64,000 nucleotides of DNA, taken from positions 384,001-448,000 of the forward strand of contig OZ241362.1 of assembly GCA_965200315.1 (NCBI GenBank), written 5' to 3'. This stretch comes from Candidatus Latescibacterota bacterium. Its GTDB lineage: Bacteria > Latescibacterota > UBA2968 > UBA8231. Below the pieces are notes generated by a model. That model was not told the origin of the DNA. It saw nothing but the letters and a program-made list of their open reading frames with translations, and did not search any database. Below are positions 1 to 64,000 of this stretch, in pieces (positions within the stretch are counted from its first letter, which is position 1; every line of letters begins with the position of its first letter). The position numbers and the translations under genes were made by a program.

Positions 1-2
1 TG

Positions 3-698
3 GTGGTGCTTGAAGTCTTGGACGGCGGCGCTCAGCGCGAACAGGCGGTCCGCCACGTCGGGGTCCCCGCTCTGGTGGCTCTGGTCGACCTGCTAGGCAT
101 TGCTCAGTACGGTCTCTTGGCGATTGTCCTGATGGTCATCGCCGGCGTACTCTGTGAGCGGGTGCTCCTGTTCCACTTCGACAACCGCAAGGAGGTCATT
201 GAGGATCACAATATGGGGACGGCTTTTGTCGAAGCGGGAATGCACATTGCCAATGGCCTGATCGTTCTGGCTATTGTACTGGGCGAAGGGCCGCTGTGGA
301 GCGGCGTGGTTTTCTGGCTCCTAGCCCAAGTGGTGCTAGTGGTGGCCGGATTACTCTACGAGTGGATTACTCCCCATTCGATTCACCGCGAACTAGAGCG
401 CGACAATACTGCGGTTGGCTTGGCCTTCGGCGGTGTGCTGGTGGGCATGGGCAATATCGTCAGCATCGCAGCGGCCGGCGACTACGAAGGGTGGGTCGTC
501 GGGCTCGCGACCTTTGGCGTGGACGTGGTCTTTGGTTTTGTCGCGCTCTACGCCATTCACAAGTTGACCGATATGCTCTTGGCACCGGGAGTGCGTTTGG
601 GTGCCGAACAGGTCGAGGAGCAGCCGAATGTGGGGGCTGGGCTTATAGAAGCCTTTGGCTACGTGGGCGGATCGATCCTAATCGTCTGGGTCTTCTGA
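3..698 (+). CDS. DUF350-family membrane protein, 5' end outside window
   Basis: Hydrophobic ORF with repeated 'EVIEDHNMG' / 'ELERDNTAVG' / 'EQPNVGAG' units typical of DUF350. Confidence 0.75.
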   Translation: MVLEVLDGGAQREQAVRHVGVPALVALVDLLGIAQYGLLAIVLMVIAGVLCERVLLFHFDNRKEVIEDHNMGTAFVEAGMHIANGLIVLAIVLGEGPLWSGVVFWLLAQVVLVVAGLLYEWITPHSIHRELERDNTAVGLAFGGVLVGMGNIVSIAAAGDYEGWVVGLATFGVDVVFGFVALYAIHKLTDMLLAPGVRLGAEQVEEQPNVGAGLIEAFGYVGGSILIVWVF

Positions 699-1712
699 AC
701 TACTCCGCCGGCTCCGGTGCCACTGCCACAGCAGGGTGGGGCCACCAACGAAGACATAGGTCAGAGTTGCTAAAGCATGGGTCAACGTGGCGCAGGCCAA
801 AGCGGTGGCAAGAGGCACCGCGTAGAGGCGGTGCAGGGCTTCGCCGAAGAGGAGGTGATACGAGCCGATCGCCCCGGGCGTCGGAACAATCACGCCTATG
901 GACGATATGGCCATGATCACCAGCGCGGCGGCGGCGGCGAGGTCGTATGTTTGGTGCAAACCCATACCGATAAAAGCCACGTAGATAATGAACACGTAGG
1001 CTGAGTTGAGCAGGATTGAGCTGACGAGGATTTCAAAGTACGCGGTCGGCTGTTGCCGCAGAGCGGAAAGCCCGCCGATGAAGGTCTCGACGATTTCGAG
1101 GACCCGCTCGCCGCGTCCCCAAGTGAGTCGTGCGAGCAGCGGGCGAATGCTAGTTAAAATTTTTTCCCGATAAACCGATACCAAGACTAAGGCACTCAGC
1201 GCGACCAAGCAGCCGGCTAGGGCTAGCAGGCCGATGGTGTCCCGATCTGCACCGCCCGGCATCCAAAGTACGGGCAGGGCAATATCTATATAGACGACGA
1301 GCCAGAACAAGACGATGAGCCAAAACAGATCGAGAATGCGCTCCACCACGATCGTGGCCATTAGGGCGCTGATGCTCGCCCCGGTGGTCCACTTGAGGCT
1401 GACACACCGCAAGACCTCGCCCGAGCGCGGCACGGCCACATTGGCCGCATAGCATATAGCCAAAGCGAGCGACGCGTTGAGATTGCTCACTTGCGGCGCA
1501 AAGGGCCGCATGAGGACCTGCCAGCGCCAAGCCCGCAATACCAAGGTCCCCAGCGTTGCGACGCACATAACCGCGGCCCAAGCCAGTGAAATGCCGGTCA
1601 TGGCATCCCAGAGTTCCCCGCGGTTTATCCCCTCAAAGGCCCAATAAATAAAAAGCCCCATCAGGCCTAGGCTTAGCCCATACTGGAGGATTTGTTTCAG
1701 GAGCTTGTGCAT
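678..1712 (-). CDS. Lysylphosphatidylglycerol synthase TM / flippase-like (UPF0104) membrane protein
   Basis: LRAWRW, PRSGEVLR, VVERILD and PTPGAIGSYH motifs. Confidence 0.85.
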   Translation of the reverse strand: MHKLLKQILQYGLSLGLMGLFIYWAFEGINRGELWDAMTGISLAWAAVMCVATLGTLVLRAWRWQVLMRPFAPQVSNLNASLALAICYAANVAVPRSGEVLRCVSLKWTTGASISALMATIVVERILDLFWLIVLFWLVVYIDIALPVLWMPGGADRDTIGLLALAGCLVALSALVLVSVYREKILTSIRPLLARLTWGRGERVLEIVETFIGGLSALRQQPTAYFEILVSSILLNSAYVFIIYVAFIGMGLHQTYDLAAAAALVIMAISSIGVIVPTPGAIGSYHLLFGEALHRLYAVPLATALACATLTHALATLTYVFVGGPTLLWQWHRSRRSSSEDPDD

Positions 1713-1788
1713 CTCACTGGTAAACGCAAAGCAGGGGATCTGGCGACCCCCTGCTGCATGGCGGAAGGAATAGGCTGGCTGGATTTGT

Positions 1789-2409
1789 TCAAGCCTGTAT
1801 GGGTTGAATTTTGCCCATTTTCTCTAATAGGTCGATGACCTGCACGGCAGCCTCCGAGGGCGTTGCCATGTTGGTTTTGACGACCAATTCAGGCTCTTCG
1901 GGTTCTTCATAGGGATCTGAAACACCGGTAAAATTGGGTATCTCACCGGCTCGGGCTTTTTTGTAGAGGCCCTTGGGATCGCGCTCTTCACACAGCTCAA
2001 TTGGGGTATCGACAAAAATTTCGACGAAATCGCCCTCTGCCATCAGCGCCCGCACCCCGTCGCGGTCGGCTCGATAGGGGCTGACAAAGCTGGCGAGGGT
2101 TAGGAAACCCCCATCGACAAAGAGCTTTCCTACCTCGCCGATCCGCCGAATGTTTTCCGCCCGGTCGTCAGCGGAAAAGCCCAAATTTTTGTTGAGCCCA
2201 AAGCGAATGTTGTCGCCGTCTAGCACATAGGCTAAATGGCCACGAGCGGCCAAAGCGTGTTCGACTGTATAGGCAATCGTGCTTTTGCCCGAACTCGGCA
2301 AGCCCGTCAGCCAGAGCAAGACCCCTTGTTGGTGCAATAGGCTTTCGCGTTGCTGGCGGCTGACATGGCCCTCGTGTCGGACGATATTGGTCGCTTTAAT
2401 AGCAGTCAA
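1789..2409 (-). CDS. cysC: Adenylyl-sulfate kinase
   Basis: WLTGLPSSGKST, LDGDNIR, RDPKGLYKKA, FTGVSDPYE. Confidence 0.97.
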   Translation of the reverse strand: MTAIKATNIVRHEGHVSRQQRESLLHQQGVLLWLTGLPSSGKSTIAYTVEHALAARGHLAYVLDGDNIRFGLNKNLGFSADDRAENIRRIGEVGKLFVDGGFLTLASFVSPYRADRDGVRALMAEGDFVEIFVDTPIELCEERDPKGLYKKARAGEIPNFTGVSDPYEEPEEPELVVKTNMATPSEAAVQVIDLLEKMGKIQPIQA

Positions 2410-2516
2410 AGTTCACCTCGTGATTTTAGAGATAAGTTCCATGGAAAACTCATAATAACGACCATGCGGCCTTAATTCGTCAAGGAAGCGGCCTAGGTGC
2501 GAGCGGGACTATTTTA

Positions 2517-2546
2517 TTGACGGTTGATAGTTCATATATTTATAAT
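2517..2546 (+). promoter_or_regulatory. Sigma70-like promoter TTGACG-N18-TATAAT upstream of the PorV-like gene
   Basis: Near-consensus -35 at 2517-2522 and perfect -10 at 2541-2546 in an AT-rich intergenic region. Confidence 0.55.
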
Positions 2547-2594
2547 ATGACAACATATTACAAGCGCATCTCACCAAGCGGAGGAGGCAAGCGT

Positions 2595-3521
2595 ATGAAA
2601 ATTGCAATTAGCATCACCTGTGCGGCCTTGCTGGCAACGGCCAGCGAGGGTGTAGTCAACATTCAGAATGTGGGTTCGGGGGCGCGCGCCCAGGGGTTGG
2701 GCAACAGCTTTGTGGCGGTGGCCGACAACGCCGATGCGGTGTTTGCCAATCCGGCTGGGTTGGGTCAAGTTTCCCAGCGTCAGGTGGCCTACACCAATGT
2801 GTCGCTTTTGTATGCTGGCATTGAAGGTGACGATCTGGGTCAGCACGTGGTGTCCTATGCGCAGCCGTTGGGCGACAAGCTGGGCTTGGGTTTGGGCTAT
2901 GAGCGGATTGGCTCCTCGCTGATGAGTGAAAACGGGGCGTTTGTGTCGCTGTCGTATCAGGTGGAGCGTCGGCTGCAGGTGGGCGTATCGGCCAAGTATT
3001 TGTTTTGGAGTGTGGGGTCGATTCCCGACGATGACGGGCGTGCCGATCCGCTGTCGAACCAGAGTGCGGGCAATGTCGGGGTTGATTTGGGTTTGCTGTG
3101 GCAGAGTCCGGTGCAAGGGGCGCAGGTGGGGGTGTTGTTGAAGAATCTCAACCAGCCGAATGTGGCCTATGGCAAGGTGGAAGGGGATGCGGATGCGGGT
3201 GCGTTGCCGATGGACGTGCATGTGGGGGTGGGGTATCGTCTGAGCAGTCAGTCGTTGGTTTCGGTTCAGTATGTTCGTCGTGATTTGACGGGTGAGGATT
3301 CGGATCAGGGGTTGGTGGTTGGTGGGGAGACGCAGTTGGTGGAGGGGTTGTTGTTGCGGGCGGGCGGTCGTCGTTTGTTGTCGGAGGACGCCGGCGGTGG
3401 TTTGAATGCGGGGTTGGGGTATCAGTGGAACCAGTTGGTGTTCGACTATGCCTATGACATCGGTTTGGATTTGACCGAGACCAATGGCGCACATCGGTTC
3501 TCCTTCGCATACGAATTCTAA
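2595..3521 (+). CDS. PorV/PorQ-like (FadL-related) outer-membrane beta-barrel protein
   Basis: GAGGAGG SD at 2581 before ATG 2595; signal peptide; GARAQGLGNSFVAVADNADAVFANPAGL; C-terminal HRFSFAYEF. Confidence 0.85.
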   Translation: MKIAISITCAALLATASEGVVNIQNVGSGARAQGLGNSFVAVADNADAVFANPAGLGQVSQRQVAYTNVSLLYAGIEGDDLGQHVVSYAQPLGDKLGLGLGYERIGSSLMSENGAFVSLSYQVERRLQVGVSAKYLFWSVGSIPDDDGRADPLSNQSAGNVGVDLGLLWQSPVQGAQVGVLLKNLNQPNVAYGKVEGDADAGALPMDVHVGVGYRLSSQSLVSVQYVRRDLTGEDSDQGLVVGGETQLVEGLLLRAGGRRLLSEDAGGGLNAGLGYQWNQLVFDYAYDIGLDLTETNGAHRFSFAYEF

Positions 3522-3542
3522 AAAAATAAACACCCCGGTGAG

Positions 3543-3578
3543 AAAGGCCGTCCCCCGAGCGGGACGGCCTTTTTGTTT
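3543..3578 (+). terminator. Intrinsic terminator between convergent genes, probably bidirectional
   Basis: AAAGGCCGTCCC-loop-GGGACGGCCTTT followed by a T-tract. Confidence 0.85.
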
Positions 3579-4320
3579 ATTCTACGATGTCTTCATCCAC
3601 ATCGGTCACCAAAGTGCCTATGTCTTGACCTCGGCAGATGCGCTCTATGGTTCCCCTGTCAGAGAAGTCAAAAAAGTGCATGGGCATCTTGTGATCGCGC
3701 GCTAACAAGACGGAGGATTGGTCGGCGATGATGAGGTTTTCTTGGATGATCGTGTTGTATTGCATCCGCCGGTACAGCCTCGCGTGGGGATCGGCGTGAG
3801 GGTCGGCTGTAAAGATGCCGCTGACTTGGTTCTTGGCAAAAAGCAGGGCTTGGGACCGCGTCTCAATCGCACGCTGGGCTGCGGTGTAGTCCGTAGTTAC
3901 GTACGGATTGCCGATGCCAGCGGCAAAGATGACTATGTAGTGCTTTTCTAGGTGGTGAATCGCGCGCAGCCGAATAAAAGGCTCGGCTACCGTGTTGATG
4001 GCGATGGCACTCATCACCCGGACTTCGACATCGGATTTAGAGGTGAGGACCCCGCGCAGCATCAGGCTGTTGATCACCGTGCCCATCGTACCGATGTTGT
4101 CGGCTTCGGCCCGTTCAATACCCCACTGATTGGCGAGCGTGCCACGGAATATATTGCCGCCGCCAATGACGATGGATATTTCGACCCCACAGGCGTGCAA
4201 GTTGAGGACTTCGTCGGCAATGTGCTCTAGGGACTCTGGGTCAAAGCCCACGTCGTGCGGGCCGGAGATGGCTTCTCCGCTCAGCTTGAGCAGGACTCGA
4301 TTGTATCGAATAGAGGTCAG
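3577..4320 (-). CDS. pyrH: Uridylate kinase; start extended to CTG at 4320
   Basis: The frame upstream of the ORF-track start reads LTSIRYNRVLLKLSGEA; GGGNIFRG and GNPYVTTD motifs present. Confidence 0.9.
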   Translation of the reverse strand: MTSIRYNRVLLKLSGEAISGPHDVGFDPESLEHIADEVLNLHACGVEISIVIGGGNIFRGTLANQWGIERAEADNIGTMGTVINSLMLRGVLTSKSDVEVRVMSAIAINTVAEPFIRLRAIHHLEKHYIVIFAAGIGNPYVTTDYTAAQRAIETRSQALLFAKNQVSGIFTADPHADPHARLYRRMQYNTIIQENLIIADQSSVLLARDHKMPMHFFDFSDRGTIERICRGQDIGTLVTDVDEDIVE

Positions 4321-5765
4321 AGTAGTCGCCCCTTTTCGATGGCATGCGCTTCTGGATGGACTGCGGCCAATTCCTCTACCCGGCCGACGAAAAGCTCGAC
4401 TTGCTGGGTGGCCGCGCCCGTGAGGCGACGACTGCGGAAGATCGTGGCGGCGATTTCCTCTTCCCTGAGCGGAAAGCGAGGATCCGCACCCAAGCGACGC
4501 GCCAAATCGCTGGTACTCTGGCCTTGTTCGCGCATGTCGATAGCCGCAGCTAGGGCATGCTCTCTGAGAGCGGTATGGGCCTCTTCGCGGCCAGTGCCTC
4601 GTTGGATGGCCTCCATCAGCAGGGTCGTGGTTGCGAGGAAGGGCAGATAGCGGTCGAGATCGCGGGCGATTACCGCTTCATAGACGCCCATATCGTCGAG
4701 GATGTGGAGCGTGGTTTCGATCATGCCATCAAAGGCGAAGAACCCATCGGGGAGGGCCACGCGGCGCACGACCGAGCAGGAGACATCGCCTTCAAACCAC
4801 TGATCGCCAGCCAGTGCGCCCTGCATGTGGACATAGCCGCCGAGGACGACCTGCAACCCGTTGACTCGCTCGCTGCTGCGGGAGTTCATTTTGTGTGGCA
4901 TGGCCGAAGAGCCGACCTGTCCGGCGGCAAAGCCCTCAGTGAGCATGTCGTGGCCGGCCATCAGGCGGATCACCCGGGCCAAATTGGCAATGCCTGCCCC
5001 AAGTTGGTAGAGGCAGCTTAACACCTCAAAGTCGAGGCTGCGGGGATAGATTTGGCCGACGGCCCCTAGTTCCCGTTGGAAGCCCAGGTGGTGCCGTACG
5101 CGGGCTTGGAGCTGCTCGAGCTTGCCCGCGTCGTCGGCGAGCAGGGTCAGTTGATCGACGGCTGTGCCGACCGCTCCCTTGAGACCCCGCAGGGGATAGC
5201 GCCGGACGAGTTCGTCGAGGCGATCAAAGGCGACCAGCATTTCCTCGCCGAACATGGCAAGGCGCTTGCCAAGCGTCGTGGGTTGCGCAGCCGCGTAGTG
5301 GGTCCTGCCAGCAATTGCGAGTTCCTTCCATTGCAGCGATCGCTGGCCTAGGCGCAAAAGAAGGGCCACGTACTTTACCTGCATGTGTTGCAAGGAGCGG
5401 AGAATCTGGTACTGCTCGACATTGTCGGTCAGATCGCGGCTGGTCATTCCCTTGTGAATGTGCTCAAAGCCGGCCAAGCTGCAAAACTCTTCGATGCGCG
5501 CCTTGACGTCATGCCGCAAAACGGCTTCGCGGTGCGCGATAGATTCGAGGTCAACTTGATCCTTGACGCGCTCGTAGGCGCCTATGGCTGCGGCGGGCAC
5601 ATCGAGCTTTAAGTCGCGCTGTGCTTTGAGGATGGCAATCCACAGTTCACGCTCGAGGACGATGCGCCCGCGCTCAGACCACAGGTCTTGGATCGCTTGG
5701 CTGGCGTAGCGCTGGGCGAGAACGTTGGCAATGGCGGAAGGCATGACGCGACTTATCATAAGCAT
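4317..5765 (-). CDS. purB: Adenylosuccinate lyase
   Basis: RHDVKARI, HKGMTSRD, GSSAMPHKMN signature. Confidence 0.96.
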   Translation of the reverse strand: MLMISRVMPSAIANVLAQRYASQAIQDLWSERGRIVLERELWIAILKAQRDLKLDVPAAAIGAYERVKDQVDLESIAHREAVLRHDVKARIEEFCSLAGFEHIHKGMTSRDLTDNVEQYQILRSLQHMQVKYVALLLRLGQRSLQWKELAIAGRTHYAAAQPTTLGKRLAMFGEEMLVAFDRLDELVRRYPLRGLKGAVGTAVDQLTLLADDAGKLEQLQARVRHHLGFQRELGAVGQIYPRSLDFEVLSCLYQLGAGIANLARVIRLMAGHDMLTEGFAAGQVGSSAMPHKMNSRSSERVNGLQVVLGGYVHMQGALAGDQWFEGDVSCSVVRRVALPDGFFAFDGMIETTLHILDDMGVYEAVIARDLDRYLPFLATTTLLMEAIQRGTGREEAHTALREHALAAAIDMREQGQSTSDLARRLGADPRFPLREEEIAATIFRSRRLTGAATQQVELFVGRVEELAAVHPEAHAIEKGRLL

Positions 5766-5791
5766 TGCGCATCATAAACGCCAATGGAGCG

Positions 5792-7264
5792 TCAGATTAG
5801 CCCTAGCCACCGCCAATAGAGTAGGTTGAGCGGACAGAGCAGGACCAAGGATGCCGTGGAAATAAGGCCTTGGGCGAGGATGAGTTGCTGCATGGAGAGT
5901 TGCCGAAAACCATAGGCCACCATGAAAGGTGCCGACTGGTAGGGCAAGAAGGCCAAAGTAGTTGCCATCGCCACGCTGAATGCCGCCGGCAATGGCGCGA
6001 TCCCGTGCTGGGCCCCTAACTCCATTAGGGGGATGGTTGCCACGCCGGCTACAGCGGCGATATCCATCAGGAAATCAAGGGGGAGGGCGACCAAACAAAG
6101 CGACAGGTGCTTGCCCAGCCAGCCGTATTCCTCCAACGCCAGATACTCACTGCAAGCCGCGATGAACAGATGATTAAACCCGGCCGCGTCCAAGGCGTGA
6201 CCCAACGTGAGCAGAGCGACAATGTAGGCTATGAGCGCAAAACGCACCTTGACTAAGTCGCCCAAACGGAGCAGTCCCCAGCGCGGCCAAAGGAACAACG
6301 CCACTAGGCCCAAGCCAATATAGACGGGTTGGATGTGGTGCAAGAAGTCCGTGGCCCACAAGCCCACGCCCGTAAGGAGAATGTACAGGGCGCACCGCTG
6401 GACGCGGGTCAGCGGTGCGCTATTAGAAGAAGGGGTCCGCTGGATAACATGGCCGTCGAGGTGGCGGCCGAAAAGCATCCAGATCACACCGAGCGATACC
6501 AACGTGCGCAAAAAGCCGATGACCGGAAACATCCAATACAGCCAATTGGCCCAAAATATGGGTGCGCCTTGGATTTTTTCGTATTGGCCGGCCAAGACCA
6601 AGTTGGGCACAGAGCCGGTCAAAAGTCCACAACCGCCAAAATACGTGCTGCAAAGCAGAGAGAGCAAAACCGCGGCCTTGAGATGCGGCGATGGACGAAC
6701 GTGCAGGCGCTCGACGAGGGCGATGCCAATCGGCATTAGGAACAGGACGCGGATTACCCCGGACGGGATCAGGAAAGCCATCCCCAGCCCGATCAGGTGC
6801 AATTGGCAAAGTAGGAAAAAGGGGCGTTGCGACAGACGGGACTGAAGCCAAAAAGCCAGCGTATCTCCGAGGCCCGTTTTGGCTACCCCCAAGCTCAGGG
6901 CCATGCCGGCGAGGACGAGCCAGACAGTCTTAGAGACGAAAGGGGCTAGGCTCTGCTCGAAACTCAGTAGGCCAACGGCCGGGATCAGGGCGAGCACTCC
7001 CGCCGAACTCAGGGCGATAGGTATGGGTTCAGTAGTCCAAAAAAACAGGGCAAACAGGGCGATGCCAAGGGCGTTTTGCACGGGGCTAGGCAGTGCAGCA
7101 AAAGGAGCGGCAAAGCCCAAGAGGAGGGCCGCGATACCCAATAGCAAGCCCGCCCATTGTTTGGGCGCTAGCTTGGTCAGAGAGAGTCGGCGGGGCAAGG
7201 GACCTTGTGGGGCTTGAGGTGGAGCACAAAATAAAAAAGCCCCAGATTTTGGAAAGCGGCCCAA
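5792..7264 (-). CDS. SLC13/DASS family di/tricarboxylate or sulfate permease (start uncertain)
   Basis: FWTTEPIP, GLLTGSVPN and LPYQSAP motifs; many TM helices. Confidence 0.85.
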   Translation of the reverse strand: MGRFPKSGAFLFCAPPQAPQGPLPRRLSLTKLAPKQWAGLLLGIAALLLGFAAPFAALPSPVQNALGIALFALFFWTTEPIPIALSSAGVLALIPAVGLLSFEQSLAPFVSKTVWLVLAGMALSLGVAKTGLGDTLAFWLQSRLSQRPFFLLCQLHLIGLGMAFLIPSGVIRVLFLMPIGIALVERLHVRPSPHLKAAVLLSLLCSTYFGGCGLLTGSVPNLVLAGQYEKIQGAPIFWANWLYWMFPVIGFLRTLVSLGVIWMLFGRHLDGHVIQRTPSSNSAPLTRVQRCALYILLTGVGLWATDFLHHIQPVYIGLGLVALFLWPRWGLLRLGDLVKVRFALIAYIVALLTLGHALDAAGFNHLFIAACSEYLALEEYGWLGKHLSLCLVALPLDFLMDIAAVAGVATIPLMELGAQHGIAPLPAAFSVAMATTLAFLPYQSAPFMVAYGFRQLSMQQLILAQGLISTASLVLLCPLNLLYWRWLGLI

Positions 7265-7295
7265 GCCTATTATTTTTGCATAGAGGATACGTGCA

Positions 7296-7679
7296 GTGAG
7301 CTACTGCCAGCTAAAGCAGGTAGCTTCTAACGGAGCACGCATGAGTTGACTACCTCTACGTTACGCTCCGTAGGCCTGCACCGGGCCTGATGCTCAACCG
7401 AAGTTGAGAAACACAGTTACTCCGACCTGTGGTCGGAGACTTGGGTGGGACAACCTGCTGCCAGCGTTTGCAGCTTTGCAGCATCGCGACCGGCTCTTAC
7501 AGCTCTTACAGCCTTGCCGAACGCTCGCTGTAGGTTGACCACGCAACAGATGAGTCCACGTCGATTCATAGACAAAATCTATCGTAGATCGGCTATCGCT
7601 CCGGGCACTACGCGCCCATCGCTCAAGCCGGTCTCCATGCCCCTGTCAGCTAAAGCAAACAGTCCTCTGGAGACTTTTT
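7296..7679 (-). mobile_element. Non-autonomous IS200/IS605-family element (no tnpA or tnpB) with a TnpB reRNA/omegaRNA-like right end
   Basis: Both ends carry the same CAGCTAAAGCA hairpin core (7308-7318, 7647-7657). The minus-strand 3' end reads GGAGCGTAACGTAGAG...ATGCGTGCTCCG..AGAAGCTACCTGCTTTAGCTGGCAGTAGCTCAC. CCAT lies immediately 5' of the left end. Confidence 0.75.
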
Positions 7680-9113
7680 ATGGCTCAATTGAAAGCGATC
7701 CGCCTGCGCTTAGACAAGCCTTTGACCGGGCCGTACGACCGCCTTTTGGGCCGCCCTGGTCCCGAAGTCATCTCACTGGCAGCGGGCGAAACCATGGCGA
7801 TCATCCGCGGTGCGCGGCTACTAAAAGCCATGCCCTTGTGGGAAAGCACGGACGCGTGTTATTACTCCAAAAAGACGGCTCCTGGGTGGGCCGCGGAAAA
7901 TTTTAGAGATGTAGAGCAAGCCGAGCGTTGGGCAGAGAAAGGGCTGGTGAATTCGCTGGCTGTGCCCATAGGCTACTTCAAGCTGCCCAATGCCGCTTGG
8001 ATCGGCGCGCTGGCAGCCGAACTGACGCCGTGGACGGCCCAAGCCGTTGAAGCATGGCGGACAGGGATTAAGCGGGACATTTGGCTGACCGTACTGAGGG
8101 TATATGGCTGTGCGCCCGTGCAACCGAAATTTTTGCGGAAAACGGGCGCGGACCCGCTGCGCGTTAGGCCCTTTGAGATTGAGCAATTGCAGCCGGTCGT
8201 TTTAGAAAGAGATATCGAGCGGCGGATGGAACAGATACAAGAGGCTGTAGCACGGCATGCTCGCGGTGGCGGTACCCGTGTGGGCGCAAGCTACGACGGC
8301 CAGGCTTTCACTGCGGAGACTGGCTACAGTGCCGATGAGCTAAAGGGCTGGATTGACCAATTGCAGCGCAAGCAGCAGCTCATTCTATACGGCCCGCCCG
8401 GCACCGGCAAGACGTACTTGGCCAAGTGCTTGGCTCGTTATCTGGTGGATGGCGGCGGTTTCAGCGAACTCGTGCAATTCCACGCCTCGTACGCGTATGA
8501 GGATTTCGTCCAAGGAATTCGGCCGCAGGTCGTGGATGGCGCACTGCACTACGAATTGACCGCCGGGCACTTTCTGCGGTTTTGCGCCAAGGCGCGCCAA
8601 GCCGCAGAAAAGCCCTGCGTGCTGATCATCGACGAAATCAACCGCGCTAACCTCGCGCGCGTTTTTGGCGAGTTAATGTACCTGTTGGAATACCGCGATC
8701 GCCCGATCACGCTGGCCGCTGGCGGCTCCGAGTTTTCGCTCCCGGCCAACGTCTATCTCATCGGCACCATGAACACGGCCGACCGGTCGATCGCCTTGGT
8801 CGATCAAGCCATGCGGCGGCGATTCAGCTTTGTCCGCCTGCGCCCCAACTACCAGCTTTTGGCAAATTATCTCGAGAATAGGAGCTTACCGCCGGATAAA
8901 TTGGTCGCGCTACTAAAAGAAGTAAATCAATCCATTGGGGATGAGGACTGCGAACTGGGTATTTCTTTCTTCATGGTCGCCGATGTCGCAACGGCGCTGG
9001 CGCATATTTGGCAAGGCGAGGTCGAGCCGTATCTGGAGGAGGTGTTTTTCGATCGCCCGGACCAGATGGCGCGCTTTCGCTGGTCCAAAGTCGCCGAGCG
9101 TTTGCAGGATTAG
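7680..9113 (+). CDS. mcrB: McrB-family AAA+ GTPase with a non-canonical N-terminal domain
   Basis: GPPGTGKT, QFHASYAYEDFVQG, IIDEINRANL, GTMNTADRS, MRRRF. Confidence 0.92.
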   Translation: MAQLKAIRLRLDKPLTGPYDRLLGRPGPEVISLAAGETMAIIRGARLLKAMPLWESTDACYYSKKTAPGWAAENFRDVEQAERWAEKGLVNSLAVPIGYFKLPNAAWIGALAAELTPWTAQAVEAWRTGIKRDIWLTVLRVYGCAPVQPKFLRKTGADPLRVRPFEIEQLQPVVLERDIERRMEQIQEAVARHARGGGTRVGASYDGQAFTAETGYSADELKGWIDQLQRKQQLILYGPPGTGKTYLAKCLARYLVDGGGFSELVQFHASYAYEDFVQGIRPQVVDGALHYELTAGHFLRFCAKARQAAEKPCVLIIDEINRANLARVFGELMYLLEYRDRPITLAAGGSEFSLPANVYLIGTMNTADRSIALVDQAMRRRFSFVRLRPNYQLLANYLENRSLPPDKLVALLKEVNQSIGDEDCELGISFFMVADVATALAHIWQGEVEPYLEEVFFDRPDQMARFRWSKVAERLQD

Positions 9114-9115
9114 GC

Positions 9116-10276
9116 GTGCGACGCTACGCGCTGATCGAAGAGAAAGTAGCCGCGATTCCGGCGGCCGAGCTTGCGGTCGAACAGGCCCTACACCTGCACA
9201 CCCAATATGCAAAAGAGTTGGAGTTCGGCTTCCCTAGCCCGCTCAATGGCCAGTGTTATCAACTCAGATCGCGGGGGTATGTCGGCGTGGTGCCATTGGG
9301 CGCGGATGCCGCCTTGGAAATCAATCCCAAAATCCGCTGCTCACTGCTCATGTCCATGCTGGAGTACGCCTATCAGTTGCCCAAGGTAAGCGAATACAAG
9401 GCCCCAGCTACTATGGGGGATATTTACGAGTTTTGGGCCGAGGTACTCGCACGCAAAGTCTTGCAACGGGTGCGGCGCGGGCTGTTTTGGGATTACCAAA
9501 CCCGCGAAGGCCCCAGTCGGTGGGTGCGGGGGCGCATGTACCCCGAGCGCAGTGCCTTGGGCGTTCATCCCTACTGTCGGTTTGCCGAGCACACGCCCGA
9601 TATCATCGACAACCGCATCTTGGCCAACGCGCTGCATGGCCTGCGGCGCTTTGCCTTTCGCCGCGAAAGCGTTCAGCAAATGGTCGGTCGGGCTTGGTGG
9701 GCACTGAGCGAGCTAAATTACCGCCACATTCGCCCCGCCGATTGTCTCGGCGTAGTGTACCACCAACTAAACGAGGACTACCGACCGATGCATGCCCTGT
9801 GCTATCCCTTGCTCCAACAGCGCAGTCCGGCTTGGGGAGTAGGGGCCGAGGAAGGGCCGGCGTACTTGTTGCACATGCCGACCTTATTCGAGCGGTTTTG
9901 CACGGCGTTTATCGACCACAAGCTCAATCACAGGGTGGAACTAAAAGCCCAGTACCACACGCGACTCAAGGGAACAGAGCGGCTTTCCTTTCGCTTGGAC
10001 ATGGCCCTGTTTTCAGCGGCAACCGGGCAGCCGCTGGCGGTAGTTGATGCAAAATACAAGGCCGCTGGTCCCGTAGAAAGCGATGTGCAGCAGGTGGTTG
10101 CCTATGCGGTGCAACTAGGTACGCGCCGGGCCTTTTTGCTCTATCCCAGCCGCGATATAAGCGAGCAGTTCGAGGTCGGCCCGGTGGCCGTGCAAGCACT
10201 TGGGTACGATCTCGACGCCGAAGATCTAGAGGAAGCGGGACGGCGCGTGATTCGCAAAATAGAAAACAGCATATAA
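9116..10276 (+). CDS. mcrC: McrC-family PD-(D/E)xK nuclease subunit
   Basis: GTG 2 nt after the mcrB stop; YVGVV, INPKI, MPTLFERF, RLD...VVDAKYK, DVQQVVAY, LLYP. Confidence 0.88.
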   Translation: MRRYALIEEKVAAIPAAELAVEQALHLHTQYAKELEFGFPSPLNGQCYQLRSRGYVGVVPLGADAALEINPKIRCSLLMSMLEYAYQLPKVSEYKAPATMGDIYEFWAEVLARKVLQRVRRGLFWDYQTREGPSRWVRGRMYPERSALGVHPYCRFAEHTPDIIDNRILANALHGLRRFAFRRESVQQMVGRAWWALSELNYRHIRPADCLGVVYHQLNEDYRPMHALCYPLLQQRSPAWGVGAEEGPAYLLHMPTLFERFCTAFIDHKLNHRVELKAQYHTRLKGTERLSFRLDMALFSAATGQPLAVVDAKYKAAGPVESDVQQVVAYAVQLGTRRAFLLYPSRDISEQFEVGPVAVQALGYDLDAEDLEEAGRRVIRKIENSI

Positions 10277-10292
10277 AAATTAATATGTAAAC
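10266..10292 (+). other. dif-like site 1: ACAGCATATAA-AAATTA-ATATGTAAAC
   Basis: dif-type arm/6 bp/arm layout; the TAA of the left arm is the mcrC stop codon; the most degenerate of the six. Confidence 0.6.
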
Positions 10293-10308
10293 AAAATAAA
10301 CAAAAAAT

Positions 10309-11562
10309 TTAAGACTCAACAAGAAACAAACTCAAATCAGCCCAGTAGGTAATCACGACTAAGCAGGCCAACAAAATCAACAGAAAAGGCAAGGAGACGC
10401 GGTAGAGCCGGTGTACGGGCTGTTCAAAGCGAATGCTGGCAATGAAGAGGTTGAGGCCAACTGGCGGCGTTGAGTAGCCGATTTCCAAATTGGTCAAAAA
10501 AATGATCCCAAGGTGAATGGGATGCACGTCGTATGCTGCGGCAATGGGCAGGATCAGGGGCACGACGATGAGGAGGGCGGAGAACATGTCGATCATACAG
10601 CCAACCGCTAGCAGAAATACATTGAGGAGAATCAAAAACAGTAGGCGGCTGCTAATGTGGGTCTCTATATAGGTGAGCAAGCGCGTTGGAATTTCCGCAT
10701 CAATGAGGTAATTGGTATAGGCCATGGCGGCAGCCAAGACGACGAAAATGCCGCCGACGAGTACCATGCTATCGCAGATGATCTTCGGCAGTTGCCTAAT
10801 GGAGATCTCGCGGCGAATTAGCACCACCACCACCAAAGCGTACAGGGTGCTCAAGGCCGCGGCTTCGCTGACGGCGATTATGCCCCCGTAGATCCCCCCG
10901 AAGATCACCACTGGCAACAGAAGCTCCCAACTACACGCGGCAAAGGCCTGCGGCAATTGACGCCATCCGGTGGGGTGCTCAGGCGCGGTATTGCGCCGGC
11001 CTTGGAACAGGCTGTAGCAAGACAGGGCTCCTACTAGGAGCAAGCCGGGGACGATGCCTGCAATAAAAAGCTGATCTATCGGCGTCTCGGATACGATGCC
11101 GTAAATGATGAGCGGCAGGCTCGGCGGAAAGAGCAATCCCAAGCTGCCCGAGGTGGTAATCAGCCCGAGGGAAAACGAATCGGGTAGGCGCTGTTGTCGC
11201 AGAGCGGGCAACAGCAACCCACCGAGCGCGACAATCGTCATCCCCGACGCCCCGGTCAAAGCCGTGAAGAGGGCACAGACGATAATGGCCACAATGGCCA
11301 GACCCCCCGGCAGCCAGCCGAGCAAAGCTTGGGAGAAGCGCACCAGCCGGGCTGGTGCGCCGCTTTCGGCAAGGAGAAAACCCGTGAGGGCAAAGAGCGG
11401 AATAGCCGTTAAGGTGGGCGTTTCGGCTATCCGGTACATCTCGATAAAGACGACGGTTAAATCGATCTCGGCGAGGGAGAAGTGCAAAATGGCCATCGCG
11501 CTGATGACCACAAAGAGCGGGACGCCGGCTAGGGTGGCTAGGGCGGCTAGGAGACTGCTCAC
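10309..11562 (-). CDS. dctM: TRAP transporter large permease DctM
   Basis: LTAIPLFAL, SGSLGLLFPPSL, NLEIGYSTPPVGLNLF; GTG start overlaps the dctQ stop (GTGA). Confidence 0.92.
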   Translation of the reverse strand: MSSLLAALATLAGVPLFVVISAMAILHFSLAEIDLTVVFIEMYRIAETPTLTAIPLFALTGFLLAESGAPARLVRFSQALLGWLPGGLAIVAIIVCALFTALTGASGMTIVALGGLLLPALRQQRLPDSFSLGLITTSGSLGLLFPPSLPLIIYGIVSETPIDQLFIAGIVPGLLLVGALSCYSLFQGRRNTAPEHPTGWRQLPQAFAACSWELLLPVVIFGGIYGGIIAVSEAAALSTLYALVVVVLIRREISIRQLPKIICDSMVLVGGIFVVLAAAMAYTNYLIDAEIPTRLLTYIETHISSRLLFLILLNVFLLAVGCMIDMFSALLIVVPLILPIAAAYDVHPIHLGIIFLTNLEIGYSTPPVGLNLFIASIRFEQPVHRLYRVSLPFLLILLACLVVITYWADLSLFLVES

Positions 11563-12035
11563 GGGCGAGCTGCCGGCGTACGAAGGCGACGCACGCCCTG
11601 CAAGAGGAAGCGCAGTGCCATCAAGCCAAAGACGAGGGGAAAGCACAGTTGGACGATCCAAGCGGGGATGGCAAAGAAAGCCATCGTGCCGAATGCGCGT
11701 TCGTCGAGCACGAAGTGCCCAGCGATATAGGATAGATAGGAGCAAAGCGCGGCGGCAAAAAAGTCCGCGCAGCTCAAGACGATGGCTCTCACCCGGGTAG
11801 GTAACAGGCGCAACGCAGCGTCAATGCGGATGTGTTTGTCGAGCCGGGTGGCTACCAAAGCGCCAGCCAGTCCAATCCACAACACGAGGTGCCGGACGAG
11901 GCTTTCAGTGCCCAGGAAGGTGATGGAGAATAGATTGCGCACGAGAATCTGCCCGCAGGTCAGCACCAGCAGGCAGACGACCAAAAGGACGAGAAAGCCG
12001 GTCTCGAGGCGGTGGAGGATGGGCTGGCCGCTCAA
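11559..12035 (-). CDS. dctQ: TRAP transporter small permease DctQ
   Basis: Four TM segments, HIRID motif, operon position. Confidence 0.88.
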   Translation of the reverse strand: MSGQPILHRLETGFLVLLVVCLLVLTCGQILVRNLFSITFLGTESLVRHLVLWIGLAGALVATRLDKHIRIDAALRLLPTRVRAIVLSCADFFAAALCSYLSYIAGHFVLDERAFGTMAFFAIPAWIVQLCFPLVFGLMALRFLLQGVRRLRTPAARP

Positions 12036-13036
12036 GGGGAAGTCTGGCGGAAGTCTTGGAGGTGCCGCGCTATTTGCTCGTGAGCCTCGCGGGAAAAGGC
12101 TTGGCCCACGAGTTCTGCTTCGGCCCTAGCGACGAAGCCCTTGAAGGTCTCTGCATCTTTAGGGTTGACTTCGACTAACGACAGGCCGTTAGCTTGCAAC
12201 ACGGTCATGGCTTCGTCGTTTTCTCGGCGGTTGCGTTGTCCCAAGGCGGCCATGTGCTGTTGCGTTATGCGGCTGATGCGCTCACGATCTTCGGCGGGAA
12301 TTTTATCAAAAGCTCGCTTGTCAATCAAAAGTGCGCCTAGGGTGTAGTTGATGGGCAGTTGGGTGACGTATTTTGCGCGGGTAAACCATTGGAGGACAAT
12401 GGTCGCCGAGGGCGAGGCGTACACCACATCGATTAGGTTGGTCTGCAATCCGAGGAGGACATCCGGGATGTTGAGGGGAACCGAAGTGACGCCGGCTAAA
12501 CGGAAAAGCACGGAGGTCAGCGGTTCATCGGGCAACTGCCATACCTTTTGGGTGCGCATGTCCTCGACAGTAGCCACGGGTTGCTGCGAGAGAATGTGGA
12601 CAAAGCCGATGTCGGCCCAACCGAGAAAGACATAGCCCCGTTCTTCGTATCCTCGTCGATAAAAGGCATCCATTTTCTCGAGCACGTAATCCACTTCGGC
12701 ATAGCTGTCGAAGAGGAAGGGCATTTGCAGTGCGAGCACATCGGGCAAGGTCTGACTGACACCTTGCCCGCCAAAATTACCGCCGTGGAGCTGGCCGATG
12801 CGCATCTTGCGCAAGACGACTTTCTCCTCGCCTTGGACGCCGCCGGGATAGATTTTGAACCCTACGTTGTCCCCTGTCTCCCGCCGCACATCCGCATCAA
12901 TGGTGCGGAGGACATCGGCCCAGCTACTACCCTCCGGGGCGAGGGTCGCAATTTTGAGGAGGTGATTGGGTTGGGCCGCGACAGAGTTGGCTATCAGTGC
13001 GGCGACGACCGCAAAAAGTCCCTTAAAAGAAATCAT
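12032..13036 (-). CDS. dctP: TRAP substrate-binding protein DctP (TatP type)
   Basis: KIATLAPEGSSW, YPGGVQGEE, RKMRIGQL. Confidence 0.9.
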   Translation of the reverse strand: MISFKGLFAVVAALIANSVAAQPNHLLKIATLAPEGSSWADVLRTIDADVRRETGDNVGFKIYPGGVQGEEKVVLRKMRIGQLHGGNFGGQGVSQTLPDVLALQMPFLFDSYAEVDYVLEKMDAFYRRGYEERGYVFLGWADIGFVHILSQQPVATVEDMRTQKVWQLPDEPLTSVLFRLAGVTSVPLNIPDVLLGLQTNLIDVVYASPSATIVLQWFTRAKYVTQLPINYTLGALLIDKRAFDKIPAEDRERISRITQQHMAALGQRNRRENDEAMTVLQANGLSLVEVNPKDAETFKGFVARAEAELVGQAFSREAHEQIARHLQDFRQTSP

Positions 13037-13892
13037 TGGCTTGGTCTAAGAGGATCTGCGCCTGTCTTTGGGCGGCGATGTTTTGCAAGGTAAGCTCCGG
13101 TACGGCGTCTGCCGAGCTGGTTAGGGCTTGGTTGAGCAGGGATTCGTATAGCTCCCGGTCAAAAGTGCTCCGAGCATAGAATTTGGCCTTGGCTACGTAC
13201 ACCATGAGCACCTGTCCTTTACTGATGGTCGCGGCTCGGTCGAAGTGTTCGGCGGCTTTTTCCGGGTTGCCGCCCAACATCGGCGGCAGGGCAGCGTAAT
13301 AGGACCCCAAGAAGATGTGAGGACTCCCGTATTGAAAGGTTTCGTCTTGGTCCACGATCCACTGCATGAGTTTAATGACTTTGGGCAATTCGGCCAGTGC
13401 CGCCATAGATTCAATGTTGGCACTAATCCAAGCTCCCCAACTCGAAGCGGCCCAGAACACAACCGGCAGGTCTGAAGCCTCTAAGTCGTCAGTGACGCGG
13501 ATAAATTCAACATAGGGTGCTTGGAGCAAGTCGGGTTGCCTCAGGCGTAGAGCAAGGGCTTTGAGGCCATTGACCTTGCCCCGATGATATAGGTGCTTGG
13601 CTCGCTCGGGATCATCGACTTCGACCAAAGTGGCGTAGGAAGTATAGATCTCAGCAGCACTTAAGAGCAGTTGCGGGTCTTGCGGATTGGCCACCAACAG
13701 CCCTTCTAATAAAAGCAAAAAAGTAGGTACGCCCGAGGCGACCAAATCCAAGTCGTCGTGGCGGGCTGTGGCCGTACTGACATCCTCTATCAACGATCCT
13801 ACCAGCGCGGACTGCAACCTAGCTGCACACCCAAGCGGACCAAAGGCGAGAGTTGCCAGCAAGACAGTTGTTAAGATGTGTTTGGCTACCAT
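13023..13892 (-). CDS. TPAT-system TatT lipoprotein
   Basis: Lipobox LGC; FWAASSWGAWI, LPPMLGGNPEKA; directly upstream of dctPQM. Confidence 0.82.
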   Translation of the reverse strand: MVAKHILTTVLLATLAFGPLGCAARLQSALVGSLIEDVSTATARHDDLDLVASGVPTFLLLLEGLLVANPQDPQLLLSAAEIYTSYATLVEVDDPERAKHLYHRGKVNGLKALALRLRQPDLLQAPYVEFIRVTDDLEASDLPVVFWAASSWGAWISANIESMAALAELPKVIKLMQWIVDQDETFQYGSPHIFLGSYYAALPPMLGGNPEKAAEHFDRAATISKGQVLMVYVAKAKFYARSTFDRELYESLLNQALTSSADAVPELTLQNIAAQRQAQILLDQANDFF

Positions 13893-13920
13893 TCGGACCC
13901 AAGGGATTGACTAAGAGAGT

Positions 13921-14982
13921 CTAAGATGCGTTCCCCACTTCATCTGCCTCTATTGCAACGCGCAAACACTGCCACGGGTCGTCGTCTTCAGCGCAGGCCG
14001 CAAAAATTTCCAAGGCACCAGCTAAGCCCTCGCTACAGGCGCGATAAACAGCATAAAAAAGCGTTAGATTGGCGTTGTAGCGACGATAAGACAAAAGTCG
14101 CGCATTGTTTAGTTCCCACTGAAGGAACCCATCGTACTGGTTGCGACTAAACTGCGCTTTAATGAGGGCGAAATCGCGCTGGCGCTGGGCAAAAACAACC
14201 TGTCGGTCGCGCAGTACAAGGCTGCGAGGCAAATCCAGCGAGTAGAGGCTGTCAAGTGCTGCAACAGTCTCGGCCATGAAGCGCCGAAAGAGGGCCGCAT
14301 CCGCTCGGCGCACTTCGGCCTGTTGCAAAAGCGGGGTATCGGGGCCGAAGTGCTGCGCCAAGAAGAGCAGGGACCCTTGGCGGCCGACGAAGGTTGCCAA
14401 GCTCTCGTTGTAATCGGTCTGCCCGCGGGCATAGACGAGGGCGTGCGTCAGCTCGTGGAGAATCAAATCGGCTAGTTGATCGGGTGCGTAACCGAGCATT
14501 GGGCTGAGAATTGGATCGGAAAAAAATCCCAAGGTGCTGTAGGCACCGACCGGGCGGACCATAGCATCGTACCCTGCGGCGGCGAGGGCATCGCGCTGTT
14601 CGTCAGCCAAATCGCGGCGGAAGAAACCTTTGTAGGGGACCTCACCGACGAGTGGAAAATCCCAAGTATAGGGCGAGAAGCGGTCAGGCGGACAAGCGCT
14701 GACATTCCAACTAATCGGATCGCCGCCCGTATCGTAGAAGGTTGTGTACTGATCGTCTGTTTTCAGACCCACGCTTTCGGCGTAGCCGAGAATGGCTTGG
14801 ATCAGCTCTAGCTGTGTCCGGGTTTGCTCGGCCAAATCGGGGCGGGCGAGGAGGGTTTGGACTGAGATGCGCTTGTACACCACGCGGCTTTGGCCGCGGG
14901 CTAGATGCCAATAGTAATTGAGATTGCAACCACAGAGGCCCAACAGGCCAAGCCCGATGAGAACTCGAAATAAAAGAGGCAT
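13921..14982 (-). CDS. Putative zinc aminopeptidase lipoprotein (DUF2265-like)
   Basis: Lipobox; WDFPLVGEVPYKGFF, AYSTLGFFSDP, HELTH, NESLATFV. Confidence 0.85.
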   Translation of the reverse strand: MPLLFRVLIGLGLLGLCGCNLNYYWHLARGQSRVVYKRISVQTLLARPDLAEQTRTQLELIQAILGYAESVGLKTDDQYTTFYDTGGDPISWNVSACPPDRFSPYTWDFPLVGEVPYKGFFRRDLADEQRDALAAAGYDAMVRPVGAYSTLGFFSDPILSPMLGYAPDQLADLILHELTHALVYARGQTDYNESLATFVGRQGSLLFLAQHFGPDTPLLQQAEVRRADAALFRRFMAETVAALDSLYSLDLPRSLVLRDRQVVFAQRQRDFALIKAQFSRNQYDGFLQWELNNARLLSYRRYNANLTLFYAVYRACSEGLAGALEIFAACAEDDDPWQCLRVAIEADEVGNAS

Positions 14983-15033
14983 CCGCGGCCAACAGCCACT
15001 TGTGCGGCTTAATAGGAGAGCGGGCCCGCCAAC

Positions 15034-15549
15034 CTAGGGTTTGCTGACGATCTTTTCTCCATCGAAGATCACATTGCCTTCTTTGTCGAGGACGCGACCG
15101 TCGCTGGTAAACTCATACTTCATGGATTGACCCAAGGTCAGGTGGCGTTGTACTTCCTCTAAGTCTTGGTATTTCTCGATTAGCTTTTCAATCGGCCCCT
15201 CAAACGAAGTCTGCTGCCACTTGGGTCGATTCTTGTTGTGGGCGGCCCGCTCTTCTGCCGTCATAATGGGCAGGCGCTCGGCAGCGGGGGTAAACCGCCC
15301 GGCCATGGCCTGTTGGCGGCGATACTTCTCGTGGCGCTTTTCCGACTCGGTCAGCATTTCATCGGGAATGGCTTCAAAGCTGGTATCTTGGTCCGCTCCT
15401 TGTTCCCGGCATTTTTGCTGCTCTTCTTGGACCTCGCGCGAAAGGCGCTGTTGGCGCTCGTGGTCCAAACTGGGATCGGTACCTAATCTCCGCAGTACAT
15501 GTCGTGCGGCCTTGTTCATAGGAATGGGCTGCCTCCCTGAAAATTGCAT
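15034..15549 (-). CDS. Hypothetical hydrophilic protein
   Basis: 171-aa ORF with plausible composition and no recognised motif. Confidence 0.55.
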   Translation of the reverse strand: MQFSGRQPIPMNKAARHVLRRLGTDPSLDHERQQRLSREVQEEQQKCREQGADQDTSFEAIPDEMLTESEKRHEKYRRQQAMAGRFTPAAERLPIMTAEERAAHNKNRPKWQQTSFEGPIEKLIEKYQDLEEVQRHLTLGQSMKYEFTSDGRVLDKEGNVIFDGEKIVSKP

Positions 15550-15720
15550 GCAGTGTGTTCACAATTGGCTAGCGCTAGAAGATATAAGGGGGCGGATGAT
15601 TTGGCAAATCCAAATCACCTTGGTTATTATAGTATAGACACCAACGGATGCTCTCGATGCCGGGGAGCTCAATACCAAGGCTACAGAGTCGAGATTTAAC
15701 TTTTTGGATGGAGATATAGA

Positions 15721-16740
15721 ATGAGCGTTTTTTCGCGTTTTTTTTCGCATGAAATAGGTATAGACTTGGGCACTGCCAATACTTTGGTGTATGTCAAAGG
15801 CAAGGGAATCGTCCTCAACGAACCCTCGGTTGTCGCCCGCCAAGTCTCTACCCAAAAAGTTATTGCTGTCGGCGCAGAGGCCAAGGAAATGATGGGGCGC
15901 GAAAACGCTGGGATCCAAATAATTCGCCCTTTAAAAGACGGCGTTATCGCCGATTTTGAAGTTACCGAAGAGATGATTCGCAGCTTTATCCGCAAAGTAA
16001 AAAAGAACAAACTTTTCGTGCGGCCCAAGATCGTGGTAGCGGTCCCGGCAGGCAGCACTGAAGTAGAAAAACGGGCCGTGCGAAACTCCTGCGAGCGCGT
16101 GGGGGCTAGAGAAGTCCATCTGGTCAGCGAGCCGATGGCCGCGGCTATCGGCATGGGATTGCCAGTTCATCAAGCCGTCGGCTCAATGGTTATCGATATT
16201 GGTGGCGGGACGACAGAGGTTGCCGTAATTGCCCTTTCAGGTCTAGTCGAACACGAGTCGCTGCGGGTGGCCGGGGAAGCTATGGATCAGTCAATTTCCG
16301 AGTGGATGCGCAGAAAGCACAGCCTGCTTATTGGCGTCCAAGGTGCCGAGAACATCAAGTGGAAAATCGGGTCGGCGAAGGAATTGGGAACAGAAGAGAG
16401 TATGCCGGTGCGTGGTCGCGACACCGTAGCCGGGCTACCCAGAGTCATGCAAGTAGATTCAGTTGAGATACGAGAAGCCCTATCCGATTCCGTAGCTCAA
16501 ATTGTCGCCAGCGTGCGCCGAGTATTGGAGAGGATGCCGCCCGAATTGGCGGCAGATATCCTCGATAGGGGCATGGTACTCTGCGGTGGTGGGAGCATGC
16601 TGCAAGGGCTGAGGGAACACCTGCTTGAGGCGACGGATTTGCCTACGTATGTCGATAGTGAAGATCCCCTCTCGGCCGTGGTGCGGGGCAATGCCCGCAT
16701 TCTCGAAGAGTTTGATAACTACCGCCAAGTTTTGCTCTAA
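15721..16740 (+). CDS. mreB: Rod shape-determining actin MreB
   Basis: IGIDLGTANT, RPLKDGVIAD, DIGGGTTEVA. Confidence 0.97.
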   Translation: MSVFSRFFSHEIGIDLGTANTLVYVKGKGIVLNEPSVVARQVSTQKVIAVGAEAKEMMGRENAGIQIIRPLKDGVIADFEVTEEMIRSFIRKVKKNKLFVRPKIVVAVPAGSTEVEKRAVRNSCERVGAREVHLVSEPMAAAIGMGLPVHQAVGSMVIDIGGGTTEVAVIALSGLVEHESLRVAGEAMDQSISEWMRRKHSLLIGVQGAENIKWKIGSAKELGTEESMPVRGRDTVAGLPRVMQVDSVEIREALSDSVAQIVASVRRVLERMPPELAADILDRGMVLCGGGSMLQGLREHLLEATDLPTYVDSEDPLSAVVRGNARILEEFDNYRQVLL

Positions 16741-16755
16741 CTGAGTTATGGAGTT

Positions 16756-17517
16756 ATGGCCAATACTCGGGAGCTCATCGTCATTGGACTAGCCTTTGCT
16801 TGCGCCTTGGTTTTGATGAGTTTACCTGCATCCTATAAGACCTATATCGCCGAGCGCTGCCAAGCCGGTTTATTGGCCTCAGGGCAAGCACTATTTTCGC
16901 GATTCATTCGCTCTGCTCGCAACGAGGAAAAGAGCCGTTTTCTCCTGACTCAAAACGTAGCCCTAGCCCTTGATAACATGCAGCTACAGGAAGCTGGATG
17001 GGAAAATGTGCGCCTGCGCAAGGCCCTGTCCTTTCGGCCTCTAGATGGAAGTACGCGCGTTATTTCTGCCGAGGTGATCGGCCGCGACCCCGACCACATT
17101 TATGACGCGATCGTCATCAACGTTGGTCGCGACCACGGCGTAAATAAGGATATGCCCGTGGTGACACCTGAAGGGCTCGTTGGGCACATTACCCAAGTCG
17201 GCGGATCGGACTCGGTCGTGCAGTTGTTGATGCGGACGAGAGTAAGTGCTTTGATCCAAAAAACACGCGCCCAAGGCATTGTCTCGTGGATCGATGGTCA
17301 GTTTCGGTTGCGATTCGTCGAATCGAGCAACTTGGTGCAGGCGGGCGATTTAGTCGTATCATCGGGGTTGGGCGGGCGATACCCCAAGGGCATACCGATC
17401 GGCACGGTGGTGGAGGTGAATCAGGAGAAACGAGCCCCGGTCTTTTTGCGGGTTATCCTCAGGTCGATTGTGGATTTCTCTGCCCTCGAAGAGGTTTTCG
17501 TACTCGGCAAAGCCTAA
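16756..17517 (+). CDS. mreC: Rod shape-determining protein MreC
   Basis: Follows mreB; ENVRLRKAL, SSGLGGRYPKGIPIG. Confidence 0.92.
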   Translation: MANTRELIVIGLAFACALVLMSLPASYKTYIAERCQAGLLASGQALFSRFIRSARNEEKSRFLLTQNVALALDNMQLQEAGWENVRLRKALSFRPLDGSTRVISAEVIGRDPDHIYDAIVINVGRDHGVNKDMPVVTPEGLVGHITQVGGSDSVVQLLMRTRVSALIQKTRAQGIVSWIDGQFRLRFVESSNLVQAGDLVVSSGLGGRYPKGIPIGTVVEVNQEKRAPVFLRVILRSIVDFSALEEVFVLGKA

Positions 17518-17533
17518 GAAGGGGCTGCTCGCC

Positions 17534-17562
17534 TTGACAGAGCATAAGCCGTGCCATATCCT
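17534..17562 (+). promoter_or_regulatory. Sigma70-like promoter TTGACA-N17-TATCCT for the HU/tRNA cluster
   Basis: Perfect -35, 17-bp spacer, 4/6 -10. Confidence 0.5.
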
Positions 17563-17625
17563 TTAGAGCTATCTGTTGGCGTGATAGTTACGCAATTTCA
17601 ACCCATCCGAATAGAGAGTGTGGTC

Positions 17626-17967
17626 TTGACGAAAGCTGATATCGTGCGTCTAATCGCCGAGGGAACAGGGCTTACCAAGACGGATACTGCGGCTGTGGTC
17701 GATGGCTTTATTGAATCCGTAGTCGGTGCTTTGGAACGGGAAGATCACATTGAAATTCGCGGTTTTGGCACTTTCAAAGTCGTCGAGCGCGCACCGCGTA
17801 CCGGTCGCAATCCACGCACGGGTGCTGAAGTAAAAATCGCCGGTCGCAAGGCCCCGACATTTAAGCCCTCAAAGGAATTGCGGGCGCGCGTCAACGGGGA
17901 AAACGCAGAGGACAAAGGTCCAGGAGATAGAAAAGATGCCCTGTGGCAGGAAGAGAAAGCGGCATAA
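17626..17967 (+). CDS. HU/IHF-family DNA-binding protein
   Basis: TTG start giving (M)TKADIV; IEIRGFGTF, RTGRNPRTG, PTFKPSKEL. Confidence 0.93.
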   Translation: MTKADIVRLIAEGTGLTKTDTAAVVDGFIESVVGALEREDHIEIRGFGTFKVVERAPRTGRNPRTGAEVKIAGRKAPTFKPSKELRARVNGENAEDKGPGDRKDALWQEEKAA

Positions 17968-18033
17968 GATCGCTACGCACAAGCGCAAGAAGAGACTGCG
18001 CAAGAATCGGCACAAGAAGAACGTCTAGGCTAG

Positions 18034-18110
18034 GGGCTAATAGCTCAGCTGGATAGAGCGCCGGTCTCCGGAACCGGAGGTCCCAGGTTCGAATCCTGGT
18101 TAGCTCACCA
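18034..18110 (+). tRNA. tRNA-Arg(CCG)
   Basis: Cloverleaf; anticodon arm CCGGT-CTCCGGA-ACCGG; GGTTCGAATCC; encoded CCA. Confidence 0.95.
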
Positions 18111-18143
18111 TTTTGTCGCCAGAGTATGGTCGGATAATTGAGT

Positions 18144-18221
18144 CGGGGTGTGGCGCAGCCCGGCTAGCGCGCTTCCTTGGGGTGGAAGAGGTCGCTGGTT
18201 CAAATCCAGTCACCCCGACCA
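18144..18221 (+). tRNA. tRNA-Pro(GGG)
   Basis: CGGGGTG acceptor stem; anticodon arm CTTCC-TTGGGGT-GGAAG; CCA end. Confidence 0.95.
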
Positions 18222-18264
18222 TTTTTATGGTAGTATAGAGATTGCAGCTTTTGCTTCCCCACGT

Positions 18265-18342
18265 CGGGGTGTAGCGCAGCCCGGCTAGCGCACCTGCTTC
18301 GGGAGCAGGGGGTCGCCGGTTCAAATCCGGCCACCCCGACCA
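18265..18342 (+). tRNA. tRNA-Pro(CGG)
   Basis: Anticodon arm CCTGC-TTCGGGA-GCAGG; CCA end. Confidence 0.95.
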
Positions 18343-18344
18343 CT

Positions 18345-18390
18345 AATTAAGTCCCTGTGAGCTTTTGACTTACAGGGACTTAATTTATTT
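18345..18390 (+). terminator. Hairpin terminator after the tRNA cluster
   Basis: AATTAAGTCCCTGTGAG...CTTACAGGGACTTAATT followed by a T-rich tail. Confidence 0.75.
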
Positions 18391-18402
18391 GCGATATGAG
18401 AT

Positions 18403-19494
18403 ATGGCTCTTTCCATCGGCATAATCGGCTTGCCCAATGTGGGCAAATCAACGCTCTTCAATGCGCTGACAGGAGCTGGGGTCGAGGTATCTAATTACCC
18501 GTTTTGCACAGGGACCCCCAACGTGGGGGCCGTCGAGGTGCCAGATTCGCGCTTGGAGCGGCTAAGCGAAGTCATTCAGCCAGAATCTACAACGCCTACA
18601 AGCATCCGCTTTGTCGATATTGCTGGGCTGGTGCGGGGCGCGAGCCAAGGGGCCGGGTTGGGCAATCAATTCCTCTCCCACGTCAGAGATGCGGATGCTC
18701 TGGTTCACGTGGTGCGCTGTTTTGACGCCCCACAGATCAGCCATGTAGATGGGGCGATTGGCCCATTGCGCGATATTGAGACCATTGAAACGGAGTTGCT
18801 ACTGGCTGATTTGGCGGTCATGGAGAAGGCCGTGCCCCATCTAGACAAAGTGGTCCGGTCTGAGCCGCGCAGCACGCATGCACAAGAGCTGGCGGCCTGC
18901 GCCAAGGTCTTAGAGGGCTTGCAGCGCGGAATGGGCGCGGTAGCGATGGGGTTGACCCCAGAAGAAAGGGACGCACTCGCTGCGTATAGTTTGCTGACGG
19001 CAAGGCCGGTGCTTTATGCGGCCAACGTCGGGGAGGTAGAAACTGGCGCGCCGGGGCCGTGGGTGGATCAGCTAGTCGAACGCTATGGAGCAGACCAAGT
19101 GCTAGTTGTATCGGCGCAACTCGAAGCAGAGATGGCCGGTCTGAGCCAAGAGGAGAGAGCGGAATTCATCCGGGAATTGGGGTTGGAGCATGGGGGGATA
19201 GAGTGCTTAGTCCAGGCCGGATACAAGCTGCTAGATCTTATTACCTTTTACACGCTCGCCAACGGCAAGCTACAGGCTTGGCAGTTGCCGCGTGGAGAAA
19301 AGGCCCCACGTGCAGCCGGGCGGATCCACACGGACATGGAGCAGGGGTTTATCCGCGCGGAACTGGCCTCTTGTGAGCAGCTAATCACTATGGGGGGATG
19401 GGCACCGCTGAAAGCAGCCGGACAATTGCGCAGCGAAGGCCGGGATTACGTCGTCGCTGATGGGGATGTCATCACCTTCCTTTTTAAGGCTTGA
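18403..19494 (+). CDS. ychF: Ribosome-binding ATPase YchF
   Basis: GLPNVGKST, NYPFCT, DIAGLVRGAS.GAGLGNQFL, GRIHTDMEQGFIRAE. Confidence 0.96.
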   Translation: MALSIGIIGLPNVGKSTLFNALTGAGVEVSNYPFCTGTPNVGAVEVPDSRLERLSEVIQPESTTPTSIRFVDIAGLVRGASQGAGLGNQFLSHVRDADALVHVVRCFDAPQISHVDGAIGPLRDIETIETELLLADLAVMEKAVPHLDKVVRSEPRSTHAQELAACAKVLEGLQRGMGAVAMGLTPEERDALAAYSLLTARPVLYAANVGEVETGAPGPWVDQLVERYGADQVLVVSAQLEAEMAGLSQEERAEFIRELGLEHGGIECLVQAGYKLLDLITFYTLANGKLQAWQLPRGEKAPRAAGRIHTDMEQGFIRAELASCEQLITMGGWAPLKAAGQLRSEGRDYVVADGDVITFLFKA

Positions 19495-19592
19495 GAGCCC
19501 AGAAGAATCGCCTTGGGGAACGCTTTTTGTGTTTTGACGGAAGGTGTTAGGTCGCCTATCTTCTGCCGTTTGAACAAGAGCGAAATAGACCA

Positions 19593-19857
19593 ATGGGACG
19601 CGCCTTGGGCATGATTGAAACCCGCGGTTGGGTAGGCTATGGTCGAAGCGGCAGACGCAATGGTCGAAGCCGCTGATATCGAGGTAGTCGGCTGGCCGCA
19701 AGTAGGCGGCGGACTAGTCTCGGGCATCGTCCGGGGAGATGTGGCCGCTGTGTGCGCAGCTACGGAGGCTGGTGCTGTGGTCGCAGCGAGTGTAGGTGAA
19801 ATACGCTCAGCATCATTCCCCGGCCACATGAGAGCACGGAAGCGGCCCTATCCCTAA
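19593..19857 (+). pseudogene. Frameshifted BMC hexamer shell protein (PduA/EutM/CcmK type)
   Basis: MGRALGMIETRG in one frame, AMVEAADAM...VRGDVAAV.AA in a second, IIPRPH back in the first. Confidence 0.8.
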
Positions 19858-19876
19858 TCCACCCGCTCGCAACTGC

Positions 19877-20707
19877 ATGGTAATTGGGGCAAAAATAATC
19901 TTGGCAACGGCCCTACTGGGCTGGGCTGCATGGTACCTCGAACCGGCTGAGTTGCTTGCAGCCGCTGGGCAGGTCGGCAGGGATAAAGTGCTCGTCTGCG
20001 GGGCCATTGCCCTAGTGGGCATCGGCGTACAATGGATTAAGTGGCAGCTATTGTTGCGCAACCAAATCCCTGAGGCCAACAGGCGCGATGTGCTTTATTC
20101 GCTGCTGGGCGGTGCCGCCCTCGGTCTGGTGACACCGAGCCGTTTGGGCGAACTGGGGCGCGGCGTTTTCTTGGGGCGGAACCGGGCTAGGGCCGCGTTG
20201 CTGACGGCCGTGGACAAGTTGAGTTCGGCCGTGGTCACGTTGGGTTTGGGAGCCGTAGCTGCATGGATTTTATGGCCCCAGCTCAGGGGCTTTTTGCTGT
20301 TGCTGGTCTGCATCCTCGGCGCGATGCTGTATTGGGGCTGGTCCCGCCGGAAAGCGAGCGGGCCAATTGCATGGGGCGCTATCGCCGGGTTATCCGTCTT
20401 GTTCAACTTGGTATTTATGGCGCAATTTTTCTATTTGGTCACCGCCAGTGTGGCCGCCGACTCAACTGTTGTGCTGGCGGTGCCGGTGGTATTTGCCCTG
20501 AAAACCCTGTTGCCCTTGGGGTTTTTGGATTTAGGAGTCCGCGAGGCCGCGGCCATTCTGGTATTTAGCAGCCTCGGCTTAGAGCCGCAACCTGCCTTTG
20601 TGGCCAGTCTCCTGATTTTTGTCTGCAATGTGTGCTTGCCGGCTGGCTTGGGCTGGCTGTGGATTGCCAGCCGTCGCCTGCGGACGGTGGGAAAGGTAGC
20701 CTTATGA
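19877..20707 (+). CDS. UPF0104 / lysylphosphatidylglycerol synthase-like membrane protein
   Basis: KWQLLL, TPSRLGELGR, LGVREAA motifs. Confidence 0.8.
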   Translation: MVIGAKIILATALLGWAAWYLEPAELLAAAGQVGRDKVLVCGAIALVGIGVQWIKWQLLLRNQIPEANRRDVLYSLLGGAALGLVTPSRLGELGRGVFLGRNRARAALLTAVDKLSSAVVTLGLGAVAAWILWPQLRGFLLLLVCILGAMLYWGWSRRKASGPIAWGAIAGLSVLFNLVFMAQFFYLVTASVAADSTVVLAVPVVFALKTLLPLGFLDLGVREAAAILVFSSLGLEPQPAFVASLLIFVCNVCLPAGLGWLWIASRRLRTVGKVAL

Positions 20708-21426
20708 ATTCGGCGTATGCGATAAAGAAAGAAATATGCGAAGTAGGGCACCGGGTCTATCAGCGCGGGTACGTAGCGGCCAACGACGGCAATATCAGCG
20801 TCCGCATAGAGGACGACCTAGTGCTGTGTACGCCGACTGGAGTGAGCAAGGGCTACCTGAGTGCCGACATGCTGGCCACCTGCGATATGGAGGGCCGGCA
20901 AGTAGCGGGATCGCTAAAAATATCGTCGGAAATCCGCATGCACCTCGAAATCTACAAGTTGCGGCCCGACGTCCGCGCAGTCGTCCATGCCCATCCGCCA
21001 ACAGCGACCGGTTTTGCCGTCGCTGGCATTGAGCTGACTCAGTGCGTATTGCCCGAGGTCATCGTCAGCCTCGGGGGCATCCCACTCGCGGACTACGGTA
21101 CGCCTGGAGGCCCGGATATCGTCGAGCCGATGAAGCCACTTTTGCGGCAATACGACGCCGTTCTAATGGCCAATCACGGAGTGGTAACCGCGGGCCAACA
21201 CGTCATGGACGCCCATTTCAAGATGGAGACCGTCGAACACTTTGCCCAGATCGCCTTGGTGGCGCACCAACTCGGCGGGATCCGCACACTGGGGGGTAAA
21301 GATGTGGAGGATCTCACGAATCTGAGGAAGCACTTTGGAATTGGGGACCGGCCGTCCTGTGAGGTGGCCGGAGAAAGCGATCTAGTCGAGCGGATTACCG
21401 AGGAAGTCCTGCGCCAACTGCGCTAG
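20704..21426 (+). CDS. Class II aldolase/adducin family protein (fuculose/rhamnulose-phosphate aldolase-like)
   Basis: NDGNIS, TPTGVSKG, SSEIRMH, VVHAHPP, LMANHG. Confidence 0.9.
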   Translation: MNSAYAIKKEICEVGHRVYQRGYVAANDGNISVRIEDDLVLCTPTGVSKGYLSADMLATCDMEGRQVAGSLKISSEIRMHLEIYKLRPDVRAVVHAHPPTATGFAVAGIELTQCVLPEVIVSLGGIPLADYGTPGGPDIVEPMKPLLRQYDAVLMANHGVVTAGQHVMDAHFKMETVEHFAQIALVAHQLGGIRTLGGKDVEDLTNLRKHFGIGDRPSCEVAGESDLVERITEEVLRQLR

Positions 21427-21437
21427 CTCGGCATGCG

Positions 21438-22448
21438 ATGCGAGGGAGTATGAGGTTTATAGGACTAATCGCCGCGGTAATCGGGATCGCAGCTCCGGCC
21501 AGTGGCCAAGCCATCGTCGAGGCGGTCCAGCGCGGAGACTCCCTGTTGGCGCAGGGCCAGCCTAAGCAGGCGTTAGCCGAATACGAAAAGGCGTGCGAAC
21601 AAGGTGCTGGCAGCGCGATGTTTCTCAATCGCTTGGCCAGCCTCTACATGGAGACCGGCGGCTATAGTCAGGCGGCCCAATCGCTGCAAAAATCGCTTTC
21701 TGAAGACCCTAGGCAGCTACCGGTATATTCGGCGTTGGGAGAGGCCTTTTTAGCCATGGGCCAGCTAGATTCGTCTATTTTTTACGTCGAACAAGCGAGC
21801 ATTTTGGCTCCATCCTCAACCAAAGTCCACAGTACCCTCGGTTATCTCTACATGCAGGCTGGTCAGAGCGAAAGGGCGAGGGAACGCCTTGACCGGGCCT
21901 TGGCACTGGACGAAAAAAACGCGGAAGCCTATCGCCTATATGGATATTACTACGCGCAAAAGGACTCGGTAGATCGGGCCATTGAATACTATCAAAAATT
22001 GGCGGAGTTGTCGCCGGACAATGTCGAAGCCTACAACAACATCGCCTTCCTCCTCACCGGAGCCGGACGCTATGCGGAAGCACTTGAGTATTACAAACGA
22101 GCGAAAGATCGGGCGCAGGATCCCTACCTAGCCCAGGTAATCACGGCCAAAATCGAAGAGGTACAGGCGCTGCTGGCCGGTGAGATGCGGGCGCGCTACA
22201 TATTGGTCGAAACAGAAGCGTCCGCACTCGAAGTCCTCGAAAAAATGGCTCGAGGAGCCGATTTTTCCCAACTAGCGCAGCAGCTTTCCATCGCGCCCAA
22301 TGCCAATCAGGGCGGAGATTTGGGGTTTTTTGGGCCGGGTGAACTCATGCCCGAGATCGAGGAAATCGTAGTGCAACTGAAGGTTGGAGAACTGAGTCAG
22401 GTCGTGGAATTGCCCATGGGGTATATCGTCGTGCAGAGATTGAACTAG
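21438..22448 (+). CDS. Exported TPR protein with a C-terminal parvulin PPIase domain
   Basis: Signal peptide, TPR repeats, ARYILV...FSQLAQQLS...GGDLGFF. Confidence 0.85.
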   Translation: MRGSMRFIGLIAAVIGIAAPASGQAIVEAVQRGDSLLAQGQPKQALAEYEKACEQGAGSAMFLNRLASLYMETGGYSQAAQSLQKSLSEDPRQLPVYSALGEAFLAMGQLDSSIFYVEQASILAPSSTKVHSTLGYLYMQAGQSERARERLDRALALDEKNAEAYRLYGYYYAQKDSVDRAIEYYQKLAELSPDNVEAYNNIAFLLTGAGRYAEALEYYKRAKDRAQDPYLAQVITAKIEEVQALLAGEMRARYILVETEASALEVLEKMARGADFSQLAQQLSIAPNANQGGDLGFFGPGELMPEIEEIVVQLKVGELSQVVELPMGYIVVQRLN

Positions 22449-22613
22449 CAATGAAAAAGGTAGCGGCCAAGACATCTTTCGATGCCTTGGCCGCCAGGGA
22501 GGGATACGAACCATGACCGGAATGGCTCGCATAGGTTAAACGCCCTGAAAAGAAAAGGGTTCCACATTGGCAGTACTTTTTTTGAATGTTCAATATCTCC
22601 AGAGGCAGCAAGG

Positions 22614-23027
22614 ATGAACGCGGATGACCTGCGCGATGTAGCCGAGCGGCTTGAAGCCTTGGAGTCGCTGGCCAAGCTGTTCGGAAATTCATGGCTTGAA
22701 TACGCCAAAAACCAGATACAGGACGAGAAAATCAGGGCCTATCTGACGGTTTTTGACGACGCCTTTCCCGGGATGGACCACGTCGTCGAATTCGTGCGCC
22801 AAAATGCCCACGCCCTTGCTGCCGGCGAGGATGTCCAAGAAAATTTTGCAGGTTTGGCGCAGGTGCTGCTACAGCGGGAGAGCGAAGGCGCGGGTTTTCT
22901 CACCAGCGATGCGGAAGTTGTAGGAGAAATCACTGCGCCCGACGACGAGCAGGAGGAGGCATTAAAACCGACGAGTGATGAAGAAGAGTCGAAAAACGAG
23001 GACCAAATAGATGCCCTTTTTGGCTGA
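22614..23027 (+). CDS. Hypothetical acidic protein
   Basis: ATG after GAGG/AAGG; helical, acidic, ends EDQIDALFG. Confidence 0.65.
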
Positions 23028-23056
23028 ACAAGCCTATCCCAACAGAGCGAGCTGGC

Positions 23057-24421
23057 ATGCCCTATTCCTATAATGCTTGGTTCCAGTGCATCAATTGCGA
23101 CGACGAGCGCTATCCGCTAAACGAAGTAGTCTATCACTGTCAAAAGTGTGGAGGGCTGCTCGAAGTACGTCACGATATGGAATCCTTACAGCGGCGCTCG
23201 GGCGGTGAGTGGCGGACGCTGTTTGATCAGCGCTACATGAGTTCGGTGCATCCGTATGGGAGTTCGGTTTGGGGCAAGAAAGAAATGGTTTGCCCCCTCG
23301 TCGAAGACGAAAACGTGGTCTCCATGTACGAGGGGGGAAGCAATCTGCTCTGGGCCGAGCGCTTGGGCACCGAACTAGGTATGAAAGATCTGTGGATAAA
23401 GCAGTGCGGCAATAGCCACACGGGTTCGTTTAAGGACTTGGGCATGACCGTATTGGTTTCCATGGTCAACCAGATGATTGCCGAGGGCCAGTCTATACCT
23501 GCGGTAGCCTGCGCCTCAACCGGGGACACCTCAGCGGCGTTGGCCGCGTATTGCGCGGCCGCTGGTATTCCAGCCATCGTGTTGCTGCCCAAAGACATGA
23601 TCTCCACCTCTCAACTCATCCAGCCCATAGCCAACGGTGCGCTGACGCTCGCCCTACGCACCGACTTCGACGGGTGCATGGCCTTAGTGCAGGAAATCTG
23701 CCGCCGCGACCAAATTTATCTGGCGAACTCGATGAATTCGCTCCGCATTGAAGGGCAAAAGACCATCGCGATTGAGCTGTTACAGCAATTTCACTGGGAG
23801 GTCCCCGACTGGGTCGTTATCCCGGGCGGCAATCTGGGCAATGTCAGTGCCTTGGGGAAGGGGTTTATCGAGGGCCAGCAAATGGGGCTTATCGACAAGC
23901 TGCCGCGCCTTGCCGTCGCCCAAGCCTCTCAGGCCAATCCGCTTTATCTCAGTTATCTCGATGGGTTCCGCACCTTTGAGCCGCAAACGGCCCGCGACAC
24001 CTTGGCCAGTGCCATCAAGATCGGCAACCCCGTAAGCCGGGAGCGAGCCATCCGCATCTTGCAGCACTTCGACGGCATCGTCGAAGAAGCTACGGAAGAC
24101 GAATTGGCCAACGCCTGTGCAAGGGCCGACCGCAATGGGCTGTTCACCTGTCCGCACACGGGCGTCGCCTTGGCTGCACTAGAGAAAATGATTGCAGCCG
24201 GGCACATCGAGCCCAAGAGCCGAGTGATCGTAATATCCACGGCGCACGGGCTGAAGTTTCCAGATTTCAAGGTGAAATACCACGAAGACCAATTGCGGGA
24301 ATTTCGCGTCGAACCACAGCATCGCAATATGCCCATTGAGATCGAAGCCGAATACGAAGCTGTGCATCGGGCTGTCCTTGAAGCCATAGAGCAGCGGACG
24401 CTGGCTGCGGCCCTCCACTGA
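23057..24421 (+). CDS. thrC: Threonine synthase (plant-like long form)
   Basis: [40 protein letters not shown]. Confidence 0.95.
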
Positions 24422-24433
24422 AAGAGCAAAACA

Positions 24434-25615
24434 ATGAACCACGATGGTTTTGTCGGAGAATCGACCCGTTCCGTACACGGGGGAGGGGAACGAGATAAGT
24501 TTGCCCAGTCACTCATCGACCCCATTGCTCAGACGGCCACCTATACTTTTGCCGATCTAGATGAATTTGTCGCTTTTAAGGCCGGCGAAAAATCGCTCTA
24601 TGAATACGGGCGCTACGGCAATCCGACCCAGCGGGCCGCCGAGCATCGAATAGCCGCCTTAGAGAACGCCGAAGCCGCTTTGCTCTTTCCGTCGGGCATG
24701 AGCGCGATTACCTCGGTGCTCTATGCAATGCTGCGCAGTGGGCAACACTTAGTGCTTATGGAAGATTGCTACCGCATGACGGCCAAATTCTGCGAGGTCT
24801 TGGCCAAATTCGGCATTGAATCTACCCTAGTTAAGCCCGGTAATATGGATGCGTTGGCGGCTGCGGTGCGCCCAGAGACCCGCTTGATATTTACCGAGTC
24901 CCCGACCAATCCCCACCTGCACGTCCTCGACTTGGAACAGCTCGTCGCTTTTGCCAAACAGCGGCGTCTCAAGGTTATCATCGACAGCACCTTGGCCACG
25001 CCAGTCAATCAGCGGCCGCTCGATTTCGGGGTTGATTTGGTCATCCACAGTGCCACCAAATATCTCGGTGGGCACAACGATCTGATGGCCGGTGCCATCT
25101 GCGGTAAGGCTCCTTTAGTCGAGGCCATTGGCGAATACCAACGAATCACCGGCGGGATCGTCGACCCCAACACCTCGTTTTTGCTGATCCGGGGGTTGAA
25201 GACGCTCGCATTACGCGTTCTGCAGCAAAACGATACAGCCCTGACAGTAGCCCGGTTCCTAGAAGCTCATCCCAAAATTCGCCAAGTCTTTTACCCAGGT
25301 CTTGAAAGCCACGTCGATCACTGCGTCGCCAGAGAGCAAATGCGCGGTTTTGGCGGGTTGATCAGCTTTGAGATTGACGGCACCCCCGAACAGACGCGGA
25401 ATTTCGTTCATCGGCTAGCCGTGCCTTATATCGCCCCGAGCTTGGGAGGGGTGGAGACGCTGGTCTCGCATCCGGCGACCGTTTCCTATTACGATTTGAG
25501 CCGGAAGGAACGGCTGGCCATCGGCATCACCGACCAGTTGGTGCGCTATGCCGTGGGCATTGAGGACGCCGATGAGCTCATCGGCGATCTAGAGAGGGTG
25601 CTTGAGGAGGTCTAA
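24434..25615 (+). CDS. metB: Cystathionine gamma-synthase / Cys-Met metabolism PLP enzyme
   Basis: YGRYGNPT, SGMSAI, ESPTNP, HSATKYLGGHND, SLGGVETL. Confidence 0.85.
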   Translation: MNHDGFVGESTRSVHGGGERDKFAQSLIDPIAQTATYTFADLDEFVAFKAGEKSLYEYGRYGNPTQRAAEHRIAALENAEAALLFPSGMSAITSVLYAMLRSGQHLVLMEDCYRMTAKFCEVLAKFGIESTLVKPGNMDALAAAVRPETRLIFTESPTNPHLHVLDLEQLVAFAKQRRLKVIIDSTLATPVNQRPLDFGVDLVIHSATKYLGGHNDLMAGAICGKAPLVEAIGEYQRITGGIVDPNTSFLLIRGLKTLALRVLQQNDTALTVARFLEAHPKIRQVFYPGLESHVDHCVAREQMRGFGGLISFEIDGTPEQTRNFVHRLAVPYIAPSLGGVETLVSHPATVSYYDLSRKERLAIGITDQLVRYAVGIEDADELIGDLERVLEEV

Positions 25616-25619
25616 GGAA

Positions 25620-26048
25620 TCAAAAGTTCAAGTCGGCCAAGAGCACGGTCCAGGGCAGGGAAGAGACTTTGCGGTACAGGTCGCCGTCGCTGGTCACGGC
25701 TTGGCAGCGGATATGGGCCCCTAAGGCAATGAAGCCGGCGGCGTACATGCTGATGGAATGCTCAAAGGCGATTTGCGTGGCTTTGCGGGTAATTTCGGCG
25801 TTGTAGGGCACAATATCCAAGTGCATGTACTCCAAACTGGCCAAGGCGTCGTCTATATAGGTGCGATCGAATTGGCGGCTTTCCTTGAGGACATGAGCCA
25901 GTTCGTATATAGATTGATCGAGTACAGTCAGCGCGATTCTTTCCGCTAGCTGCTCTTGGCGAAGGCCAAGGGCCTTGTGGGTATCCATATCGTGCGCTGG
26001 AGAAAACCACCTCAGCATAACGGAGGTATCTAGCGCGTAGCGAATCAC
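25620..26048 (-). CDS. PIN-domain (VapC-like) toxin
   Basis: ALDTSV...YEL...SMYAA...VTSD; overlaps the antitoxin stop. Confidence 0.8.
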   Translation of the reverse strand: MIRYALDTSVMLRWFSPAHDMDTHKALGLRQEQLAERIALTVLDQSIYELAHVLKESRQFDRTYIDDALASLEYMHLDIVPYNAEITRKATQIAFEHSISMYAAGFIALGAHIRCQAVTSDGDLYRKVSSLPWTVLLADLNF

Positions 26049-26302
26049 CGCGCTTGCCTTTCCGCACGCAGGATCTTAAGAGGATCCCAAGGCAGTGCCT
26101 TTTCGCGCAAGCTGTCTTGGAGCGCCATTCCGTGTTCAATAGCTGCCTGTTTTCGCTGGTACTTGTATGTTGCGTCCCGTTGCTGGCAGTACGCCATAAA
26201 GGATAGGCGCAGGAGCTTGCTGCGGCTTACGCCTTCCTGCTGCGCAACTTGATCAATGCGTTCGAGCAAATCGTCCGGCAGCATGATATTTACGCGCGCC
26301 AT
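26045..26302 (-). CDS. CopG/ribbon-helix-helix antitoxin
   Basis: RVNIMLPDDLLERID...VSRSKLLR. Confidence 0.85.
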   Translation of the reverse strand: MARVNIMLPDDLLERIDQVAQQEGVSRSKLLRLSFMAYCQQRDATYKYQRKQAAIEHGMALQDSLREKALPWDPLKILRAERQAR

Positions 26303-26343
26303 AAGCCCCTTTCCTTTTATCTGACAAGCGGAGGGAAGCTGCC

Positions 26344-26372
26344 AAATTAGCTTTGCTCCAACGGGCTGTCAA
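26344..26372 (-). promoter_or_regulatory. Sigma70-like promoter TTGACA-N17-TAATTT for the TA operon
   Basis: Perfect -35 and 17-bp spacer about 40 nt upstream of the antitoxin ATG. Confidence 0.5.
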
Positions 26373-26430
26373 GACGGGCCTCTTGCCTTAGTTTGGGCCG
26401 GTCTTTAATGTTACAATGTGGGATTAGAGC

Positions 26431-27381
26431 ATGAAGAATCACCTAAAAATATTGTCGGGTTCAAGCAATCCAGACCTAGCCCAAGAGATATGCGAGTACT
26501 TGGCCATTGTGCCTACGCGCCGCCAGATCGTCCGTGCGCCGAACGACAATATAAAGGTCAAAATTGAGGAGAATGTGCGCGAAGACGACGTTTTTGTCAT
26601 CCAGACGTCAGCCCCTCCGGTCAATCATCACTTTGTTGAACTGCTGTTGCTAATTGACGCGCTCAAGTACGCCTCGTCGCGCCGGATTACGGCTGTGTTA
26701 CCCTATTATCCTTATGTACGAGCCGACAAAAAGGATGAGCCCCGCATTTCTATTAGTGCCCGCCTCGTCGCCGACTTGCTCCAAACGGCCGGGGCCGATC
26801 GGATCTTGACCATTACCTTGCACAGCCCGCAAATCGTGGCGTTCTCGCGCATTCCGGTTGACCAGCTATGGGCTACGAGCCTGCTGTGCAATTTTATGCG
26901 GATGAAAGACCTCAGCAACGCCGTAGTGGTGTCGCCCGACGTGGGAAGTGCCGATGAAGCCAGTGTGTATGCGCGCCGGCTCGGCTTGCCGCTGGCTATT
27001 ATGGATAAGCGCCGCCACGCGGACGACGAAAAGGTCGAAATCAAAAATATGATCGGCGATGTCGATGGCCGCGACGCCTTGCTCTTCGACGAGGAGGTGC
27101 TGACAGGAGGGTCCATGATGGAGTCGATACGGGTACTTAAAGAAAGGGGCGTACGCCGAATACTAGCCGGTTGTACGCACGGCGTTTTTTCCGGACAAGC
27201 CTTAGAGAGAATAGAGGCCTCCTCGGTGCAAGCATTCGCCACTACGAATACCATTCCCTTGCCGGCGGGCAAGCCGAGGAGCAAAATCGCCGTGCTGAGC
27301 GTCGCTCGGTTGTTGGGAGATGCGATCAAAGCTATTCACCACGGCGAATCAGTGAGCCGCTTGATTGAGTGGGAGGGATAG
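26431..27381 (+). CDS. prs: Ribose-phosphate pyrophosphokinase (paralogue 1)
   Basis: RITAVLPYYPYVRADKK, VVSPDVG, MDKRR, THGVFSG. Confidence 0.9.
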   Translation: MKNHLKILSGSSNPDLAQEICEYLAIVPTRRQIVRAPNDNIKVKIEENVREDDVFVIQTSAPPVNHHFVELLLLIDALKYASSRRITAVLPYYPYVRADKKDEPRISISARLVADLLQTAGADRILTITLHSPQIVAFSRIPVDQLWATSLLCNFMRMKDLSNAVVVSPDVGSADEASVYARRLGLPLAIMDKRRHADDEKVEIKNMIGDVDGRDALLFDEEVLTGGSMMESIRVLKERGVRRILAGCTHGVFSGQALERIEASSVQAFATTNTIPLPAGKPRSKIAVLSVARLLGDAIKAIHHGESVSRLIEWEG

Positions 27382-27384
27382 GCA

Positions 27385-27546
27385 ATGCCAAGTAAACTGA
27401 GTATTTTCTTTGAGTTATGGGATTTTATGAAGGTGCGCAAAAAGTGGTGGTTGGGGCCGATCTTTGCCACTTTGATTTTGTTGGGGTTGTTAATAGTCAC
27501 GACTCAAGGGTCGGCGGTGGCCCCCTTTATTTACGCACTGTTTTAA
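27385..27546 (+). CDS. Small membrane protein (DUF5989-like), 53 aa, absent from the ORF track
   Basis: MPSKLSIFFELWDFMKVRKKWWLGPI...GSAVAPFIYALF. Confidence 0.85.
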   Translation: MPSKLSIFFELWDFMKVRKKWWLGPIFATLILLGLLIVTTQGSAVAPFIYALF

Positions 27547-27571
27547 GTCCTATAACATGTTATATGTAAAA
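27545..27571 (+). other. dif-like site 2: AAGTCCTATAA-CATGTT-ATATGTAAAA
   Basis: Fills the whole gap between the small ORF stop and the apt ATG; close to Firmicutes-type dif arms. Confidence 0.75.
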
Positions 27572-28083
27572 TGAATCTAAAAAAACTCATCCGCGAAATT
27601 CCCAATTTTCCGCAAGACGGCGTCTCCTACAAAGACATCACGCCGCTGCTCAAAGACCCGGCTGGTTTATCGGCCGCGGTCCAAACTATGCTCGCACCCT
27701 TTGTGGACGCCGACGTGGACCTAGTCGTCGGTATAGAGGCCCGCGGATTCGTGTTCGCAACGCCCATGGCACTCGAATTAGGATGCGGTTTTGTGCCAGT
27801 GCGCAAATTAGGCAAGCTACCGGCGGCCACGCTGCGCCGCGCTTACGCCCTCGAATACGGCGAAACAGCCTTAGAAATCCACGCCGATGCCATCACGCCT
27901 GGGCAAAGGGTGTTAGTCGTCGACGACGTTTTGGCCACCGGCGGGACCTTGGCGGCAACAGGTCAAGTGCTTAAAGAACTAGGAGCGGTTGTCGTGGGCA
28001 TCAGCGTGTTGGCCGAGTTGGGCTTTCTGTCAGGCCGCAGCCTCTTGGCCGGGTATAAATTGGAAAGTGCTATCGTCTATTGA
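27571..28083 (+). CDS. apt: Adenine phosphoribosyltransferase
   Basis: GIEARGF, RKLGKLP, YALEYG, VDDVLATGGT. Confidence 0.96.
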   Translation: MNLKKLIREIPNFPQDGVSYKDITPLLKDPAGLSAAVQTMLAPFVDADVDLVVGIEARGFVFATPMALELGCGFVPVRKLGKLPAATLRRAYALEYGETALEIHADAITPGQRVLVVDDVLATGGTLAATGQVLKELGAVVVGISVLAELGFLSGRSLLAGYKLESAIVY

Positions 28084-28119
28084 AACCCGAACCCAAAACA
28101 ATGGAGATACTATACCTTC

Positions 28120-28788
28120 ATGTCGAGTGAACGCCGTAAATTGAGCAAGAGTGAACTCCGCGAAGATGAGTTCGTCGAATGGATCATGGAAGCGGTCGAA
28201 TACGTCAAAGAGCGCGCCCGGCTCTTTGTCGGTGGGGCCGTTGCCGTGATCGCGGTCATTGTGGCCATAGATTATTCTATTGAGTCCAAGGAAGCCGATC
28301 AGCTCAAGGCCGCGGCTCTTCTCGGCGATGTGCTGATGGTCGAACAGGGCGGAGAGCCGACCGAGGCAGTCCGCCTAGCCGAGGAGTTGGTGTCCTCCTA
28401 TGCTGGAACCCCGGCTGCGGCTCAAGGGACCATAATTTTGGCCAATCTCCACTACGCGCAGGGCCGTTATGTTGAGGCTCGGGGCTATTATCAGACCTAC
28501 TTGGACAACTACGAGCCGTTGGATGTGTTGGCCTATGCAGCCCAAAGCGGCTTGGGTGCCTGCCTCGAAGCCGAAGGGCAGCTTGTGGCTGCGGCTCAGC
28601 ACTACGAAACGTATGCAGCCGAGCAGGCCGGGACTATTCGCGAGGCCATGGCGCAGATGGAAGCAGCCCGCATATATGGGTTGGCCGGCGAAAGCGACAA
28701 GCAACAGGCCCTACTCGAACAGGTCAGTCGCACCTTCGCCCAGTACCCCATTGCCGCGCAAGCCCGAGCGGCACTAGCCATGTTCTAA
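28120..28788 (+). CDS. YfgM-like TPR membrane protein
   Basis: ELREDEFV N-terminus, single TM segment, TPR-like helices. Confidence 0.75.
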   Translation: MSSERRKLSKSELREDEFVEWIMEAVEYVKERARLFVGGAVAVIAVIVAIDYSIESKEADQLKAAALLGDVLMVEQGGEPTEAVRLAEELVSSYAGTPAAAQGTIILANLHYAQGRYVEARGYYQTYLDNYEPLDVLAYAAQSGLGACLEAEGQLVAAAQHYETYAAEQAGTIREAMAQMEAARIYGLAGESDKQQALLEQVSRTFAQYPIAAQARAALAMF

Positions 28789-28796
28789 AGGACCTG

Positions 28797-29723
28797 TTGA
28801 TGGGCAGTGCTGATCTCAAGGTTTTCGCCGGGCGAAGCAATCCCGCATTGGCTGAAGGCATCTACCAGTCGCTGGCCATTGAGCCAGGGCGCATCGAGTT
28901 CATCGACTTTAGCAATGAAAATATAAAGGTGAAGATCTGCGAAAACGTGCGCGGCCGCGATGTGTTCTTCATTCAGACCTCCTGTCCGCCCGTTAGCGAC
29001 TACTTGATGGAGTTGCTCATAGCCCTCGACGCCTTAAAATACGCATCGGCTGGCCGCATCACCGCAGTATTGCCCTACTATCCGTATGCGCTGGCCGACA
29101 GCAAGGACGAGCCGAGAATTTCCGTGACCGGTCGCTTAGTGGCCGATCTGATCGCCGAGGCGGGAGCGGACCGCATTCTAACCATGACTTTACACAGCCC
29201 GCAGACTATGGGTTTTAGCCGGATTCTAGCGGACCAACTAAGCGGCGTCCCGGCAATATGCTCCTACTACGCCGACCTCGACCGAGATAACTTAGTCGCG
29301 GCCGCTCCGGACATCAGCCGCGCCAAGGTCACCGAAACCTACGCCCAGCGGTTGGGGTTGCCCCTCGTCGTCGTCGATCAAGCGGCCGGGGAAAACAGGG
29401 TCATTGGCGACGTAGCCGACCGAGATGTCGTATTCTTCGACGACGCGATCATTACTGGTGCTTCCATTCTCAAGGGAACTGCCGCGGTCAAGGAGCGCGG
29501 GGCGCGCAAAGTCTATGCCGGTTGCGTCCACGGCACCCTAACGAGGGAGAGGATAGCGCGGCTGGATCAATCCAACTTCCAAGCCTTAGCCATTACCGAT
29601 ACGATCCCCTTGCCGGCAGACGCCCGCACCCCTATGGTGCAAGTGTGCTCCGTAGCCTCCCTTTTTGCCAGCGCCATCCGCGCCATCCACGAAGAAACGT
29701 CCATCAGCGCACTGTTCAACTGA
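28797..29723 (+). CDS. Ribose-phosphate pyrophosphokinase paralogue 2 (divergent)
   Basis: ENVRGRDVF, RITAVLPYYPY; lacks the KRR catalytic loop. Confidence 0.85.
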   Translation: MMGSADLKVFAGRSNPALAEGIYQSLAIEPGRIEFIDFSNENIKVKICENVRGRDVFFIQTSCPPVSDYLMELLIALDALKYASAGRITAVLPYYPYALADSKDEPRISVTGRLVADLIAEAGADRILTMTLHSPQTMGFSRILADQLSGVPAICSYYADLDRDNLVAAAPDISRAKVTETYAQRLGLPLVVVDQAAGENRVIGDVADRDVVFFDDAIITGASILKGTAAVKERGARKVYAGCVHGTLTRERIARLDQSNFQALAITDTIPLPADARTPMVQVCSVASLFASAIRAIHEETSISALFN

Positions 29724-29735
29724 GGCGGGTGCCCT

Positions 29736-30458
29736 TTGAAAATCGCAGTACTCGCCGATATTCACGCCAATCTCGAAGCGCTAGAGGCCGTATTGATCGC
29801 TGCGACCCACGCCGGTGCCGAGCGCATTATCTGCTTGGGGGACATCGTAGGATACGGTCCCGATCCTTTGGGCTGTATCTATCGGCTCAAGGAGGCAGAG
29901 GCCCAGATTGTATTGGGCAACCACGACCAAGCGATGCTAGAGCCAGTGTGCATTCAGTCTTTTAATCTGTTGGCCCGTTCTTCGCTCTACCAAGCCTACG
30001 AGATGTTGGGGGAGGAAGAACGCGACTTTTTGCGGCAAGGGGCCTTTCGGCACGTGGAGCGCAATGCGGCTTTGTCCCACGCCAACCCCGTTGAGCCTAA
30101 AGAATGGGAGCCTCTCCTCATGTACGATCGCGTCGCTTGGTGCATGAGCCACCTCAAGTGGTCCTTGGCTTTTGTCGGCCACACGCATGAGGCGCGCATT
30201 TACTGCAAGATGCGCGCCAATCCCATCCCGCTGACTTCGGCTACGGCCGCTGTAGGGAATCACCAATTCTTGGTCTCCGTCGGCAGCGTCGGCCAACCTC
30301 GCGATGGCGATTGGCGGTCGGCGTACACCCTGTGGGATACCGACGAACAATGGGTCGAACTCCAGCGCGTCGAATACCCGGTCAAGCTGACCCAGCAGAA
30401 GATCGACAACCTCGGCTACCCCAACTACCTAGCCGAGCGCCTCGCTAAAGGGGAGTAG
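29736..30458 (+). CDS. Calcineurin-like metallophosphoesterase
   Basis: DIHAN, GDIVGYG, GNHD, GHTH, GSVGQPRDG. Confidence 0.92.
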   Translation: MKIAVLADIHANLEALEAVLIAATHAGAERIICLGDIVGYGPDPLGCIYRLKEAEAQIVLGNHDQAMLEPVCIQSFNLLARSSLYQAYEMLGEEERDFLRQGAFRHVERNAALSHANPVEPKEWEPLLMYDRVAWCMSHLKWSLAFVGHTHEARIYCKMRANPIPLTSATAAVGNHQFLVSVGSVGQPRDGDWRSAYTLWDTDEQWVELQRVEYPVKLTQQKIDNLGYPNYLAERLAKGE

Positions 30459-30469
30459 GCCGGGGCTGG

Positions 30470-31381
30470 TTGCACATGCAGGGCCGCATCATCAGAGTTT
30501 CTGGGCTACAGTGCCTCGTCGAGGTTGAGCAAAGCCACTGGCAGTGCAAAATTAGGGGCCGTCTCAAGACCGGGGACCGCAAGACTAGCTCGCCGGTCGT
30601 CGCTGGCGACTGGGTTGAGGTCGTGCCAATAGCCGAACGGACGGGCGTCATCGAAGCGGTGCATACCCGCTCCTCCAAGTTCTCGCGTGGGGCCAGTGGA
30701 GCGCGTCCGTTTGAGCAGATCCTCTTCGTCAATATGGAGCAATTGGTCGTCGTCGTGGCTGCCAGTCAACCAAAGTGCCGCCGCGGATTTATCGACCGAG
30801 CGGTTGTCATGGCCATAAAGGGCAATCTCCAGCCGGTGGTCTGCATCAACAAGGTCGATTTAGTCTCCCAAGAAGCTGTGGACCTGCTGACCGCACCCTA
30901 CGAGGCGCTTGGTTATCCAATCTATCGCACCAGTGCTCTACGAGGCGATGGCATGGATGCGTTCAAAGCAGCCTTAAGCAACCGCAGCACCGCCGTGGTC
31001 GGCCAATCTGGAGTCGGCAAATCGACCTTGCTCAACGCCGTTGAGCCGGGGTTAGGACTAAAGACAAAAAAAATAATGAAGCGCCACGACCGAGGCCGGC
31101 ACACGACCACGGTCGTGCATTTGTTTAAGCTGCAACAAGGTGGGTATGTGGCCGATACACCAGGGGTTAAAGAGCTCCGCTTATGGGGGGTAAAATCTGC
31201 TGAACTAGCGGCGTATTATCCCGAATTAGAACCGCTACGCGGCCAGTGCCAATTTGGCGATTGCAGTCATTTGCACGAACCCGGTTGTTCAGTCCGGGCG
31301 GCGGTGGCGGCCGGCCGGATCGCGTCGGCGCGCTACGAAGGGTATCGACGTATCTTTGAAAGTTTGAGTAGCGATGAGTGA
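30470..31381 (+). CDS. rsgA: Ribosome small-subunit-dependent GTPase RsgA
   Basis: NKVD, GQSGVGKST, GRHTTT, DTPG, CQFGDCSHLHEPGC. Confidence 0.96.
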   Translation: MHMQGRIIRVSGLQCLVEVEQSHWQCKIRGRLKTGDRKTSSPVVAGDWVEVVPIAERTGVIEAVHTRSSKFSRGASGARPFEQILFVNMEQLVVVVAASQPKCRRGFIDRAVVMAIKGNLQPVVCINKVDLVSQEAVDLLTAPYEALGYPIYRTSALRGDGMDAFKAALSNRSTAVVGQSGVGKSTLLNAVEPGLGLKTKKIMKRHDRGRHTTTVVHLFKLQQGGYVADTPGVKELRLWGVKSAELAAYYPELEPLRGQCQFGDCSHLHEPGCSVRAAVAAGRIASARYEGYRRIFESLSSDE

Positions 31382-32315
31382 ACTGACCATTAAGAATTTG
31401 CTCGCCACCTACGGGCAGCAACTGCGGTTGAAGCTGATCGCCGGTGTTGAGGGCCTACAGCGGACCATCAACAACAGCGACATCCATCGCCCCGGCTTGG
31501 CTCTAACGGGTTTTGTCGAGCTGTTCACTTTGGATCAGGTACAGCTCTTGGGCAATACAGAAGCAGAATACTTGTGCACCTTGTCCGCATACGAGCGGCG
31601 GCAGGCGCTCAAAATCATATATCAATTTGATATTCCATGCGTGGTTTGGACCGGTAGGGGATGCATGTTTCCCGAGTTGCGACAGCTCGCCGATGAGTGC
31701 GCAGTACCACTGCTGGAGTCTGGATTCAACACGGCCGAATTCACTCATCTCATCCGTTTTTACCTCGACGAGGTGTTAGCACCCCAAGTGTCCATGCACG
31801 GGACGCTGGTCGATATCTCTGGGGTAGGGTTGCTTTTTCGCGGTCGCAGTGGTATTGGCAAAAGCGAGGTCGCCTTGGATTTGGTCGAGCGCGGACATCG
31901 GTTGGTGGCCGACGATGTGGTCATCATCAATCGCAAACCCCAAGGCATTTTGGTAGGCTGTAGCTCGGAAATGCTCCAAGACCACATCGAGATTCGCGGC
32001 ATCGGCATCCTAGATGTAAAAAAGATGTTTGGTGCGTGGAGGACTCGGCGGCAGAAGCGGGTGGAGGTAGTGGTTAACCTCGTCGATTGGGACGAAAAAT
32101 ACGCCTACGAACGACTTGGCCTTGAAGACAATAAGGTGGTAATTCTCGGTGTCGAGGTGCCTGAGGTCTTCATCCCGCTGTTTCCCGGCAAAAATATCAC
32201 GGTACTCGCCGAGACCATAGCGATAAGTTATCTCTTGCGCTTGGACGGTGAGTATGCGGCACGGACATTTAGCGATCGGCTCCAAGAGCGGATTAAGGCG
32301 GGCAAAAAACCATGA
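31374..32315 (+). CDS. hprK: HPr kinase/phosphorylase
   Basis: IHRPGLAL, GRSGIGKSE, HRLVADD, IEIRGIGI. Confidence 0.96.
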   Translation: MSELTIKNLLATYGQQLRLKLIAGVEGLQRTINNSDIHRPGLALTGFVELFTLDQVQLLGNTEAEYLCTLSAYERRQALKIIYQFDIPCVVWTGRGCMFPELRQLADECAVPLLESGFNTAEFTHLIRFYLDEVLAPQVSMHGTLVDISGVGLLFRGRSGIGKSEVALDLVERGHRLVADDVVIINRKPQGILVGCSSEMLQDHIEIRGIGILDVKKMFGAWRTRRQKRVEVVVNLVDWDEKYAYERLGLEDNKVVILGVEVPEVFIPLFPGKNITVLAETIAISYLLRLDGEYAARTFSDRLQERIKAGKKP

Positions 32316-33115
32316 TGACGCTTGGCGTGGCAGGCCATGATCACGAGATCGTCGCCCATCGGGATGCCTTGCGGGGTTGCCGCGATATCCAGCTTGTACA
32401 CGAAGCCGACTGTGCCGCAGTCTTGGAACAAAAAATAGATGGGCTGGTGTTGTTGCACGTGGAAGATAAATCGCATTGGATCGGCGCGGCCCTAGCAGCC
32501 GGTCTGCACGTTATGGCGACCCATCCGGTACAGGTGTCGAGCCCTTCCAAGGTGTGTGTGCTGTCCTTGGGGAGGCATACGCACTTTTGCTCGGCTTTAG
32601 CCGCTCGACGGGGCGTAGCGCATTATTCACTGGAACTTTCTTTTAATTCGGCTTTATTCGATCCTATTGATCGCGAGACGATCTGCAACCAAGCGGCCTT
32701 GGACGTATGCGACCTGTTGCTGAGTACGTGGGGGCCGGTAGATGTGCTGTACAGCAGGATGCGCAACTTCTTTCATCTTGGTCGGATGGAGGACGTGTCG
32801 GTCGCGCTGCTGAGGATGCGCAACGGCGTCGAAGGCTCGGTTGCGATCCTAGACTTTCCGGCTGTGGCTCCGACGTTGTGCATCCGCGCATACGCACAAG
32901 ACGCAATAATTGATACTTCTTGGCCTTGGGTATGGGAAGCGGGCGATCTGGCGGCGTACTATCGCAATTTTGTCGCCTGCATCCAAGGGCGCGCCCAGCC
33001 ATTGTTGCGTTTAGAGCAGGTGGCCGCAAGCTATCGTCTTTTGGAATGGATGCGCACATCGGCGAGACAAGATGTTATTTTGAACCGCAAGCAAGTAAAA
33101 CAATATGTCTTATAA
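32312..33115 (+). CDS. Divergent Gfo/Idh/MocA-like oxidoreductase-fold protein
   Basis: AALAAGLHV, EDVSVALLRMRNGVEG, FVACIQG; lacks the usual GxG and EKP motifs. Confidence 0.55.
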   Translation: MMTLGVAGHDHEIVAHRDALRGCRDIQLVHEADCAAVLEQKIDGLVLLHVEDKSHWIGAALAAGLHVMATHPVQVSSPSKVCVLSLGRHTHFCSALAARRGVAHYSLELSFNSALFDPIDRETICNQAALDVCDLLLSTWGPVDVLYSRMRNFFHLGRMEDVSVALLRMRNGVEGSVAILDFPAVAPTLCIRAYAQDAIIDTSWPWVWEAGDLAAYYRNFVACIQGRAQPLLRLEQVAASYRLLEWMRTSARQDVILNRKQVKQYVL

Positions 33116-33131
33116 AATTTTTTATGTAAAT
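33105..33131 (+). other. dif-like site 3: ATGTCTTATAA-AATTTT-TTATGTAAAT
   Basis: The left-arm TAA is the upstream gene's stop codon; identical to the reverse complement of 36629-36655. Confidence 0.85.
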
Positions 33132-33136
33132 GAAAA

Positions 33137-33661
33137 ATGAAAGAACAATCAACGCAACCCACGTACTTCGCTCTTGCGCTAGCATTCTTCTTATTGGCGA
33201 TCGTGTTGCTGTTCAACATGCTGGGTCCTATGGCCGTGCCGGTTACTAGGGAACAGTTCGATCAGATACAAGAGGCCAATCTCATCGAGTATCTGATCGT
33301 GCAACCCCAAGGATTTACTTGGCAGCTTGCAAGAGCCGTCCGTGTCCAAGGTGCCAACGGCGAGACGGTAGCCAAGCGGATTGAGCTAGCCGAGCCGGAC
33401 CCAACCGTGGCCGAAGATTGGCGACAAAAGGGGGGCGCAGTGCGTCAAGAGCAAGATACCTCGTGGTGGGGAGGTGCGGTCTTCATGGCCTTGTTGCTCG
33501 GCGTGGGGGGATGGCACATCTGGTCCCAAATACGACTGGATATCAAAGGGGGAGGAGGGCCACGCCGCCGCTTGCGCGACTTGGAAGCCGCGCTCAAACA
33601 AGGCAAAATTACCCAAGCCGAATTCCGGCAGCAGGCCGAACGGCTCTGGGCCGAGTTGTGA
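33137..33661 (+). CDS. Two-TM membrane protein (FtsH N-terminus-like layout) with a SHOCT-like tail
   Basis: Two hydrophobic helices; C-terminal LKQGKITQAEF. Confidence 0.65.
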   Translation: MKEQSTQPTYFALALAFFLLAIVLLFNMLGPMAVPVTREQFDQIQEANLIEYLIVQPQGFTWQLARAVRVQGANGETVAKRIELAEPDPTVAEDWRQKGGAVRQEQDTSWWGGAVFMALLLGVGGWHIWSQIRLDIKGGGGPRRRLRDLEAALKQGKITQAEFRQQAERLWAEL

Positions 33662-33667
33662 GGATAT

Positions 33668-35458
33668 ATGGCGAGTACTATTCGCGTTCTCGACGAAAGT
33701 CTCATTGGAAAAATAGCCGCTGGCGAGGTGGTGGAACGGCCCGCTTCGGTCGTGAAGGAATTGGTCGAAAACTCGATTGATGCGGGGGCCACTAAAATCT
33801 GCGTGGAAATCAGGGCCGGTGGCAAGCAGTCGGTCGTCGTGACCGACGATGGCTCGGGCATGAACAGAGAGGATATCGCGCTGTGTGTATGCCGTCATGC
33901 CACGAGCAAAATGGCTTCAGTGGCCGATCTGTTTCGCATTCAGACGCTGGGGTTTCGCGGCGAAGCCTTAGCCAGCATTGGTGCGGTAGCGCACTTGGCT
34001 ATTGAATCGCGTACAGAGCAAGACGAAACCGGGACGCGCTTGGTTATAGAAGGCGGCATAGAGCGAGAGATGCACAGCATCGGCCGAGCGCGTGGTACGA
34101 CCATTGTGGTAAAGAACCTGTTTTTTAATACGCCAGCGCGGCGCAAGTTCCTCCGCTCGGTCAATGCGGAAGCTCGCCACGTGGCGCAGACCATCATCCA
34201 TCTAGCCGCTGGTTATCCGGCTCTTGGTTTTGAACTAGAGCACCAAGATCGCCAAGTATTGAACTACGCCCCGGCGTCTCGTCGGGAACGGGCGGCCGAG
34301 CTGTTGGGCATCCAGACTGCTCCAGCCGACGAGTTGTTGGATCTCGCCCACGAGGAGGAGGGCCTCAAAATCGAAGGGGTCTTAGCCGGTCCCGAACACT
34401 GCGGCCGGAGCAAGGGCAAGCAGTATCTCATCGTACAAGGACGGCCCATCTCTTCGCGGCTGATGGCTACCGCTGTACAGCGGTGCTTTGAAGGTTTACT
34501 ACCCGAAGGACATCATCCAGTATTCATGCTCTGGATCGATATGGATCCCAAGAAAATCGACGTCAATGTCCATCCGACGAAGCGGGAGATTCGCTTGTCC
34601 AACGAAGGGCAAGTCATCGCGGCTATTGAGAGCAGCGTCCGGCATACCTTGCGCCTGCCCGATGTCCGATCCTTCGTCTATACTGCGGCCCCAAGGCCGG
34701 ACAGCACACCTCGCTTCAGCGAGACCAGCAGTGCTGCGGGCGTCGAGCCGGTTTCGGTGCGCGTGGGCGAATCGGCGGCACCGGTATTGCAAAGATTGCC
34801 TACGCCCGAAGCGCCCGAGTCAGCAGTTCATGCAAACGACCAACTCAATATGGCCCTCGTCGCTCCAGCCTCAGTCAAAGTCGCTGTCGCCGAAGATGCT
34901 GCGATGTGGCAGATCCACAACCAGTACATCCTCGTCGAGGTAGCCGATGGATTGCTCTTTGTCGACCAGCAGGCGGCGCACGAACGCATCAACTACGATC
35001 GGGCCATGGCGCAAGTGGACGGCGCGGCCAGTGAGAGCCAGCAGTTGCTCTTTCCCATACAGCTAGAAATGGGCGCAGAAGATTTCGAGATCTTCAACCA
35101 AGTGCGAGATGATATTACCAAGCTAGGCTTTGTCGCGCGCGATTTTGGTGCGCGGACGGTGTTGGTGGAAGCTGTGCCCGCTGAATTAGATCGCTTTGGT
35201 GAAGGCAATGCTTTTTATCAGCTATTGAACGATGTGCGCGATGGCCAGCATTCGGGCCGCTCTTGGCGCGAAGCACTCGTCTTGGCTTATGCGCGCAAGG
35301 CGAGCATTAAGAAAGGGCAGAAACTGAACGCCGAGGAAATAGCGCACTTGATCAACGAATTGCTAAAGGCCGACTCACCGCACGTAAGCCCAACGGACAA
35401 GCCGATCATGGCGAGGATGAAGTTGAGCGATATGGAGCGTCTATTGCGGAAGTTCTAG
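33668..35458 (+). CDS. mutL: DNA mismatch repair protein MutL
   Basis: IAAGEVVERPASVVKELVENSIDAG, GFRGEALASI, DVNVHPTK. Confidence 0.97.
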   Translation: MASTIRVLDESLIGKIAAGEVVERPASVVKELVENSIDAGATKICVEIRAGGKQSVVVTDDGSGMNREDIALCVCRHATSKMASVADLFRIQTLGFRGEALASIGAVAHLAIESRTEQDETGTRLVIEGGIEREMHSIGRARGTTIVVKNLFFNTPARRKFLRSVNAEARHVAQTIIHLAAGYPALGFELEHQDRQVLNYAPASRRERAAELLGIQTAPADELLDLAHEEEGLKIEGVLAGPEHCGRSKGKQYLIVQGRPISSRLMATAVQRCFEGLLPEGHHPVFMLWIDMDPKKIDVNVHPTKREIRLSNEGQVIAAIESSVRHTLRLPDVRSFVYTAAPRPDSTPRFSETSSAAGVEPVSVRVGESAAPVLQRLPTPEAPESAVHANDQLNMALVAPASVKVAVAEDAAMWQIHNQYILVEVADGLLFVDQQAAHERINYDRAMAQVDGAASESQQLLFPIQLEMGAEDFEIFNQVRDDITKLGFVARDFGARTVLVEAVPAELDRFGEGNAFYQLLNDVRDGQHSGRSWREALVLAYARKASIKKGQKLNAEEIAHLINELLKADSPHVSPTDKPIMARMKLSDMERLLRKF

Positions 35459-35482
35459 TGTTTGGACACCTGATGATCAGGA

Positions 35483-35514
35483 ATACTAACGATAACAGGC
35501 ATTATCGTTAGTAT
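35483..35514. repeat. Perfect inverted repeat ATACTAACGATAA-CAGGCA-TTATCGTTAGTAT; likely tyrosine-recombinase core site
   Basis: 13-bp perfect arms with a 6-bp spacer, 120 bp upstream of a tyrosine recombinase. Confidence 0.85.
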
Positions 35515-35634
35515 AACAAGTGTGCTACACAGCGGGCAAAATGCTGCGATGTTCGCTATATTTTTTCTTAGCCACTGTTAAGAACATCCCGGATATTTAG
35601 TCATCAGACCTTTAGCCCCTGTGAGCATATTCAG

Positions 35635-36609
35635 ATGAGCCGCGCACTCACTCCAGTCGTCCGCCAACTAACGCCAACACCAGCGTTGATGGCGGACGAT
35701 CCTCTGGAACAATTTCTCAGCGGTCAGCTCAGCGAGCGTACGCGACGTGCGTATTACGCCGATCTCCAGCATTTCTTTTTATCCATCGGCCTAGAACTAA
35801 ATGAAGTGTCGCTCGCTGTCTTGCAGTCAATCACCTTTGAGCACGTGGTCGCCTTTAGAAACCAGCTCGCCAGCGAAGGCTACAAGCGCAGCAGCATCAA
35901 CAGAAAGTTGTCCAGCCTGAAGTCGTTGTTCAAGATGTTGGTCGCCTTGGGCCACATTGAGAAGAATCCCGCCGACTCTACGTTGGTGCGCGGCTACAAG
36001 GTTGATGAAACGCTGGCTGGCAAAGCACTTTCCAATCAGGTGCTGAATAAGATTCAGCAAGCCATTGCCGAGGAAAAAGACGATTTGGTTCGTACGCGCG
36101 ATGCGGCCATGTTTCATTTGCTCACATTCGGCGGGCTGCGCCGCTCTGAAGTGGCAGGCGTCGCTTGGGAAGATATATCCTTGGAGGGCGTCTTTTACAT
36201 CCTGCACCTGCCCCAGACTAAATCGGGCGTGGTGCAGGAGATCAAACTGCAAAACATCGTCTTACATCATCTCGAACTGTACAAACAACAACTACAGGTG
36301 GCGGGCTTGCCGGCGACCGGCAAAGTCTTTATCAGCTTGTCGCGCAACCAATCTCGCGGCCGGCCGCTGACCGACCAATCGGTAAATCACATCGTCAAGA
36401 AATACGCCCTGCGCGCAGGCCTCCCCCAAAACGTCACTGCACACATGTTCCGCCACACATGCTGCACCCTAGCGATTGAAGGCGGAGCCAAGCCCCAGCA
36501 GGTGCAAGCCCATTTGCGCCACAAGGATCTAAAGACGACGATGCGCTACTACGAAAACCGCGAGAGGCTGCTCGATAATGCGTCTGATTATATTAGGATT
36601 GGTAGTTGA
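35635..36609 (+). CDS. Tyrosine recombinase (Xer-like, SAM-like plus catalytic domain)
   Basis: TRRAY..DL, SINRKLSSLKS, GLRRSE, TKSG, HMFRH, LRH, TTMRY: complete R-K-H-R-H-Y set. Confidence 0.95.
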   Translation: MSRALTPVVRQLTPTPALMADDPLEQFLSGQLSERTRRAYYADLQHFFLSIGLELNEVSLAVLQSITFEHVVAFRNQLASEGYKRSSINRKLSSLKSLFKMLVALGHIEKNPADSTLVRGYKVDETLAGKALSNQVLNKIQQAIAEEKDDLVRTRDAAMFHLLTFGGLRRSEVAGVAWEDISLEGVFYILHLPQTKSGVVQEIKLQNIVLHHLELYKQQLQVAGLPATGKVFISLSRNQSRGRPLTDQSVNHIVKKYALRAGLPQNVTAHMFRHTCCTLAIEGGAKPQQVQAHLRHKDLKTTMRYYENRERLLDNASDYIRIGS

Positions 36610-36628
36610 GTGTTTTTTGTTGTGTTTT

Positions 36629-36655
36629 ATTTACATAAAAAATTTTATAAGACAT
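36629..36655 (-). other. dif-like site 4: ATGTCTTATAA-AATTTT-TTATGTAAAT (minus strand)
   Basis: 27/27 identical inverted copy of site 3; lies between the convergent recombinase and leuS stops. Confidence 0.85.
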
Positions 36656-36681
36656 TATATTTTTCAGACTTCACTGAGACC

Positions 36682-39564
36682 TTACACCACGATATTAACA
36701 ATTTTATCCGGCACCCATATAAAGCGCTTTATTGCCGTTTCATCGGCCACGTATTTCTGGATGCTCTCCATATCGAGTACCAAGGACTTGATTGCGTCCT
36801 CGGCGGTGCTGACGGGCACTTTGACTTGTCCGCGCATTTTGCCGTTGACCTGAATGGGGACTACGATCAGGTCCTCAGCGGCCTTGGCTGCATCCCAGTC
36901 AGGCCAACTCTGGCGACTAAGCTCTCCCCTCCCCAAGCCCGCCAGTTCCCAGATCTCCTCGGCAATATGCGGAGCAAAGGGCACCAGCAGGATCAAAAAC
37001 GGCTTAGCAACCGCCTGCGGTACTTCGTCTAAAGACACCAACTGGTTGTTTAACTCGATCAAGGCGGCAATCGCCGTATTAAACCGCAACCCCTCTATGT
37101 CCTCAGCTACCTTTTGGATGGTTTGGTGCAGCTTTCTTTCTAGGTCAGGTCCCAACACCGCGCTCGCCCCTATCTTCACGCGCCGGTCCGAATCGACAAA
37201 GTTGCGCCAAACGCGCTGCAAGAAGCGCTGCATCCCGCGAATGCCTTCCATGCTCCACGGAGCACTCGCTTCGAGTGGCCCCATGTACATTTCGTATAGC
37301 CGCAGGGTATCCACGCCAAATTCCTCGCCAATTTCTTCGGGCGGCAACCCATTTTTGTAGCGCTTGCCCATTTTGCCGAAAGACTGGCGTAGCACCTTCC
37401 CCGTCCCCTTTTCAACAGGCTCCCCATCGCGGAATTCGACCTCGCGGATGTCGATATACACACCGCGCTCGTCCTGAAAGGCATCCGCGGTCATCATGCC
37501 TTGGTTGAACAACTTCTTAAACGGCTCAGGCGTGGATACGTGGCCCAAGTCGTAGAGGGCCTTGTGCCAAAACCGAGCGTAGAGCAAGTGCAATACCGCG
37601 TGTTCAGCACCGCCGATGTAGAGATCAACGGGCATGAAGTAGCTCTCTTTGGCCGGGTCGCAGAAGGCTTCTTCGTTGTGCGGATCGATAAAGCGGAGAT
37701 AATACCAGCAAGAACCGGCCCATTGGGGCATGACGTTGAGTTCGCGCCGGCAGGCCACTCCGTCAATTTCCACTGTCGTCCACTCTGTTCCGGCCCGGTG
37801 CAACGGCGGTGCAACGGGTTGGGTGGGATCGTCAGAGGTTTCCGGTCTGAAATCCTCTAAGTCCGGCAGCGCCACCGGAGGCACCACCGCGACGGAATAT
37901 CCATCGGGGTGCGTGGCCAGTGGAAAGGGCTCGCCCCAATAGCGCTGCCGAGCAAAGGTCCAGTCGCGCAATTTGTAGTTTACCGCGGCTTGGCCACGCC
38001 CTTGGGAGACTAGTACGGCGACGATCTGAGCTTTGGCCGCGCCCGTTGCCAAGCCGTTAATGGCGTATGGATTATCTCCGCCCCGTACTGGAGAATTGAT
38101 CGCAGTTCCCTCCCCGGCATACCACTCCTCGGCCCTTCCCTCCCCTCCAGTAACTACCTTCACAATGTCTACGTTATAGGTGGCGGCAAAGGCGAAATCG
38201 CGCTCGTCGTGGGCCGGCACCGCCATAATGGCACCCGCGCCATAGTCCATGCTGACGTAGTCGGCGACGAAAATGGGAATTTTTTGTCCGTTGACTGGAT
38301 TGCGGGCATAGATGCCGGAGAAAATGCCCGTTTTTTCCTTGGTTTCATCCGCTGTGGAGACGGCAACCTGAGCTACGTATTGGGCTACCGCTTCCCGGAT
38401 GGATTCCCCGCCTCCCTTCCACTGCTCCGGCGTTCCGTCGGGCCAGACGCTGGGCACTAAGTAGGCTTCCCCGGCGGGATCCACCAGCGGATGCTGAGGG
38501 GCAATCGCCATAAAGGTCGCTCCGAAAAGCGTGTCGGGCCGGGTCGTGAACACGGGCAATTGCCCAGCGACCGCGTCGCTTTGCGGGTCAAGGACATCGA
38601 AGCACACTTCAGCTCCTTCGCTGCGGCCGATCCAGTTGCGCTGCATCCGTTTGATAGGCTCTGGCCAATCGAGACGAAAGGGCGCGCCGTTGCGGTCCTC
38701 CAGCTCAAAGTCCAAGTCCTCTAAGAGCCGCTCGGCGTAAGCTGTTATGCGCATCGTCCATTGTCGCAGTGGTTTGCGATACACGGGAAAATCGCCCCGC
38801 TCGCTGCGGCCTTCGCTGTTTACCTCCTCGTTGGCCAATACAGTGCCCAAGCCCGGGCACCAGTTGACGACGGCCTCTTGCTGGTACGCTAGTCGGTAGT
38901 TGTTTAACACAGCTTGCTGCTGGGCCGTGGTTAGTGCAGACCAAGCTGCATCGGTGCTGAGCACTTGGCAATCTGCGGCCGACAGGGCCCTGCCAGCCGC
39001 AAATTGGGCCTCTAAGTCGGCGATGGGCTTGGCTCGTCCCTTTATTTGGCGTCCATTGCCGTCTTCCCAGAGCTCGTCTGCGTCGAAATAGCTGTCGAAT
39101 AGCTGGGCAAAAATCCACTGAGTCCAGCGGTAGTATGACTCCCGCGACGTGACCACTTCGCGGCCCCAATCAAACGAGAGTCCAAGAAACTGCAATTGGC
39201 TGCGCATCGCAGCGATATTCTGCTCTGTTACAGCCGCTGGATGGATGTTGTGTTCGATCGCGTATTGCTCGGCCGGCAATCCGAAACTGTCGAACCCCAT
39301 CGGATGCAGGACGTTAAATCCCTGCATCCTTTTGTAGCGGCTGTAGATGTCGCTGGCGATATACCCTTTGGGATGGCCGATGTGTAGCCCGGCGCCGCTG
39401 GGATAGGGAAACATATCGAGGATGTAGCACTTGGGTTTGCGGTCGTCGAAACCAACCTCCCCCGGCCCCAGCGTTTGATAGGTTTTCTCCTGCTCCCAAT
39501 GGGACCGCCATTTGGTTTCGATGTCTTGGAAATTGTATTGGTCTTTTTTTTGTTTTGTTGACAT
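36682..39564 (-). CDS. leuS: Leucyl-tRNA synthetase
   Basis: MFPYPSGAGLHIGH, FTTRPDT, GGAEHAVLHLLY, KMGK. Confidence 0.98.
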   Translation of the reverse strand: MSTKQKKDQYNFQDIETKWRSHWEQEKTYQTLGPGEVGFDDRKPKCYILDMFPYPSGAGLHIGHPKGYIASDIYSRYKRMQGFNVLHPMGFDSFGLPAEQYAIEHNIHPAAVTEQNIAAMRSQLQFLGLSFDWGREVVTSRESYYRWTQWIFAQLFDSYFDADELWEDGNGRQIKGRAKPIADLEAQFAAGRALSAADCQVLSTDAAWSALTTAQQQAVLNNYRLAYQQEAVVNWCPGLGTVLANEEVNSEGRSERGDFPVYRKPLRQWTMRITAYAERLLEDLDFELEDRNGAPFRLDWPEPIKRMQRNWIGRSEGAEVCFDVLDPQSDAVAGQLPVFTTRPDTLFGATFMAIAPQHPLVDPAGEAYLVPSVWPDGTPEQWKGGGESIREAVAQYVAQVAVSTADETKEKTGIFSGIYARNPVNGQKIPIFVADYVSMDYGAGAIMAVPAHDERDFAFAATYNVDIVKVVTGGEGRAEEWYAGEGTAINSPVRGGDNPYAINGLATGAAKAQIVAVLVSQGRGQAAVNYKLRDWTFARQRYWGEPFPLATHPDGYSVAVVPPVALPDLEDFRPETSDDPTQPVAPPLHRAGTEWTTVEIDGVACRRELNVMPQWAGSCWYYLRFIDPHNEEAFCDPAKESYFMPVDLYIGGAEHAVLHLLYARFWHKALYDLGHVSTPEPFKKLFNQGMMTADAFQDERGVYIDIREVEFRDGEPVEKGTGKVLRQSFGKMGKRYKNGLPPEEIGEEFGVDTLRLYEMYMGPLEASAPWSMEGIRGMQRFLQRVWRNFVDSDRRVKIGASAVLGPDLERKLHQTIQKVAEDIEGLRFNTAIAALIELNNQLVSLDEVPQAVAKPFLILLVPFAPHIAEEIWELAGLGRGELSRQSWPDWDAAKAAEDLIVVPIQVNGKMRGQVKVPVSTAEDAIKSLVLDMESIQKYVADETAIKRFIWVPDKIVNIVV

Positions 39565-39583
39565 AATTATCCTTATAAGACAC
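39557..39583 (-). other. dif-like site 5: GTGTCTTATAA-GGATAA-TTATGTCAAC
   Basis: Begins immediately after the asnS stop; the leuS ATG lies inside the right arm. Confidence 0.8.
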
Positions 39584-40888
39584 TTATGGATAGAGACGCT
39601 GTATCATGCGCGGAAATGGAATGGTCTCGCGCACGTGCTTGACGCCGCACAACCAAGCGACCATCCGCTCGATTCCCATGCCGAAGCCAGCGTGCTCGAC
39701 CGAGCCGTAGCGCCGCAAGTCGAGATACCAGCTAAAGGCTTCTTGGGGCAACTGATGCGCGGCAATTTTGTGCTGCAAGACAGCGAGATCGTCTTCGCGT
39801 TGCCCGCCCCCGATGATTTCCCCGTACCCTTCGGGGGCCAACAGGTCCATACACAGGGCCAAGCGGCGGTCTTGGGCATCTTCTTTCATGTAGAATGCCT
39901 TGACCGCGCTGGGATAGCGGTGGACGAAAACCGGCGACTCGAACTCGGCGGCGAGAATGGTTTCGTCATCCCCGCCCAAATCACTCCCCCAAGCGATGTC
40001 GCTGCCTAGGGCTGTCAGGCACTCGATGGCCTTATCATAGGTCAGGCGCGGAAAGGGCCGCCTGACCTGTTCCAGCTTGGCGGTATCTCGCTCAAGCAGC
40101 TCGAGCTCTGCGCGGCGGCCGTCGAGTACGCGGTCGAGCACGTACAAAACCATGTCCTCGGCCAAGGCCATCGCACCCTCTAAATCGCAATACGCCATCT
40201 CCGGTTCGATCATCCAAAACTCGGTCAGGTGCCGACGGGTCTTGGACTTTTCCGCACGGAACGTCGGGCCAAAACAATAGACCTTGCCCAAAGCCATGGC
40301 GGCCGCTTCCATATAGAGCTGGCCGCTCTGTGTTAAATAAGCCGTGTCATCGAAATACGCAGTCTCAAACAAGGTCGAGGTCCCCTCACAGGCCGCGGGC
40401 GTAAAAATCGGCGCATCCACGAGGACAAAGCCACGCGTTTCCATGAAGTCGCGGCAGGCTTTGCAAATTTCGCTGCGGATCTTGAGAATGGCCCCCGGAC
40501 GAGAAGACCGCAGCCACAAGTGGCGGTGGTCGAGGAGAAAGGACACCCCGTGTTCCTTCGGCGTGATGGGATAAGGCTCGGCCTCCTGCACGACTTTGAG
40601 ATCGCTGACCCCCACCTCATAGCCGATGGGCGAGCGCTCTTCCCGCCGCACTTGGCCGCGGACTACGAGCGAAGATTCTTGCGGCAAGTGATCGCACCGT
40701 TCAAACAGCTCTGATTCGACATCCCCCTTAAAAACAACGCATTGCACCACACCACTGCCGTCGCGCAGTTGCAAAAAATGCAGCTTGCCGCTCGAGCGCT
40801 TGTTGTACAACCAACCGCGCAACACCACTTCTCGGCCCTCATAGCGACCGATGTCAGCCACCTGAATCAACACCATTTGCTTATCCAT
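39584..40888 (-). CDS. asnS: Asparaginyl-tRNA synthetase
   Basis: [45 protein letters not shown]. Confidence 0.96.
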
Positions 40889-40901
40889 ATACCGTTATAA
40901 T

Positions 40902-40940
40902 AAGAAAAGACTATCGAGCTAGACTCGATAGCCTTCTCTT
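40902..40940 (-). terminator. Hairpin downstream of pnp
   Basis: CTATCGAG-CTAGA-CTCGATAG stem with T-rich flanks. Confidence 0.6.
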
Positions 40941-40961
40941 CGTCTAGCTCAAGGCCAGCAT

Positions 40962-43031
40962 TTACTTCTTTAACAGAGCCTTGTGGCTGAGCCGCATCTT
41001 GCCGCCGGTATCGATTTCGAGGACCTTGACGGCGATCCTGTCCCCTTGCCCAACGACGTCTTCGACCTTGTCCACGCGCCGATGCGCCAGCTCGGAGATG
41101 TGCAACAGGCCCTCCTTGCCAGGCAGAATCTCGACGAAGGCCCCAAAAGGCATGATCCGTTTGACCACCCCGTCGTACTCTTTACCGACTTCGGCGTCGG
41201 CCGTGATTCCCTCGATCATGCGCCGCGCCTCTTCGGCTGGACCTGCTTCAACCGAGGCAATGGTAATCGTGCCGTCTTCATCGACATTGACCGTGGCACC
41301 GGTCTTTTCGATCTCGCGGATGGTTTTGCCCCCCGGGCCGATGACCGCGCCGATTTTGCTCTGGTCGATCTTGACAAACTCAATGCGCGGTGCCCAGCGC
41401 GAAAGCTCGGGCCGCGCTGGGCTCAGACATTCGTTCATAAGGGCCAATACTTGGTCGCGCCCCTCCTTGGCGCGGTCAAGGGCCTCCTTGAAAATGTGGA
41501 GCTGCAAACCCTGGATCTTGATGTCCATCTGAATCGCGGTAATTCCGTCCTTGGTGCCAGCGACTTTGAGGTCCATGTCGCCGAGAAAATCTTCGGCGTC
41601 GCGGATGTCGGTCAGTAGCTCGTACTCGTCCCCTTCCTTGACCAAGCCCACACCCGTGCCGCACACCGCAGTTTTAACGGGAATACCGGCGTCCATCAAG
41701 GCGAGCGAGCAGCCACACACCGTGGCCATAGAACTGGAGCTGCTCGACTCGGTTATGTCGGACACTAAGCGAATCGTGTAGGGAAAAGATTCAACTGATG
41801 GGATGACCGGCTCTAAGGCGCGCTCGGCCAAATGCCCATGGCCGATGTCCCGCCGTCCCGGCCCGCGCTCAAAGCGCACTTCGCCAACCGAATACGGCGG
41901 GAAATTGTAATCCAAGTAATAGGACTTAAACCGCTTGCCTTGCAGATCGTCGGCCATGCGCTCGTCGAGCTTAGTGCCCAGCGTCGCCACGCAGAGCGCT
42001 TGCGTCTGTCCACGAGTAAACAGCGCCGAGCCGTGCGTCCGCGGCAACACCGTACTCTCGCAGGTAACGTCTCGCACCGCGTCGAGTGCGCGGCCGTCGA
42101 TGCGCCGCTTTTCCTTGAGGATCATGGTGCGCATGTCGGCCTTGAGTAGCGCTTCTAGCTCGGCCAAGATGAGCTTTTCCGAGTCTGGAAAGCGCTCGGC
42201 CAAACCCTCCAAAACGTCGGCATTGATCGCGTCGATGCGCTCTTGTCGCTCTTCTTTGCGCGGACTTCTGTTGGCCTCGGCGATCCGTTCTTGCGCCAGC
42301 TCGACAACGGCGTGGACCAGTTCGGGCTCGGCTTCTGCGACCTCGACGACAATTTTCTCCTTGCCGACTTCAGCAACCAGCCGCTCCTGTAGATCGACCA
42401 GTTCGGCGATGCATTCGTGGCCAAAGGCCAACGCATCCACCAGATCTTGCTCGGCAATCTCGTGGGCACCCCCTTCGACGCTGACGATGGAATCGGCCGT
42501 ACCGCAGACAATGATTTCGAGATCGGACTCATCTAGCTGGGCGGAAGTCGGATTGGCGACAAACTCGCCGTTGATGCGCCCGACTCGCACGGCCCCCATG
42601 GGGCCAGCAAAGGGAATGTCGGAGATACTCAAGGCCGCTGAAGCCCCGATTAAACCCAAGACATCAGCGTCGTTTTCGCCATCGTACGAAAGCACTGAAA
42701 CATAGACTTGGATCTCATAGGGAAACTTCTTGGGAAACATCGGCCGAATGGGGTGATCTATTAACCGGGCACTCAGGGTTTCCTTTTCGGAGGGACGCCC
42801 TTCGCGCTTGAAGATGTTGCCCGGTATCTTGCCGCCAGCGTAGGCCTTTTCCCGGTAATCTACGATCAAGGGCAGAAAGCCCCGATCTTCCGGCTTGTTA
42901 GTCCGGCAGGCTGTTACCAGCACTACGGTCTCTCCGTATTGCATCCACACAGCCCCGTTGGCTTGCTTGGCGATTCTGCCCGCTTCAAGCGACAGACTCC
43001 GCCCGCCTATTTCGCGTTCGAGTTTAGTCAT
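40962..43031 (-). CDS. pnp: Polyribonucleotide nucleotidyltransferase
   Basis: RTHGSALFTRGQTQ, EDFLGDMD, KH and S1 domains. Confidence 0.97.
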   Translation of the reverse strand: MTKLEREIGGRSLSLEAGRIAKQANGAVWMQYGETVVLVTACRTNKPEDRGFLPLIVDYREKAYAGGKIPGNIFKREGRPSEKETLSARLIDHPIRPMFPKKFPYEIQVYVSVLSYDGENDADVLGLIGASAALSISDIPFAGPMGAVRVGRINGEFVANPTSAQLDESDLEIIVCGTADSIVSVEGGAHEIAEQDLVDALAFGHECIAELVDLQERLVAEVGKEKIVVEVAEAEPELVHAVVELAQERIAEANRSPRKEERQERIDAINADVLEGLAERFPDSEKLILAELEALLKADMRTMILKEKRRIDGRALDAVRDVTCESTVLPRTHGSALFTRGQTQALCVATLGTKLDERMADDLQGKRFKSYYLDYNFPPYSVGEVRFERGPGRRDIGHGHLAERALEPVIPSVESFPYTIRLVSDITESSSSSSMATVCGCSLALMDAGIPVKTAVCGTGVGLVKEGDEYELLTDIRDAEDFLGDMDLKVAGTKDGITAIQMDIKIQGLQLHIFKEALDRAKEGRDQVLALMNECLSPARPELSRWAPRIEFVKIDQSKIGAVIGPGGKTIREIEKTGATVNVDEDGTITIASVEAGPAEEARRMIEGITADAEVGKEYDGVVKRIMPFGAFVEILPGKEGLLHISELAHRRVDKVEDVVGQGDRIAVKVLEIDTGGKMRLSHKALLKK

Positions 43032-43121
43032 TAGATATATCTTTTACTCTTTCCTTTGGAGTTTTGAAATCTGCGCGGCACTCGTATGAGCACCGCAGTG
43101 AGTCGAGTCGTTTAATGCGAG

Positions 43122-43394
43122 CTAACGGCGCAATCCCAACTCGCGGATCAACGCCGCGTACGCCTGCGGGTTTTTCTTTTGGTAGTAGCTTTGCAATCGC
43201 CTCCTCTTGCCTATGAGGACGAGTAACCCCCGCCGGGTGGCAAAGTCCTTGCGCTGGTCTTTGAGGTGTTCGGTCAGGTTCCGAATGCGCTCGGTAAGAA
43301 TGGCAATCTGCACCGGGGTGGCCCCCGGACCGCCCTCTTGACCGAACTTCTCGATCAGTTCTTTCTTGCGCTCAGTTGTTATGGACAACGGCAA
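43122..43394 (-). CDS. rpsO: 30S ribosomal protein S15
   Basis: VQIAILTERI..LTEHLK...KD..TRRGLL...GKRRRL...LGLRR. Confidence 0.95.
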   Translation of the reverse strand: MPLSITTERKKELIEKFGQEGGPGATPVQIAILTERIRNLTEHLKDQRKDFATRRGLLVLIGKRRRLQSYYQKKNPQAYAALIRELGLRR

Positions 43395-43810
43395 CCTCCG
43401 TATTTCACGCCGCGCTTTCCGCCTTCAGCACCGGAGGCGAATAGGGCGCGCGTTTGGTTAATGTCTTTGCGGATTTGTCCTACCAGCTCGTCTGGACAGG
43501 CAAATGCGCGTTGGTCGCGCAGCTTTTTTACGAGGGCAACCTGTAGGGTTTGTCCGTAGAGGTCGCCGGTAAAATCGAGTATGTGCAACTCGATGACTAG
43601 TGCTGCTTCGGCAAATGTGGGCCGAGGACCGAGGTGAGCCACGGCCGGCAAAACCCCACTTATAGGGCCTTGTACTTCGGCGGCAAACACCCCCTGCGGC
43701 AAGGATTTATGGCCGTGGGGTAGCAAATTGGCCGTGGGAAACCCCAGCGTTCTACCGCGTCCTTGGCCTCGCGTGACGCGGCCGGAAAAATGAATGCCAG
43801 TGCCCTTCAT
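43379..43810 (-). CDS. Riboflavin kinase domain only (C-terminal half of RibF)
   Basis: GRGRTLGFPTANL, GPRPTF, ELHILDFTGDLYG; no FMN adenylyltransferase domain. Confidence 0.88.
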   Translation of the reverse strand: MKGTGIHFSGRVTRGQGRGRTLGFPTANLLPHGHKSLPQGVFAAEVQGPISGVLPAVAHLGPRPTFAEAALVIELHILDFTGDLYGQTLQVALVKKLRDQRAFACPDELVGQIRKDINQTRALFASGAEGGKRGVKYGGCRCP

Positions 43811-44722
43811 CTAAGGTTGGCGCAAAACGCACAGGGGCCGCAATGCCCCCTTCTCCCACCGAGCGAGACCAAACAAGGTTTGTGCTGCGTCAAAAACTGC
43901 GCAAACTTCGCGCGGCCCTGCGCCAGTGGGGTGCTCAATTGCCTTCCCATGGGCAAAATCGACTAGCTTGCCTTCGCTCAGCTCCACGGCTGCTAGCTCG
44001 CTCAAGGCCAGTCGCGGATGGACGAGAGCCTTTTCAATTTGGCCTGCTCTACTCAGACTAGCTACTTGGTCTAACGTCAGGGCTTGGTCCAGCCCGAGAC
44101 CCCCGGCGCGCAGTCGGCACAATTCTGCCAAATAGGCACCCGTTCCCAAGGCGTACCCCAGATCGGCGGCCAGCGAGCGGATATACGTTCCCGCCGAGCA
44201 ATGGATTCTCACCCTTAGTCTGGGAAAATTGTAGCGGATCAATTCCATTGCGCGAATGTGAACTCGGCGGGATTTGAGGACCACCGCTTCCCCGCGACGC
44301 GCCCGCTTATACGAGCGCATCCCAGCTACCTTTACGGCTGAGTGCGCTGGCGGAACTTGGTCTATGACACCCGTAAAGTCGCGCAGGGCTTGGGCCACGC
44401 TTTGGTAGTCGGGAGGCGCGCAGTCGGCTTGGTGGTGGATCGGCCCTTCGGCATCGCCGGTAGCACTTACAGCCCCCAGACAAATCTCGGTCTCGTATTC
44501 TTTATCCGCGCCACTGAGAAACCGGTTGAGCCGGGTATAGCGCCCCAAACAAACGACCAAGACGCCGCTGGCCAAGGGATCGAGCGTTCCGCAGTGCCCA
44601 ATGCGCCGCAATTGCAACAGACGCCGGAGCGAGGCGATTACGTCGTGGGAAGTGGGGCCTTTGGCTTTGTCGATGACCAAAACCCCGGTCAGAGCCAGAT
44701 CAACCATGCTACGCGCTACCAA
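43811..44722 (-). CDS. truB: tRNA pseudouridine(55) synthase
   Basis: GHCGTLDPLASG, QVPPAHSAVK, CSAGTYIRSL. Confidence 0.96.
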   Translation of the reverse strand: MVARSMVDLALTGVLVIDKAKGPTSHDVIASLRRLLQLRRIGHCGTLDPLASGVLVVCLGRYTRLNRFLSGADKEYETEICLGAVSATGDAEGPIHHQADCAPPDYQSVAQALRDFTGVIDQVPPAHSAVKVAGMRSYKRARRGEAVVLKSRRVHIRAMELIRYNFPRLRVRIHCSAGTYIRSLAADLGYALGTGAYLAELCRLRAGGLGLDQALTLDQVASLSRAGQIEKALVHPRLALSELAAVELSEGKLVDFAHGKAIEHPTGAGPREVCAVFDAAQTLFGLARWEKGALRPLCVLRQP

Positions 44723-45053
44723 GACTATCGATGAGGGCCGTCAGGCGCACAGCGCGCTCGGTGGTTTCGTCGTATGCAACCCGCAACTGGGGTGCGTAGC
44801 GCAAGCGCATGCGTTGGGCAATCTCTCGGCGTATAAAACCCAAGCCCCGGTGCATCCCTTGGAGTACCTGCTTTTTGTCGTCTGCATTGCCGAGCGTACT
44901 GACAAAGATCGTGGCATAACTCATGTCGGCGGAGAGTTCTACATCCACTACTTGGACTAGCTGCAACCGAGGATCTTTCATCCGCCCTACGATGTCGGTC
45001 AACTCGCGCAGCAACTGCCCGCGCACTCGGCTAATTCGTTGCGGGGAGGCCAC
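44709..45053 (-). CDS. rbfA: Ribosome-binding factor A
   Basis: KDPRL, GFIRREIA.RMRLRYAP.L; position between infB and truB. Confidence 0.93.
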   Translation of the reverse strand: MASPQRISRVRGQLLRELTDIVGRMKDPRLQLVQVVDVELSADMSYATIFVSTLGNADDKKQVLQGMHRGLGFIRREIAQRMRLRYAPQLRVAYDETTERAVRLTALIDSLGSA

Positions 45054-45059
45054 CTGCCC

Positions 45060-45341
45060 TCAGTGTACTTCCATTTGGTAGTCGAGGATATGCACCCGGG
45101 GATCGCCTTCGACAAAGTTGACGATTTTGGTCAGCATCTCATCGCAGTGCTCAACGGCCGAACTCACCACGGCAATCCCCAACACCGCCCGCTGCCAAAG
45201 CGCGTGGTCATCTACTTCGGCCACGGCCGCGTTAAAGCGGTTGCGGATGCGCCCCTTGAGGCTGTTGAGGACTTGCCGCTTGTCTTTGAGCGAATGGCTA
45301 TCGCCGATATAGATTTGCACTGCACAGCTCATAACGATCAA
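45060..45341 (-). CDS. DUF503 (YlxP) family protein
   Basis: SHSLKDKR...RNRFN..VAEVD..ALWQRA. Confidence 0.92.
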   Translation of the reverse strand: MIVMSCAVQIYIGDSHSLKDKRQVLNSLKGRIRNRFNAAVAEVDDHALWQRAVLGIAVVSSAVEHCDEMLTKIVNFVEGDPRVHILDYQMEVH

Positions 45342-45357
45342 AACAACTCAACCGCCC

Positions 45358-47721
45358 CTACAGCGTCCGCTCAGTCTCGACCATAACCAAGGATTCGACG
45401 ATGTCGCCTTCTGAGATGTCGTCGAATCCCGCAAATCCCATGCCGCACTCAAATCCCTCAGAAACCTCGCGCACATCGTCCTTGAATCGCCGCAACGAAG
45501 TAAGCTCCCCGGTAAAGACGACTTGGCTATCGCGCAAAATACGCACCTGATTGCTGCGGGCGATGGTGCCGTCTTGCACCAAACAACCACCAATCGTCCC
45601 CATGCGGGACGAGGTAAAGATCTGGCGGATCTCGGCCCGGCCCACCACCTGTTCTTCGGTCGTTGGGGCCAAAAGGCCAGCCAAGGCGGCTCGCACGTCC
45701 TCGATGACCTCGTAGATGATGCGGTAGTTGCGAATTTCCACGCCTTCCTGTGCGGCGAGGTCGCGGGCCGAGGGTTGGGTGCTTACGTGGAAACCGAGCA
45801 AAATGGCACTAGAGGCCGCCGCCAATAACACATCCGATTCCGAGATAGCCCCCACCGCACTGTGAATGACGTTGACCCGCACTTCCTCGTGGGTTATGCG
45901 GCCCAGCTCTTCGGCAATGGCCTCGACCGACCCATCGACATCGCCTTTGACCACCACCCGCAACTCTTGGATGTGGCCTTGCTGGATTTGATCGTGTAAG
46001 TCGCTGAGCGTAACCGTGCGCAGTTTGCGGTGATCCTGCTCGCGCTTGATGAGCTGCCGCCGTTGGCTGAGGTCCTTGGCTTCGCGCTCGGAATTGGCAA
46101 CGGCAAAAACATCTCCAGCTTGCGGCACCCCGGGCAACCCGAGCACTTGGACGGGCACGGAGGGTTTTGCTTCTTCGACGCGCTGGCCATGCTCGTCGAG
46201 CAGGGCGCGCACCCTGCCGCTGTGTACGCCGGTAATAAAAGGCTCGCCGACACGCAACGTTCCCTCTTGCACCAAAACTGTAGCCACGGCCCCCCGCCCC
46301 TTGTCGAGATGGGCTTCGACAATCGTCCCACGCGCTTTCTTATGGGGATTGGCCTGCAATTCGAGCAACTCGGCCACAATGAGGAGCACTTCCAGCAAGT
46401 GGTCTATGCCCTGTCCGGTCTTGGCGGAAATTTCGGCACAGGGAATCTGTCCTCCCCACTCTTCGATTAAAACCCCTCTTTCTGACAATTCCCGTTTGAT
46501 CTTGTCTGGATCGGCCGTAGGTAAGTCTATTTTGTTAATCGCGACGACTAAGGGAACCTGCGCGGCCTTGGCGTGATCGATCGCTTCAATGGTTTGCGGC
46601 ATGACACTGTCGTCGGCAGCCACGACCAAGATCACAATGTCAGTTACTCTTGAACCGCGCGCCCGCATCGCCGTAAAGGCCGCGTGCCCTGGGGTGTCGA
46701 GGAACGTCACGCCCCGACCATCTTCCATGTTGATCACATACGCCCCGATGTGCTGGGTAATGCCGCCAGATTCCCCCTCAACCACCTTGCTTTCGCGCAA
46801 GTAGTCGAGTAATGAGGTTTTGCCGTGATCGACGTGGCCCATGACGGTGACGACCGGCGGACGCGGCTCGGGCTCGCCGATTTCTTCCTCCTCGACGATC
46901 TCATCCAACTCGGCTTCTTCGGCCTCCAGCGGAACCACTTCAAAACCAAACTCATCGGCCAGCGTCTGCATGGTGTCCATATCGAGGCGTTGATTGATCG
47001 TCGCCATGGTACCCAACTGCAAACACAGGGCGATCACTTCGCTGACCTTGACACCGAGTTGTTCGGCAAATTCGCCGAGCGTGATAAACTCGCTGACTTT
47101 GATCTGGCGAATCTCACCATCTCCCTCGGCATCATCTTCGTGCGGGCCACGCTCGTAGCGCCGGCGCACCCGACCCTCGTTGAGCTGACTCAAGGTTCGC
47201 CGTACGCTTTCTTGGACCTCCTTGGCATCGGGTGCCCCTTTGCGCCGCTTCCCTCGTCGGCGCTTTGTCGGCGACCCGGACCCGGGCAAATTGGCTTGGG
47301 CGGTTACTTCTTGCTTCTCGCCCAAGCCTTCGCGGACACTTTCTAAGCCGTCCTGACCCTTGCCGCGGCGGCGGCCGCGCCGCCGCCCTCCCTCGGCTTT
47401 GTCGGGTAGGGACACGGTGCGCTCCTCGGCGGCCCCTTTAACGCGCTGCTTGCCAGTCGCCGCCCCCCTTTCGCGGCGACGCTCGGGTCGCGAGCCAGCG
47501 GCCTGTTTGCGGCTGTCCTCTTTGGCCTTCTGCCGCTTTACCTCCTCTATCGAGCTTTTCTTCTCTTCAGCCAGCTTGCGGTTGATGGCCTCCAACATCT
47601 CGGGCGTAAGTACGCTCATATGGCTTTTTACTGCCATGTCCATGCCCTTGAGCATAGATATGAGCGCATCACTGGACAGCTTCTGTTCTTTGGCTACTTG
47701 ATAAACCCGGCGCTTTTCCAA
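45358..47721 (-). CDS. infB: Translation initiation factor IF-2
   Basis: [43 protein letters not shown]. Confidence 0.98.
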
Positions 47722-47735
47722 AACTATTCCCTCAG

Positions 47736-49115
47736 CTACTCAGCCCTTTGGTCTGCCTCATCTTCTCCGCTCGCAGCGGGCGCGGCGAGCACTTCTTCAC
47801 TTTCTTGCTCAGCCGCTTCTTCCTCCTCAGCGGCGATCCATGCTTCAACATCGACCTCACCGTGTTCGGCAAGGAACGCGGCGGCGGCGGCCTTTACTCC
47901 TTGGGCGGTTTCGGCTAGTTCTAGGCCCGGCACGGTCTGTAATAGCCCTGTATCGGCCTCGGAGATCGCGGTGATGGAGTCGAAACCGGACGTGGTCAAA
48001 CTCAGGGCGATCAACTCACTAATGCCATCTATCTGGCGGAATACTTGCTGGTATTTCTCCTGCTTGGCGCGGCGCTCCTGGTATTGCTCGTCGGTGATGA
48101 TATCTAGCCCCCAACCCGTCAGTTGACTGGCGAGTTTGGTGTTTTGTCCGCCCTTGCCAATGGCCAGCTTTAGCGGATCTCCTTCTTCGACGATCACCAC
48201 CGCGTGCCGACGGCGCGAATCCGTGATGCAGCGCACTACGGAAGCCGGGCTTAGGGCGCGGCTTATGAATATATCCGGCTCGTCGATCCAAGGAACAATA
48301 TCTATGCGCTCGCCACTCAATTCTCGGACGATGGCTTGCACCCGCGATCCCTTCACCCCCACACAGGCCCCAACCGGATCGACGCGTTCGTCTCTGCTGC
48401 TAACCGCGATCTTGGCTCGCTCGCCCGGCTCGCGGACCGCGCCGTGAATCTCGACGATGCCCTCGGCTATTTCCGGCACTTCTGTGGCAAAGAGCTTCCT
48501 GAGAAATTCGGGCCGCGTGCGAGAAAGCAAGACCTGAGGCCCCCGGCTCGACTTGAGCACCTCGTATATATAGCCCCGCACGGCATCGCCTTGGCGGTAG
48601 CGCTCGCGGGGGATTTGCTCTTTTTTGGGCACGGCGGCCTCGGCCCGACCGAGGTTGAGAATGATGTCGCCGTGGCTGATCTGTTGCACAGTACCGGATT
48701 CGACGAGTCCGACCCGACCGATAAATTCGTCGTATATTCGCTCGCGCTCGGCTTCGCGGACCCGCTGAATGAGAATCTGCTTTGCGGTCTGTATGGCGTT
48801 GCGGCCAAAGTCAGCGAAATTGAGCTGCTGTACCAGCACGGAACCTAGTTGGGCATGAGGGTCGATGTTGCGGGCGTCGGCGAGGAGAATCTCCATGGAT
48901 GGCTCGACCACTTCTTCGACGACGGTCTTGCGGGCGTACACGGCCATCTTGCCTTGGGCCGCGTCGATGTCAACTTCGTAATTTTCGGTATTGCCGTAGT
49001 GCCTTTTGGCAGCGGAAATAAGGGCGTCGGCGAGGGTTTGTACCACCAATTCCCGATCGACGTTTTTTTCGCGGGCAATCTGCCCCAAGGCTTCGACAAT
49101 GTTCGCGTTGTTCAT
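47736..49115 (-). CDS. nusA: Transcription factor NusA
   Basis: FGRNAIQTAKQ, EVPEI, DPVGACVG..GSRV, AIGKGGQN. Confidence 0.97.
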   Translation of the reverse strand: MNNANIVEALGQIAREKNVDRELVVQTLADALISAAKRHYGNTENYEVDIDAAQGKMAVYARKTVVEEVVEPSMEILLADARNIDPHAQLGSVLVQQLNFADFGRNAIQTAKQILIQRVREAERERIYDEFIGRVGLVESGTVQQISHGDIILNLGRAEAAVPKKEQIPRERYRQGDAVRGYIYEVLKSSRGPQVLLSRTRPEFLRKLFATEVPEIAEGIVEIHGAVREPGERAKIAVSSRDERVDPVGACVGVKGSRVQAIVRELSGERIDIVPWIDEPDIFISRALSPASVVRCITDSRRRHAVVIVEEGDPLKLAIGKGGQNTKLASQLTGWGLDIITDEQYQERRAKQEKYQQVFRQIDGISELIALSLTTSGFDSITAISEADTGLLQTVPGLELAETAQGVKAAAAAFLAEHGEVDVEAWIAAEEEEAAEQESEEVLAAPAASGEDEADQRAE

Positions 49116-49138
49116 GTTTTTTGCTCGACCTTCACTAC

Positions 49139-49591
49139 TTACAATTCTGGTTCAATGTTGGCTTTAGCAATGTCGGCGCGTGCCACGACCTCGGCTGGGC
49201 TGGCGAGCTGAATCTGGTCGGCTTCCCAAGTGACCAGCCGACCTTTGACCGCTCGGCCGGACGTGAGCACGACTTTTAGCAACCGGCCCTCGGCGCGGGT
49301 AAAATCCCCATCGGTCTCTAAGGGCCGGTCCAAGCCGGGCGAGGTAACTTCAAGCCGATACCGTCCGGCAATGGGATCTTCTATGTCGAAAATATCGGCC
49401 ACTTCGCGACTGATTGACTCGCAGGTGGCCAAGGTTATACCGCAATTTTTGTGAACCAATAATCTGACTAGTTGATTACCTTGGACGCCGCTGAGTTCAA
49501 TATCGACGAGTTCGGCCTCGTGCTCGCGGACAATGGGGTTGACAAGGGCTACTAGATCGGCCTTTGATGCGAATTGATCTACAGCGGAAAT
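49139..49591 (-). CDS. rimP: Ribosome maturation factor RimP (start uncertain, possibly ATT at 49591)
   Basis: GITLATCESISR, YRLEVTSPGLDRPL. Confidence 0.9.
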   Translation of the reverse strand: MSAVDQFASKADLVALVNPIVREHEAELVDIELSGVQGNQLVRLLVHKNCGITLATCESISREVADIFDIEDPIAGRYRLEVTSPGLDRPLETDGDFTRAEGRLLKVVLTSGRAVKGRLVTWEADQIQLASPAEVVARADIAKANIEPEL

Positions 49592-49609
49592 ACGCGCTTT
49601 CCCTTTAAC

Positions 49610-49633
49610 AAAAAAGCGGGCTATAATGCCCGC
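49610..49633 (-). promoter_or_regulatory. rimP-leader-type GGGC/GCCC hairpin terminator
   Basis: Minus strand reads GCGGGC-ATTATA-GCCCGC-TTTTTT directly upstream of rimP-nusA-infB. Confidence 0.7.
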
Positions 49634-49711
49634 GCCAATTTGAAGATTATAAAATATGGGATTGTATTGATTTAGGCAAGACGACTTAACAGCCTTGGTC
49701 AAAGGCCAACG

Positions 49712-50135
49712 CTAGAGGAGACGCAGAATCGCACGCAGTTCTTTTTTAGTCTCTTCGATCATTCTGAATGCAGCCTCCCGGACTTGTGCAGATTTGGGGT
49801 CTGGCTGCTTCACTATTGAATCAGGATTGCTCTGTTGTTCAGCGAGCAAAGCAGATGCTTGCTCGCCAACCTGACGCAGGAGTTGGGGGTCGTCTTTGAG
49901 TTTCTTCTTTACGCCTTGCGTCGTATAGTGCTCCTCGTAGAGGAGGCGTTTGAGCAATAGGATGATTCCTATATCGCGCACTCTATAGGCCCTGTTTTTG
50001 CCACCGTACGCGCGACGCGGCCGCAAACAGGAGAACTCCTTTTCCCACGCCCTGAGCGTATAGGGTTGCAGCTGTGTGAGTTCTGCAACTTCGCTGATGC
50101 TGTAATACAGCTTGTTTTGCAATGGATTTTTCACG
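49712..50135 (-). CDS. MerR-family HTH regulator
   Basis: KLYYSISEVA...YTLRAWEKEF..LRP...NRAY. Confidence 0.88.
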
Positions 50136-51486
50136 ATCGCACTTCCCTGTATCCTGTGCGTTGACGCCAAGTGATGCGCAAGGGCGTTCCCTCGAAATCA
50201 AACTCCGACCTCAGTCGGTTTTCAATGTGACGTCGGTAATTTCCCGGCACGGAGCGGGGCAGATTCGTAAAGATCGTAAACGCTGGCGGGTTAATCGCGT
50301 GCTGAGTGGCGTAGAGCAAGCGAATGTCGCGGCCCTCTTGAGTCGCTAGGTACTCGCCGGATAGCTGCTGAATAATTTTGTTCAGGTGCGCGGTGGAAAT
50401 CCGCGTACGGCGCTTGTTGCCCACCGCGGCCACTACTTCGAGACACTTGTGAACCCGCCGCCCGGTCAAACCCGATATGCACAGCACTGGATAGTCGCGC
50501 AAAAAGGGATAGCGGTCGCGCAACTCGCCGCGGTACTCATCCGCAGCGCCCTCGGAGACTAAATCCCATTTATTGATCGCCACCACCAAGCCGCAGCCAG
50601 ATTTTATCACTTGCTCCATGATGCGAGCATCCTGCATGACCCACCCCTCGGCCCCGTCTATGAGCACAACCGCCACATCGGCTTGGTCGATGCTATTGGC
50701 CGCCCGGCGCGTACTGTAGAATTCCACTGGATCATCGACCTTAGATCGCCGCCGCAAACCGGCCGTATCCACGAACTGCAGGTGGCTGCCCTGCCAAGTC
50801 AAGCGCAGTTGCGTTGGGTCGCGGGTCGTACCGGGCTGGTCGTGGACGATGGAAACCTGATAGCCGGCGAGGCGGTTGATCAGGGTGGATTTGCCCACGT
50901 TGGGACGCCCGACCAAAGCAACTCGAACAGCTTCTTCGTCCCATTCTGGCCCATAAGCCCCGGCCTCGTCGAAGAGTGCAATGAGCGCGTCGAGCAAGGC
51001 ACCAGAACGCCGCCCGGTAACGGCTGAAATCGGCAGGGGCTCCCCCAAGCCGAGCCGGTAGAACTCGTCGAGCGGCGCGACCGGCCCTACTTTATCGACC
51101 TTGTTGACGGCCAGCAAGCACTTCCCTCCCCCACTGCGCAGCATGGCTCCCATTTCTTGGTCGAGATCGGTCAAACCCGTAGTCCCGTCGCAGAGAAAAA
51201 TCGCTATATCCGCTTCTGCCAATGCCTTTGCCGCTTGGGAGCGCACGGCCGCGGATAGCGCGTCTTTGGCACTGGGCATATAGCCCCCGGTATCGACCAA
51301 CGTGAAGGACCGCCCTGACCACTCGGCCGCGGCGAAGATTCGATCGCGCGTGACCCCGGGCTGGCCGTCGGTTATGGCCCACCGGGTTCCCAAGATACGG
51401 TTGAAGAGGGTCGATTTGCCCACGTTGGGCCGACCGACAATGGCCACGATGGGCCGGCGATGGTTTTCGACGGTTCGGGTGCTCAT
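50131..51486 (-). CDS. der: Ribosome biogenesis GTPase Der (EngA)
   Basis: Two GRPNVGKST P-loops, GVTRDR, DTAGLRR, FEGTPL. Confidence 0.97.
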   Translation of the reverse strand: MSTRTVENHRRPIVAIVGRPNVGKSTLFNRILGTRWAITDGQPGVTRDRIFAAAEWSGRSFTLVDTGGYMPSAKDALSAAVRSQAAKALAEADIAIFLCDGTTGLTDLDQEMGAMLRSGGGKCLLAVNKVDKVGPVAPLDEFYRLGLGEPLPISAVTGRRSGALLDALIALFDEAGAYGPEWDEEAVRVALVGRPNVGKSTLINRLAGYQVSIVHDQPGTTRDPTQLRLTWQGSHLQFVDTAGLRRRSKVDDPVEFYSTRRAANSIDQADVAVVLIDGAEGWVMQDARIMEQVIKSGCGLVVAINKWDLVSEGAADEYRGELRDRYPFLRDYPVLCISGLTGRRVHKCLEVVAAVGNKRRTRISTAHLNKIIQQLSGEYLATQEGRDIRLLYATQHAINPPAFTIFTNLPRSVPGNYRRHIENRLRSEFDFEGTPLRITWRQRTGYREVRS

Positions 51487-52841
51487 TTTTCACGCCCTAT
51501 GTAGTAACCCAACTCGGTTAGCTGCCGTCCCTCTCCTTGTACTCTCACGCTCTGCTCAGTCCAAAGGCGCTCGAGTGATTCGACCAAGTCGTACCCCCCT
51601 ACCGCAAGGGGGACGCCAGTCTCTTCCGCCAGTTGCGGCACGGTCATGTCGTCCAGTGTCAAACCCTCACCATTGACGCAATTGGGCGGCAGCAAGACCA
51701 AATCCCGCTCGATTCCGTCGCGCACTCTCGCCGCCATATCGCGTCCGGTCAGCAGGCCCGACACCGTGATACCGCGGCCGAAAAAGTCGTTATCTACCGG
51801 CAGGAGATCGATCTGTACGTTCTCGATGGCATTCAGCCTAGCCACTAGCGGCACGAGGATTCGCTCGGCCAAGCGCCCAGTCAGCAGGCCAATCCGCATG
51901 GCCTCGGTCGTGCGCGTCGGCAACCGCTTGCTGGCCTCGTCCCAAGTGCCGAGGAAGGAACGAACCATGCCGATGCCGTTTTCTAGCTGGGGAAACGCAT
52001 CGTAATACGACGCCTCTGGCACGGGCCGACCCGTCAGCAGAAAGAGCTCGTCGGCCGCATAGACGAACCGCTCGCCAAAGCGCGCTTTGAATTGCGAGCC
52101 CCACGCTTCGGCGGCGGCCGCGTACTCAGCGGCCTTGGCCGGGGTCACTGGGTCGAGCTGGACGAGCTGGCGCCGATGATCGGTCAGCCCCACGGGCACT
52201 AGTGCCACCGAACGAACCGCGGGATAGTACGCAGACAAATCGTCCACTGTGCGCTCTAGATGCGGTCCATCATTCCATCTTGGGCACAGCACGACTTGGG
52301 TGTGCATTTCAATGCCGTTGGCGGCCAGTTTGCGCAAGCGCTCGTTGATATCGACGGTCGCTTTTGTGCGCCCGAGCATGATTTGCCTCAGTTCGGGGTC
52401 GGTCGCGTGGACGGAGATGTATTGCGGCGTTAGCCCCTGTTCAATGATGCGGTCGATATCGCTTTCGCGGACATTGGTCAGGGTCACGTACGAGCCATGG
52501 AGAAAGGAGAGCCGAAAATCGTCGTCTTCAAAATACAGGCTGCGCCGCATGCCCTTGGGCATTTGATGGATAAAGCAGAAGACGCATTGGTTGTTGCAAC
52601 TGCGCAAGCGCATATCCTCGAAGACCAGCCCTAAGGACTCGCCGCTCTGGCGCACAATTTCGGCCTCGTACCGTTCTTTGTCGCGCTCGATTTCTACGCA
52701 GATTACCTCTTCGGCGCTGTTGACCTGCACATCGATCAAATCGCGCACTTCTTCGCCATTAATGCGCAAAATGCGATCGCCGATGCAAAATCCCGCGCGC
52801 GCACCGAGGCTATCGGGTTCAATTTGTTTTATGACAACCAT
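51483..52841 (-). CDS. PDZ + DUF512 radical-SAM-like Fe-S protein
   Basis: CNNQCVFCFIHQMP, DDDFRLSFL.GSY.TLTN, PQLENGIG. Confidence 0.9.
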   Translation of the reverse strand: MVVIKQIEPDSLGARAGFCIGDRILRINGEEVRDLIDVQVNSAEEVICVEIERDKERYEAEIVRQSGESLGLVFEDMRLRSCNNQCVFCFIHQMPKGMRRSLYFEDDDFRLSFLHGSYVTLTNVRESDIDRIIEQGLTPQYISVHATDPELRQIMLGRTKATVDINERLRKLAANGIEMHTQVVLCPRWNDGPHLERTVDDLSAYYPAVRSVALVPVGLTDHRRQLVQLDPVTPAKAAEYAAAAEAWGSQFKARFGERFVYAADELFLLTGRPVPEASYYDAFPQLENGIGMVRSFLGTWDEASKRLPTRTTEAMRIGLLTGRLAERILVPLVARLNAIENVQIDLLPVDNDFFGRGITVSGLLTGRDMAARVRDGIERDLVLLPPNCVNGEGLTLDDMTVPQLAEETGVPLAVGGYDLVESLERLWTEQSVRVQGEGRQLTELGYYIGREK

Positions 52842-52938
52842 AGTGAATCAAGCAATTAATCTACGTATCGTAGTGTGGGGCAAGACGTTTTATCGGTAAA
52901 GTATATGGATATTGCGCCGACGGCAATACCTTAAAAAT

Positions 52939-52972
52939 AAAAAATCCGCCCGACCCAGTGGGTTAGGCGGAT
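52939..52972 (-). terminator. Terminator after tRNA-Gly
   Basis: ATCCGCC...GGCGGAT followed by TTTTT on the minus strand. Confidence 0.7.
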
Positions 52973-52975
52973 AGA

Positions 52976-53050
52976 TGGAGCGGGAGACGGGAATCGAACC
53001 CGCGACATCAAGCTTGGGAAGCTTGCGTTCTACCCCTGAACTACTCCCGC
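52976..53050 (-). tRNA. tRNA-Gly(CCC)
   Basis: GCGGGAG acceptor stem; anticodon arm CAAGC-TTCCCAA-GCTTG; GGTTCGATTCC; CCA. Confidence 0.95.
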
Positions 53051-53090
53051 TAATTTTTGTGCATAAGGTACGTCGAGGCCCCAACCGCTG

Positions 53091-54041
53091 TCAACTCGCC
53101 CCACTATCCCATCGATGCTCCCACTCGCCGACGATGCGCTCGACGACGCCCGCCTTTCCCCATACGTCGAGGTCCAACTCGCGCAGGCGGCGGTCGCGGC
53201 GGCACCACGTTGTTTGCCGTTTGGCCAAATGTCGGGTGCGCTGTTTGGTCTGTTCGATGGCTTCCTGCCAAGGGCAATGCCCGGCCAGTGCGCTGCACAT
53301 TTCGAGATAGCCCAAAGTCCCCAAGGCGCTGTCGCTTGGATCGTAGCCCATTTCGCACAAGGAGCGGACTTCCTCGACCCATCCCCGCTCGACCATCTGT
53401 TCGACTCGCTGGTCAATTCGCTCGTAGAGCCGGCTGCGCGCCATGGTCAGACTGATCATTTGCGGCTGACTCACAAGGGGCTGTCCCTTGCGCTCCCGCC
53501 AGAGCTTGCTGAGCGTGCCCTTTCCGGCCAGTCCCACCTCCAATGCCCGTAGGATTCGCTGCGCATCACTCGGCGGCAAACGCGCTTGCGCGACCGGATC
53601 GCGACGACCCAATTCCTCGTACAGGGATGCAAGCCCCTCGCCGTGCAGGCGATGTTGCAATTCGGCGCGGATTGGCGCGTATTCAGTTTCATCCTCAAAG
53701 CATCCGTCTAAAGCACTCTGCCAGTACAAACCCGTCCCTCCTACCAAGACGGGCAGGCACCCTCTGTTCCAGATCTGCTCAATGACGCGCCGCGCGGCTC
53801 GGGCATACGCTCCGGCGCTGTAGTTTTCCTCGGGACCAAGTACGTCAAGCAGGTGATGGGGACATTGGTTCTGCTGTTCAGCGGTTGGCTTGGCCGTGCC
53901 AATATCCATGTAGCGGTAGATTTGCCGCGAGTCGGCCGAGATGATTTCCACTTTGGGCAAGTGCCGGGCTACTTCGAGGGCTATTTCTGTTTTGCCGGTG
54001 GCGGTGGGTCCGGTGATTAGGAGGAGAGGTTTGGTTGACAT
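53091..54041 (-). CDS. miaA: tRNA dimethylallyltransferase
   Basis: GPTATGKT, SADSRQIYRYMDIGTAKP, VGGTGLY, AKRQTTW; likely ATG at 54041 (MSTKP). Confidence 0.96.
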   Translation of the reverse strand: MSTKPLLLITGPTATGKTEIALEVARHLPKVEIISADSRQIYRYMDIGTAKPTAEQQNQCPHHLLDVLGPEENYSAGAYARAARRVIEQIWNRGCLPVLVGGTGLYWQSALDGCFEDETEYAPIRAELQHRLHGEGLASLYEELGRRDPVAQARLPPSDAQRILRALEVGLAGKGTLSKLWRERKGQPLVSQPQMISLTMARSRLYERIDQRVEQMVERGWVEEVRSLCEMGYDPSDSALGTLGYLEMCSALAGHCPWQEAIEQTKQRTRHLAKRQTTWCRRDRRLRELDLDVWGKAGVVERIVGEWEHRWDSGAS

Positions 54042-54060
54042 ATTAAAAATTATAGGACTA
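54034..54060 (-). other. dif-like site 6: TAGTCCTATAA-TTTTTA-ATATGTCAAC
   Basis: Starts with the rqcH TAG stop; the probable miaA ATG lies inside the right arm. Confidence 0.8.
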
Positions 54061-55755
54061 TTCAATCAATTCTTTCTTTAACAAGGCCGGCTCTACGATG
54101 ATTGTTTTCTCGCGGCGCAACAACGCCTGACCGGGCGCACCGCCACGCGGTTTGGTGACGTGTTTTACCAAGGTGTACGCCACGGAAACCTTTTTCGCCG
54201 TTTTGCCCTTGCTCCAATACGCAGCTACGGCCGCGGCCTCCGCAATAGTTTGCTTGTTGGGGGCTTCCTTGCGGCCCTCGCTCCGCAGGACGACGTGCGA
54301 GCCGGCGTACCCCCGGGCGTGAAACCACAGATCGTTCTGGGCGGCCATTTTGTGCGTTAGCACGTCGTTTTCTTTGTTGTTGCGCCCGGCCCACACCGAC
54401 CACCCCGTAGAGGTCCTATAGCGCCGAGGATGGGCCTGGGGCTTCTTTCTTGCGGCTTTATCAGCCCTTGTCACCTTGCTCTCCAACCAGTTTTGCAGCG
54501 CATCGTTGGCTTCCCAAGTACCGGCCTCTACCGCGCCAATCCAATGCTCGTATTGATCGCACTGACGCCTGAGCGCGGCCAAACGCTGCGGCAGGACTTG
54601 TTGGCGGCGCTCGTATTTTTGCGCGGCCTTTAGATAGGATGCGGCGTTTTCCGCCAAGCTGCGGTTTACATCCAAATCAATGCGCAGGGTCGAGCCCCCC
54701 TCGGAATCGAAGAGGTCGGCCAGTTCTACTTGCGCGGGCCGACCGGATAGCTGCCCGATGTTGGCCCATAGCGCGTGGCCCTTTCGCTTGTATTCTTCGG
54801 CGTGCGCGGCCTCGTCGAGTTCGGTTTGCATGGCAGCCAAGCGCCGCCGGGCATTTTTCAGGGTTTGGCTCAGCCGCCGGCGAATCTGTTGCTGCGCCTG
54901 CTGGGCCCGGCGCTGGGCCCGCTCCTTTTGGTACGCTGCCCATATCGCTGTGCTGACCGCGGCAAACTGCTCGTAGGCCCCTTGCAAACGGCGCGGCTCA
55001 AGGGAGGAAAAGTGAAATCGACCGGCCTCTTGCCACACGTAGCTATGCCCAGAAGCGGCGCTGGTATAAGCCTCCGTGGCCGTGGTCCACAAGACGGCGG
55101 CCGGCTCGCCTGTGTCAGCAATACTGTTGACAGGAAGCACCCCACCCTGCTGGCTGCGGAAGATCAACTCGCGCACCACCGCCGCGTCCGCTCCGGCCAA
55201 CCAGCGCCGCGCCGCCTTTTCCAAAGAAGCATCCGCCCTCGCCAGCCGATCGCGCCACCTGCTGGGCTCATCCGTGCCGGGCAGCAGGCGGCCCGCGGGC
55301 TCGGGCGGCTGATACGGTGCGCCCACGGACGACTTGTCCTTGGCTGGGCCCCAGTAGCCCAAAATCGAGCCATCGGTTTGACGATGGAGAACAAATCGCA
55401 CCTTGTTGGGAATGAGTTCGCACACCAAGACGCCAAAGCTCACACGGCCTTCGCGGTTCCGGCGCTCTAAACGCAAGCGCAAGATGCGCTCGCGGCACTC
55501 GGCCTCCACGGCCACAATCCGCGCTCGCACCAAGTACTTTTCTGGGCCATCGCTCGCTTGCCAAGTCCGGGGCCAAGCCTCGCTCCGCAGACAGACCAAT
55601 CCCTCCCGGCCACTCGCACCGTACAGCCACTCGCCCTCGGCAATCGCAAAGGCGAGTTCCGTAGGCTGGGCATAGGCCCGCTCGATGACCGTCCCTTGCA
55701 GGCGCACTCGCAGTTCCTCGGCGAGGGCCTGAATGGTGAAGTAATCAAATGCCAT
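54058..55755 (-). CDS. rqcH: NFACT/RqcH (FbpA-like) ribosome quality-control protein
   Basis: ENAASY..A.K, GRNNKEND.LT, DLWFHA...GSHV, AAYWSK. Confidence 0.88.
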   Translation of the reverse strand: MAFDYFTIQALAEELRVRLQGTVIERAYAQPTELAFAIAEGEWLYGASGREGLVCLRSEAWPRTWQASDGPEKYLVRARIVAVEAECRERILRLRLERRNREGRVSFGVLVCELIPNKVRFVLHRQTDGSILGYWGPAKDKSSVGAPYQPPEPAGRLLPGTDEPSRWRDRLARADASLEKAARRWLAGADAAVVRELIFRSQQGGVLPVNSIADTGEPAAVLWTTATEAYTSAASGHSYVWQEAGRFHFSSLEPRRLQGAYEQFAAVSTAIWAAYQKERAQRRAQQAQQQIRRRLSQTLKNARRRLAAMQTELDEAAHAEEYKRKGHALWANIGQLSGRPAQVELADLFDSEGGSTLRIDLDVNRSLAENAASYLKAAQKYERRQQVLPQRLAALRRQCDQYEHWIGAVEAGTWEANDALQNWLESKVTRADKAARKKPQAHPRRYRTSTGWSVWAGRNNKENDVLTHKMAAQNDLWFHARGYAGSHVVLRSEGRKEAPNKQTIAEAAAVAAYWSKGKTAKKVSVAYTLVKHVTKPRGGAPGQALLRREKTIIVEPALLKKELIE

Positions 55756-58515
55756 CTAGGCTTCGACGAGCTTGAGGCTGGCGTTTAGCTTCTCCTGCAC
55801 AGCGCGATATTCGGCTTGGCGCTGGCGCTCCTGTGCGACGATTTCGGGCGGCGCTTGGGTGAGGAAGCGGTCATTGGCGAGTTTGGCGTCTAGGCCCTTG
55901 AGCAGGCGGTCCATCTTTTGAATTTCTCGTTGGAGCCGCTGCCGCTCTGCCGCCAGGTCGATCAATCCCTCTAAGGGCACGAAAATCTCGGCCGCGGCCG
56001 TCATCGCGCTGCCCGAAGCTGGCGGCCGGACGAGCCTTTGACCGACTTGCACGGATGCGGCCCGAGTCAACAGCTCGATGTAGGGAATGGCTTGGCGCAG
56101 AGTCTGTTCCACCTCGTCTGAGACAGCCGAGATCAAGACCTCGACTTGACGCCCCGGCGGGACATTCATCTCGCCGCGAATGATCCGCACCCCAGTTACT
56201 ACCTCTTGCAGACACTGCATTTGCGCTTCGGCCTCCGGGTCTATCAGCGCGTCATCGCATTCCGGCCAAGCCGCAACCATGATACTCTTAGCCGACGAGC
56301 CGTGAGGCAGGGCCTGCCACAAGGTCTCGGTGATAAAGGGCATAATGGGATGCAACAGCCGCAGGGCGGTTTCGAGCACGCCCACGAGATGCTCTTGGGC
56401 TGTGCGCCGTGCCTCGGGATCGCCGCCCTGCAAGCGTACCTTGGCCAATTCGAGGTACCAATCGCAATAGTCGCGCCAGACAAAGTCGTAGATCGCCCGC
56501 GTCAGGTCGCTGAAGCGATAGGATTGCATGGCCTCGGTCATCTCGCGCACAGCCACCTGCAACCGGCTCCAAATCCAGCGGTCGGCCAATGCGCTGCGCT
56601 CGCAGGGGCCCGGCTCGTATCCGTCGATGTTCAGCAGCACGAAGCGGGTCGCATTCCATAGCTTGTTGCCAAAGTTGCGGCCGGCCTCCGCGCTGGCCGA
56701 AGCCTGCACTTGGTTGTTGGCAACAGCCGCATCAAAGCGCACGTCTTGGACGGCTCCGGCCTGTGCCAACAGACAGTAGCGGGTCGCATCCGCGCCATAG
56801 CGCGCGACCAAGTCGAGCGGGTTGAGGCCCGTGCCCAAGCTCTTGCTCATGCGGCGGCCGTCTTGGGTCAGAATGGTCGGATGGACCAGCACCGTCTTAA
56901 AGGGAATTTGCTCTATGCACTCTAGAGAGGTCATGGCCATCCGCAAAACCCACAAATAGAGAATGTCGCGGGCCGTGATCATCAAATTCGTGGGATAAAA
57001 GTAATCCAGCGCGTCGCTGCGCTGCGGCCAGCCGAGGGTGGCAAAGGGCCACAGGGCAGAAGAAAACCACGTGTCGAGCACGTCTGGGTCTTGCGCCCAA
57101 TCTCGGCCGCCGCACTCGGCACAGGCGGACGGCTCAGCCGCGCTGACTACGGGCTTGGCTCCAGCCGCCACCGAGACCCTGAAGTTGCCCTCGCGCAGGG
57201 CCTGCTCCCGGTCCAAGACGCCCATGGGGACCAGCCCATCGGCACTGCAATGGGTGCAATACCAAGCGGGAATGCGATGCCCCCACCAGATCTGCCGCGA
57301 CAAGGCCCAATCGCGTATTTGGTCCAACCATTCGATGGCATAGTGGCGGAAGCGGTCGGGTGCGTATTGGATGTCCTCCTGCACGAGCACGGGCCGCACC
57401 TTGGCCGCCAGCTCCTTCATGTCCATAAACCACTGCTCCATCGGCAGGGGTTCGACGATGGTGCCGCACTTGTCGTGATGGGGTACGGCGTGTTGGTGGT
57501 CCTCTATTTTTTCTAGTAACCCCTCGGCTTCCAACGCGGCCACGACCTCCTTGCGGGCTGCGTAGCGCTCCAACCCGGCAAAGCGGCCGGCCGCCTCGGT
57601 CATAATCCCGTCAAAGCCGATGACTTGGATTTGCGCTAGATCGTGGCGCAAGCCTAGCTCGTAGTCATTAGGATCGTGGGCCGGCGTGACCTTGACCGCT
57701 CCGCTGCCCAGTTCGGGATCGGCGTACTCATCGGCGACGATGGGAATGACTCTATCTGTCAGCGGTAGCTCGACTTGCAGGCCAATGGCCTCGCGCCAGC
57801 GGTCGTCGTTGGGGTGAACGGCTACAGCCGTGTCTCCGAGCATGGTCTCCGGCCGCGTGGTGGCAACCACAACTTGCAGCGCACCCTCTTGAGCCGGGTA
57901 GCGAATGTGCCACAAGTGGCCAGCGACCTCGCGCTCTTCGGTCTCTAAGTCGGAAATGACGGTGTGGCAATGCGGACACCAGTTGATCATGCGGGTGCCG
58001 CGGTAAATCCATCCTTTTTCCGCGAAACGCTCGAAAGACTGCAATACGGCTTCGACGTACTCATCGTCGAGCGTGAACCGTGCCTTGCGCCAATCGTAGC
58101 TGGCCCCGAGCTGGCGCAATTGGTGATAGATAGCGTCCCCGTATTTTTCCTTCCACTGCCAAATTCGGTCGAGCATGGCGTCGCGCCCCAAGTCGTAGCG
58201 GCTCTTGCCCTCGACTTCTAAAAGCTCCTGCTCGACCTTCATCTGGGTGGCAATGCCCGCGTGATCGGTGCCCGGCAGACAGAGCGTCTCAAAGCCCTGC
58301 ATCCGCTTCCACCTCACCACTAGGTCGTGGATGGCGTGTTGAATCGCGTGGCCCATGTGCAGTTCGCCCGTCACGTTGGGCGGGGGAATTACTATACTGT
58401 AAGAGGGCTTGTCCGGGTTGATCTCCGCGTTAAAAAGGCCGTTTTCCTCCCAGAAATCGTACCACTTTTTTTCGATCGCCACCGGATCGTACGTCCTAGC
58501 CAATTCTTCTGTCAT
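55756..58515 (-). CDS. valS: Valyl-tRNA synthetase
   Basis: PPPNVTGELHMGHA, DHAGIATQ, SRQIWWGHRIP, DVLDTWFSS, RMSKS. Confidence 0.98.
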   Translation of the reverse strand: MTEELARTYDPVAIEKKWYDFWEENGLFNAEINPDKPSYSIVIPPPNVTGELHMGHAIQHAIHDLVVRWKRMQGFETLCLPGTDHAGIATQMKVEQELLEVEGKSRYDLGRDAMLDRIWQWKEKYGDAIYHQLRQLGASYDWRKARFTLDDEYVEAVLQSFERFAEKGWIYRGTRMINWCPHCHTVISDLETEEREVAGHLWHIRYPAQEGALQVVVATTRPETMLGDTAVAVHPNDDRWREAIGLQVELPLTDRVIPIVADEYADPELGSGAVKVTPAHDPNDYELGLRHDLAQIQVIGFDGIMTEAAGRFAGLERYAARKEVVAALEAEGLLEKIEDHQHAVPHHDKCGTIVEPLPMEQWFMDMKELAAKVRPVLVQEDIQYAPDRFRHYAIEWLDQIRDWALSRQIWWGHRIPAWYCTHCSADGLVPMGVLDREQALREGNFRVSVAAGAKPVVSAAEPSACAECGGRDWAQDPDVLDTWFSSALWPFATLGWPQRSDALDYFYPTNLMITARDILYLWVLRMAMTSLECIEQIPFKTVLVHPTILTQDGRRMSKSLGTGLNPLDLVARYGADATRYCLLAQAGAVQDVRFDAAVANNQVQASASAEAGRNFGNKLWNATRFVLLNIDGYEPGPCERSALADRWIWSRLQVAVREMTEAMQSYRFSDLTRAIYDFVWRDYCDWYLELAKVRLQGGDPEARRTAQEHLVGVLETALRLLHPIMPFITETLWQALPHGSSAKSIMVAAWPECDDALIDPEAEAQMQCLQEVVTGVRIIRGEMNVPPGRQVEVLISAVSDEVEQTLRQAIPYIELLTRAASVQVGQRLVRPPASGSAMTAAAEIFVPLEGLIDLAAERQRLQREIQKMDRLLKGLDAKLANDRFLTQAPPEIVAQERQRQAEYRAVQEKLNASLKLVEA

Positions 58516-58657
58516 GCCGCGTCCTTATCCTTGTGTTTAATATGCAGGTTAAAATCAAAATATAACCCTTTCCCAACCCTGACAATTTTGCTCGCCGCGC
58601 TCGGCTGTCTATTTTGTGTCCAGTTCATTTCACCTGTCCTGTGATAGGCTATTCAAT

Positions 58658-59584
58658 ATGGGCAACTGGTCCAAGCTGCAAACCGAACAGCGCAATCCAG
58701 GCACGGAGCAGATCGACGAGGTCTCGACGCTAGAGATGCTGGCGATTATCAATCGAGAAGACGCCCTCGTACCGGCCGCAGTCGCCACGCAATTGGCCCC
58801 CATCGCCGCGGCGGTTGACTTGGTGGCCGGCCAGCTTGGAAGCGGAGGCCGCCTGTTCTACCTCGGCGCGGGGACCAGCGGCCGGCTCGGCGTACTGGAT
58901 GCGGCCGAATGCCCTCCCACTTTTGGCGCAAGCCCCCAGTTGGTTCAGGGCCTAATCGCCGGCGGACCAGCAGCTCTGCGCCAAGCTGTAGAAGGTGCCG
59001 AGGACGACCGCGAGGCCGCATCCAGCGAATTGGCTCGACAGGGCTTGGGCCCGGCCGACGTGCTCATGGGCATTGCCGCCAGCGGCGTAACCCCTTTCGT
59101 TATCAGCGGCATGGAATACGCCGAGCAGCAAGGTTGTCCGGCGATCTTTTTTACGTGTAGCCCCACGGCCGCCGAATCCGTTGCAGCCGCAATCAAGATC
59201 GTCCCCGAGGTCGGGCCAGAAGTTATCACTGGCTCGACGCGGATGAAGGCCGGAACCGCAACCAAGCTAGTGCTCAATATGATCAGCACCGGCGCGATGG
59301 TGAAATTGGGCAAGACCTACGGCAACCTAATGGTCGATCTCCAACCCACCAATGCCAAGCTGCGCGACCGCGCCGAGCGCATCTTGGCGACGTTGACCGG
59401 CACCTCACCCCAAGTGGCCGCCGCCCGGCTGCAAGCGGCCGGCGGCGATTTGAAGCTGGCGCTGGTCATGGAACTGTGCCAGCTAGATCGCGGCCAAGCA
59501 GAGCTCCTTCTCGACACCTGCGGCGGAAGCGTCAAGGCCGCCACCCTCGCCACTGGAGCAACCCCTTGCAATACGCAAACCTAG
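58658..59584 (+). CDS. murQ: N-acetylmuramic acid 6-phosphate etherase
   Basis: TEQRNP, GAGTSGRLGVLDAAECPPTF, GPEVITGSTRMKAGTA. Confidence 0.96.
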   Translation: MGNWSKLQTEQRNPGTEQIDEVSTLEMLAIINREDALVPAAVATQLAPIAAAVDLVAGQLGSGGRLFYLGAGTSGRLGVLDAAECPPTFGASPQLVQGLIAGGPAALRQAVEGAEDDREAASSELARQGLGPADVLMGIAASGVTPFVISGMEYAEQQGCPAIFFTCSPTAAESVAAAIKIVPEVGPEVITGSTRMKAGTATKLVLNMISTGAMVKLGKTYGNLMVDLQPTNAKLRDRAERILATLTGTSPQVAAARLQAAGGDLKLALVMELCQLDRGQAELLLDTCGGSVKAATLATGATPCNTQT

Positions 59585-60510
59585 GTCGCACAAACTTGCG
59601 CCTGTCCGTCTTGGGCCTTGGCACGGTGCAATTGGGCATGGCGTATGGCTGGGACCAGCAACCGCCGCCGCCTGACGCCCGCGTGATTGGCCTAATCCGC
59701 CGCGCCTTGGAGTTGGGCATCAACTACATCGACACGGCCGCAGAGTACGGCCGCAGCGAAAGCCTCGTGGGCCGTGCGTGTGCTGGGCTGAGGTGTCGGC
59801 CCGTGATTGCCACCAAGCTCTCCATCCGCGACGCCGACAGTACGCGGCTGTTGACCGGGCAGGCACTGCGGCAGTCGGTCGAGCAGGCACTGAGCCAGAG
59901 CTTGCAGAGGCTCGGCGTCGATGTACTCGAACTTGTGCAGTTGCACAGCCTCGACACGCGCTTTGCAACCCCGGAACTGCTGGAATTGTTAGCTCAGTAC
60001 AGCCAACGCGGCTGGGTGCGCTATTGGGGCGTTACCACGTATGGCGAAGAGGCACCGCTCGACGCCTTAGATCATCCCGAGCTAATTTGCTCGATGCAGA
60101 TACCGTATAGTGCGCTCGACCGCCGGATGGAACGCAAGGTGATCCCCCGCGCCCAAGCACAGAGGACGGGCGTCATCCTGCGCTCGATCTTCCTTCAGGG
60201 CGTCCTGTCGCATCGGCTCGACTCGCTCCCAGCCGCCCTCAACGATCTGTCCCCTTTGGCCGCTCCCCTGCTGAGGCTAGCACAGGACGCAGGTATAGAG
60301 CTGGCCGCACTATCTTTGCGCTTTGCCGCCTTTGCTTCCGGTGCTCATTCAGCTATTTTCGGCACCACGAACGTCTCCGAACTCGAAGCCAATATCCGCG
60401 CAGTCGAGGCCGGCCCTCTACCGCCCGATCTAGTAGCAGCCGTGCGCGCAATCGAGGTCGCGGATTCAGCCCTGCTCAACCCTGGCAACTGGAGGTTATC
60501 TACGCTGTGA
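59566..60510 (+). CDS. Aldo/keto reductase
   Basis: LGRTNLRLSVLGLGTVQLG, IDTAAEYG.SE, SLQRLG; TTG start after GGAG. Confidence 0.9.
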   Translation: MQYANLGRTNLRLSVLGLGTVQLGMAYGWDQQPPPPDARVIGLIRRALELGINYIDTAAEYGRSESLVGRACAGLRCRPVIATKLSIRDADSTRLLTGQALRQSVEQALSQSLQRLGVDVLELVQLHSLDTRFATPELLELLAQYSQRGWVRYWGVTTYGEEAPLDALDHPELICSMQIPYSALDRRMERKVIPRAQAQRTGVILRSIFLQGVLSHRLDSLPAALNDLSPLAAPLLRLAQDAGIELAALSLRFAAFASGAHSAIFGTTNVSELEANIRAVEAGPLPPDLVAAVRAIEVADSALLNPGNWRLSTL

Positions 60511-61604
60511 ATGAACCTATGCCCGGCCAAGCTCTAGACGATTTAGAGACCCCGGTACTGCTGCTCGATCTCGACCGCTTTGAATCCAATGTGCAGCAGA
60601 TGGCTGCGTATTGCCGCGACAACGGCAAGGCATGGCGGCCCCACAGCAAGGCACACAAATCCCCGGCCATCGCCCACATTGAGCTGGCCAATGGGGCTTG
60701 TGGCATCACCTGCGCCAAACTGAGCGAAGCCGAGTGGATGGTCGCGCATGGCGTACCTTCCATCTTGCTGGCCAACCAGATCGTCAGCCCAGCAAAATTC
60801 GCCGCCTTAGCCCGCCTGCAACACCAAGCAGAAGTCATTGCCGCCGTAGATAATATCGCCGTCGTCGAACCTATGGCCGCCGCCGCCGCCGCCGAGGGCG
60901 TCCGCATCCCGGTGGTCGTGGAAATCGACATTGGCATGAAGCGGGTCGGCGTGGAGCCTGGCCCTCCTAGTCTCGCTTTGTCCAAGGCCATTAGCGACCA
61001 ACCTAAGCTGGCGTTCAGGGGTCTGATGGGCTACGAAGGCCATGTGCTCGACTGCTGGCCACTCCAAGCTAAGAAAAAGGCCTGTTACCAAGCACTGGAT
61101 ATATTAGGAGAATCTCGTAACTTACTGGAAAACAATGGACTACAGGTAGAGATCGTCAGCGCCGGTGGCACGGGCTCCTACGAGCTCAGTGCTCTCCACG
61201 ACGGGATCACCGAAATCCAAGCTGGCGGCGGCGTGTTTATGGACGTCATGTATCGCCGGAAATGTCACGTCGAAGCGCACACCCCCGCCCTAACGGTACT
61301 CACCTCGGTCACCAGCCGTGCGGCGGACCGCGTCGTCGTCGATGCTGGCTTTAAGACGCTGTCGTCGGGCCACCAGCCGCCGGAGGTGCTGGGCCGAGAC
61401 GATCTGCGCTTGCGCGGCCTGTCTGCTGAACACGGCGTCTTCAACATCGTAGAGGGTCAGGCTGGCCCGGCCTTGGGCGAGCGGATCGAATTGCTCGTCG
61501 GCTATTCCGATTCAACGACCTTTTTACACAATTACTTCATCGCCGTCCGCAAGGGACGTGTGGAGAAAATATGGGACATCTCAGCGCGGGGCCTCTTGCG
61601 CTGA
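60507..61604 (+). CDS. DSD1 / D-threonine aldolase family PLP enzyme
   Basis: LETP, WRPHSKAHK, GYEGH, SAGGTG, EIQAG, LSAEHG. Confidence 0.9.
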   Translation: MNEPMPGQALDDLETPVLLLDLDRFESNVQQMAAYCRDNGKAWRPHSKAHKSPAIAHIELANGACGITCAKLSEAEWMVAHGVPSILLANQIVSPAKFAALARLQHQAEVIAAVDNIAVVEPMAAAAAAEGVRIPVVVEIDIGMKRVGVEPGPPSLALSKAISDQPKLAFRGLMGYEGHVLDCWPLQAKKKACYQALDILGESRNLLENNGLQVEIVSAGGTGSYELSALHDGITEIQAGGGVFMDVMYRRKCHVEAHTPALTVLTSVTSRAADRVVVDAGFKTLSSGHQPPEVLGRDDLRLRGLSAEHGVFNIVEGQAGPALGERIELLVGYSDSTTFLHNYFIAVRKGRVEKIWDISARGLLR

Positions 61605-61632
61605 CGCCGAGCAATAGCAACGGAGACAACAG

Positions 61633-61911
61633 ATGACTAAAGCCGAAATCGCCCAGCAGCTAGCCCAGAGTACTGGATTCTCCCAAGTCGATACCGCAGC
61701 CGTTATCGAGGGGTTCATCGAAGCCGTAACCCAAGCATTGGAAAAGGGCGATCACGTCGAAATTCGCGGCTTTGGCACCTTCAAGGTCGTGGAGCGCGCA
61801 CCGCGCACCGGCCGCAACCCCAAAGCCGACGCGACCATCGCCATCCCCAAGCGCAAGACCCCGACCTTCAAACCCTCCAACGCCGTAAAGAGCAGAATCG
61901 TCCAGCGCTAA
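61633..61911 (+). CDS. HU/IHF-family DNA-binding protein (second paralogue)
   Basis: MTKAEI, VEIRGFGTFKV, RTGRNPK, PTFKPS. Confidence 0.93.
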   Translation: MTKAEIAQQLAQSTGFSQVDTAAVIEGFIEAVTQALEKGDHVEIRGFGTFKVVERAPRTGRNPKADATIAIPKRKTPTFKPSNAVKSRIVQR

Positions 61912-61913
61912 CT

Positions 61914-63017
61914 ATGAACCTGCTGTTGATTTCGGTCGATAGCCTGCGCTTGGATTTTGCCCCGGGGATCAGTGCGGCCGTGCGCACGCCGCGATTTTCC
62001 GCCTTGACGCACGATTTTCGCATCTGCCAACACTGCTTTTCGGTCTCTTCGGCGACGCGCCCGGTCCACACCTCGCTTTTTACCGGGCTGTACCCGTTTG
62101 AACACGGCATAGCAGGCCAGCAGTCGCCTGCTATGCGACAAGGAGTCGCCGATCTTTTCGACCTCTGCCGTCGAGCGGGCTATGCAGTCGGTGCTTTCTC
62201 AGAGGCCCCGGACATTTTCACCGGCCTGAGCTATGCTGACCACATCGCCCCCTTGCCGGCCGACGAGCAGCTTGCCGGCTGGCTGCAACGCCGCGAGCCT
62301 ACTGTTCTCTTTTTGCACTACTGGAGCGTTCATCCCCCTTACGGCGCCGCAGACGGGCTGGCCTTTGGGGAGGTTGGCCAGTTGCTAGCGGCTGGGCGCA
62401 TCGACATGGTGCAGGCGCACTACCGCACGGCCATTGAACAGCTCTTTGAGCGGCACATCGCCCGGCTGTTGGCCGCTTTAGACCTGAGTGCGTGGGCCGT
62501 TTTTATTTTCAGCGACCACGGCCAGAGCTGGCGGGCCGACGAACCTTATCACGGTCAGACCCTGTGCAACGACGTGCTGCGGGTCCCTCTGTACTACCGG
62601 CTTCCCTCGCAGGAATCCGTCGGGCGCACGTTGATTTCCCTCGTAGATCTTTTTCCTACCTTCTTGTCGCTGTTGGAGTTAGAACACTGCTATCGCGGCT
62701 TTGCCCGCGACATCCGCACCCCTTCCCCACCCGAGTACTACTTGGCCGAAATCGACCCCGGCCCAGCCGCGCAACACGGCCGCCAATGGTCTCTCTTCAA
62801 TGCCAGCACCAAATTCACCTGCGATCAATCGACTCAGCGCGAGACCTTAGTCGAAACGTTTAGCGAGCGGCCGCTCGCGGCGCTGGACACGCTCCCCTAC
62901 CACCAAGCGTATGCGGCGCTCCGAGCGGCTTCTAGCTATGTACAAGCGGCGTTTGCCACAGCCGCCGACCAAGCACTGTTGGAGCAGCGGCTGCGAAAGC
63001 TAGGGTATCTAGAGTGA
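61914..63017 (+). CDS. Sulfatase-like (alkaline phosphatase superfamily) protein
   Basis: NLLLISVDSLRLD, TRPVHTSLFTGLYP, HPPY, SDHG, C-terminal LRKLGYL. Confidence 0.88.
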   Translation: MNLLLISVDSLRLDFAPGISAAVRTPRFSALTHDFRICQHCFSVSSATRPVHTSLFTGLYPFEHGIAGQQSPAMRQGVADLFDLCRRAGYAVGAFSEAPDIFTGLSYADHIAPLPADEQLAGWLQRREPTVLFLHYWSVHPPYGAADGLAFGEVGQLLAAGRIDMVQAHYRTAIEQLFERHIARLLAALDLSAWAVFIFSDHGQSWRADEPYHGQTLCNDVLRVPLYYRLPSQESVGRTLISLVDLFPTFLSLLELEHCYRGFARDIRTPSPPEYYLAEIDPGPAAQHGRQWSLFNASTKFTCDQSTQRETLVETFSERPLAALDTLPYHQAYAALRAASSYVQAAFATAADQALLEQRLRKLGYLE

Positions 63018-63225
63018 GTCAATCGGTTACCGACAGCGGAAACACACCTCCCGACCTTTCGACGACAGTCCTTCTGCTTGACACATATATCAAATTGGCC
63101 ACCATTGCACGGCGGCTTCGACAAGCAAAAACAATAGCAGAGGAGAGAAGATCGTGAAAAAAGAAGCGTGGAAGATACCGAGTATTATGAGGGATCGACG
63201 AACGTTTACTCGGTTGCCTCTCCCA

Positions 63226-63395
63226 GACATGTTCACCGGCCTGAGCTACGCCACCACATCGCCCCTTGCCGGCCGACGAGCAGCTTGCCGGCTGGCTCCA
63301 ACGCCTCTCTTTTTGCACTACTGGAGCGTTCATCCCCCTTACGGCACCGCAGACGGGTTGGCCTTTGGGGAAGTGGGCCAGTTGCTAGCGGCTGG
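63226..63395 (+). pseudogene. Degenerate partial duplicate of the adjacent sulfatase gene (62211-62395)
   Basis: Long shared stretches such as TCTCTTTTTGCACTACTGGAGCGTTCATCCCCCTTACGGC, with indels. Confidence 0.85.
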
Positions 63396-63502
63396 ATAGT
63401 TTTTGCTTAGATATATAAGAAGCTCCCCGCATTTAGCAGGCGACTCCTCGTACGTACAGGATCCTACATGCGGACGCCCCCAATAGTCCATGCAGGCCAT
63501 CA

Positions 63503-64000
63503 TTAATCCCCCGCGACTTTGAGCAGGCGTACACCAATGGTATAGCTGCGGGAGTCGGGTGAGTGTAAGTGGCGATACGCCGACCGCACGCCGTCAATAT
63601 GGCCGAAGTGGCCACCTCGGATGACGCGACCAAGGCCGGATGTAGGCCCCTGCGGGTCAACCCGAGGCGAGCTATTATAATAGTCCTCGTCATACCAATC
63701 CTGAACCCACTCCCAAACATTCCCGTGCATATCGTACAAGCCCCAAGGATTCGGCTGCCTACTACCTACCTTTTTCGCTCCTTCAGTCTCAGCATCAGGA
63801 TTGCCAAAATACCACGCATAATCCTTCAGTTGGCTCTCGTCATCCCCAAACGACCACGGCGTCTGCGTCCCCGCTCGACACGCATACTCCCACTCCGCCT
63901 CGGTCGGAAGACGATACAATTCCTCGCCCACTGCCGCATTCAGACGACTGATAAACTCCTGCACCTCATCCCAAGAAATAATCACCGCCGGATAAGATGG
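63503..64000 (-). CDS. FGE-sulfatase (SUMF1 / C-type-lectin fold) domain protein, 5' end outside window
   Basis: YRLPTEAEWEYACRAG, PNPWGLYDMHGNVWEW, RVIRGG. Confidence 0.93.
   Translation of the reverse strand, partial: PSYPAVIISWDEVQEFISRLNAAVGEELYRLPTEAEWEYACRAGTQTPWSFGDDESQLKDYAWYFGNPDAETEGAKKVGSRQPNPWGLYDMHGNVWEWVQDWYDEDYYNSSPRVDPQGPTSGLGRVIRGGHFGHIDGVRSAYRHLHSPDSRSYTIGVRLLKVAGD

What the first reader, a model, noticed from the sequence alone, without database searches (positions are those of the whole stretch)
7281..7683. TnpB-less IS605-type element inserted between the SD and ATG of mcrB, supplying a replacement SD
Seen: 7296-7679 has matching CAGCTAAAGCA subterminal hairpins and no transposase or TnpB ORF. 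Its minus-strand 3' end resembles TnpB reRNA scaffolds and ends in TCAC. Removing it precisely gives GAGGA-TACGTGCA-ATGGCT, an SD 8 nt before the mcrB ATG. With the element in place, its end provides GGAG (7669-7672) 7 nt before the same ATG. The target motif on the element strand is CCAT, the reverse complement of ATGG. Established: IS200/IS605 elements insert 3' of a short motif without a target duplication, excise precisely, and use the right flank as the TnpB guide. Inference: this is a guide-RNA-only element that targets start codons and stays tolerated by donating an SD. Its predicted guide (TGCACGTATCCTCTAT...) would direct a trans-acting TnpB to the empty mcrB allele, and it may retune a defence operon.
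Basis: partly seen in the sequence, partly recalled or inferred. Interest (0 to 1): 0.75.

Follow-up and report, generated by a model that had tools for sequence, protein, structure and literature searches.

The report
Gene-less IS605 remnant at mcrB start
A 384-base, gene-less relic of an IS200/IS605 transposon that still carries a guide-RNA-like fold sits exactly between the ribosome-binding site and the start codon of a restriction gene; it is a clean example of a known kind of element, and its family lands unusually often at start codons.

Summary
Window 7296-7679 is a 384-bp insertion with no target duplication. In 19 congeners the two flanks abut.

It is a non-autonomous IS200/IS605 derivative (PATE-like). 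Matching subterminal hairpins lie at both ends. It keeps the last 21 codons of tnpB. Its 109-nt 3' scaffold has strong covariation: 17 of 24 pairs show compensatory change, and 0 of 500 shuffles reach the observed score. Congeners carry tnpB-only and tnpA+tnpB parents with the same ends.

The target motif is CCAT in 21 of 21 tabulated borders. Eight of 20 independent insertions sit at probable start codons.

The host chromosome has no TnpB and no IS605-type TnpA, so the element is probably stranded there. The "replacement SD" GGAG exists but is predicted to pair in a hairpin followed by five U. Only 3 of the 8 start-codon insertions carry such a core.

Guide-RNA-bearing PATEs are already in print, so this is a new member of a known kind. 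The start-codon bias is consistent with survivorship alone.

The parts
7296..7679 (-). 384-bp non-autonomous IS200/IS605-family element. Its top strand (LE to RE) is the window's minus strand.
   Evidence: Empty sites in congeners. Ends shared with tnpB- and tnpA+tnpB-bearing elements.
7680..7683 (-). Target motif (TAM) CCAT immediately 5' of the LE. It equals ATGG, the start codon plus first base of codon 2 of the McrB-like gene.
   Evidence: ATGG is retained in the empty sites. CCAT precedes the LE in 21 of 21 tabulated elements.
7643..7662 (-). LE subterminal hairpin (CTGT-loop GCTTTAGCTG-ACAG type).
   Evidence: The same loop occurs in the LE of relatives.
7300..7324 (-). RE subterminal hairpin, followed by the terminal TCAC (7296-7299).
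   Evidence: It is helix 4 of model R1.
7296..7404 (-). Omega-RNA-like 3' scaffold: three conserved helices plus the RE hairpin.
   Evidence: R1 match of 103.9 bits. 17 of 24 pairs have compensatory change and 94.9% of cells are paired. The window copy was in the seed alignment.
7327..7392 (-). Remnant of the last 21 codons plus stop of tnpB (HQARCRPTERNVEVVNSCVLR*).
   Evidence: My reading against the TnpB C-termini printed. Not scored by a tool.
7405..7560 (-). Non-coding internal module shared only with other gene-less copies (L002, L037, L069). It replaces the tnpB body.
   Evidence: Alignment A1. Genus search with the module. Sequences.
7276..7295 (-). Flank 3' of the RE, the would-be guide of an omega RNA. 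It includes the reverse complement of the native SD.
   Evidence: Position only. The role is inferred from the published IS605 mechanism (PMC10055086).
7283..7287 (+). Native SD GAGGA, now 392 nt from the ATG.
   Evidence: It lies 8 nt before the ATG in the empty sites. The organism has the canonical anti-SD and uses SD.
7630..7679 (+). Plus-strand hairpin made of the LE. GGUCUCC (7630-7636) pairs with GGAGAC (7669-7674), so the candidate SD GGAG 7669-7672 is inside the stem. U5 follows at 7675-7679.
   Evidence: RNA fold of -27 kcal/mol, z = -3.07, 0 of 200 shuffles as stable. Prediction only.
7680..9113 (+). McrB-like AAA_5 NTPase gene (477 aa).
   Evidence: PF07728 at 1.7e-22, covering 2-139 of 139 profile positions.
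9008..10276 (+). McrC-like gene. The ORF as listed starts at a TTG; the true start is probably near the mcrB stop.
   Evidence: PF10117 at 7.1e-35, covering 2-318 of 318 profile positions.
5792..7264 (-). Divergent SLC13-type symporter gene. The element lies 31 nt upstream of its listed start and in the same direction.
   Evidence: PF00939 at 1.4e-28. ORF list.

Best explanation
Window 7296-7679 is a gene-less, non-autonomous derivative of an IS200/IS605-family insertion sequence, a PATE-like element. Its top strand is the window's minus strand.

How it got there:
- It inserted by the family's single-strand "peel-and-paste" route, 3' of the tetranucleotide CCAT and without a duplication. This step is inferred from the family mechanism.
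- That CCAT is the reverse complement of the ATGG that starts the McrB-like gene. The element therefore landed exactly between the native SD (GAGGA) and the ATG. This is shown.

What it keeps and lacks:
- It keeps both subterminal hairpins, the last 21 codons of tnpB, and the structured 3' region that in full-length relatives overlaps the tnpB 3' end. That region is the position and form of a TnpB omega/reRNA scaffold.
- It lacks tnpA and tnpB. Its interior is a non-coding module shared with other gene-less copies in congeners, so it belongs to a lineage of elements mobilised in trans.

Its present state:
- In this genome no cognate TnpB or IS605 TnpA is found, so the copy is most likely stranded. 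It cannot excise, and any guide RNA it makes has no effector. This is inferred from absence.
- The McrB-like gene now has to be read through a leader of about 400 nt. The last 50 nt of that leader are predicted to fold into a hairpin that buries the only nearby SD-like GGAG and ends in U5. The effect on McrBC is more likely neutral to dampening than restorative. This is inferred and not shown.
For: Borders and lack of duplication:
- Abutting flanks in 19 congeners.
- 9 of 11 fetched loci read GAGGATA(C/T)GTGCA|ATGGC.

Family:
- A 1,334-bp relative (L032) with the same ends encodes a 387-aa TnpB: PF01385 3.1e-27, PF07282 5.7e-21, PF12323 1.1e-9.
- Six relatives carry a Y1 tnpA upstream of tnpB.
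- A decayed copy holds a Y1_Tnp fragment, 1.5e-6.

Target motif:
- CCAT precedes the LE in 21 of 21 tabulated elements.

RNA scaffold:
- 10 of 24 pairs are compensatory among the 7 seed sequences.
- On 23 copies, 94.9% of cells are paired, 17 of 24 pairs show two-sided change, 0 of 500 shuffles reach the score, and slid controls give 26-38% paired.
- The model finds matches at E<=0.01 in 17 of 31 genus genomes.

Gene-less lineage:
- The internal module is shared with L002, L037 and L069.

No effectors in the host chromosome:
- PF07282 gives one 48-aa remnant only.
- PF01385 gives nothing over the cut-off; best hit 12.9 bits.
- tblastn with the L032 TnpB gives a best hit of 38 aa at E = 0.001.
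- PF01797 gives one RAYT-like domain inside a methylase-like frame.

Population:
- No read joint skipping the element in one independent raw-read DNA run. Summed depth over the element was roughly 7-14x.
Against: - The assembly is a metagenome-assembled single contig (94.7% complete by marker genes). A TnpA or TnpB on an unassembled plasmid or in a co-resident strain cannot be excluded.
- The scaffold alignment was fitted to the model, which favours pairing. Helix 4 is also the DNA hairpin that the transposase needs, so its conservation says nothing about RNA.
- Transcription of the minus strand (the omega-RNA strand) is not shown. The two RNA-library contigs over the element are unstranded and could be plus-strand mcrB leader or carried-over DNA.
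- Whether the 109-nt scaffold is a complete, functional omega RNA is unknown.
- Both the mcrB and mcrC frames are intact with full-length Pfam matches. The genes have not visibly decayed, which fits continued expression as well as a recent insertion.
Confidence: 0.88

Rival explanations
1. The family has evolved to home to start codons (TAM CCAT = ATGG) and stays tolerated because its LE tip donates a replacement SD. Here it keeps McrB translated and perhaps retunes the defence operon.
For: - 8 of 20 independent insertions lie at probable start codons, against 1.4% of all CCAT sites in this genome. Two of them (ureF, hisD) sit exactly between the upstream gene's stop and the ATG.
- The LE tip reads GGAGAC plus 4-5 nt before the ATG in 6 of 21 elements, this copy included.
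- The organism has the canonical anti-SD. SD cores are five times enriched before first ATGs, 36% against 7%.
- An RNA-library contig runs from inside the element (7354) across the LE junction into mcrB.
Against: - If only non-disruptive sites survive, 12-29% of surviving insertions are expected at ATGG starts. P(>=8 of 20) is 0.002-0.2, depending on the assumed number of ATGG starts. The excess is not clearly beyond survivorship.
- Only 3 of the 8 start-codon insertions have an SD core in the LE tip.
- In this copy the GGAG is predicted to be base-paired in a stable hairpin followed by U5.
- One insertion (L046) sits inside a DNA-methylase gene, matching profile positions 162-217 of 221.
Confidence: 0.2
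2. The element is still active as a guide-RNA gene. Its omega RNA is used by a TnpB supplied in trans from an unassembled replicon, phage or co-resident strain. It cuts empty mcrB alleles so that the insertion is retained or spreads by recombination.
For: - The scaffold is intact and scores 103.9 bits, against 118 for the best full-length copy. The window copy was in the seed.
- By construction, the empty allele of congeners carries CCAT followed by the flank 3' of the RE.
- PATEs that encode omega RNAs to be used in trans are described (PMC10055086, discussion passage).
- Congeners with gene-less copies (G021, G042) also hold autonomous elements.
Against: - No TnpB domain was found in the 5.36-Mb chromosome by two Pfam models and a tblastn.
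- The only other copy in the genome is 66-72% identical and lacks an LE, so there was no recent activity.
- No empty-allele reads in the one raw-read run laid.
Confidence: 0.08
3. The insertion mainly turns McrBC down. It moves the native SD 384 nt away and places a terminator-like, SD-sequestering hairpin just before the ATG. It was kept because lower type IV restriction was tolerated or useful.
For: - Predicted hairpin 7630-7674 plus U5: -27 kcal/mol, z = -3.07.
- The native GAGGA is conserved 8 nt before the ATG in all 9 printed empty sites and is now distant.
- The allele appears fixed: five non-RNA runs hold all sampled words, and no empty joint was seen.
Against: - mcrB and mcrC remain intact.
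- An RNA-library contig bridges the hairpin into mcrB, so any termination is not complete, if that contig is plus-strand RNA.
Confidence: 0.3

Closest known systems
PATEs (palindrome-associated transposable elements): gene-less IS200/IS605 derivatives, including those in Geobacillus stearothermophilus said to 'often encode omega RNAs' used in trans (PMC10055086, passages read; original PATE paper PMC3119063 seen only in the search listing)
   Same: No protein gene. LE and RE hairpins of an IS200/IS605 family. No duplication. Retains the guide-RNA region. Needs TnpA and TnpB in trans.
   Different: Here the borders are proven by empty sites in 19 congeners. The interior is a shared non-coding module rather than a bare deletion. 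The host chromosome has no visible partner proteins. The insertion splits an SD from its start codon.
IS605/IS608 (Helicobacter pylori) and ISDra2 (Deinococcus radiodurans): Y1 TnpA plus TnpB elements (mechanism as summarised in PMC10055086; the motifs TTAC and TTGAT are recalled)
   Same: Subterminal hairpins. Insertion 3' of a short motif. Scarless excision. The omega RNA overlaps the tnpB 3' end and the RE. Relatives with tnpA-tnpB order are found in congeners.
   Different: The target motif is CCAT and the RE ends T(C/T)AC. This copy has lost both genes.
Non-autonomous repeat elements that alter expression of the gene they land beside, such as Correia elements or ERIC-type MITEs (recalled, no paper read)
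   Same: A small non-coding mobile repeat placed in a 5' leader. It may supply or mask expression signals.
   Different: Those are inverted-repeat elements with duplications. Here the chemistry is HUH single-strand transposition, and the SD-like motif is an accident of one LE subclade.

Membership tests
IS200/IS605 family (as a non-autonomous derivative) | Subterminal imperfect palindromes at both ends, alike in LE and RE, and no terminal inverted repeats | tested here: met
   Hairpins at 7643-7662 and 7300-7324 share the loop GCTTTAGCTG. The same holds in relatives.
IS200/IS605 family (as a non-autonomous derivative) | Insertion without target-site duplication, giving a scarless empty site | tested here: met
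   Empty sites ...GTGCA|ATGGC... in 9 of 11 printed loci. Flanks abut in 19 genomes.
IS200/IS605 family (as a non-autonomous derivative) | Insertion 3' of a fixed tetra- or pentanucleotide (TAM) that stays in the flank | tested here: met
   CCAT in 21 of 21 tabulated elements and in L073. Variants not tabulated: CTAT (L041), CCAC (L045), CAAT (L062). Four copies of a sister subfamily begin TTATCAGA.
IS200/IS605 family (as a non-autonomous derivative) | Relatives with the same ends encode a Y1 (HUH) TnpA and/or TnpB | tested here: met
   TnpB with three Pfam domains. tnpA frames with the HVH motif upstream of tnpB in 6 loci. A Y1_Tnp fragment.
IS200/IS605 family (as a non-autonomous derivative) | Actual excision or insertion by TnpA | not testable with these tools
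   No empty-site joint in one raw-read run. No cognate tnpA in the chromosome.
TnpB omega/reRNA | Conserved structured RNA overlapping the tnpB 3' end and the RE, with the guide taken from the flank 3' of the RE | tested here: inconclusive
   Position and covariation are met. No Rfam match at E<=1. Transcript, strand and 3' end are not shown; the RNA contigs are unstranded.
TnpB omega/reRNA | A cognate TnpB present to bind it | tested here: not met
   No TnpB in the host chromosome. TnpB is present in congeners.
McrBC type IV restriction system (the neighbouring genes) | An AAA+ (AAA_5) NTPase gene followed by a McrC-family gene | tested here: met
   PF07728 at 1.7e-22 and PF10117 at 7.1e-35. 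PADLOC gave only generic REase_II and IetA hits for the first protein and none for the second. Activity was not tested.

The most novel reading that the evidence does not exclude
The CCAT target motif of this IS605 clade is an evolved safe-harbour strategy. By reading the reverse complement of ATGG, the transposon lands immediately 5' of start codons, including stop|ATG junctions inside operons. There the ORF stays whole, and one LE subclade (GTCTCC tip) supplies GGAG at SD distance. Gene-less, guide-RNA-bearing descendants such as this one would then persist as 5'-leader remodelers of host genes, here a restriction system.
Probability: 0.12. Interest if true: 0.65.

Novelty: new member of a known kind. 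Interest (0 to 1): 0.45.

Why it matters
It gives an unusually clean natural example of a gene-less IS200/IS605 element that keeps a guide-RNA-like scaffold. Occupied and empty alleles can be compared across 20 species of one genus.

It also defines a TnpB/TnpA clade in uncultured Latescibacterota-labelled genomes whose target motif is CCAT.

Because CCAT mirrors ATGG, 40% of the surveyed insertions sit exactly at start codons. Simple reporter assays with occupied and empty alleles could therefore test how such insertions affect translation initiation and operon coupling. They could also test whether transposon target motifs are shaped by where insertions are harmless.

For TnpB tool-builders, the family offers a candidate TAM and a compact scaffold to test. 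For the host, it marks a possible natural down-tuning of McrBC.

Tried and rejected
- **Rfam**: no family matched at E<=1 in 6500-8500. No known riboswitch, intron or HEARO-type RNA was found.
- **Group I or group II intron, or IStron:** rejected for lack of any Rfam hit and because the ends are IS605-type.
- **Ordinary 5' UTR of mcrB:** rejected by the empty sites.
- **Promoter scan**: no sigma-70-like site in 6900-7900. The only terminator-like call lies inside mcrB on the minus strand. I drew nothing from this.
- **PADLOC**: only generic hits, so it does not sharpen the McrBC label.
- **Literature**: three searches with the terms given there. The listings showed no paper on an IS605 clade with a CCAT motif or a start-codon bias. 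This is a listing-level negative only.
  - PMC2775950 (passages) concerns IS605 stem-loops downstream of Borrelia lipoprotein genes and is not a precedent.
The extended data of PMC10055086 on PATEs may bear on how common guide-RNA-only copies are.
- **Crude gene calling for the null**: it picks the first start codon in each open frame and so undercounts true ATGG starts. For that reason I give a range (609-1,800 starts), not one figure.
- **The two C>T variants at 7336 and 7353**: I looked at them and judged them uninformative about selection on the fold.

**Rows dropped before the 21-element table:** L041, L045 and L062 (variant motifs); L040, L048, L049 and L050 (sister subfamily); L073 (decayed, has CCAT); L002 and L069 (no LE); L018 (remnant). 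G012a and G002a are the same orthologous insertion and count once, which gives n=20.
Full report
**Observation.**
The stretch 7281-7683 lies between a divergent SLC13-type symporter gene (5792-7264, minus) and an McrB-like AAA_5 gene (7680-9113). A McrC-family gene follows.
- A 15-nt direct repeat, CTGCCAGCTAAAGCA / CTGTCAGCTAAAGCA, sits at 7304-7318 and 7643-7657. Each copy is inside a hairpin.
- No ORF above 52 aa lies wholly inside 7296-7679.
- GGAG is at 7669-7672, 7 nt before the ATG at 7680. GAGGA is at 7283-7287.
- Rfam gives no match at E<=1.

**Borders.**
A search of 41 related genomes with window 6900-8100 matched 23 of them.
- In 19 same-genus genomes the left flank (to about 7298) and the right flank (from 7680) abut with a 1-3-base overlap of the two alignments. 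In G011 the overlap is 14 bases.
- Nine of the 11 loci fetched printed the junction ...GCATAGAGGATA(C/T)GTGCA|ATGGC.... My pattern did not match the other two.
- Among the 31 genus genomes only this one holds the element at this site.

**What it is.**
Read on the minus strand, the element runs CCAT | LE ... RE-TCAC | flank. Congeners hold longer elements with the same ends.
- L032 is 1,334 bp and encodes a 387-aa TnpB: PF12323, PF01385 and PF07282 at 1.1e-9, 3.1e-27 and 5.7e-21.
- Six loci (L061-L064, L067, L068) carry a Y1 tnpA frame directly upstream of tnpB.
- L034 is a 751-bp decayed copy with a Y1_Tnp fragment.
- The window copy keeps the last 21 codons and the stop of tnpB. This is my reading.
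- Upstream of that it carries a non-coding module shared with other gene-less copies: L002 in the same genome, L037 and L069.
- L039 is a 165-bp copy with the same LE region.

The window element is therefore one member of a lineage of non-autonomous, trans-mobilised IS200/IS605 derivatives. Record titles of the TnpB relatives label these genomes as Candidatus Latescibacterota MAGs; one relative is labelled Gemmatimonadota.

**Guide-RNA-like scaffold.**
- The last 105-110 nt of seven copies align at 75% mean identity. They fold into three helices plus the RE hairpin, and 10 of 24 pairs show compensatory change.
- A covariance model built from them (R1) finds matches at E<=0.01 in 17 of 31 genus genomes, 20 of them at E<1e-16.
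- On 23 copies aligned to the model, 94.9% of cells pair and 17 of 24 pairs show two-sided change. None of 500 shuffles reaches any of the five measures, and slid controls pair at 26-38%.

Caveats: the alignment is fitted to the model, the sequences are related, and helix 4 is also the DNA hairpin the transposase needs. In full-length copies helices 1-3 overlap the TnpB C-terminal codons, which is the usual place of a TnpB omega RNA. They remain paired in copies with no coding constraint.

**Target motif and start codons.**
- CCAT precedes the LE in 21 of 21 tabulated elements and in L073.
- Left out of the table: three copies with CTAT, CCAC or CAAT; four copies of a sister subfamily that begin TTATCAGA; and copies without an LE.
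- Of 20 independent sites, 8 have the junction ATG opening a long frame (142 to over 569 aa), with an in-frame stop 0-65 codons upstream in the inferred empty site, for the seven whose RE flank is known. For G001b the RE flank, and so the upstream stop, is unknown.
- In four of the relatives' copies Pfam matches start at or near the N-terminus, and McrB in the window is a fifth case by the empty sites:
  - DUF2231, profile positions 5-138 of 139;
  - HisD, from profile position 3;
  - UreF, profile positions 4-150 of 151;
  - a CarboxypepD_reg protein.
- A sixth, an LTA-synthase-like sulfatase, matches Pfam only from residue 240, after a membrane-like N-terminus.
- Two more have signal-peptide-like N-termini but no Pfam match.
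- In the ureF and hisD cases the upstream gene's stop codon touches the ATG.
- One insertion (L046) is inside a DNA-methylase gene.
- The other 11 face frames of 89 aa or less.

**Is that more than chance?**
- This genome has 42,904 CCAT sites on both strands. A crude gene call leaves 4,364 of them outside coding frames and finds 609 first-start ATGG codons, which is an undercount.
- Against all sites, start codons are 1.4%, so the enrichment is large.
- If only non-disruptive sites survive, the expected share is 12% (609 starts) to 29% (1,800 starts). P(>=8 of 20) then runs from 0.002 to 0.2.
- The bias is real, but survival of harmless insertions may explain it.

**The replacement SD.**
- The organism has the canonical anti-SD. 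SD cores occur before 36% of first ATGs and 7% of internal ATGs, so SD matters here.
- The LE tip gives GGAG at 6-7 nt spacing in only 6 of 21 elements, and in 3 of the 8 start-codon insertions.
- In this copy the plus-strand RNA 7615-7700 is predicted to fold at -27 kcal/mol (z = -3.07). GGAGAC pairs with GGUCUCC (7630-7636), and five U precede the ATG.
- SD donation is therefore possible but unsupported. A dampening effect is at least as likely.

**Partners.**
The 5.36-Mb single-contig assembly shows:
- one PF07282 hit, a 48-aa TnpB tail followed by a related RE hairpin;
- no PF01385 hit over the cut-off;
- no tblastn match to the L032 TnpB beyond 38 aa;
- one PF01797 hit, a RAYT-like domain inside a methylase-like frame.

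The only other copy of the element is 66-72% identical and lacks an LE. The element is most likely stranded in this genome.

**Reads.**
- Five non-RNA runs (two labelled DNA?, three of unrecorded kind) and two RNA-library runs hold most or all sampled words of 7000-8000.
- In one independent raw-read DNA run, the summed depth of both mate orientations over the element was roughly 7-14x. No joint skipping the element was listed.
- RNA-library contigs cover 7267-7687 (X7) and 7354 to beyond 8600 (X6).
- These contigs are unstranded and may contain DNA. They are compatible with read-through from the native mcrB promoter but prove nothing about strand or level.

**Comparison with what is known.**
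- Gene-less IS200/IS605 derivatives (PATEs) are described, as is the statement that they "often encode omega RNAs" that need a TnpB in trans (PMC10055086, passages).
- What is particular here: the proof of borders across many species, the CCAT motif and its start-codon consequence, the shared non-coding interior, and the absence of partner proteins.

**Verdict.**
The adaptive and functional claims (SD donation, start-codon homing, an active guide) are unproven and partly contradicted. The element is a new member of a known kind, of moderate interest.

Noticed in passing
G000:C1 about 705639-708869 (L019), outside the window: The genome's only Y1/IS200-like transposase domain (PF01797, 42 bits; RAYT-like, NHVHVLI motif) lies in frame inside an open frame of more than 1,077 aa. 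The rest of that frame looks like a DUF1156-type DNA methylase. The domain is flanked by near-repeated GARASR peptides.
   Followed up: partly
L033, L054/L066, L055/L065 and L057 (relatives): In several full-length copies the conserved TTTAG loop of the LE and/or RE hairpin is interrupted by an extra 20-35-nt palindrome. The LE and RE carry different palindromes. This looks like a nested mini-insertion or a loop expansion.
   Followed up: no
L038, L041, L042, L045, L046, L051 (relatives): A second TnpB clade (MKRVIQIKLLPT..., about 370-385 aa) has the same hairpin loop and the same CCAT motif, but its RE ends GGTTGAC. A third subfamily (L040, L048-L050) starts TTATCAGA.
   Followed up: partly
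L046 (G044:C1 about 353000-357000): An element of the second clade is inserted at an internal ATGG of an N6_N4 DNA-methylase gene. The frame stays open for 135 codons upstream across the inferred joint, so the gene is split.
   Followed up: partly
L041 (G006) and L061 (G044): Two different element types (a tnpB-only copy of the second clade, and a tnpA+tnpB copy) face near-identical flanks (MGSIVGQHQ... frame). Either the same target was used twice or the flank is itself repeated.
   Followed up: no
window 7445-7906, plus strand: A 153-aa GTG-started open frame begins inside the element and overlaps the mcrB 5' end in another frame. It is probably spurious and was not examined.
   Followed up: no
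G000:C1:73177-73336 (L018 1437-1599, minus): A 48-aa TnpB C-terminal remnant (zinc ribbon and RuvC-III region) is followed by an RE-like hairpin ending ATCAC. It is wedged between a TPR-repeat gene and a FG-GAP/ASPIC-like gene.
   Followed up: partly

Follow-up and report, generated by a model that had tools for sequence, protein, structure and literature searches.

Background

Chromosome dimers are resolved by XerC/XerD at dif in E. coli, and by CodV/RipX in B. subtilis. The locus described here resembles this system in its sites (11-6-11 type, with partly palindromic inner arms), in its location where the skew switches, roughly opposite dnaA, and in the presence of genes for XerD, an XerC-like protein and FtsK-gamma; it differs in carrying six sites in two opposed triplets instead of one site, in the inverted arrangement of the inner pair around a third Xer paralogue, and in the apparent inversions between sites. 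XerS/difSL of streptococci and lactococci and XerH/difH are single-recombinase modules, with the recombinase gene adjoining the site. A recombinase gene likewise lies directly beside the presumed site here, whereas XerC and XerD are also encoded and the sites form an inverted pair around the gene, with an ordinary 6-base spacer. In the Tus/Ter and RTP/Ter fork traps, polar sites stand in two opposed groups on either side of the terminus, and the gene of the binding protein adjoins the innermost sites. Two opposed polar groups and a (putative) site-binding protein gene beside the innermost sites are also seen here, but neither the sites nor the protein are related to those of the fork traps, the genome searched yielded no homologue of Tus or RTP, and the present sites appear to recombine. 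Replication fork traps are treated in PMC8347550 (abstract).

In B. subtilis and S. aureus, Smc-ScpAB is unloaded in the terminus region at XDS, which are dif-like sites bound by XerD (Karaboja et al. 2021, as reported in excerpts of PMC9226527, PMC11840125 and PMC11894783); in the excerpted text of PMC9226527 they comprise a full XerD arm but no more than the innermost five bases of the opposite arm, and XerC is not needed. Several dif-like sites in the terminus region and the presence of SMC are common to XDS, thus described, and the present locus, whereas conservation here extends to both arms, and the sites apparently recombine. Two inverted dif sites at the terminus, between which exchange would invert rather than resolve, are reported for Lactobacillus delbrueckii ssp. 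bulgaricus in an excerpt of PMC5345009, where the second dif is the passenger of a 47.5 kb inverted duplication and is seen as an accident en route to decay; in the present case, only the 27-base sites are repeated, and they are conserved throughout a genus and, in their paired form, across families. Multiple XerC/D-type sites bounding inverted or shuffled DNA modules are further described for the pdif (dif) modules of Acinetobacter plasmids (PMC5790767 and PMC13141974, in excerpt); those sites bound invertible DNA as here, but they are plasmid-borne and accompany accessory and resistance genes, as opposed to a chromosomal terminus with essential genes in fixed order. The present locus is regarded as a new variant of Xer/dif with a convergent multi-site array.

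Six dif-like sites at the replication terminus

The window, i.e. the whole stretch of 64,000 nucleotides that was analysed, was re-read at the positions of the original prediction, and all six sites (27 bases each, 11-6-10 layout) were recovered there. The three left sites lie on the plus strand: site 1, the outermost (ACAGCATATAA-AAATTA-ATATGTAAAC, 10266..10292), site 2 (AAGTCCTATAA-CATGTT-ATATGTAAAA, 27545..27571) and site 3 (ATGTCTTATAA-AATTTT-TTATGTAAAT, 33105..33131), which forms the left end of a 3.5 kb cassette. The three right sites lie on the minus strand: site 4 (36629..36655), an inverted, identical copy of site 3 at the right end of the cassette, site 5 (GTGTCTTATAA-GGATAA-TTATGTCAAC, 39557..39583) and site 6, the outermost (TAGTCCTATAA-TTTTTA-ATATGTCAAC, 54034..54060). 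Within this genome, as had been noted, only the inner pair shares a spacer.

The core TATAA-N6-WTATGTMAA gave six matches in the window even with one mismatch allowed (0.00 expected from 100 shuffles) and exactly six in the whole genome (5,359,245 bases), every one inside the window and within 44 kb around the skew maximum. When the genome was scanned with a weight matrix made from the six sites (spacer ignored), these scored 30.2-34.5 bits, values that are circular for the six themselves; the next best match reached 19.5 bits, and none fell in between. The motif is accordingly neither spread uniformly over the genome nor present at chance frequency.

The global maximum of the cumulative GC skew was located at genome position 419,551 (window 35,551), inside the cassette between mutL and the recombinase gene, and it is bracketed by the switch in site strand; the predicted convergence of polar sites on the recombinase locus was thereby borne out. 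The dnaA gene (2,961,689) lies about opposite, at 47%/53% of the contig's circumference. Genes converge at approximately 36.6 kb. Those between the sites are housekeeping genes, in line with the original prediction (PRPP synthetase, RsgA, HPr kinase, MutL, LeuRS, Asp/AsnRS, PNPase, TruB, IF-2, NusA, MiaA and ValRS).

The outer-arm TAA serves as stop codon of an McrBC-like ORF (9008-10276) in site 1 and of ORF 32312-33115 in site 3, and a TAG in site 6 is the stop codon of an NFACT-family gene (54058-55755); the inner-arm ATG of the same site (54041) is in frame with miaA. Site 2 overlaps a phosphoribosyltransferase gene (27571-28083) by its final base, which is the A of the start ATG. Site 4 lies 20 bases beyond the recombinase stop codon and 27 bases beyond that of leuS. 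Site 5 occupies the whole gap from the Asp/AsnRS stop codon to leuS, its inner-arm ATG being the first ATG in the leuS frame. Its spacer looks like a ribosome-binding site.

With this setting in mind, the sites might be read as signals for transcription or translation, or as RNA motifs, whose orientation follows that of the genes, with flips arising from RecA-dependent homologous recombination between short inverted repeats. All six point with local transcription, so polarity alone does not distinguish a role in DNA from one in RNA; in addition, four sites include or adjoin a start codon, three include the upstream gene's stop codon, and the site 5 spacer is of the kind mentioned above. This reading is nevertheless considered very improbable, as the motif is absent from the rest of the genome with its several thousand genes, sites 1 and 4 sit between convergent genes, and the combination of conserved arms and free spacer is the pattern of a recombinase site.

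Conservation in the genus

Sites were detected in 30/30 genomes of the genus, which consists of sponge-associated Candidatus Latescibacterota according to the records of the relatives, mostly as three forward and three reverse copies. Each of the six places is conserved in the genus, and site places and gene order were unchanged in 21/21 arrays compared. Sites 1, 2, 3 and 5 were each present in 21/21 arrays (site 5 with its GG-rich spacer kept), site 6 in 19/21 and site 4 in 19/21, the latter being lost or having a 7-base spacer in relatives G009 and G001.

Among the 120 sites of the 21 arrays, the arms were conserved and the spacers variable. At the outer-arm positions on which the site search placed no requirement, conservation was as follows: A at position 1 (97/120), G at 3 (109/120), T at 4 (93/120), C at 5 (116/120) and T at 7 (110/120). 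Identical spacers within a genome were found for 12 pairs (5.4 expected from column shuffling, P ~0.003), and the inner pair had an identical spacer in 5/21 arrays (1.8 expected, P ~0.018), in a test that is weakened by the relatedness of the genomes. The excess fits an exchange among the predicted sites. In many genomes the inner-pair spacers are unlike, and identity there is limited to 10-11 bases.

Inversion of the inner cassette

The cassette (33132..36628) carries genes for a 174-residue two-helix membrane protein of no family (33137-33661, plus strand), for MutL (33668-35458, plus strand) and for a tyrosine recombinase (35635..36609, plus strand), and occurs in either orientation among species. 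In the loci of the genus, 14 plus the window have it one way and 10 the other, and homology between related species breaks at sites 3 and 4. In a leuS tree of 24 rows, a minimum of five orientation changes was forced by the starred branches, and three sister pairs with 100/100 support have opposite orientations. The cassette is thus reconstructed as having flipped at least five independent times between related species. One of the sister pairs (L013/L014) has a C at outer-arm position 6 that moves together with the cassette, which is not predicted by a crossover inside the spacer and counts against recombination at the sites.

A phase-variable expression switch would be one reading of inverted repeats that flank a segment with its own tyrosine recombinase and with mutL inside it in this genus, given that both orientations exist: a flip would put all three cassette genes behind either the left or the leuS operon, and a changed MutL level would make a mutator switch. 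It is judged improbable. The cassette is co-directional with its upstream genes either way, so that nothing is obviously switched on or off, and promoter-like sites are not in excess (7 found, 7.0 expected). The recombinase gene alone is bracketed in more distant relatives. Four public runs of this species contained only the orientation of the window and no strand-changing joint, as seen in contigs, which drop minority forms. Sites 1, 2, 5 and 6 would also be left unexplained.

The recombinase and the wider relatives

The recombinase of the cassette (324 residues) is a divergent third Xer-family member. Its R169, K204, H270, R273, H296 and Y305 are common to the XerC and XerD of the genome, and the catalytic set is intact by sequence; its score is far under the XerC and XerD equivalog cut-offs. 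The genome further encodes XerD (346.9 bits, cut-off 329.6), an XerC-like protein (316.6 bits), one FtsK with a gamma domain, and SMC. An orthologue of the third Xer was present in 17/18 genomes of the genus versus 0/12 genomes from two further families of the class; the presence of this putative recombinase goes together with the multi-site state.

Of 28 more distant loci, 19 have a site immediately beyond the recombinase gene, on the other strand, and eight of these 19 have a second, inverted site just upstream of the gene, so that the bracketed segment is the recombinase gene alone. One complete distant genome (5.9 Mb) has those two bracketing sites only. The linkage of recombinase gene and site holds across families.

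Integration of mobile elements at dif leaves extra dif-like sites. The array might on that ground be taken for scars of elements integrated via Xer (IMEX-like), one extra site per integration, but this is hardly credible: integration would produce direct repeats instead of convergent triplets, the intervening DNA consists of conserved housekeeping genes in fixed order in 21/21 arrays, and leuS already adjoins the recombinase gene in distant relatives that are without site 5.

Exchange between sites 1 and 6

In G009, the entire 44 kb block from site 1 to site 6 is inverted and the outside flanks are swapped. Both junctions are reciprocal hybrids, with the outer arm of one site (1 or 6) and the inner arm of the other. 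The recombined sites have only 5-6 contiguous bases in common, too little for homologous recombination; this, together with the inner-pair identities of only 10-11 bases, speaks against the RecA route considered above. The exchange was seen in 1/21 arrays, and no recombinant between sites 2 and 5 was found (0/21). Together with the cassette flips, it supports the nested site-specific rearrangement system that had been proposed as one possibility, as far as genome comparison allows; for sites 1 and 6, it contradicts the argument from unlike spacers, by which the four outer sites would be bound but not recombined.

The other possibility, is considered unlikely in its binding-only form: a terminus organiser of the XDS kind, in which the outer or all six sites are selected purely as landing pads for Xer proteins, with SMC unloading, FtsK arrest or a polar block to forks as their task, and inversions are rare accidents without bearing on function. 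It would account for the retention of all six places in the genus although the inversions are of no evident benefit; SMC and FtsK are encoded, a precedent for SMC unloading exists in the XDS cited above (excerpts), and the missing Tus/RTP homologue leaves room for another terminus system. Against it stand the reciprocal recombination of sites 1 and 6 and the recombination of the inner pair at least five times. The sites also differ from XDS as given in the excerpt of PMC9226527, in that the entire second arm is conserved, its outer half included. FtsK, moreover, stops at E. coli XerCD-dif from either side (79% versus 83% by side of approach, in the excerpted text of PMC2800217), so that polarity would be irrelevant for that role.

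Proposed model

The six sites are probably genuine Xer-type (dif-like) recombination sites, arranged as two opposed triplets around the replication terminus, with exchanges across the terminus producing nested, harmless inversions. The case for recombination at these sites is entirely comparative. A tyrosine recombinase would bind both arms of 10-11 bases and exchange strands across the 6-base spacer; the acting enzyme could be the canonical XerC/XerD, the divergent third Xer, or both. Since each left site is inverted relative to each right site, any exchange across the terminus would be an inversion centred on it; as this preserves the co-direction of genes with replication and the inward pointing of the sites, it would be tolerated. 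Sites on the same side are direct repeats, between which active recombination would delete essential genes, so that the model needs low or restricted activity.

The inner pair may be the dimer-resolution locus of the clade; more distant relatives have nothing but an inverted pair on either side of the recombinase gene. Selection would have retained the outer four sites for a function that calls for several polar, Xer-bound sites near the terminus (a back-up dif, a barrier or unloading), and the inversions would be a by-product. A probable chromosome-untangling site, normally present in a single copy, occurs six times around the end-point of replication in this uncultured sponge bacterium, and the DNA between its copies has been flipped repeatedly among related species.

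Identification and anatomy of the sites

The six dif-like sites of the original prediction are situated on the + strand at 10266-10292, 27545-27571 and 33105-33131 (sites 1-3) and on the - strand at 36629-36655, 39557-39583 and 54034-54060 (sites 4-6), and their sequences were read exactly as they had been given there. Each site has the architecture of dif, that is, two arms of ~11 bases (an 11-base outer and a 10-base inner arm) with partly palindromic inner ends and a 6-base spacer between them. A search of the window for the core TATAA-N6-WTATGTMAA (≤1 mismatch allowed) gave six matches, with 0 expected from 100 dinucleotide-preserving shuffles. The whole genome (single contig, 5,359,245 bases, with the window at 384,001-448,000) likewise contained six core matches, every one of them inside the window. 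When the genome was scanned with a weight matrix derived from the sites (spacer ignored), the six sites stood alone at 30.2-34.5 bits and the next best position scored 19.5; the matrix is circular for the six sites themselves, but the empty gap beneath them is not. By arithmetic for this genome, the chance of five further sites falling within one given 44 kb span is ~4e-11.

For the conservation of individual positions, 120 sites were collected at ≤1 mismatch. The inner TATAA/TTATG halves were invariant or nearly so and the spacers were variable. In the outer arm, positions 1, 3, 4, 5 and 7, which had been left unconstrained by the search, were occupied by A in 97, G in 109, T in 93, C in 116 and T in 110 of the 120 sites, respectively. 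Near-invariant arms, a free spacer and a conserved outer arm together form the signature of a two-armed recombinase site and not of a half site.

A weak look-alike is present at ~15772-15798 (+) at the start of an ORF (15721-16740), with AATAC in place of TATAA (GTATGTCAAA), and is kept in 9/21 arrays. Its conservation is probably that of the coding region in which it is located, and it was therefore not counted as a seventh site.

Position at the replication terminus and fit between genes

The cumulative G-C skew reached its global maximum at genome position 419,551 (window 35,551), between mutL (end 35458) and the recombinase gene (start 35635). The skew is positive for ~1 Mb leftward of this maximum and negative for ~2 Mb rightward. 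The distance to the dnaA gene (2,961,689-2,963,029) is 47% of the contig in one direction and 53% in the other, and gene directions converge at ~36.6 kb in the window. As skew maximum, dnaA position and gene convergence agree, the array was assigned to the replication terminus. The left three sites are on the + strand and the right three on the - strand, so that every "XerD-type" arm faces inward, around the skew maximum; the polarity originally claimed, with arms converging on the recombinase locus, was thereby borne out, as was the claimed setting, since housekeeping genes occupy the DNA between the sites.

The skew is irregular at ~2.6-4.7 Mb, with several sign changes and a cumulative minimum at 4,174,487, far from dnaA (2.96 Mb), a pattern that suggests rearrangement or the presence of foreign DNA on this side of the chromosome. 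When 8-mers were scanned for strand skew (KOPS-like polarity), the outcome was dominated by the 37-base repeat of a large CRISPR array located outside the window, in the first 500 kb of genome contig C1 (~246 copies, one strand).

The sites are fitted closely between genes. At sites 1 and 3, the upstream gene ends with the TAA contained in the outer arm. At site 6, an NFACT-family gene ends with the first three bases (TAG), and the ATG in the inner arm shares the reading frame of miaA. The 19 bases that separate the Asp/AsnRS stop codon from leuS are taken up by site 5, in whose inner arm the leuS frame has its first ATG. The A of the start codon that follows site 2 is also the last base of that site, and site 4 is situated 20 bases beyond the stop codon of the recombinase gene. 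Unlike the other spacers, that of site 5 (39567-39572, -) is GGATAA or a close variant in 21/21 arrays (GGATTA, GGATGA, GGTTAA, GGGTAA, GGAGTT and GGATTT in the genus). It resembles a ribosome-binding site and is located where leuS would have one, a resemblance to which its conservation is ascribed.

Because sites 2, 3, 5 and 6 abut start codons, a genome-wide promoter motif or leaderless-mRNA signal was suspected. This reading was rejected, since the core was found nowhere else in the genome and promoter-like matches were at chance level.

Conservation across the genus

The relatives bearing the recombinase protein are metagenome-assembled genomes labelled Candidatus Latescibacterota or, in some cases, Gemmatimonadota, and the sequencing runs containing the window are sponge metagenomes. 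With the strict core, sites were found in 18/18 sampled genomes of the same genus, mostly 4-6 per genome, convergent and clustered in ~45 kb; the reversed control pattern gave 0 matches in the same 18 genomes. With a slightly looser core, sites were found in 30/30 genus genomes, most with three forward and three reverse.

Genes and sites were mapped on 21 arrays (the window and the whole array from 20 further genomes). Gene order was identical in 21/21, inversions aside, and sites 1, 2, 3 and 5 were found in all of them. Site 4 was present in 19/21 (missing in genome G009, with a 7-base spacer in G001), and site 6 in 19/21 (missing in G007 and G041). The outer arm of site 4 is damaged in G005 and G039. 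An origin of the sites as scars of mobile elements was considered and rejected on the basis of the gene content between the sites and the fixed gene order. In genus g15 of the same family, four genomes (G062, G064, G066, G068) contained 4-6 matches to the looser pattern, including same-strand matches separated by a few kb; in some of these genomes the reversed control pattern matched as well. This genus may be a second array-bearing lineage. The relatives' loci (L handles) overlap partly with the relatives' genomes (G handles), and their counts were kept separate.

Inversion of the inner-pair cassette

Sites 3 and 4 enclose a cassette (33132-36628) composed of a gene for a 174-aa membrane protein, mutL and the recombinase gene (35635-36609, +). 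Cassette states were compared with the recombinase gene set to +. In 14 genus loci and the window, the left genes are followed by a site, the membrane-protein gene, mutL, xer, a second site and then leuS on the opposite strand; in ten genus loci the same cassette is reversed between the same flanks. Nucleotide alignments to the window break at 33,10x-33,15x and 36,60x-36,66x, that is, at sites 3 and 4 within repeat width.

A maximum-likelihood tree was calculated for leuS, a gene outside the cassette, from 24 rows (22 genus loci, the window and one outgroup); L015, L032 and L033, loci without leuS, were omitted. At least five changes of cassette state are required on this tree, the number being forced by the starred branches, and opposite states were found in three sister pairs, each with 100/100 support. 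In 3/3 of these pairs, the flank differs but spacer and inner arm accompany the cassette, a hint that exchange takes place where outer arm and spacer meet. In the opposite-state pair L013/L014, a C at outer-arm position 6 of the site beside the 174-aa gene also accompanies the cassette rather than the flank, which would not be expected from a crossover inside the spacer. Given the loss or alteration of site 4, the cassette may be locked in one orientation in the G009, G001, G005 and G039 lineages.

In the four sequencing runs analysed out of 20 listed (X2, X3, X4 and X18; contigs only), a single orientation was seen, with no strand-changing joint at the sites; as these are contigs only, this is no evidence against rare flips.

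The segment, known in both orientations across species, is thus bounded by inverted repeats and encodes a tyrosine recombinase, as is the case for Fim-type switches and shufflons. In contrast to these, the flip moves no promoter or coding end: the cassette is co-directional with the upstream genes in both states, no promoter excess was found, and stop and start codons are preserved by the arms.

The 174-aa protein (33137-33661, +) has two predicted hydrophobic helices and gave no Pfam match above the curated cut-off and no NCBIfam match. Its gene precedes mutL in the genus; several of the more distant loci contain relatives with 31-51% identity.

Exchange at the outer pair and sharing of spacers

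In G009, the genes outside site 1 and those outside site 6 are swapped and the order between them is unchanged (44 kb block). The junction site beside dctM is a hybrid: its outer arm and the adjoining flank, including the NFACT TAG stop, come from site 6, and its inner arm and the flank on that side come from site 1. The junction beside miaA is the converse hybrid, with outer arm and flank from site 1 and an inner arm from site 6 that carries the miaA start. These hybrid junctions indicate that the exchange between sites 1 and 6 was reciprocal and took place inside the 27-base sites. Homologous recombination is an unlikely cause, because only 5-6 contiguous bases are shared. No recombinant between sites 2 and 5 was found among the 21 arrays or the loci compared for orientation. 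Of the two possibilities originally raised, the nested rearrangement system was therefore supported by inversions at sites 3/4 and 1/6, and the restriction of the outer four sites to binding was not upheld for sites 1 and 6, which have recombined.

Identical spacers within one genome were found in 12 pairs versus a mean of 5.4 expected (P ~0.003) when spacers were shuffled among genomes within each site class. The inner pair had an identical spacer in 5/21 genomes versus 1.8 expected (P ~0.018), with four different spacer sequences, and in G042 one spacer is common to sites 1, 2 and 3. Shared spacers fit occasional exchange or conversion among sites; both comparisons are weakened by kinship among the genomes.

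Recombinases, terminus proteins and more distant relatives

The genome encodes four tyrosine recombinases. XerD was identified with 346.9 bits (cut-off 329.6); an XerC-like protein scored 316.6 bits, just below the equivalog cut-off of 335.15 and above the subfamily cut-off. The third Xer, encoded in the array, reached only 128.8 bits on the XerC model. It keeps the active-site residues R, K, H, R, H and Y in alignment with XerD and the XerC-like protein, and among proteins of solved structure E. coli XerD is the closest to it in sequence. The fourth recombinase is weak on Xer models (57 bits at best). An FtsK with a gamma domain (98.8 bits) and one SMC are also encoded.

An orthologue of the third Xer (78-95% identity) was present in 17/18 genus genomes, the eighteenth being 58% complete, and in 0/12 genomes from two other families of the class. 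Those 12 genomes had one or two dif-like sites and only XerC/D-level matches. In family f2 (loci L003, L006 and L010), a second conserved dif-like sequence, TATAAG-N-ATATGTCAACCTC, was noted hundreds of kb from the main dif-like site, with no window genes adjoining.

At 19/28 distant loci (recombinase 58-78% identical), a dif-like site follows just past the gene on the opposite strand, and in eight of the 19 a second, inverted site occurs ≤ ~730 bases upstream, the pair bracketing the recombinase gene alone. A complete 5.9 Mb genome contained exactly two matches, namely the bracketing pair. At L037, a less clean case in which leuS is missing, the recombinase gene alone is reversed relative to mutL and Asp/AsnRS. 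From its occurrence in these relatives, the inverted pair that brackets the gene seems to predate the array of six sites.

Comparison with known systems

A single dif per chromosome is the textbook rule, and extra recombination-competent copies are expected to be dangerous. The present system resembles XerCD/dif in site anatomy, in terminus position and in the encoded XerD, XerC-like protein and FtsK-gamma, but breaks the one-site rule, with six sites here and 3+3 in most of the 30 genus genomes. The three + and three - sites around the skew maximum match the layout of fork traps (Tus/Ter, RTP/Ter), in which polar sites surround the terminus in two opposed groups; however, neither terminator protein was found, with 0 matches to PF05472 or PF02334 (genome 94.7% complete). 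As in XerS/difSL and XerH/difH, the recombinase gene adjoins a site (20 bases to site 4; 19/28 distant loci), but here XerC/XerD are not replaced, XerD and the XerC-like protein being encoded elsewhere in the genome.

XDS sites bind XerD and unload Smc-ScpAB. According to the accessible text of PMC9226527, they have a complete XerD arm, keep just the five innermost bases of the opposite one and act without XerC; on that description they are half sites, whereas the present sites are full, have a conserved outer arm and recombine. The layout also resembles that of the pdif modules of Acinetobacter plasmids, as these are outlined in the sources consulted. In abstracts of the Xer/dif and Latescibacterota literature, no description was found of convergent multi-dif arrays or of an xer gene bracketed by inverted dif sites. 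The nearest published case in this material is that of L. delbrueckii ssp. bulgaricus, for which two inverted dif sites are described as passengers of a 47.5 kb inverted duplication (PMC5345009, in part); here, in contrast, the sites alone are repeated, and they are conserved.

Proposed mechanism and significance

As judged by sequence comparison, the window carries a unique, conserved and convergent array of two-armed dif-like sites at the terminus, with recurrent inversions bounded by left-right pairs. The feature is real and conserved, and is a variant of Xer/dif for which the comparison of genomes proves nested inversions. Xer-family enzymes would bind and exchange strands at the sites, and the inner pair would be the dif of this clade. 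The convergent polarity would make several active copies tolerable: an exchange across the terminus would give an inversion that preserves both replication-transcription co-orientation and site polarity, and, with a site in the wrong orientation, deletions or one-sided inversions would result. Direct repeats on the same side would still be a hazard, for which low or gated activity must be invoked.

The inversions bring no evident benefit, yet all six places are kept, so that the outer sites are probably selected for a function requiring several bound sites, with putative roles in back-up resolution, as a barrier or in unloading. A more specific model, which we consider rather unlikely, is a putative Xer-derived polar terminus trap, in which the third Xer, with or without XerC/XerD, would occupy the six inward-facing sites as an orientation-dependent barrier to, or unloader of, SMC, FtsK or replication forks, its gene lying in the central invertible cassette and the inverted dif pair being ancestral. 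If true, it would be a functional analogue of Tus/Ter or XDS made from recombination-competent dif sites. A polar trap for FtsK in particular was dropped as a main reading, because E. coli FtsK is reported to stop at XerCD-dif from either side (PMC2800217, as far as its accessible text goes).

The whole genus keeps six sites, and in a wider clade a third Xer gene retains an inverted pair of flanking sites. This layout suggests a simple design rule by which convergent polarity turns every cross-terminus exchange into a harmless, terminus-centred inversion. The array offers a natural system in which to ask what keeps Xer activity in check between direct repeats on one side, what role a third Xer paralogue has, and whether, beyond Firmicutes, the terminus (SMC, FtsK, forks) is organised by dif-like sites. 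Short site-specific terminus inversions are, moreover, a recurrent form of structural variation in these uncultured symbionts, and one that touches mutL.

What the first reader, a model, noticed from the sequence alone, without database searches (positions are those of the whole stretch)
33105..36655. Identical inverted 27-bp dif-like pair brackets mutL and the recombinase: candidate invertible segment
Seen: 33105-33131 and the reverse complement of 36629-36655 match at 27/27 including the AATTTT spacer. They enclose a membrane-protein gene, mutL, the palindromic site and the recombinase (~3.5 kb). Established: tyrosine recombinases need matching spacers, and inverted sites give inversion. Inference: flipping would move mutL from the end of the prs-hprK gene run to downstream of leuS, so it is co-oriented with an upstream gene run in either state. 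This could tune mismatch repair (a phase-variable mutator) or simply reorient the central site.
Basis: partly seen in the sequence, partly recalled or inferred. Interest (0 to 1): 0.8.

Follow-up and report, generated by a model that had tools for sequence, protein, structure and literature searches.

The report
Flippable terminus segment between dif-like sites
Two identical, oppositely oriented copies of a chromosome-unlinking (dif-type) site sit where replication ends in an uncultured Latescibacterota bacterium, and related species show that the 3.5 kb between them has flipped repeatedly, but it does not look like an on/off switch for the repair gene mutL.

Summary
The 27/27 inverted pair is real and occurs only at these two places in the 5.36-Mb genome. 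It lies exactly at the GC-skew switch, opposite dnaA, so at the replication terminus. It is the innermost pair of six dif-like sites whose TATGTMAA arms all face the centre.

In 28 genomes of the genus the block (membrane gene, mutL, palindrome, recombinase) lies between fixed flanks in either orientation. 18 match this window and 10 are flipped. At least 5-6 independent flips are needed. The two sites were made alike independently in 6 of 23 genomes.

So the segment is invertible on an evolutionary scale. Contigs of 4 runs show one orientation only. The two states are mirror images for mutL, and other genera bracket the recombinase without mutL. A mutator switch is therefore unsupported.

XerC-like and XerD genes lie elsewhere, and sister families have one canonical dif. 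The local recombinase probably serves the central palindrome.

This scan reported the same layout before on other Latescibacterota DNA.

The parts
10268..10291 (+). Outermost left dif-like site (S6, AGCATATAA-AAATTA-ATATGTAAA). It has 3 mismatches to the genus consensus and lies between the 3' end of an McrBC-family gene and a convergent DctM transporter gene.
27547..27570 (+). Dif-like site S4 (GTCCTATAA-CATGTT-ATATGTAAA). It fills the whole gap between an upstream stop codon and the ATG of apt.
33105..33131 (+). Left copy of the identical inverted pair (S1). The outer arm ATGTCTTATAA contains the stop codon of orf267, the spacer is AATTTT, and the inner arm is TTATGTAAAT.
33137..33661 (+). 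It has no family above cut-off and travels with the segment.
33668..35458 (+). mutL, full length, a passenger of the invertible segment.
35484..35513 (.). Central palindromic Xer-type site, TACTAACGATAA-CAGGCA-TTATCGTTAGTA. It is single copy in the genome and conserved upstream of the recombinase gene across the family. It is the candidate cognate site of the local recombinase.
35635..36609 (+). Divergent Xer-like tyrosine recombinase of 324 aa. RHR-H-Y-type motifs are readable (GLRRSE, HMFRHT, LRH, MRY). It scores far below the XerC and XerD equivalog cut-offs.
36629..36655 (-). Right copy of the identical inverted pair (S2), 20 bp after the recombinase stop codon and 26 bp from the leuS stop codon.
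39558..39581 (-). Dif-like site S3 (GTCTTATAA-GGATAA-TTATGTCAA). It has the same arms as S2, the same orientation and a different spacer. It fills the asnS-leuS gap, and the leuS ATG lies inside its inner arm.
54035..54058 (-). Dif-like site S5 (GTCCTATAA-TTTTTA-ATATGTCAA). The miaA ATG lies inside its inner arm, and the stop codon of the upstream NFACT-family gene overlaps its outer arm.

Best explanation
S1 and S2 are the innermost, oppositely oriented pair of a mirror-symmetric set of XerCD-type dif-like sites centred on the replication terminus.

Inferred steps:
- XerD binds the conserved inner arm (W)TATGTAAA, and XerC binds the outer arm GTCYTATAA.
- The two sites are inverted, and in this genome they have the same AATTTT spacer. 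Synapsis and strand exchange between them therefore turns the 3.5 kb between them around.

Shown by comparison: this has happened repeatedly in the genus, and the two sites also convert one another.

The flip is rare, seen as differences fixed between species rather than a visible mixture. It is close to neutral. In either state the membrane gene and mutL follow a co-oriented operon behind the same half-site, and the recombinase gene converges on the other flank.

The local, highly conserved Xer-like recombinase more probably works on the unique central palindrome, as a second dedicated dimer-resolution-type site. The segment is thus a flippable terminus core, not a mutL switch.
For: Terminus:
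- Cumulative GC skew peaks at 418 kb of the genome.
- The skew sign changes between 416-420 kb and 420-424 kb.
- dnaA lies at 2.96 Mb, roughly opposite.
- The flanking genes converge on this point.

Site family:
- 5 sites match GTCYTATAA-N6-WTATGTMAA with 0 mismatches, none with 1-2, and all lie within 27 kb of the skew peak. A sixth has 3 mismatches.
- Three + sites lie to the left and three - sites to the right.
- In 21 loci of the genus, 75 of 75 sites at 2 mismatches or fewer point the same arm at the core.

XerCD type:
- The genome encodes XerD (347 bits, cut-off 329.6) and a XerC-like protein (316.5 bits; NF001399 290 against 279) elsewhere.
- Families f2 and f4, which gave only 24-32% matches to the local recombinase in the 16 non-family genomes searched, mostly show one YATAA-N6-TTATGTAAA site per genome: 22 of 26 (f2) and 12 of 12 (f4). 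The 3 f3 genomes show 1-3. In 12 fetched loci the site reads nnCGGTATAA-GATACA-TTATGTAAACT or a near variant.
- In G000 only S1 and S2 fit that pattern.

Inversion:
- The whole block is reversed between fixed flanks. The count is 15 A and 6 B in 21 loci, and 18 A and 10 B in 28.
- The ML tree of the flanks needs 6 changes, at least 5 of them forced. Three fully supported sister pairs differ.
- Both states occur in single-contig assemblies.

Site interaction:
- The spacer and inner arm stay with the segment in A and B genomes alike.
- The spacers of the pair are identical in 6 of 23 genomes, in six separate lineages with four different spacers, while their sisters differ.

Not about mutL:
- Other genera carry dif-like(+), palindrome, rec, dif-like(-) between mutL and leuS.
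- G015-G017 also bracket orf267.

Palindrome as the local enzyme's site:
- It is single copy in this genome.
- It was found in 38 of 61 family genomes at 2 mismatches or fewer.
- It is also carried by circular phage-like elements of about 10.4 kb in which 9 ORFs showed no tyrosine recombinase.
Against: - No binding or catalysis was tested, so the assignment of XerCD to these sites rests on sequence likeness only.
- In most genomes (17 of 23) the two spacers differ, which should hinder a complete tyrosine-recombinase exchange.
- In the closest opposite pair (G014 and L056) a C/T variant inside the outer arm appears to travel with the segment. That puts the exchange point at or outside the outer edge of the site, not at an arm-spacer boundary, unless the variant arose twice.
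- Contigs of 4 of 4 runs show only one orientation and no joints.
- The local recombinase always sits inside the bracket next to one site, which is the classical invertase layout.
- Kin are not independent, and the family-level link between the recombinase and multiple sites is a single transition.
Confidence: 0.6

Rival explanations
1. The local Xer-like recombinase is itself the invertase. It binds S1 and S2 and flips its own segment, as in classical invertase-within-segment systems. The palindrome upstream of its gene is its operator.
For: - The gene lies inside the inverted pair in every genome of the family examined, 14-90 bp from one site.
- It is as conserved as asnS (91-95% amino-acid identity in 17 close genomes, against 80-88% for mutL).
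- Catalytic motifs are present.
- Multiple or paired dif-like sites were seen only in the family that has this gene.
Against: - The arms of S1/S2 match the canonical single dif of sister families that lack this enzyme and have only XerC/XerD-type paralogues.
- A separate, unique and conserved palindrome with different arms and the same ATAA-N6-TTAT core sits by its gene.
- That palindrome also occurs on integrase-less phage-like circles, which is what a cognate recombination site would look like.
Confidence: 0.2
2. The flips are homology-driven. RecA recombination or replication template switching acts between two short AT-rich inverted repeats, and the flips become fixed because an inversion centred on the terminus costs nothing. 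The sites' real function lies elsewhere.
For: - Flips appear only as differences between species, and contigs of 4 runs show one state.
- The repeat reaches 39 nt at 90% here and 28-30 identical bases in L071 and L061.
- The outer-arm variant travelling with the segment in G014 and L056 fits an exchange outside the core.
- Gene conversion is typical of inverted repeats.
Against: - The identity tracts are only about 24-40 bp. In most genomes uninterrupted identity between the two copies is about 12 bp, which is short for RecA by recalled MEPS values.
- No other rearrangement was seen in the 20-kb neighbourhoods of 21 genomes.
- The architecture, with conserved arms and a free 6-bp spacer, is that of a recombinase site.
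Confidence: 0.15
3. This is a phase-variable mutator switch. Orientation sets mutL expression, so that subpopulations differ in mutation rate.
For: - mutL lies inside the segment in this genus.
- The sites here are identical, so the segment should be competent to flip.
Against: - The two states are mirror images for mutL.
- mutL is outside the bracket in other genera.
- Only one orientation appears in contigs of 4 runs.
- No promoter signal above the shuffles was found (4 found against a mean of 2.8).
Confidence: 0.05

Closest known systems
pXerC/D (pdif) site pairs of Acinetobacter plasmids
   Same: Oppositely oriented XerC/D-type sites bracket a gene block that inverts reversibly. The active pairs reported there share identical 6-bp spacers (PMC9947245, abstract and passages).
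   Different: Those sites are on plasmids, flank accessory or resistance modules that move between replicons, and both forms coexist in clonal cultures. Here the pair is chromosomal, at the terminus, syntenic across a bacterial family, and brackets a Xer-like gene. Coexistence of both forms was not seen in contigs.
Two opposed putative dif sites in the terminus inverted repeat of Lactobacillus delbrueckii ssp. bulgaricus
   Same: It is a natural circular chromosome with two dif-type sites in opposite orientation at the terminus. The authors note that recombination between them would invert rather than resolve (PMC5345009, passages).
   Different: There the sites are duplicated as part of 38-76 kb inverted repeats thought to be relics of a rescue event. 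Here only 27-40 bp are repeated, the arrangement is old and conserved, and it comes with further oriented sites and a third recombinase.
Single-recombinase Xer modules with the gene beside its site (XerS/difSL, XerH/difH, archaeal XerA/dif)
   Same: A Xer-family gene lies next to a unique dif-type site at the terminus. The review and primary paper were seen in a search listing only (PMC5357621, PMC1914069). A passage on xerA operons is in PMC11840125.
   Different: The genome also keeps XerD and a XerC-like protein. The local enzyme scores far below the XerS and XerA cut-offs (81 against 267 bits, and 109 against 220). The module is nested in inverted XerCD-type sites.
XDS, the dif-like XerD-binding sites in the Bacillus subtilis terminus region that unload Smc-ScpAB
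   Same: Several extra dif-like sites cluster around dif in the terminus region. This is known to me only through citing passages in PMC11840125 and PMC11894783. The original paper is not held.
   Different: Binding and any SMC effect are untested here. These sites keep both arms, are strictly oriented towards the centre, and are squeezed into gene junctions. I could not check whether the B. subtilis XDS sites are oriented.
Tyrosine-recombinase invertible switches (for example fimS with FimB/FimE)
   Same: Short inverted repeats bracket a segment with a tyrosine recombinase gene at hand (general knowledge, recalled).
   Different: Those switches carry or face a promoter, so orientation changes expression, and populations are mixed. 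Here the two states are symmetric and no mixture was seen.

Membership tests
XerCD/dif chromosome dimer-resolution site | About 28 bp: two roughly 11-bp imperfectly palindromic arms around a 6-8 bp spacer | tested here: met
   ATGTCTTATAA-AATTTT-TTATGTAAAT. The inner arm equals that of the single conserved site of sister families, TTATGTAAAC/T.
XerCD/dif chromosome dimer-resolution site | Located at the replication terminus (skew switch) | tested here: met
XerCD/dif chromosome dimer-resolution site | One copy per chromosome | tested here: not met
   Two identical inverted copies plus four related oriented sites.
XerCD/dif chromosome dimer-resolution site | XerC and XerD encoded by the genome | tested here: met
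   XerD is above the equivalog cut-off. The XerC-like protein is just below it but above the subfamily cut-off.
XerCD/dif chromosome dimer-resolution site | Resolves chromosome dimers and is bound by XerC/XerD | not testable with these tools
Invertible phase-variation switch | Inverted repeats bracket a segment, with a recombinase nearby | tested here: met
Invertible phase-variation switch | Both orientations coexist within one population | tested here: inconclusive
   Contigs of 4 of 4 runs show one orientation and no joints. Contigs drop rare variants, and no raw reads were on offer.
Invertible phase-variation switch | Orientation changes which gene is joined to a promoter | tested here: not met
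   Both states place the same genes behind the same half-site and a co-oriented operon. The promoter scan was not above the shuffles.
pdif / dif modules | Module flanked by oppositely oriented XerC/D-type sites | tested here: met
pdif / dif modules | Plasmid-borne, with the module found in different replicon contexts | tested here: not met
   It is chromosomal with the same flanks in all 28 genomes.
Single-recombinase Xer module (XerS/XerH/XerA type) | Recombinase gene adjacent to its unique site at the terminus | tested here: met
   The palindrome lies about 120 bp upstream of the gene and is single copy.
Single-recombinase Xer module (XerS/XerH/XerA type) | It replaces XerC/XerD, and the protein belongs to one of the named families | tested here: not met
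   XerD and a XerC-like protein are present. The XerS and XerA models score far below cut-off. The best PDB match is E. coli XerD at 65.6 bits.
XDS-type terminus sites | Extra dif-like sites clustered in the terminus region | tested here: met
   S3-S6 lie within 25 kb of the centre and nowhere else in the genome.
XDS-type terminus sites | XerD binding without recombination, and unloading of SMC | not testable with these tools
   This would need ChIP or Hi-C in a host system.

The most novel reading that the evidence does not exclude
This Latescibacterota family may run a two-layer terminus machine. The inner layer is a dedicated, highly conserved third Xer-like recombinase with its own unique palindromic dif, which integrase-less phage-like circles also carry. 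The outer layer is a mirror-symmetric, inward-pointing array of XerCD-type sites that no longer serve mainly in dimer resolution. Instead they would act as oriented barriers or unloading points for FtsK, SMC or replication forks. Flipping of the core would be the visible side effect of the innermost barrier pair.
Probability: 0.3. Interest if true: 0.8.

Novelty: new variant of a known kind. Interest (0 to 1): 0.68.

Why it matters
Circular chromosomes are expected to carry one dif site. Two opposed copies are expected to cause trouble, because they invert DNA instead of resolving dimers.

Here a whole bacterial family has kept an opposed pair for a long time, around a third Xer-like recombinase and inside a strictly oriented array of further dif-like sites. 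Nature has run the inversion experiment at least five or six times in one genus.

This gives a natural system for three questions:
- What prevents or permits Xer recombination between non-sister sites.
- What spacer identity contributes to that.
- Whether dif-like sites have oriented, non-recombinational roles at the terminus outside Firmicutes.

It also removes an attractive but unsupported idea, a flip-switch for mismatch repair.

Tried and rejected
1. Promoter or translation-start reading of the sites. Four of the six abut or contain a start codon. However, S6 lies between convergent genes. S2 faces no gene start in this orientation. The motif occurs nowhere else in the genome. The promoter scan of 32800-36900 gave 4 hits against 2.8 expected. 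Rejected as the main explanation.

2. Minority orientation in sequencing runs. Only Logan contigs were on offer. Contigs of X1, X2 and X18 span 31500-38500 in one piece, and short X20 contigs cross both sites. There were no joints. This gives no verdict on rare flips.

3. G024 and G018 as recombinase-less controls. They also gave no mutL or leuS match, so the region is simply not assembled there and they are no test.

I scanned the genome with the IUPAC consensus instead.

5. A search for KOPS-like polar 8-mers around the terminus found only the repeat of a large CRISPR array. I dropped it.

6. Exchange-point mapping. The spacer and inner arm follow the segment, but one outer-arm variant also does. 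The resolution is too low to separate site-specific from homology-driven exchange.

7. The original XDS paper (PMC7897262) is not held.

8. No supplements were consulted.

9. Literature. No paper holds Latescibacter*, XerD and dif together. The phrases 'inverted dif sites', 'dif sites in inverted' and 'oppositely oriented dif' occur in none of the 15 papers listed out of 36 hits. Only 'two dif sites' occurs.
Full report
OBSERVATION

Positions 33105-33131 read ATGTCTTATAAAATTTTTTATGTAAAT, and 36629-36655 is the exact reverse complement, 27 of 27. With up to 3 mismatches these are the only two matches in the window, and none of 100 dinucleotide shuffles gave any. They are also the only two in the 5,359,245-base single-contig genome. 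The repeat runs on to 39 nt at 90%.

Between the two copies lie four features:
- a 174-aa ORF with no family above cut-off (33137-33661);
- mutL (33668-35458);
- a palindrome, TACTAACGATAA-CAGGCA-TTATCGTTAGTA (35484-35513);
- a 324-aa tyrosine recombinase (35635-36609).

To the left, on the + strand, are apt, a TPR protein, prs, a phosphoesterase, rsgA, hprK and a 267-aa ORF. To the right, on the - strand, are leuS, asnS and pnp.

WHERE IT IS

Cumulative GC skew peaks at about 418 kb of the genome, which is window position about 34,000. The local skew is +0.071 in 416-420 kb and -0.048 in 420-424 kb. dnaA lies at 2.96 Mb, about 47% and 53% of the circle away on the two sides. The genes converge on this point. 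This is the replication terminus.

Titles of related records name Candidatus Latescibacterota, with some labelled Gemmatimonadota. Runs that hold the stretch are labelled sponge metagenome.

THE PAIR BELONGS TO A LARGER, ORIENTED SET OF SITES

A genome-wide scan with GTCYTATAA-N6-WTATGTMAA gave five sites with 0 mismatches, none with 1 or 2, four with 3 and 39 with 4. All five perfect sites lie within 27 kb of the skew peak, and one of the four 3-mismatch sites lies 24.6 kb to the left.

| Side | Strand | Window positions | Distance from centre |
|---|---|---|---|
| left | + | 10268, 27547, 33107 | -24.6, -7.4, -1.8 kb |
| right | - | 36630, 39558, 54035 | +1.7, +4.7, +19.1 kb |

So the TATGTMAA arm always faces the centre. 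In 21 loci of the genus, 75 of 75 sites at 2 mismatches or fewer obey the same rule. The motif was found in 22 of 24 other genomes of the genus and in 0 of 16 genomes of other families of the class.

The sites are squeezed into gene junctions:
- S4 is the whole gap before apt.
- The stop codon of orf267 lies in the outer arm of S1.
- The ATG of leuS and the ATG of miaA lie inside the inner arms of S3 and S5. There the arm reads TATGTCAA instead of TATGTAAA, so ATG-TAA becomes ATG-TCA.
- S6 lies between convergent genes.

The S6 position, together with the absence of the motif elsewhere in the genome, argues against a plain promoter or translation-start motif.

WHAT KIND OF SITE

Other families of the class gave only 24-32% matches to the local recombinase in the 16 non-family genomes searched. 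The pattern YATAA-N6-TTATGTAAA was found in 22 of 26 f2 genomes and 12 of 12 f4 genomes, once in each. The three f3 genomes show 1-3 matches. Twelve fetched examples read nnCGGTATAA-GATACA-TTATGTAAACT or a near variant. That is an ordinary single dif.

In this genome only S1 and S2 fit the pattern. The genome encodes XerD (TIGR02225, 347 bits, cut-off 329.6) and a XerC-like protein (TIGR02224, 316.5 bits, cut-off 335; NF001399, 290 against 279) far from the terminus. The local enzyme scores only 129 and 118 bits on those models, and its best solved relative is E. coli XerD at 65.6 bits.

I therefore read the six sites as derived XerCD-type sites. Which arm binds XerD is recalled from E. coli and B. 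subtilis dif. It is not a result of any call.

THE SEGMENT DOES INVERT

tblastn maps of 20-kb loci from 20 congeners and this window show the whole block (membrane gene, mutL, palindrome, recombinase) reversed between unchanged flanks. State A is as here, with the membrane gene next to orf267, and it occurs in 15 loci. State B occurs in 6.

I then added seven further genomes. One further locus was too short to score, and loci that duplicated handles were dropped on contig length and coordinates. The count becomes 18 A and 10 B.

An ML tree of hprK, orf267, leuS and asnS (28 rows) needs 6 changes of state, at least 5 of them forced by starred branches. Label shuffles average 8.4 changes. Three sister pairs with 100/100 support differ: G002 against G013, G014 against L056, and G021 against G006 plus G012. 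The 21-row tree needed 5 changes.

Both states occur in single-contig assemblies, and the repeat is far shorter than long reads or the assemblers' k-mers. Misassembly is therefore not a credible cause.

THE TWO SITES INTERACT

- Across A and B genomes alike, the spacer and inner arm stay with their inner neighbour. An example is ATAATT-TTATGTAAA on the membrane-gene side of G002, G006 and G012 (B) and of G013 and G021 (A). The sequence beyond the outer arm stays with the flank.
- In 6 of 23 genomes with both sites read, the pair has identical spacers. These are G000, G007, G022, L056, L061 and L071. They sit in six separate lineages, carry four different spacers, and have non-identical sisters. 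This means repeated gene conversion.
- Against a clean arm-spacer exchange point, a C/T variant at position 4 of the outer arm goes with the segment in G014 and L056.
- G009 has lost the leuS-side site, and in G001 it has a 7-bp spacer.

NOT A mutL DEVICE

In other genera of the family (recombinase 58-70% identical) the order is mutL, dif-like(+), palindrome, recombinase, dif-like(-), leuS. The bracket there holds the recombinase gene only. One locus, L079, has that small module reversed relative to mutL. In G015-G017 the bracket also takes in orf267. What is constant is an opposed pair around the palindrome and the recombinase gene.

In state B the membrane gene and mutL lie downstream of leuS on the same strand, behind the same half-site. 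The two states are thus mirror images for mutL. Contigs of X1, X2 (19 differences) and X18 span 31500-38500 in state A. Short X20 contigs cross both sites in state A. No joints were reported. Contigs cannot show a rare minority.

THE CENTRAL PALINDROME

ACTAWCGATAA-N6-TTATMRTTAGT is single copy in this genome. It lies upstream of the recombinase gene throughout the genus (20 of 21 loci shown) and in other genera. It was found in 38 of 61 family genomes at 2 mismatches or fewer.

Its 6-bp centre occurs in both orientations. In the genus, CAGGCA appears in 17 loci and TGCCTG in 3 (G007, G015, G017), while G016 has TTCTTG and none was printed for G001. TGACTG and CAGTCA both appear in other genera.

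Extra copies exist in a few genomes. In G113, two contigs of about 22 kb are each a roughly 10.4-kb unit assembled about twice. The unit encodes capsid, prohead protease, portal and a lysozyme, and carries one palindrome. Among 9 ORFs of 100 aa or more, no tyrosine recombinase was found, and blastp with the local enzyme gave nothing.

That is what a site exploited for a host recombinase looks like. I therefore assign the palindrome to the local enzyme, as an inference. The enzyme is under strong constraint (91-95% identity in 17 close genomes, against 80-88% for mutL).

MECHANISM

Most likely (0.6): XerCD-type recombination between the opposed innermost sites flips the core. The flip is rare and nearly neutral. 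The local enzyme serves the palindrome.

Rivals:
- The local enzyme is the invertase (0.2).
- Homology-driven exchange between the short AT-rich repeats (0.15).
- A mutator switch (0.05).

Shown: the terminus location, the site family and its polarity, the recurrent inversion and the conversion. Inferred: who binds what, and the chemistry.

COMPARISON WITH WHAT IS KNOWN

- Closest in behaviour are the opposed pXerC/D pairs of Acinetobacter plasmids, which invert modules reversibly when their spacers match (PMC9947245, abstract and passages).
- Closest in place are the two opposed putative dif sites inside the large terminus repeats of L. delbrueckii ssp. bulgaricus (PMC5345009, passages).
- The gene-beside-site layout recalls XerS/difSL and XerH/difH (search listing only).
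- The outlying sites recall the B. subtilis XDS sites (citing passages only).

No paper in the library holds Latescibacter*, XerD and dif together.

Earlier AI notes of this scan describe the same cassette on a congener (e1-4370939) and on another genus (e1-4528764). They also describe inward-facing half-sites around terminus Xer genes in other phyla. My inversion count was made independently of those notes and agrees with them.

- XerD and a XerC-like protein are present.
- Sister families carry a single canonical dif.
- The six-site array is unique in the genome.
- The central palindrome has its own distribution, including on phage-like circles.

VERDICT

- The invertible-segment reading is supported on the evolutionary scale.
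- The mutator reading is not supported.
- It is a new variant of a known kind.

Noticed in passing
window 35497-35502, and loci L041, L052, L054, L082, L083, L089, L094, L095: The 6-bp centre of the conserved palindrome occurs in both orientations relative to the recombinase gene: CAGGCA against TGCCTG, and TGACTG against CAGTCA. The arms stay palindromic, with some paired arm changes (AACG/CGTT, ACCG/CGGT, CCCG/CGGG). This could be loop flipping by hairpin template switching, or a sign that the site's orientation is free. It remains unexplained.
   Followed up: partly
L124 (G113:C9) and L125 (G113:C12): These are circular phage-like elements of about 10.4 kb, assembled about twice over. They encode capsid, prohead protease, portal and a GH108 lysozyme, and carry one copy of the palindromic Xer-type site. 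No tyrosine recombinase was found among 9 ORFs. They are candidate elements that exploit the host's terminus recombinase.
   Followed up: partly
L127 and L128 (G045), and G114:C1:1960158, 2709038, 2709196: Further copies of the palindromic site lie away from the terminus locus. In G045 they sit beside IS110-, IS481- and Mutator-type transposase genes and a reverse transcriptase gene. In G114 there are three identical copies, two of them 158 bp apart and inverted.
   Followed up: partly
window 39562-39564 and 54039-54041: The start codons of leuS and miaA lie inside the inner arms of dif-like sites. Both proteins begin M-S-T-K (ATG TCA AC.). The arm's usual TAA is TCA exactly where it is read as a codon.
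   Followed up: partly
L052, L053, L054 (G015-G017) and L079-L106: The position of the partner site differs between lineages. It is after mutL in other genera, before the membrane gene in most of this genus, and before orf267 in G015-G017. The bracket is therefore about 1.3-1.6, 3.5 or 4.5-4.8 kb.
   Followed up: partly
L042 (G009) 8060-8120, and L035 (G001) 9960-10100: G009 has no site between leuS and the recombinase gene, so the pair is broken there. In G001 that site has a 7-bp spacer.
   Followed up: no
genome G000:C1, first 250 kb (outside the window): A very large CRISPR array. A 13-letter core of a 37-nt repeat occurs 246 times, all on one strand.
   Followed up: no
window 9008-10276: An McrBC-family restriction component gene ends inside the outermost left dif-like site.
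   Followed up: no
window 33132 and 33661: The related strain in run X2 differs at the base directly after S1 (G to T) and has 2 extra letters after 33661, between the membrane-gene stop codon and mutL. S1 and S2 themselves are unchanged.
   Followed up: no
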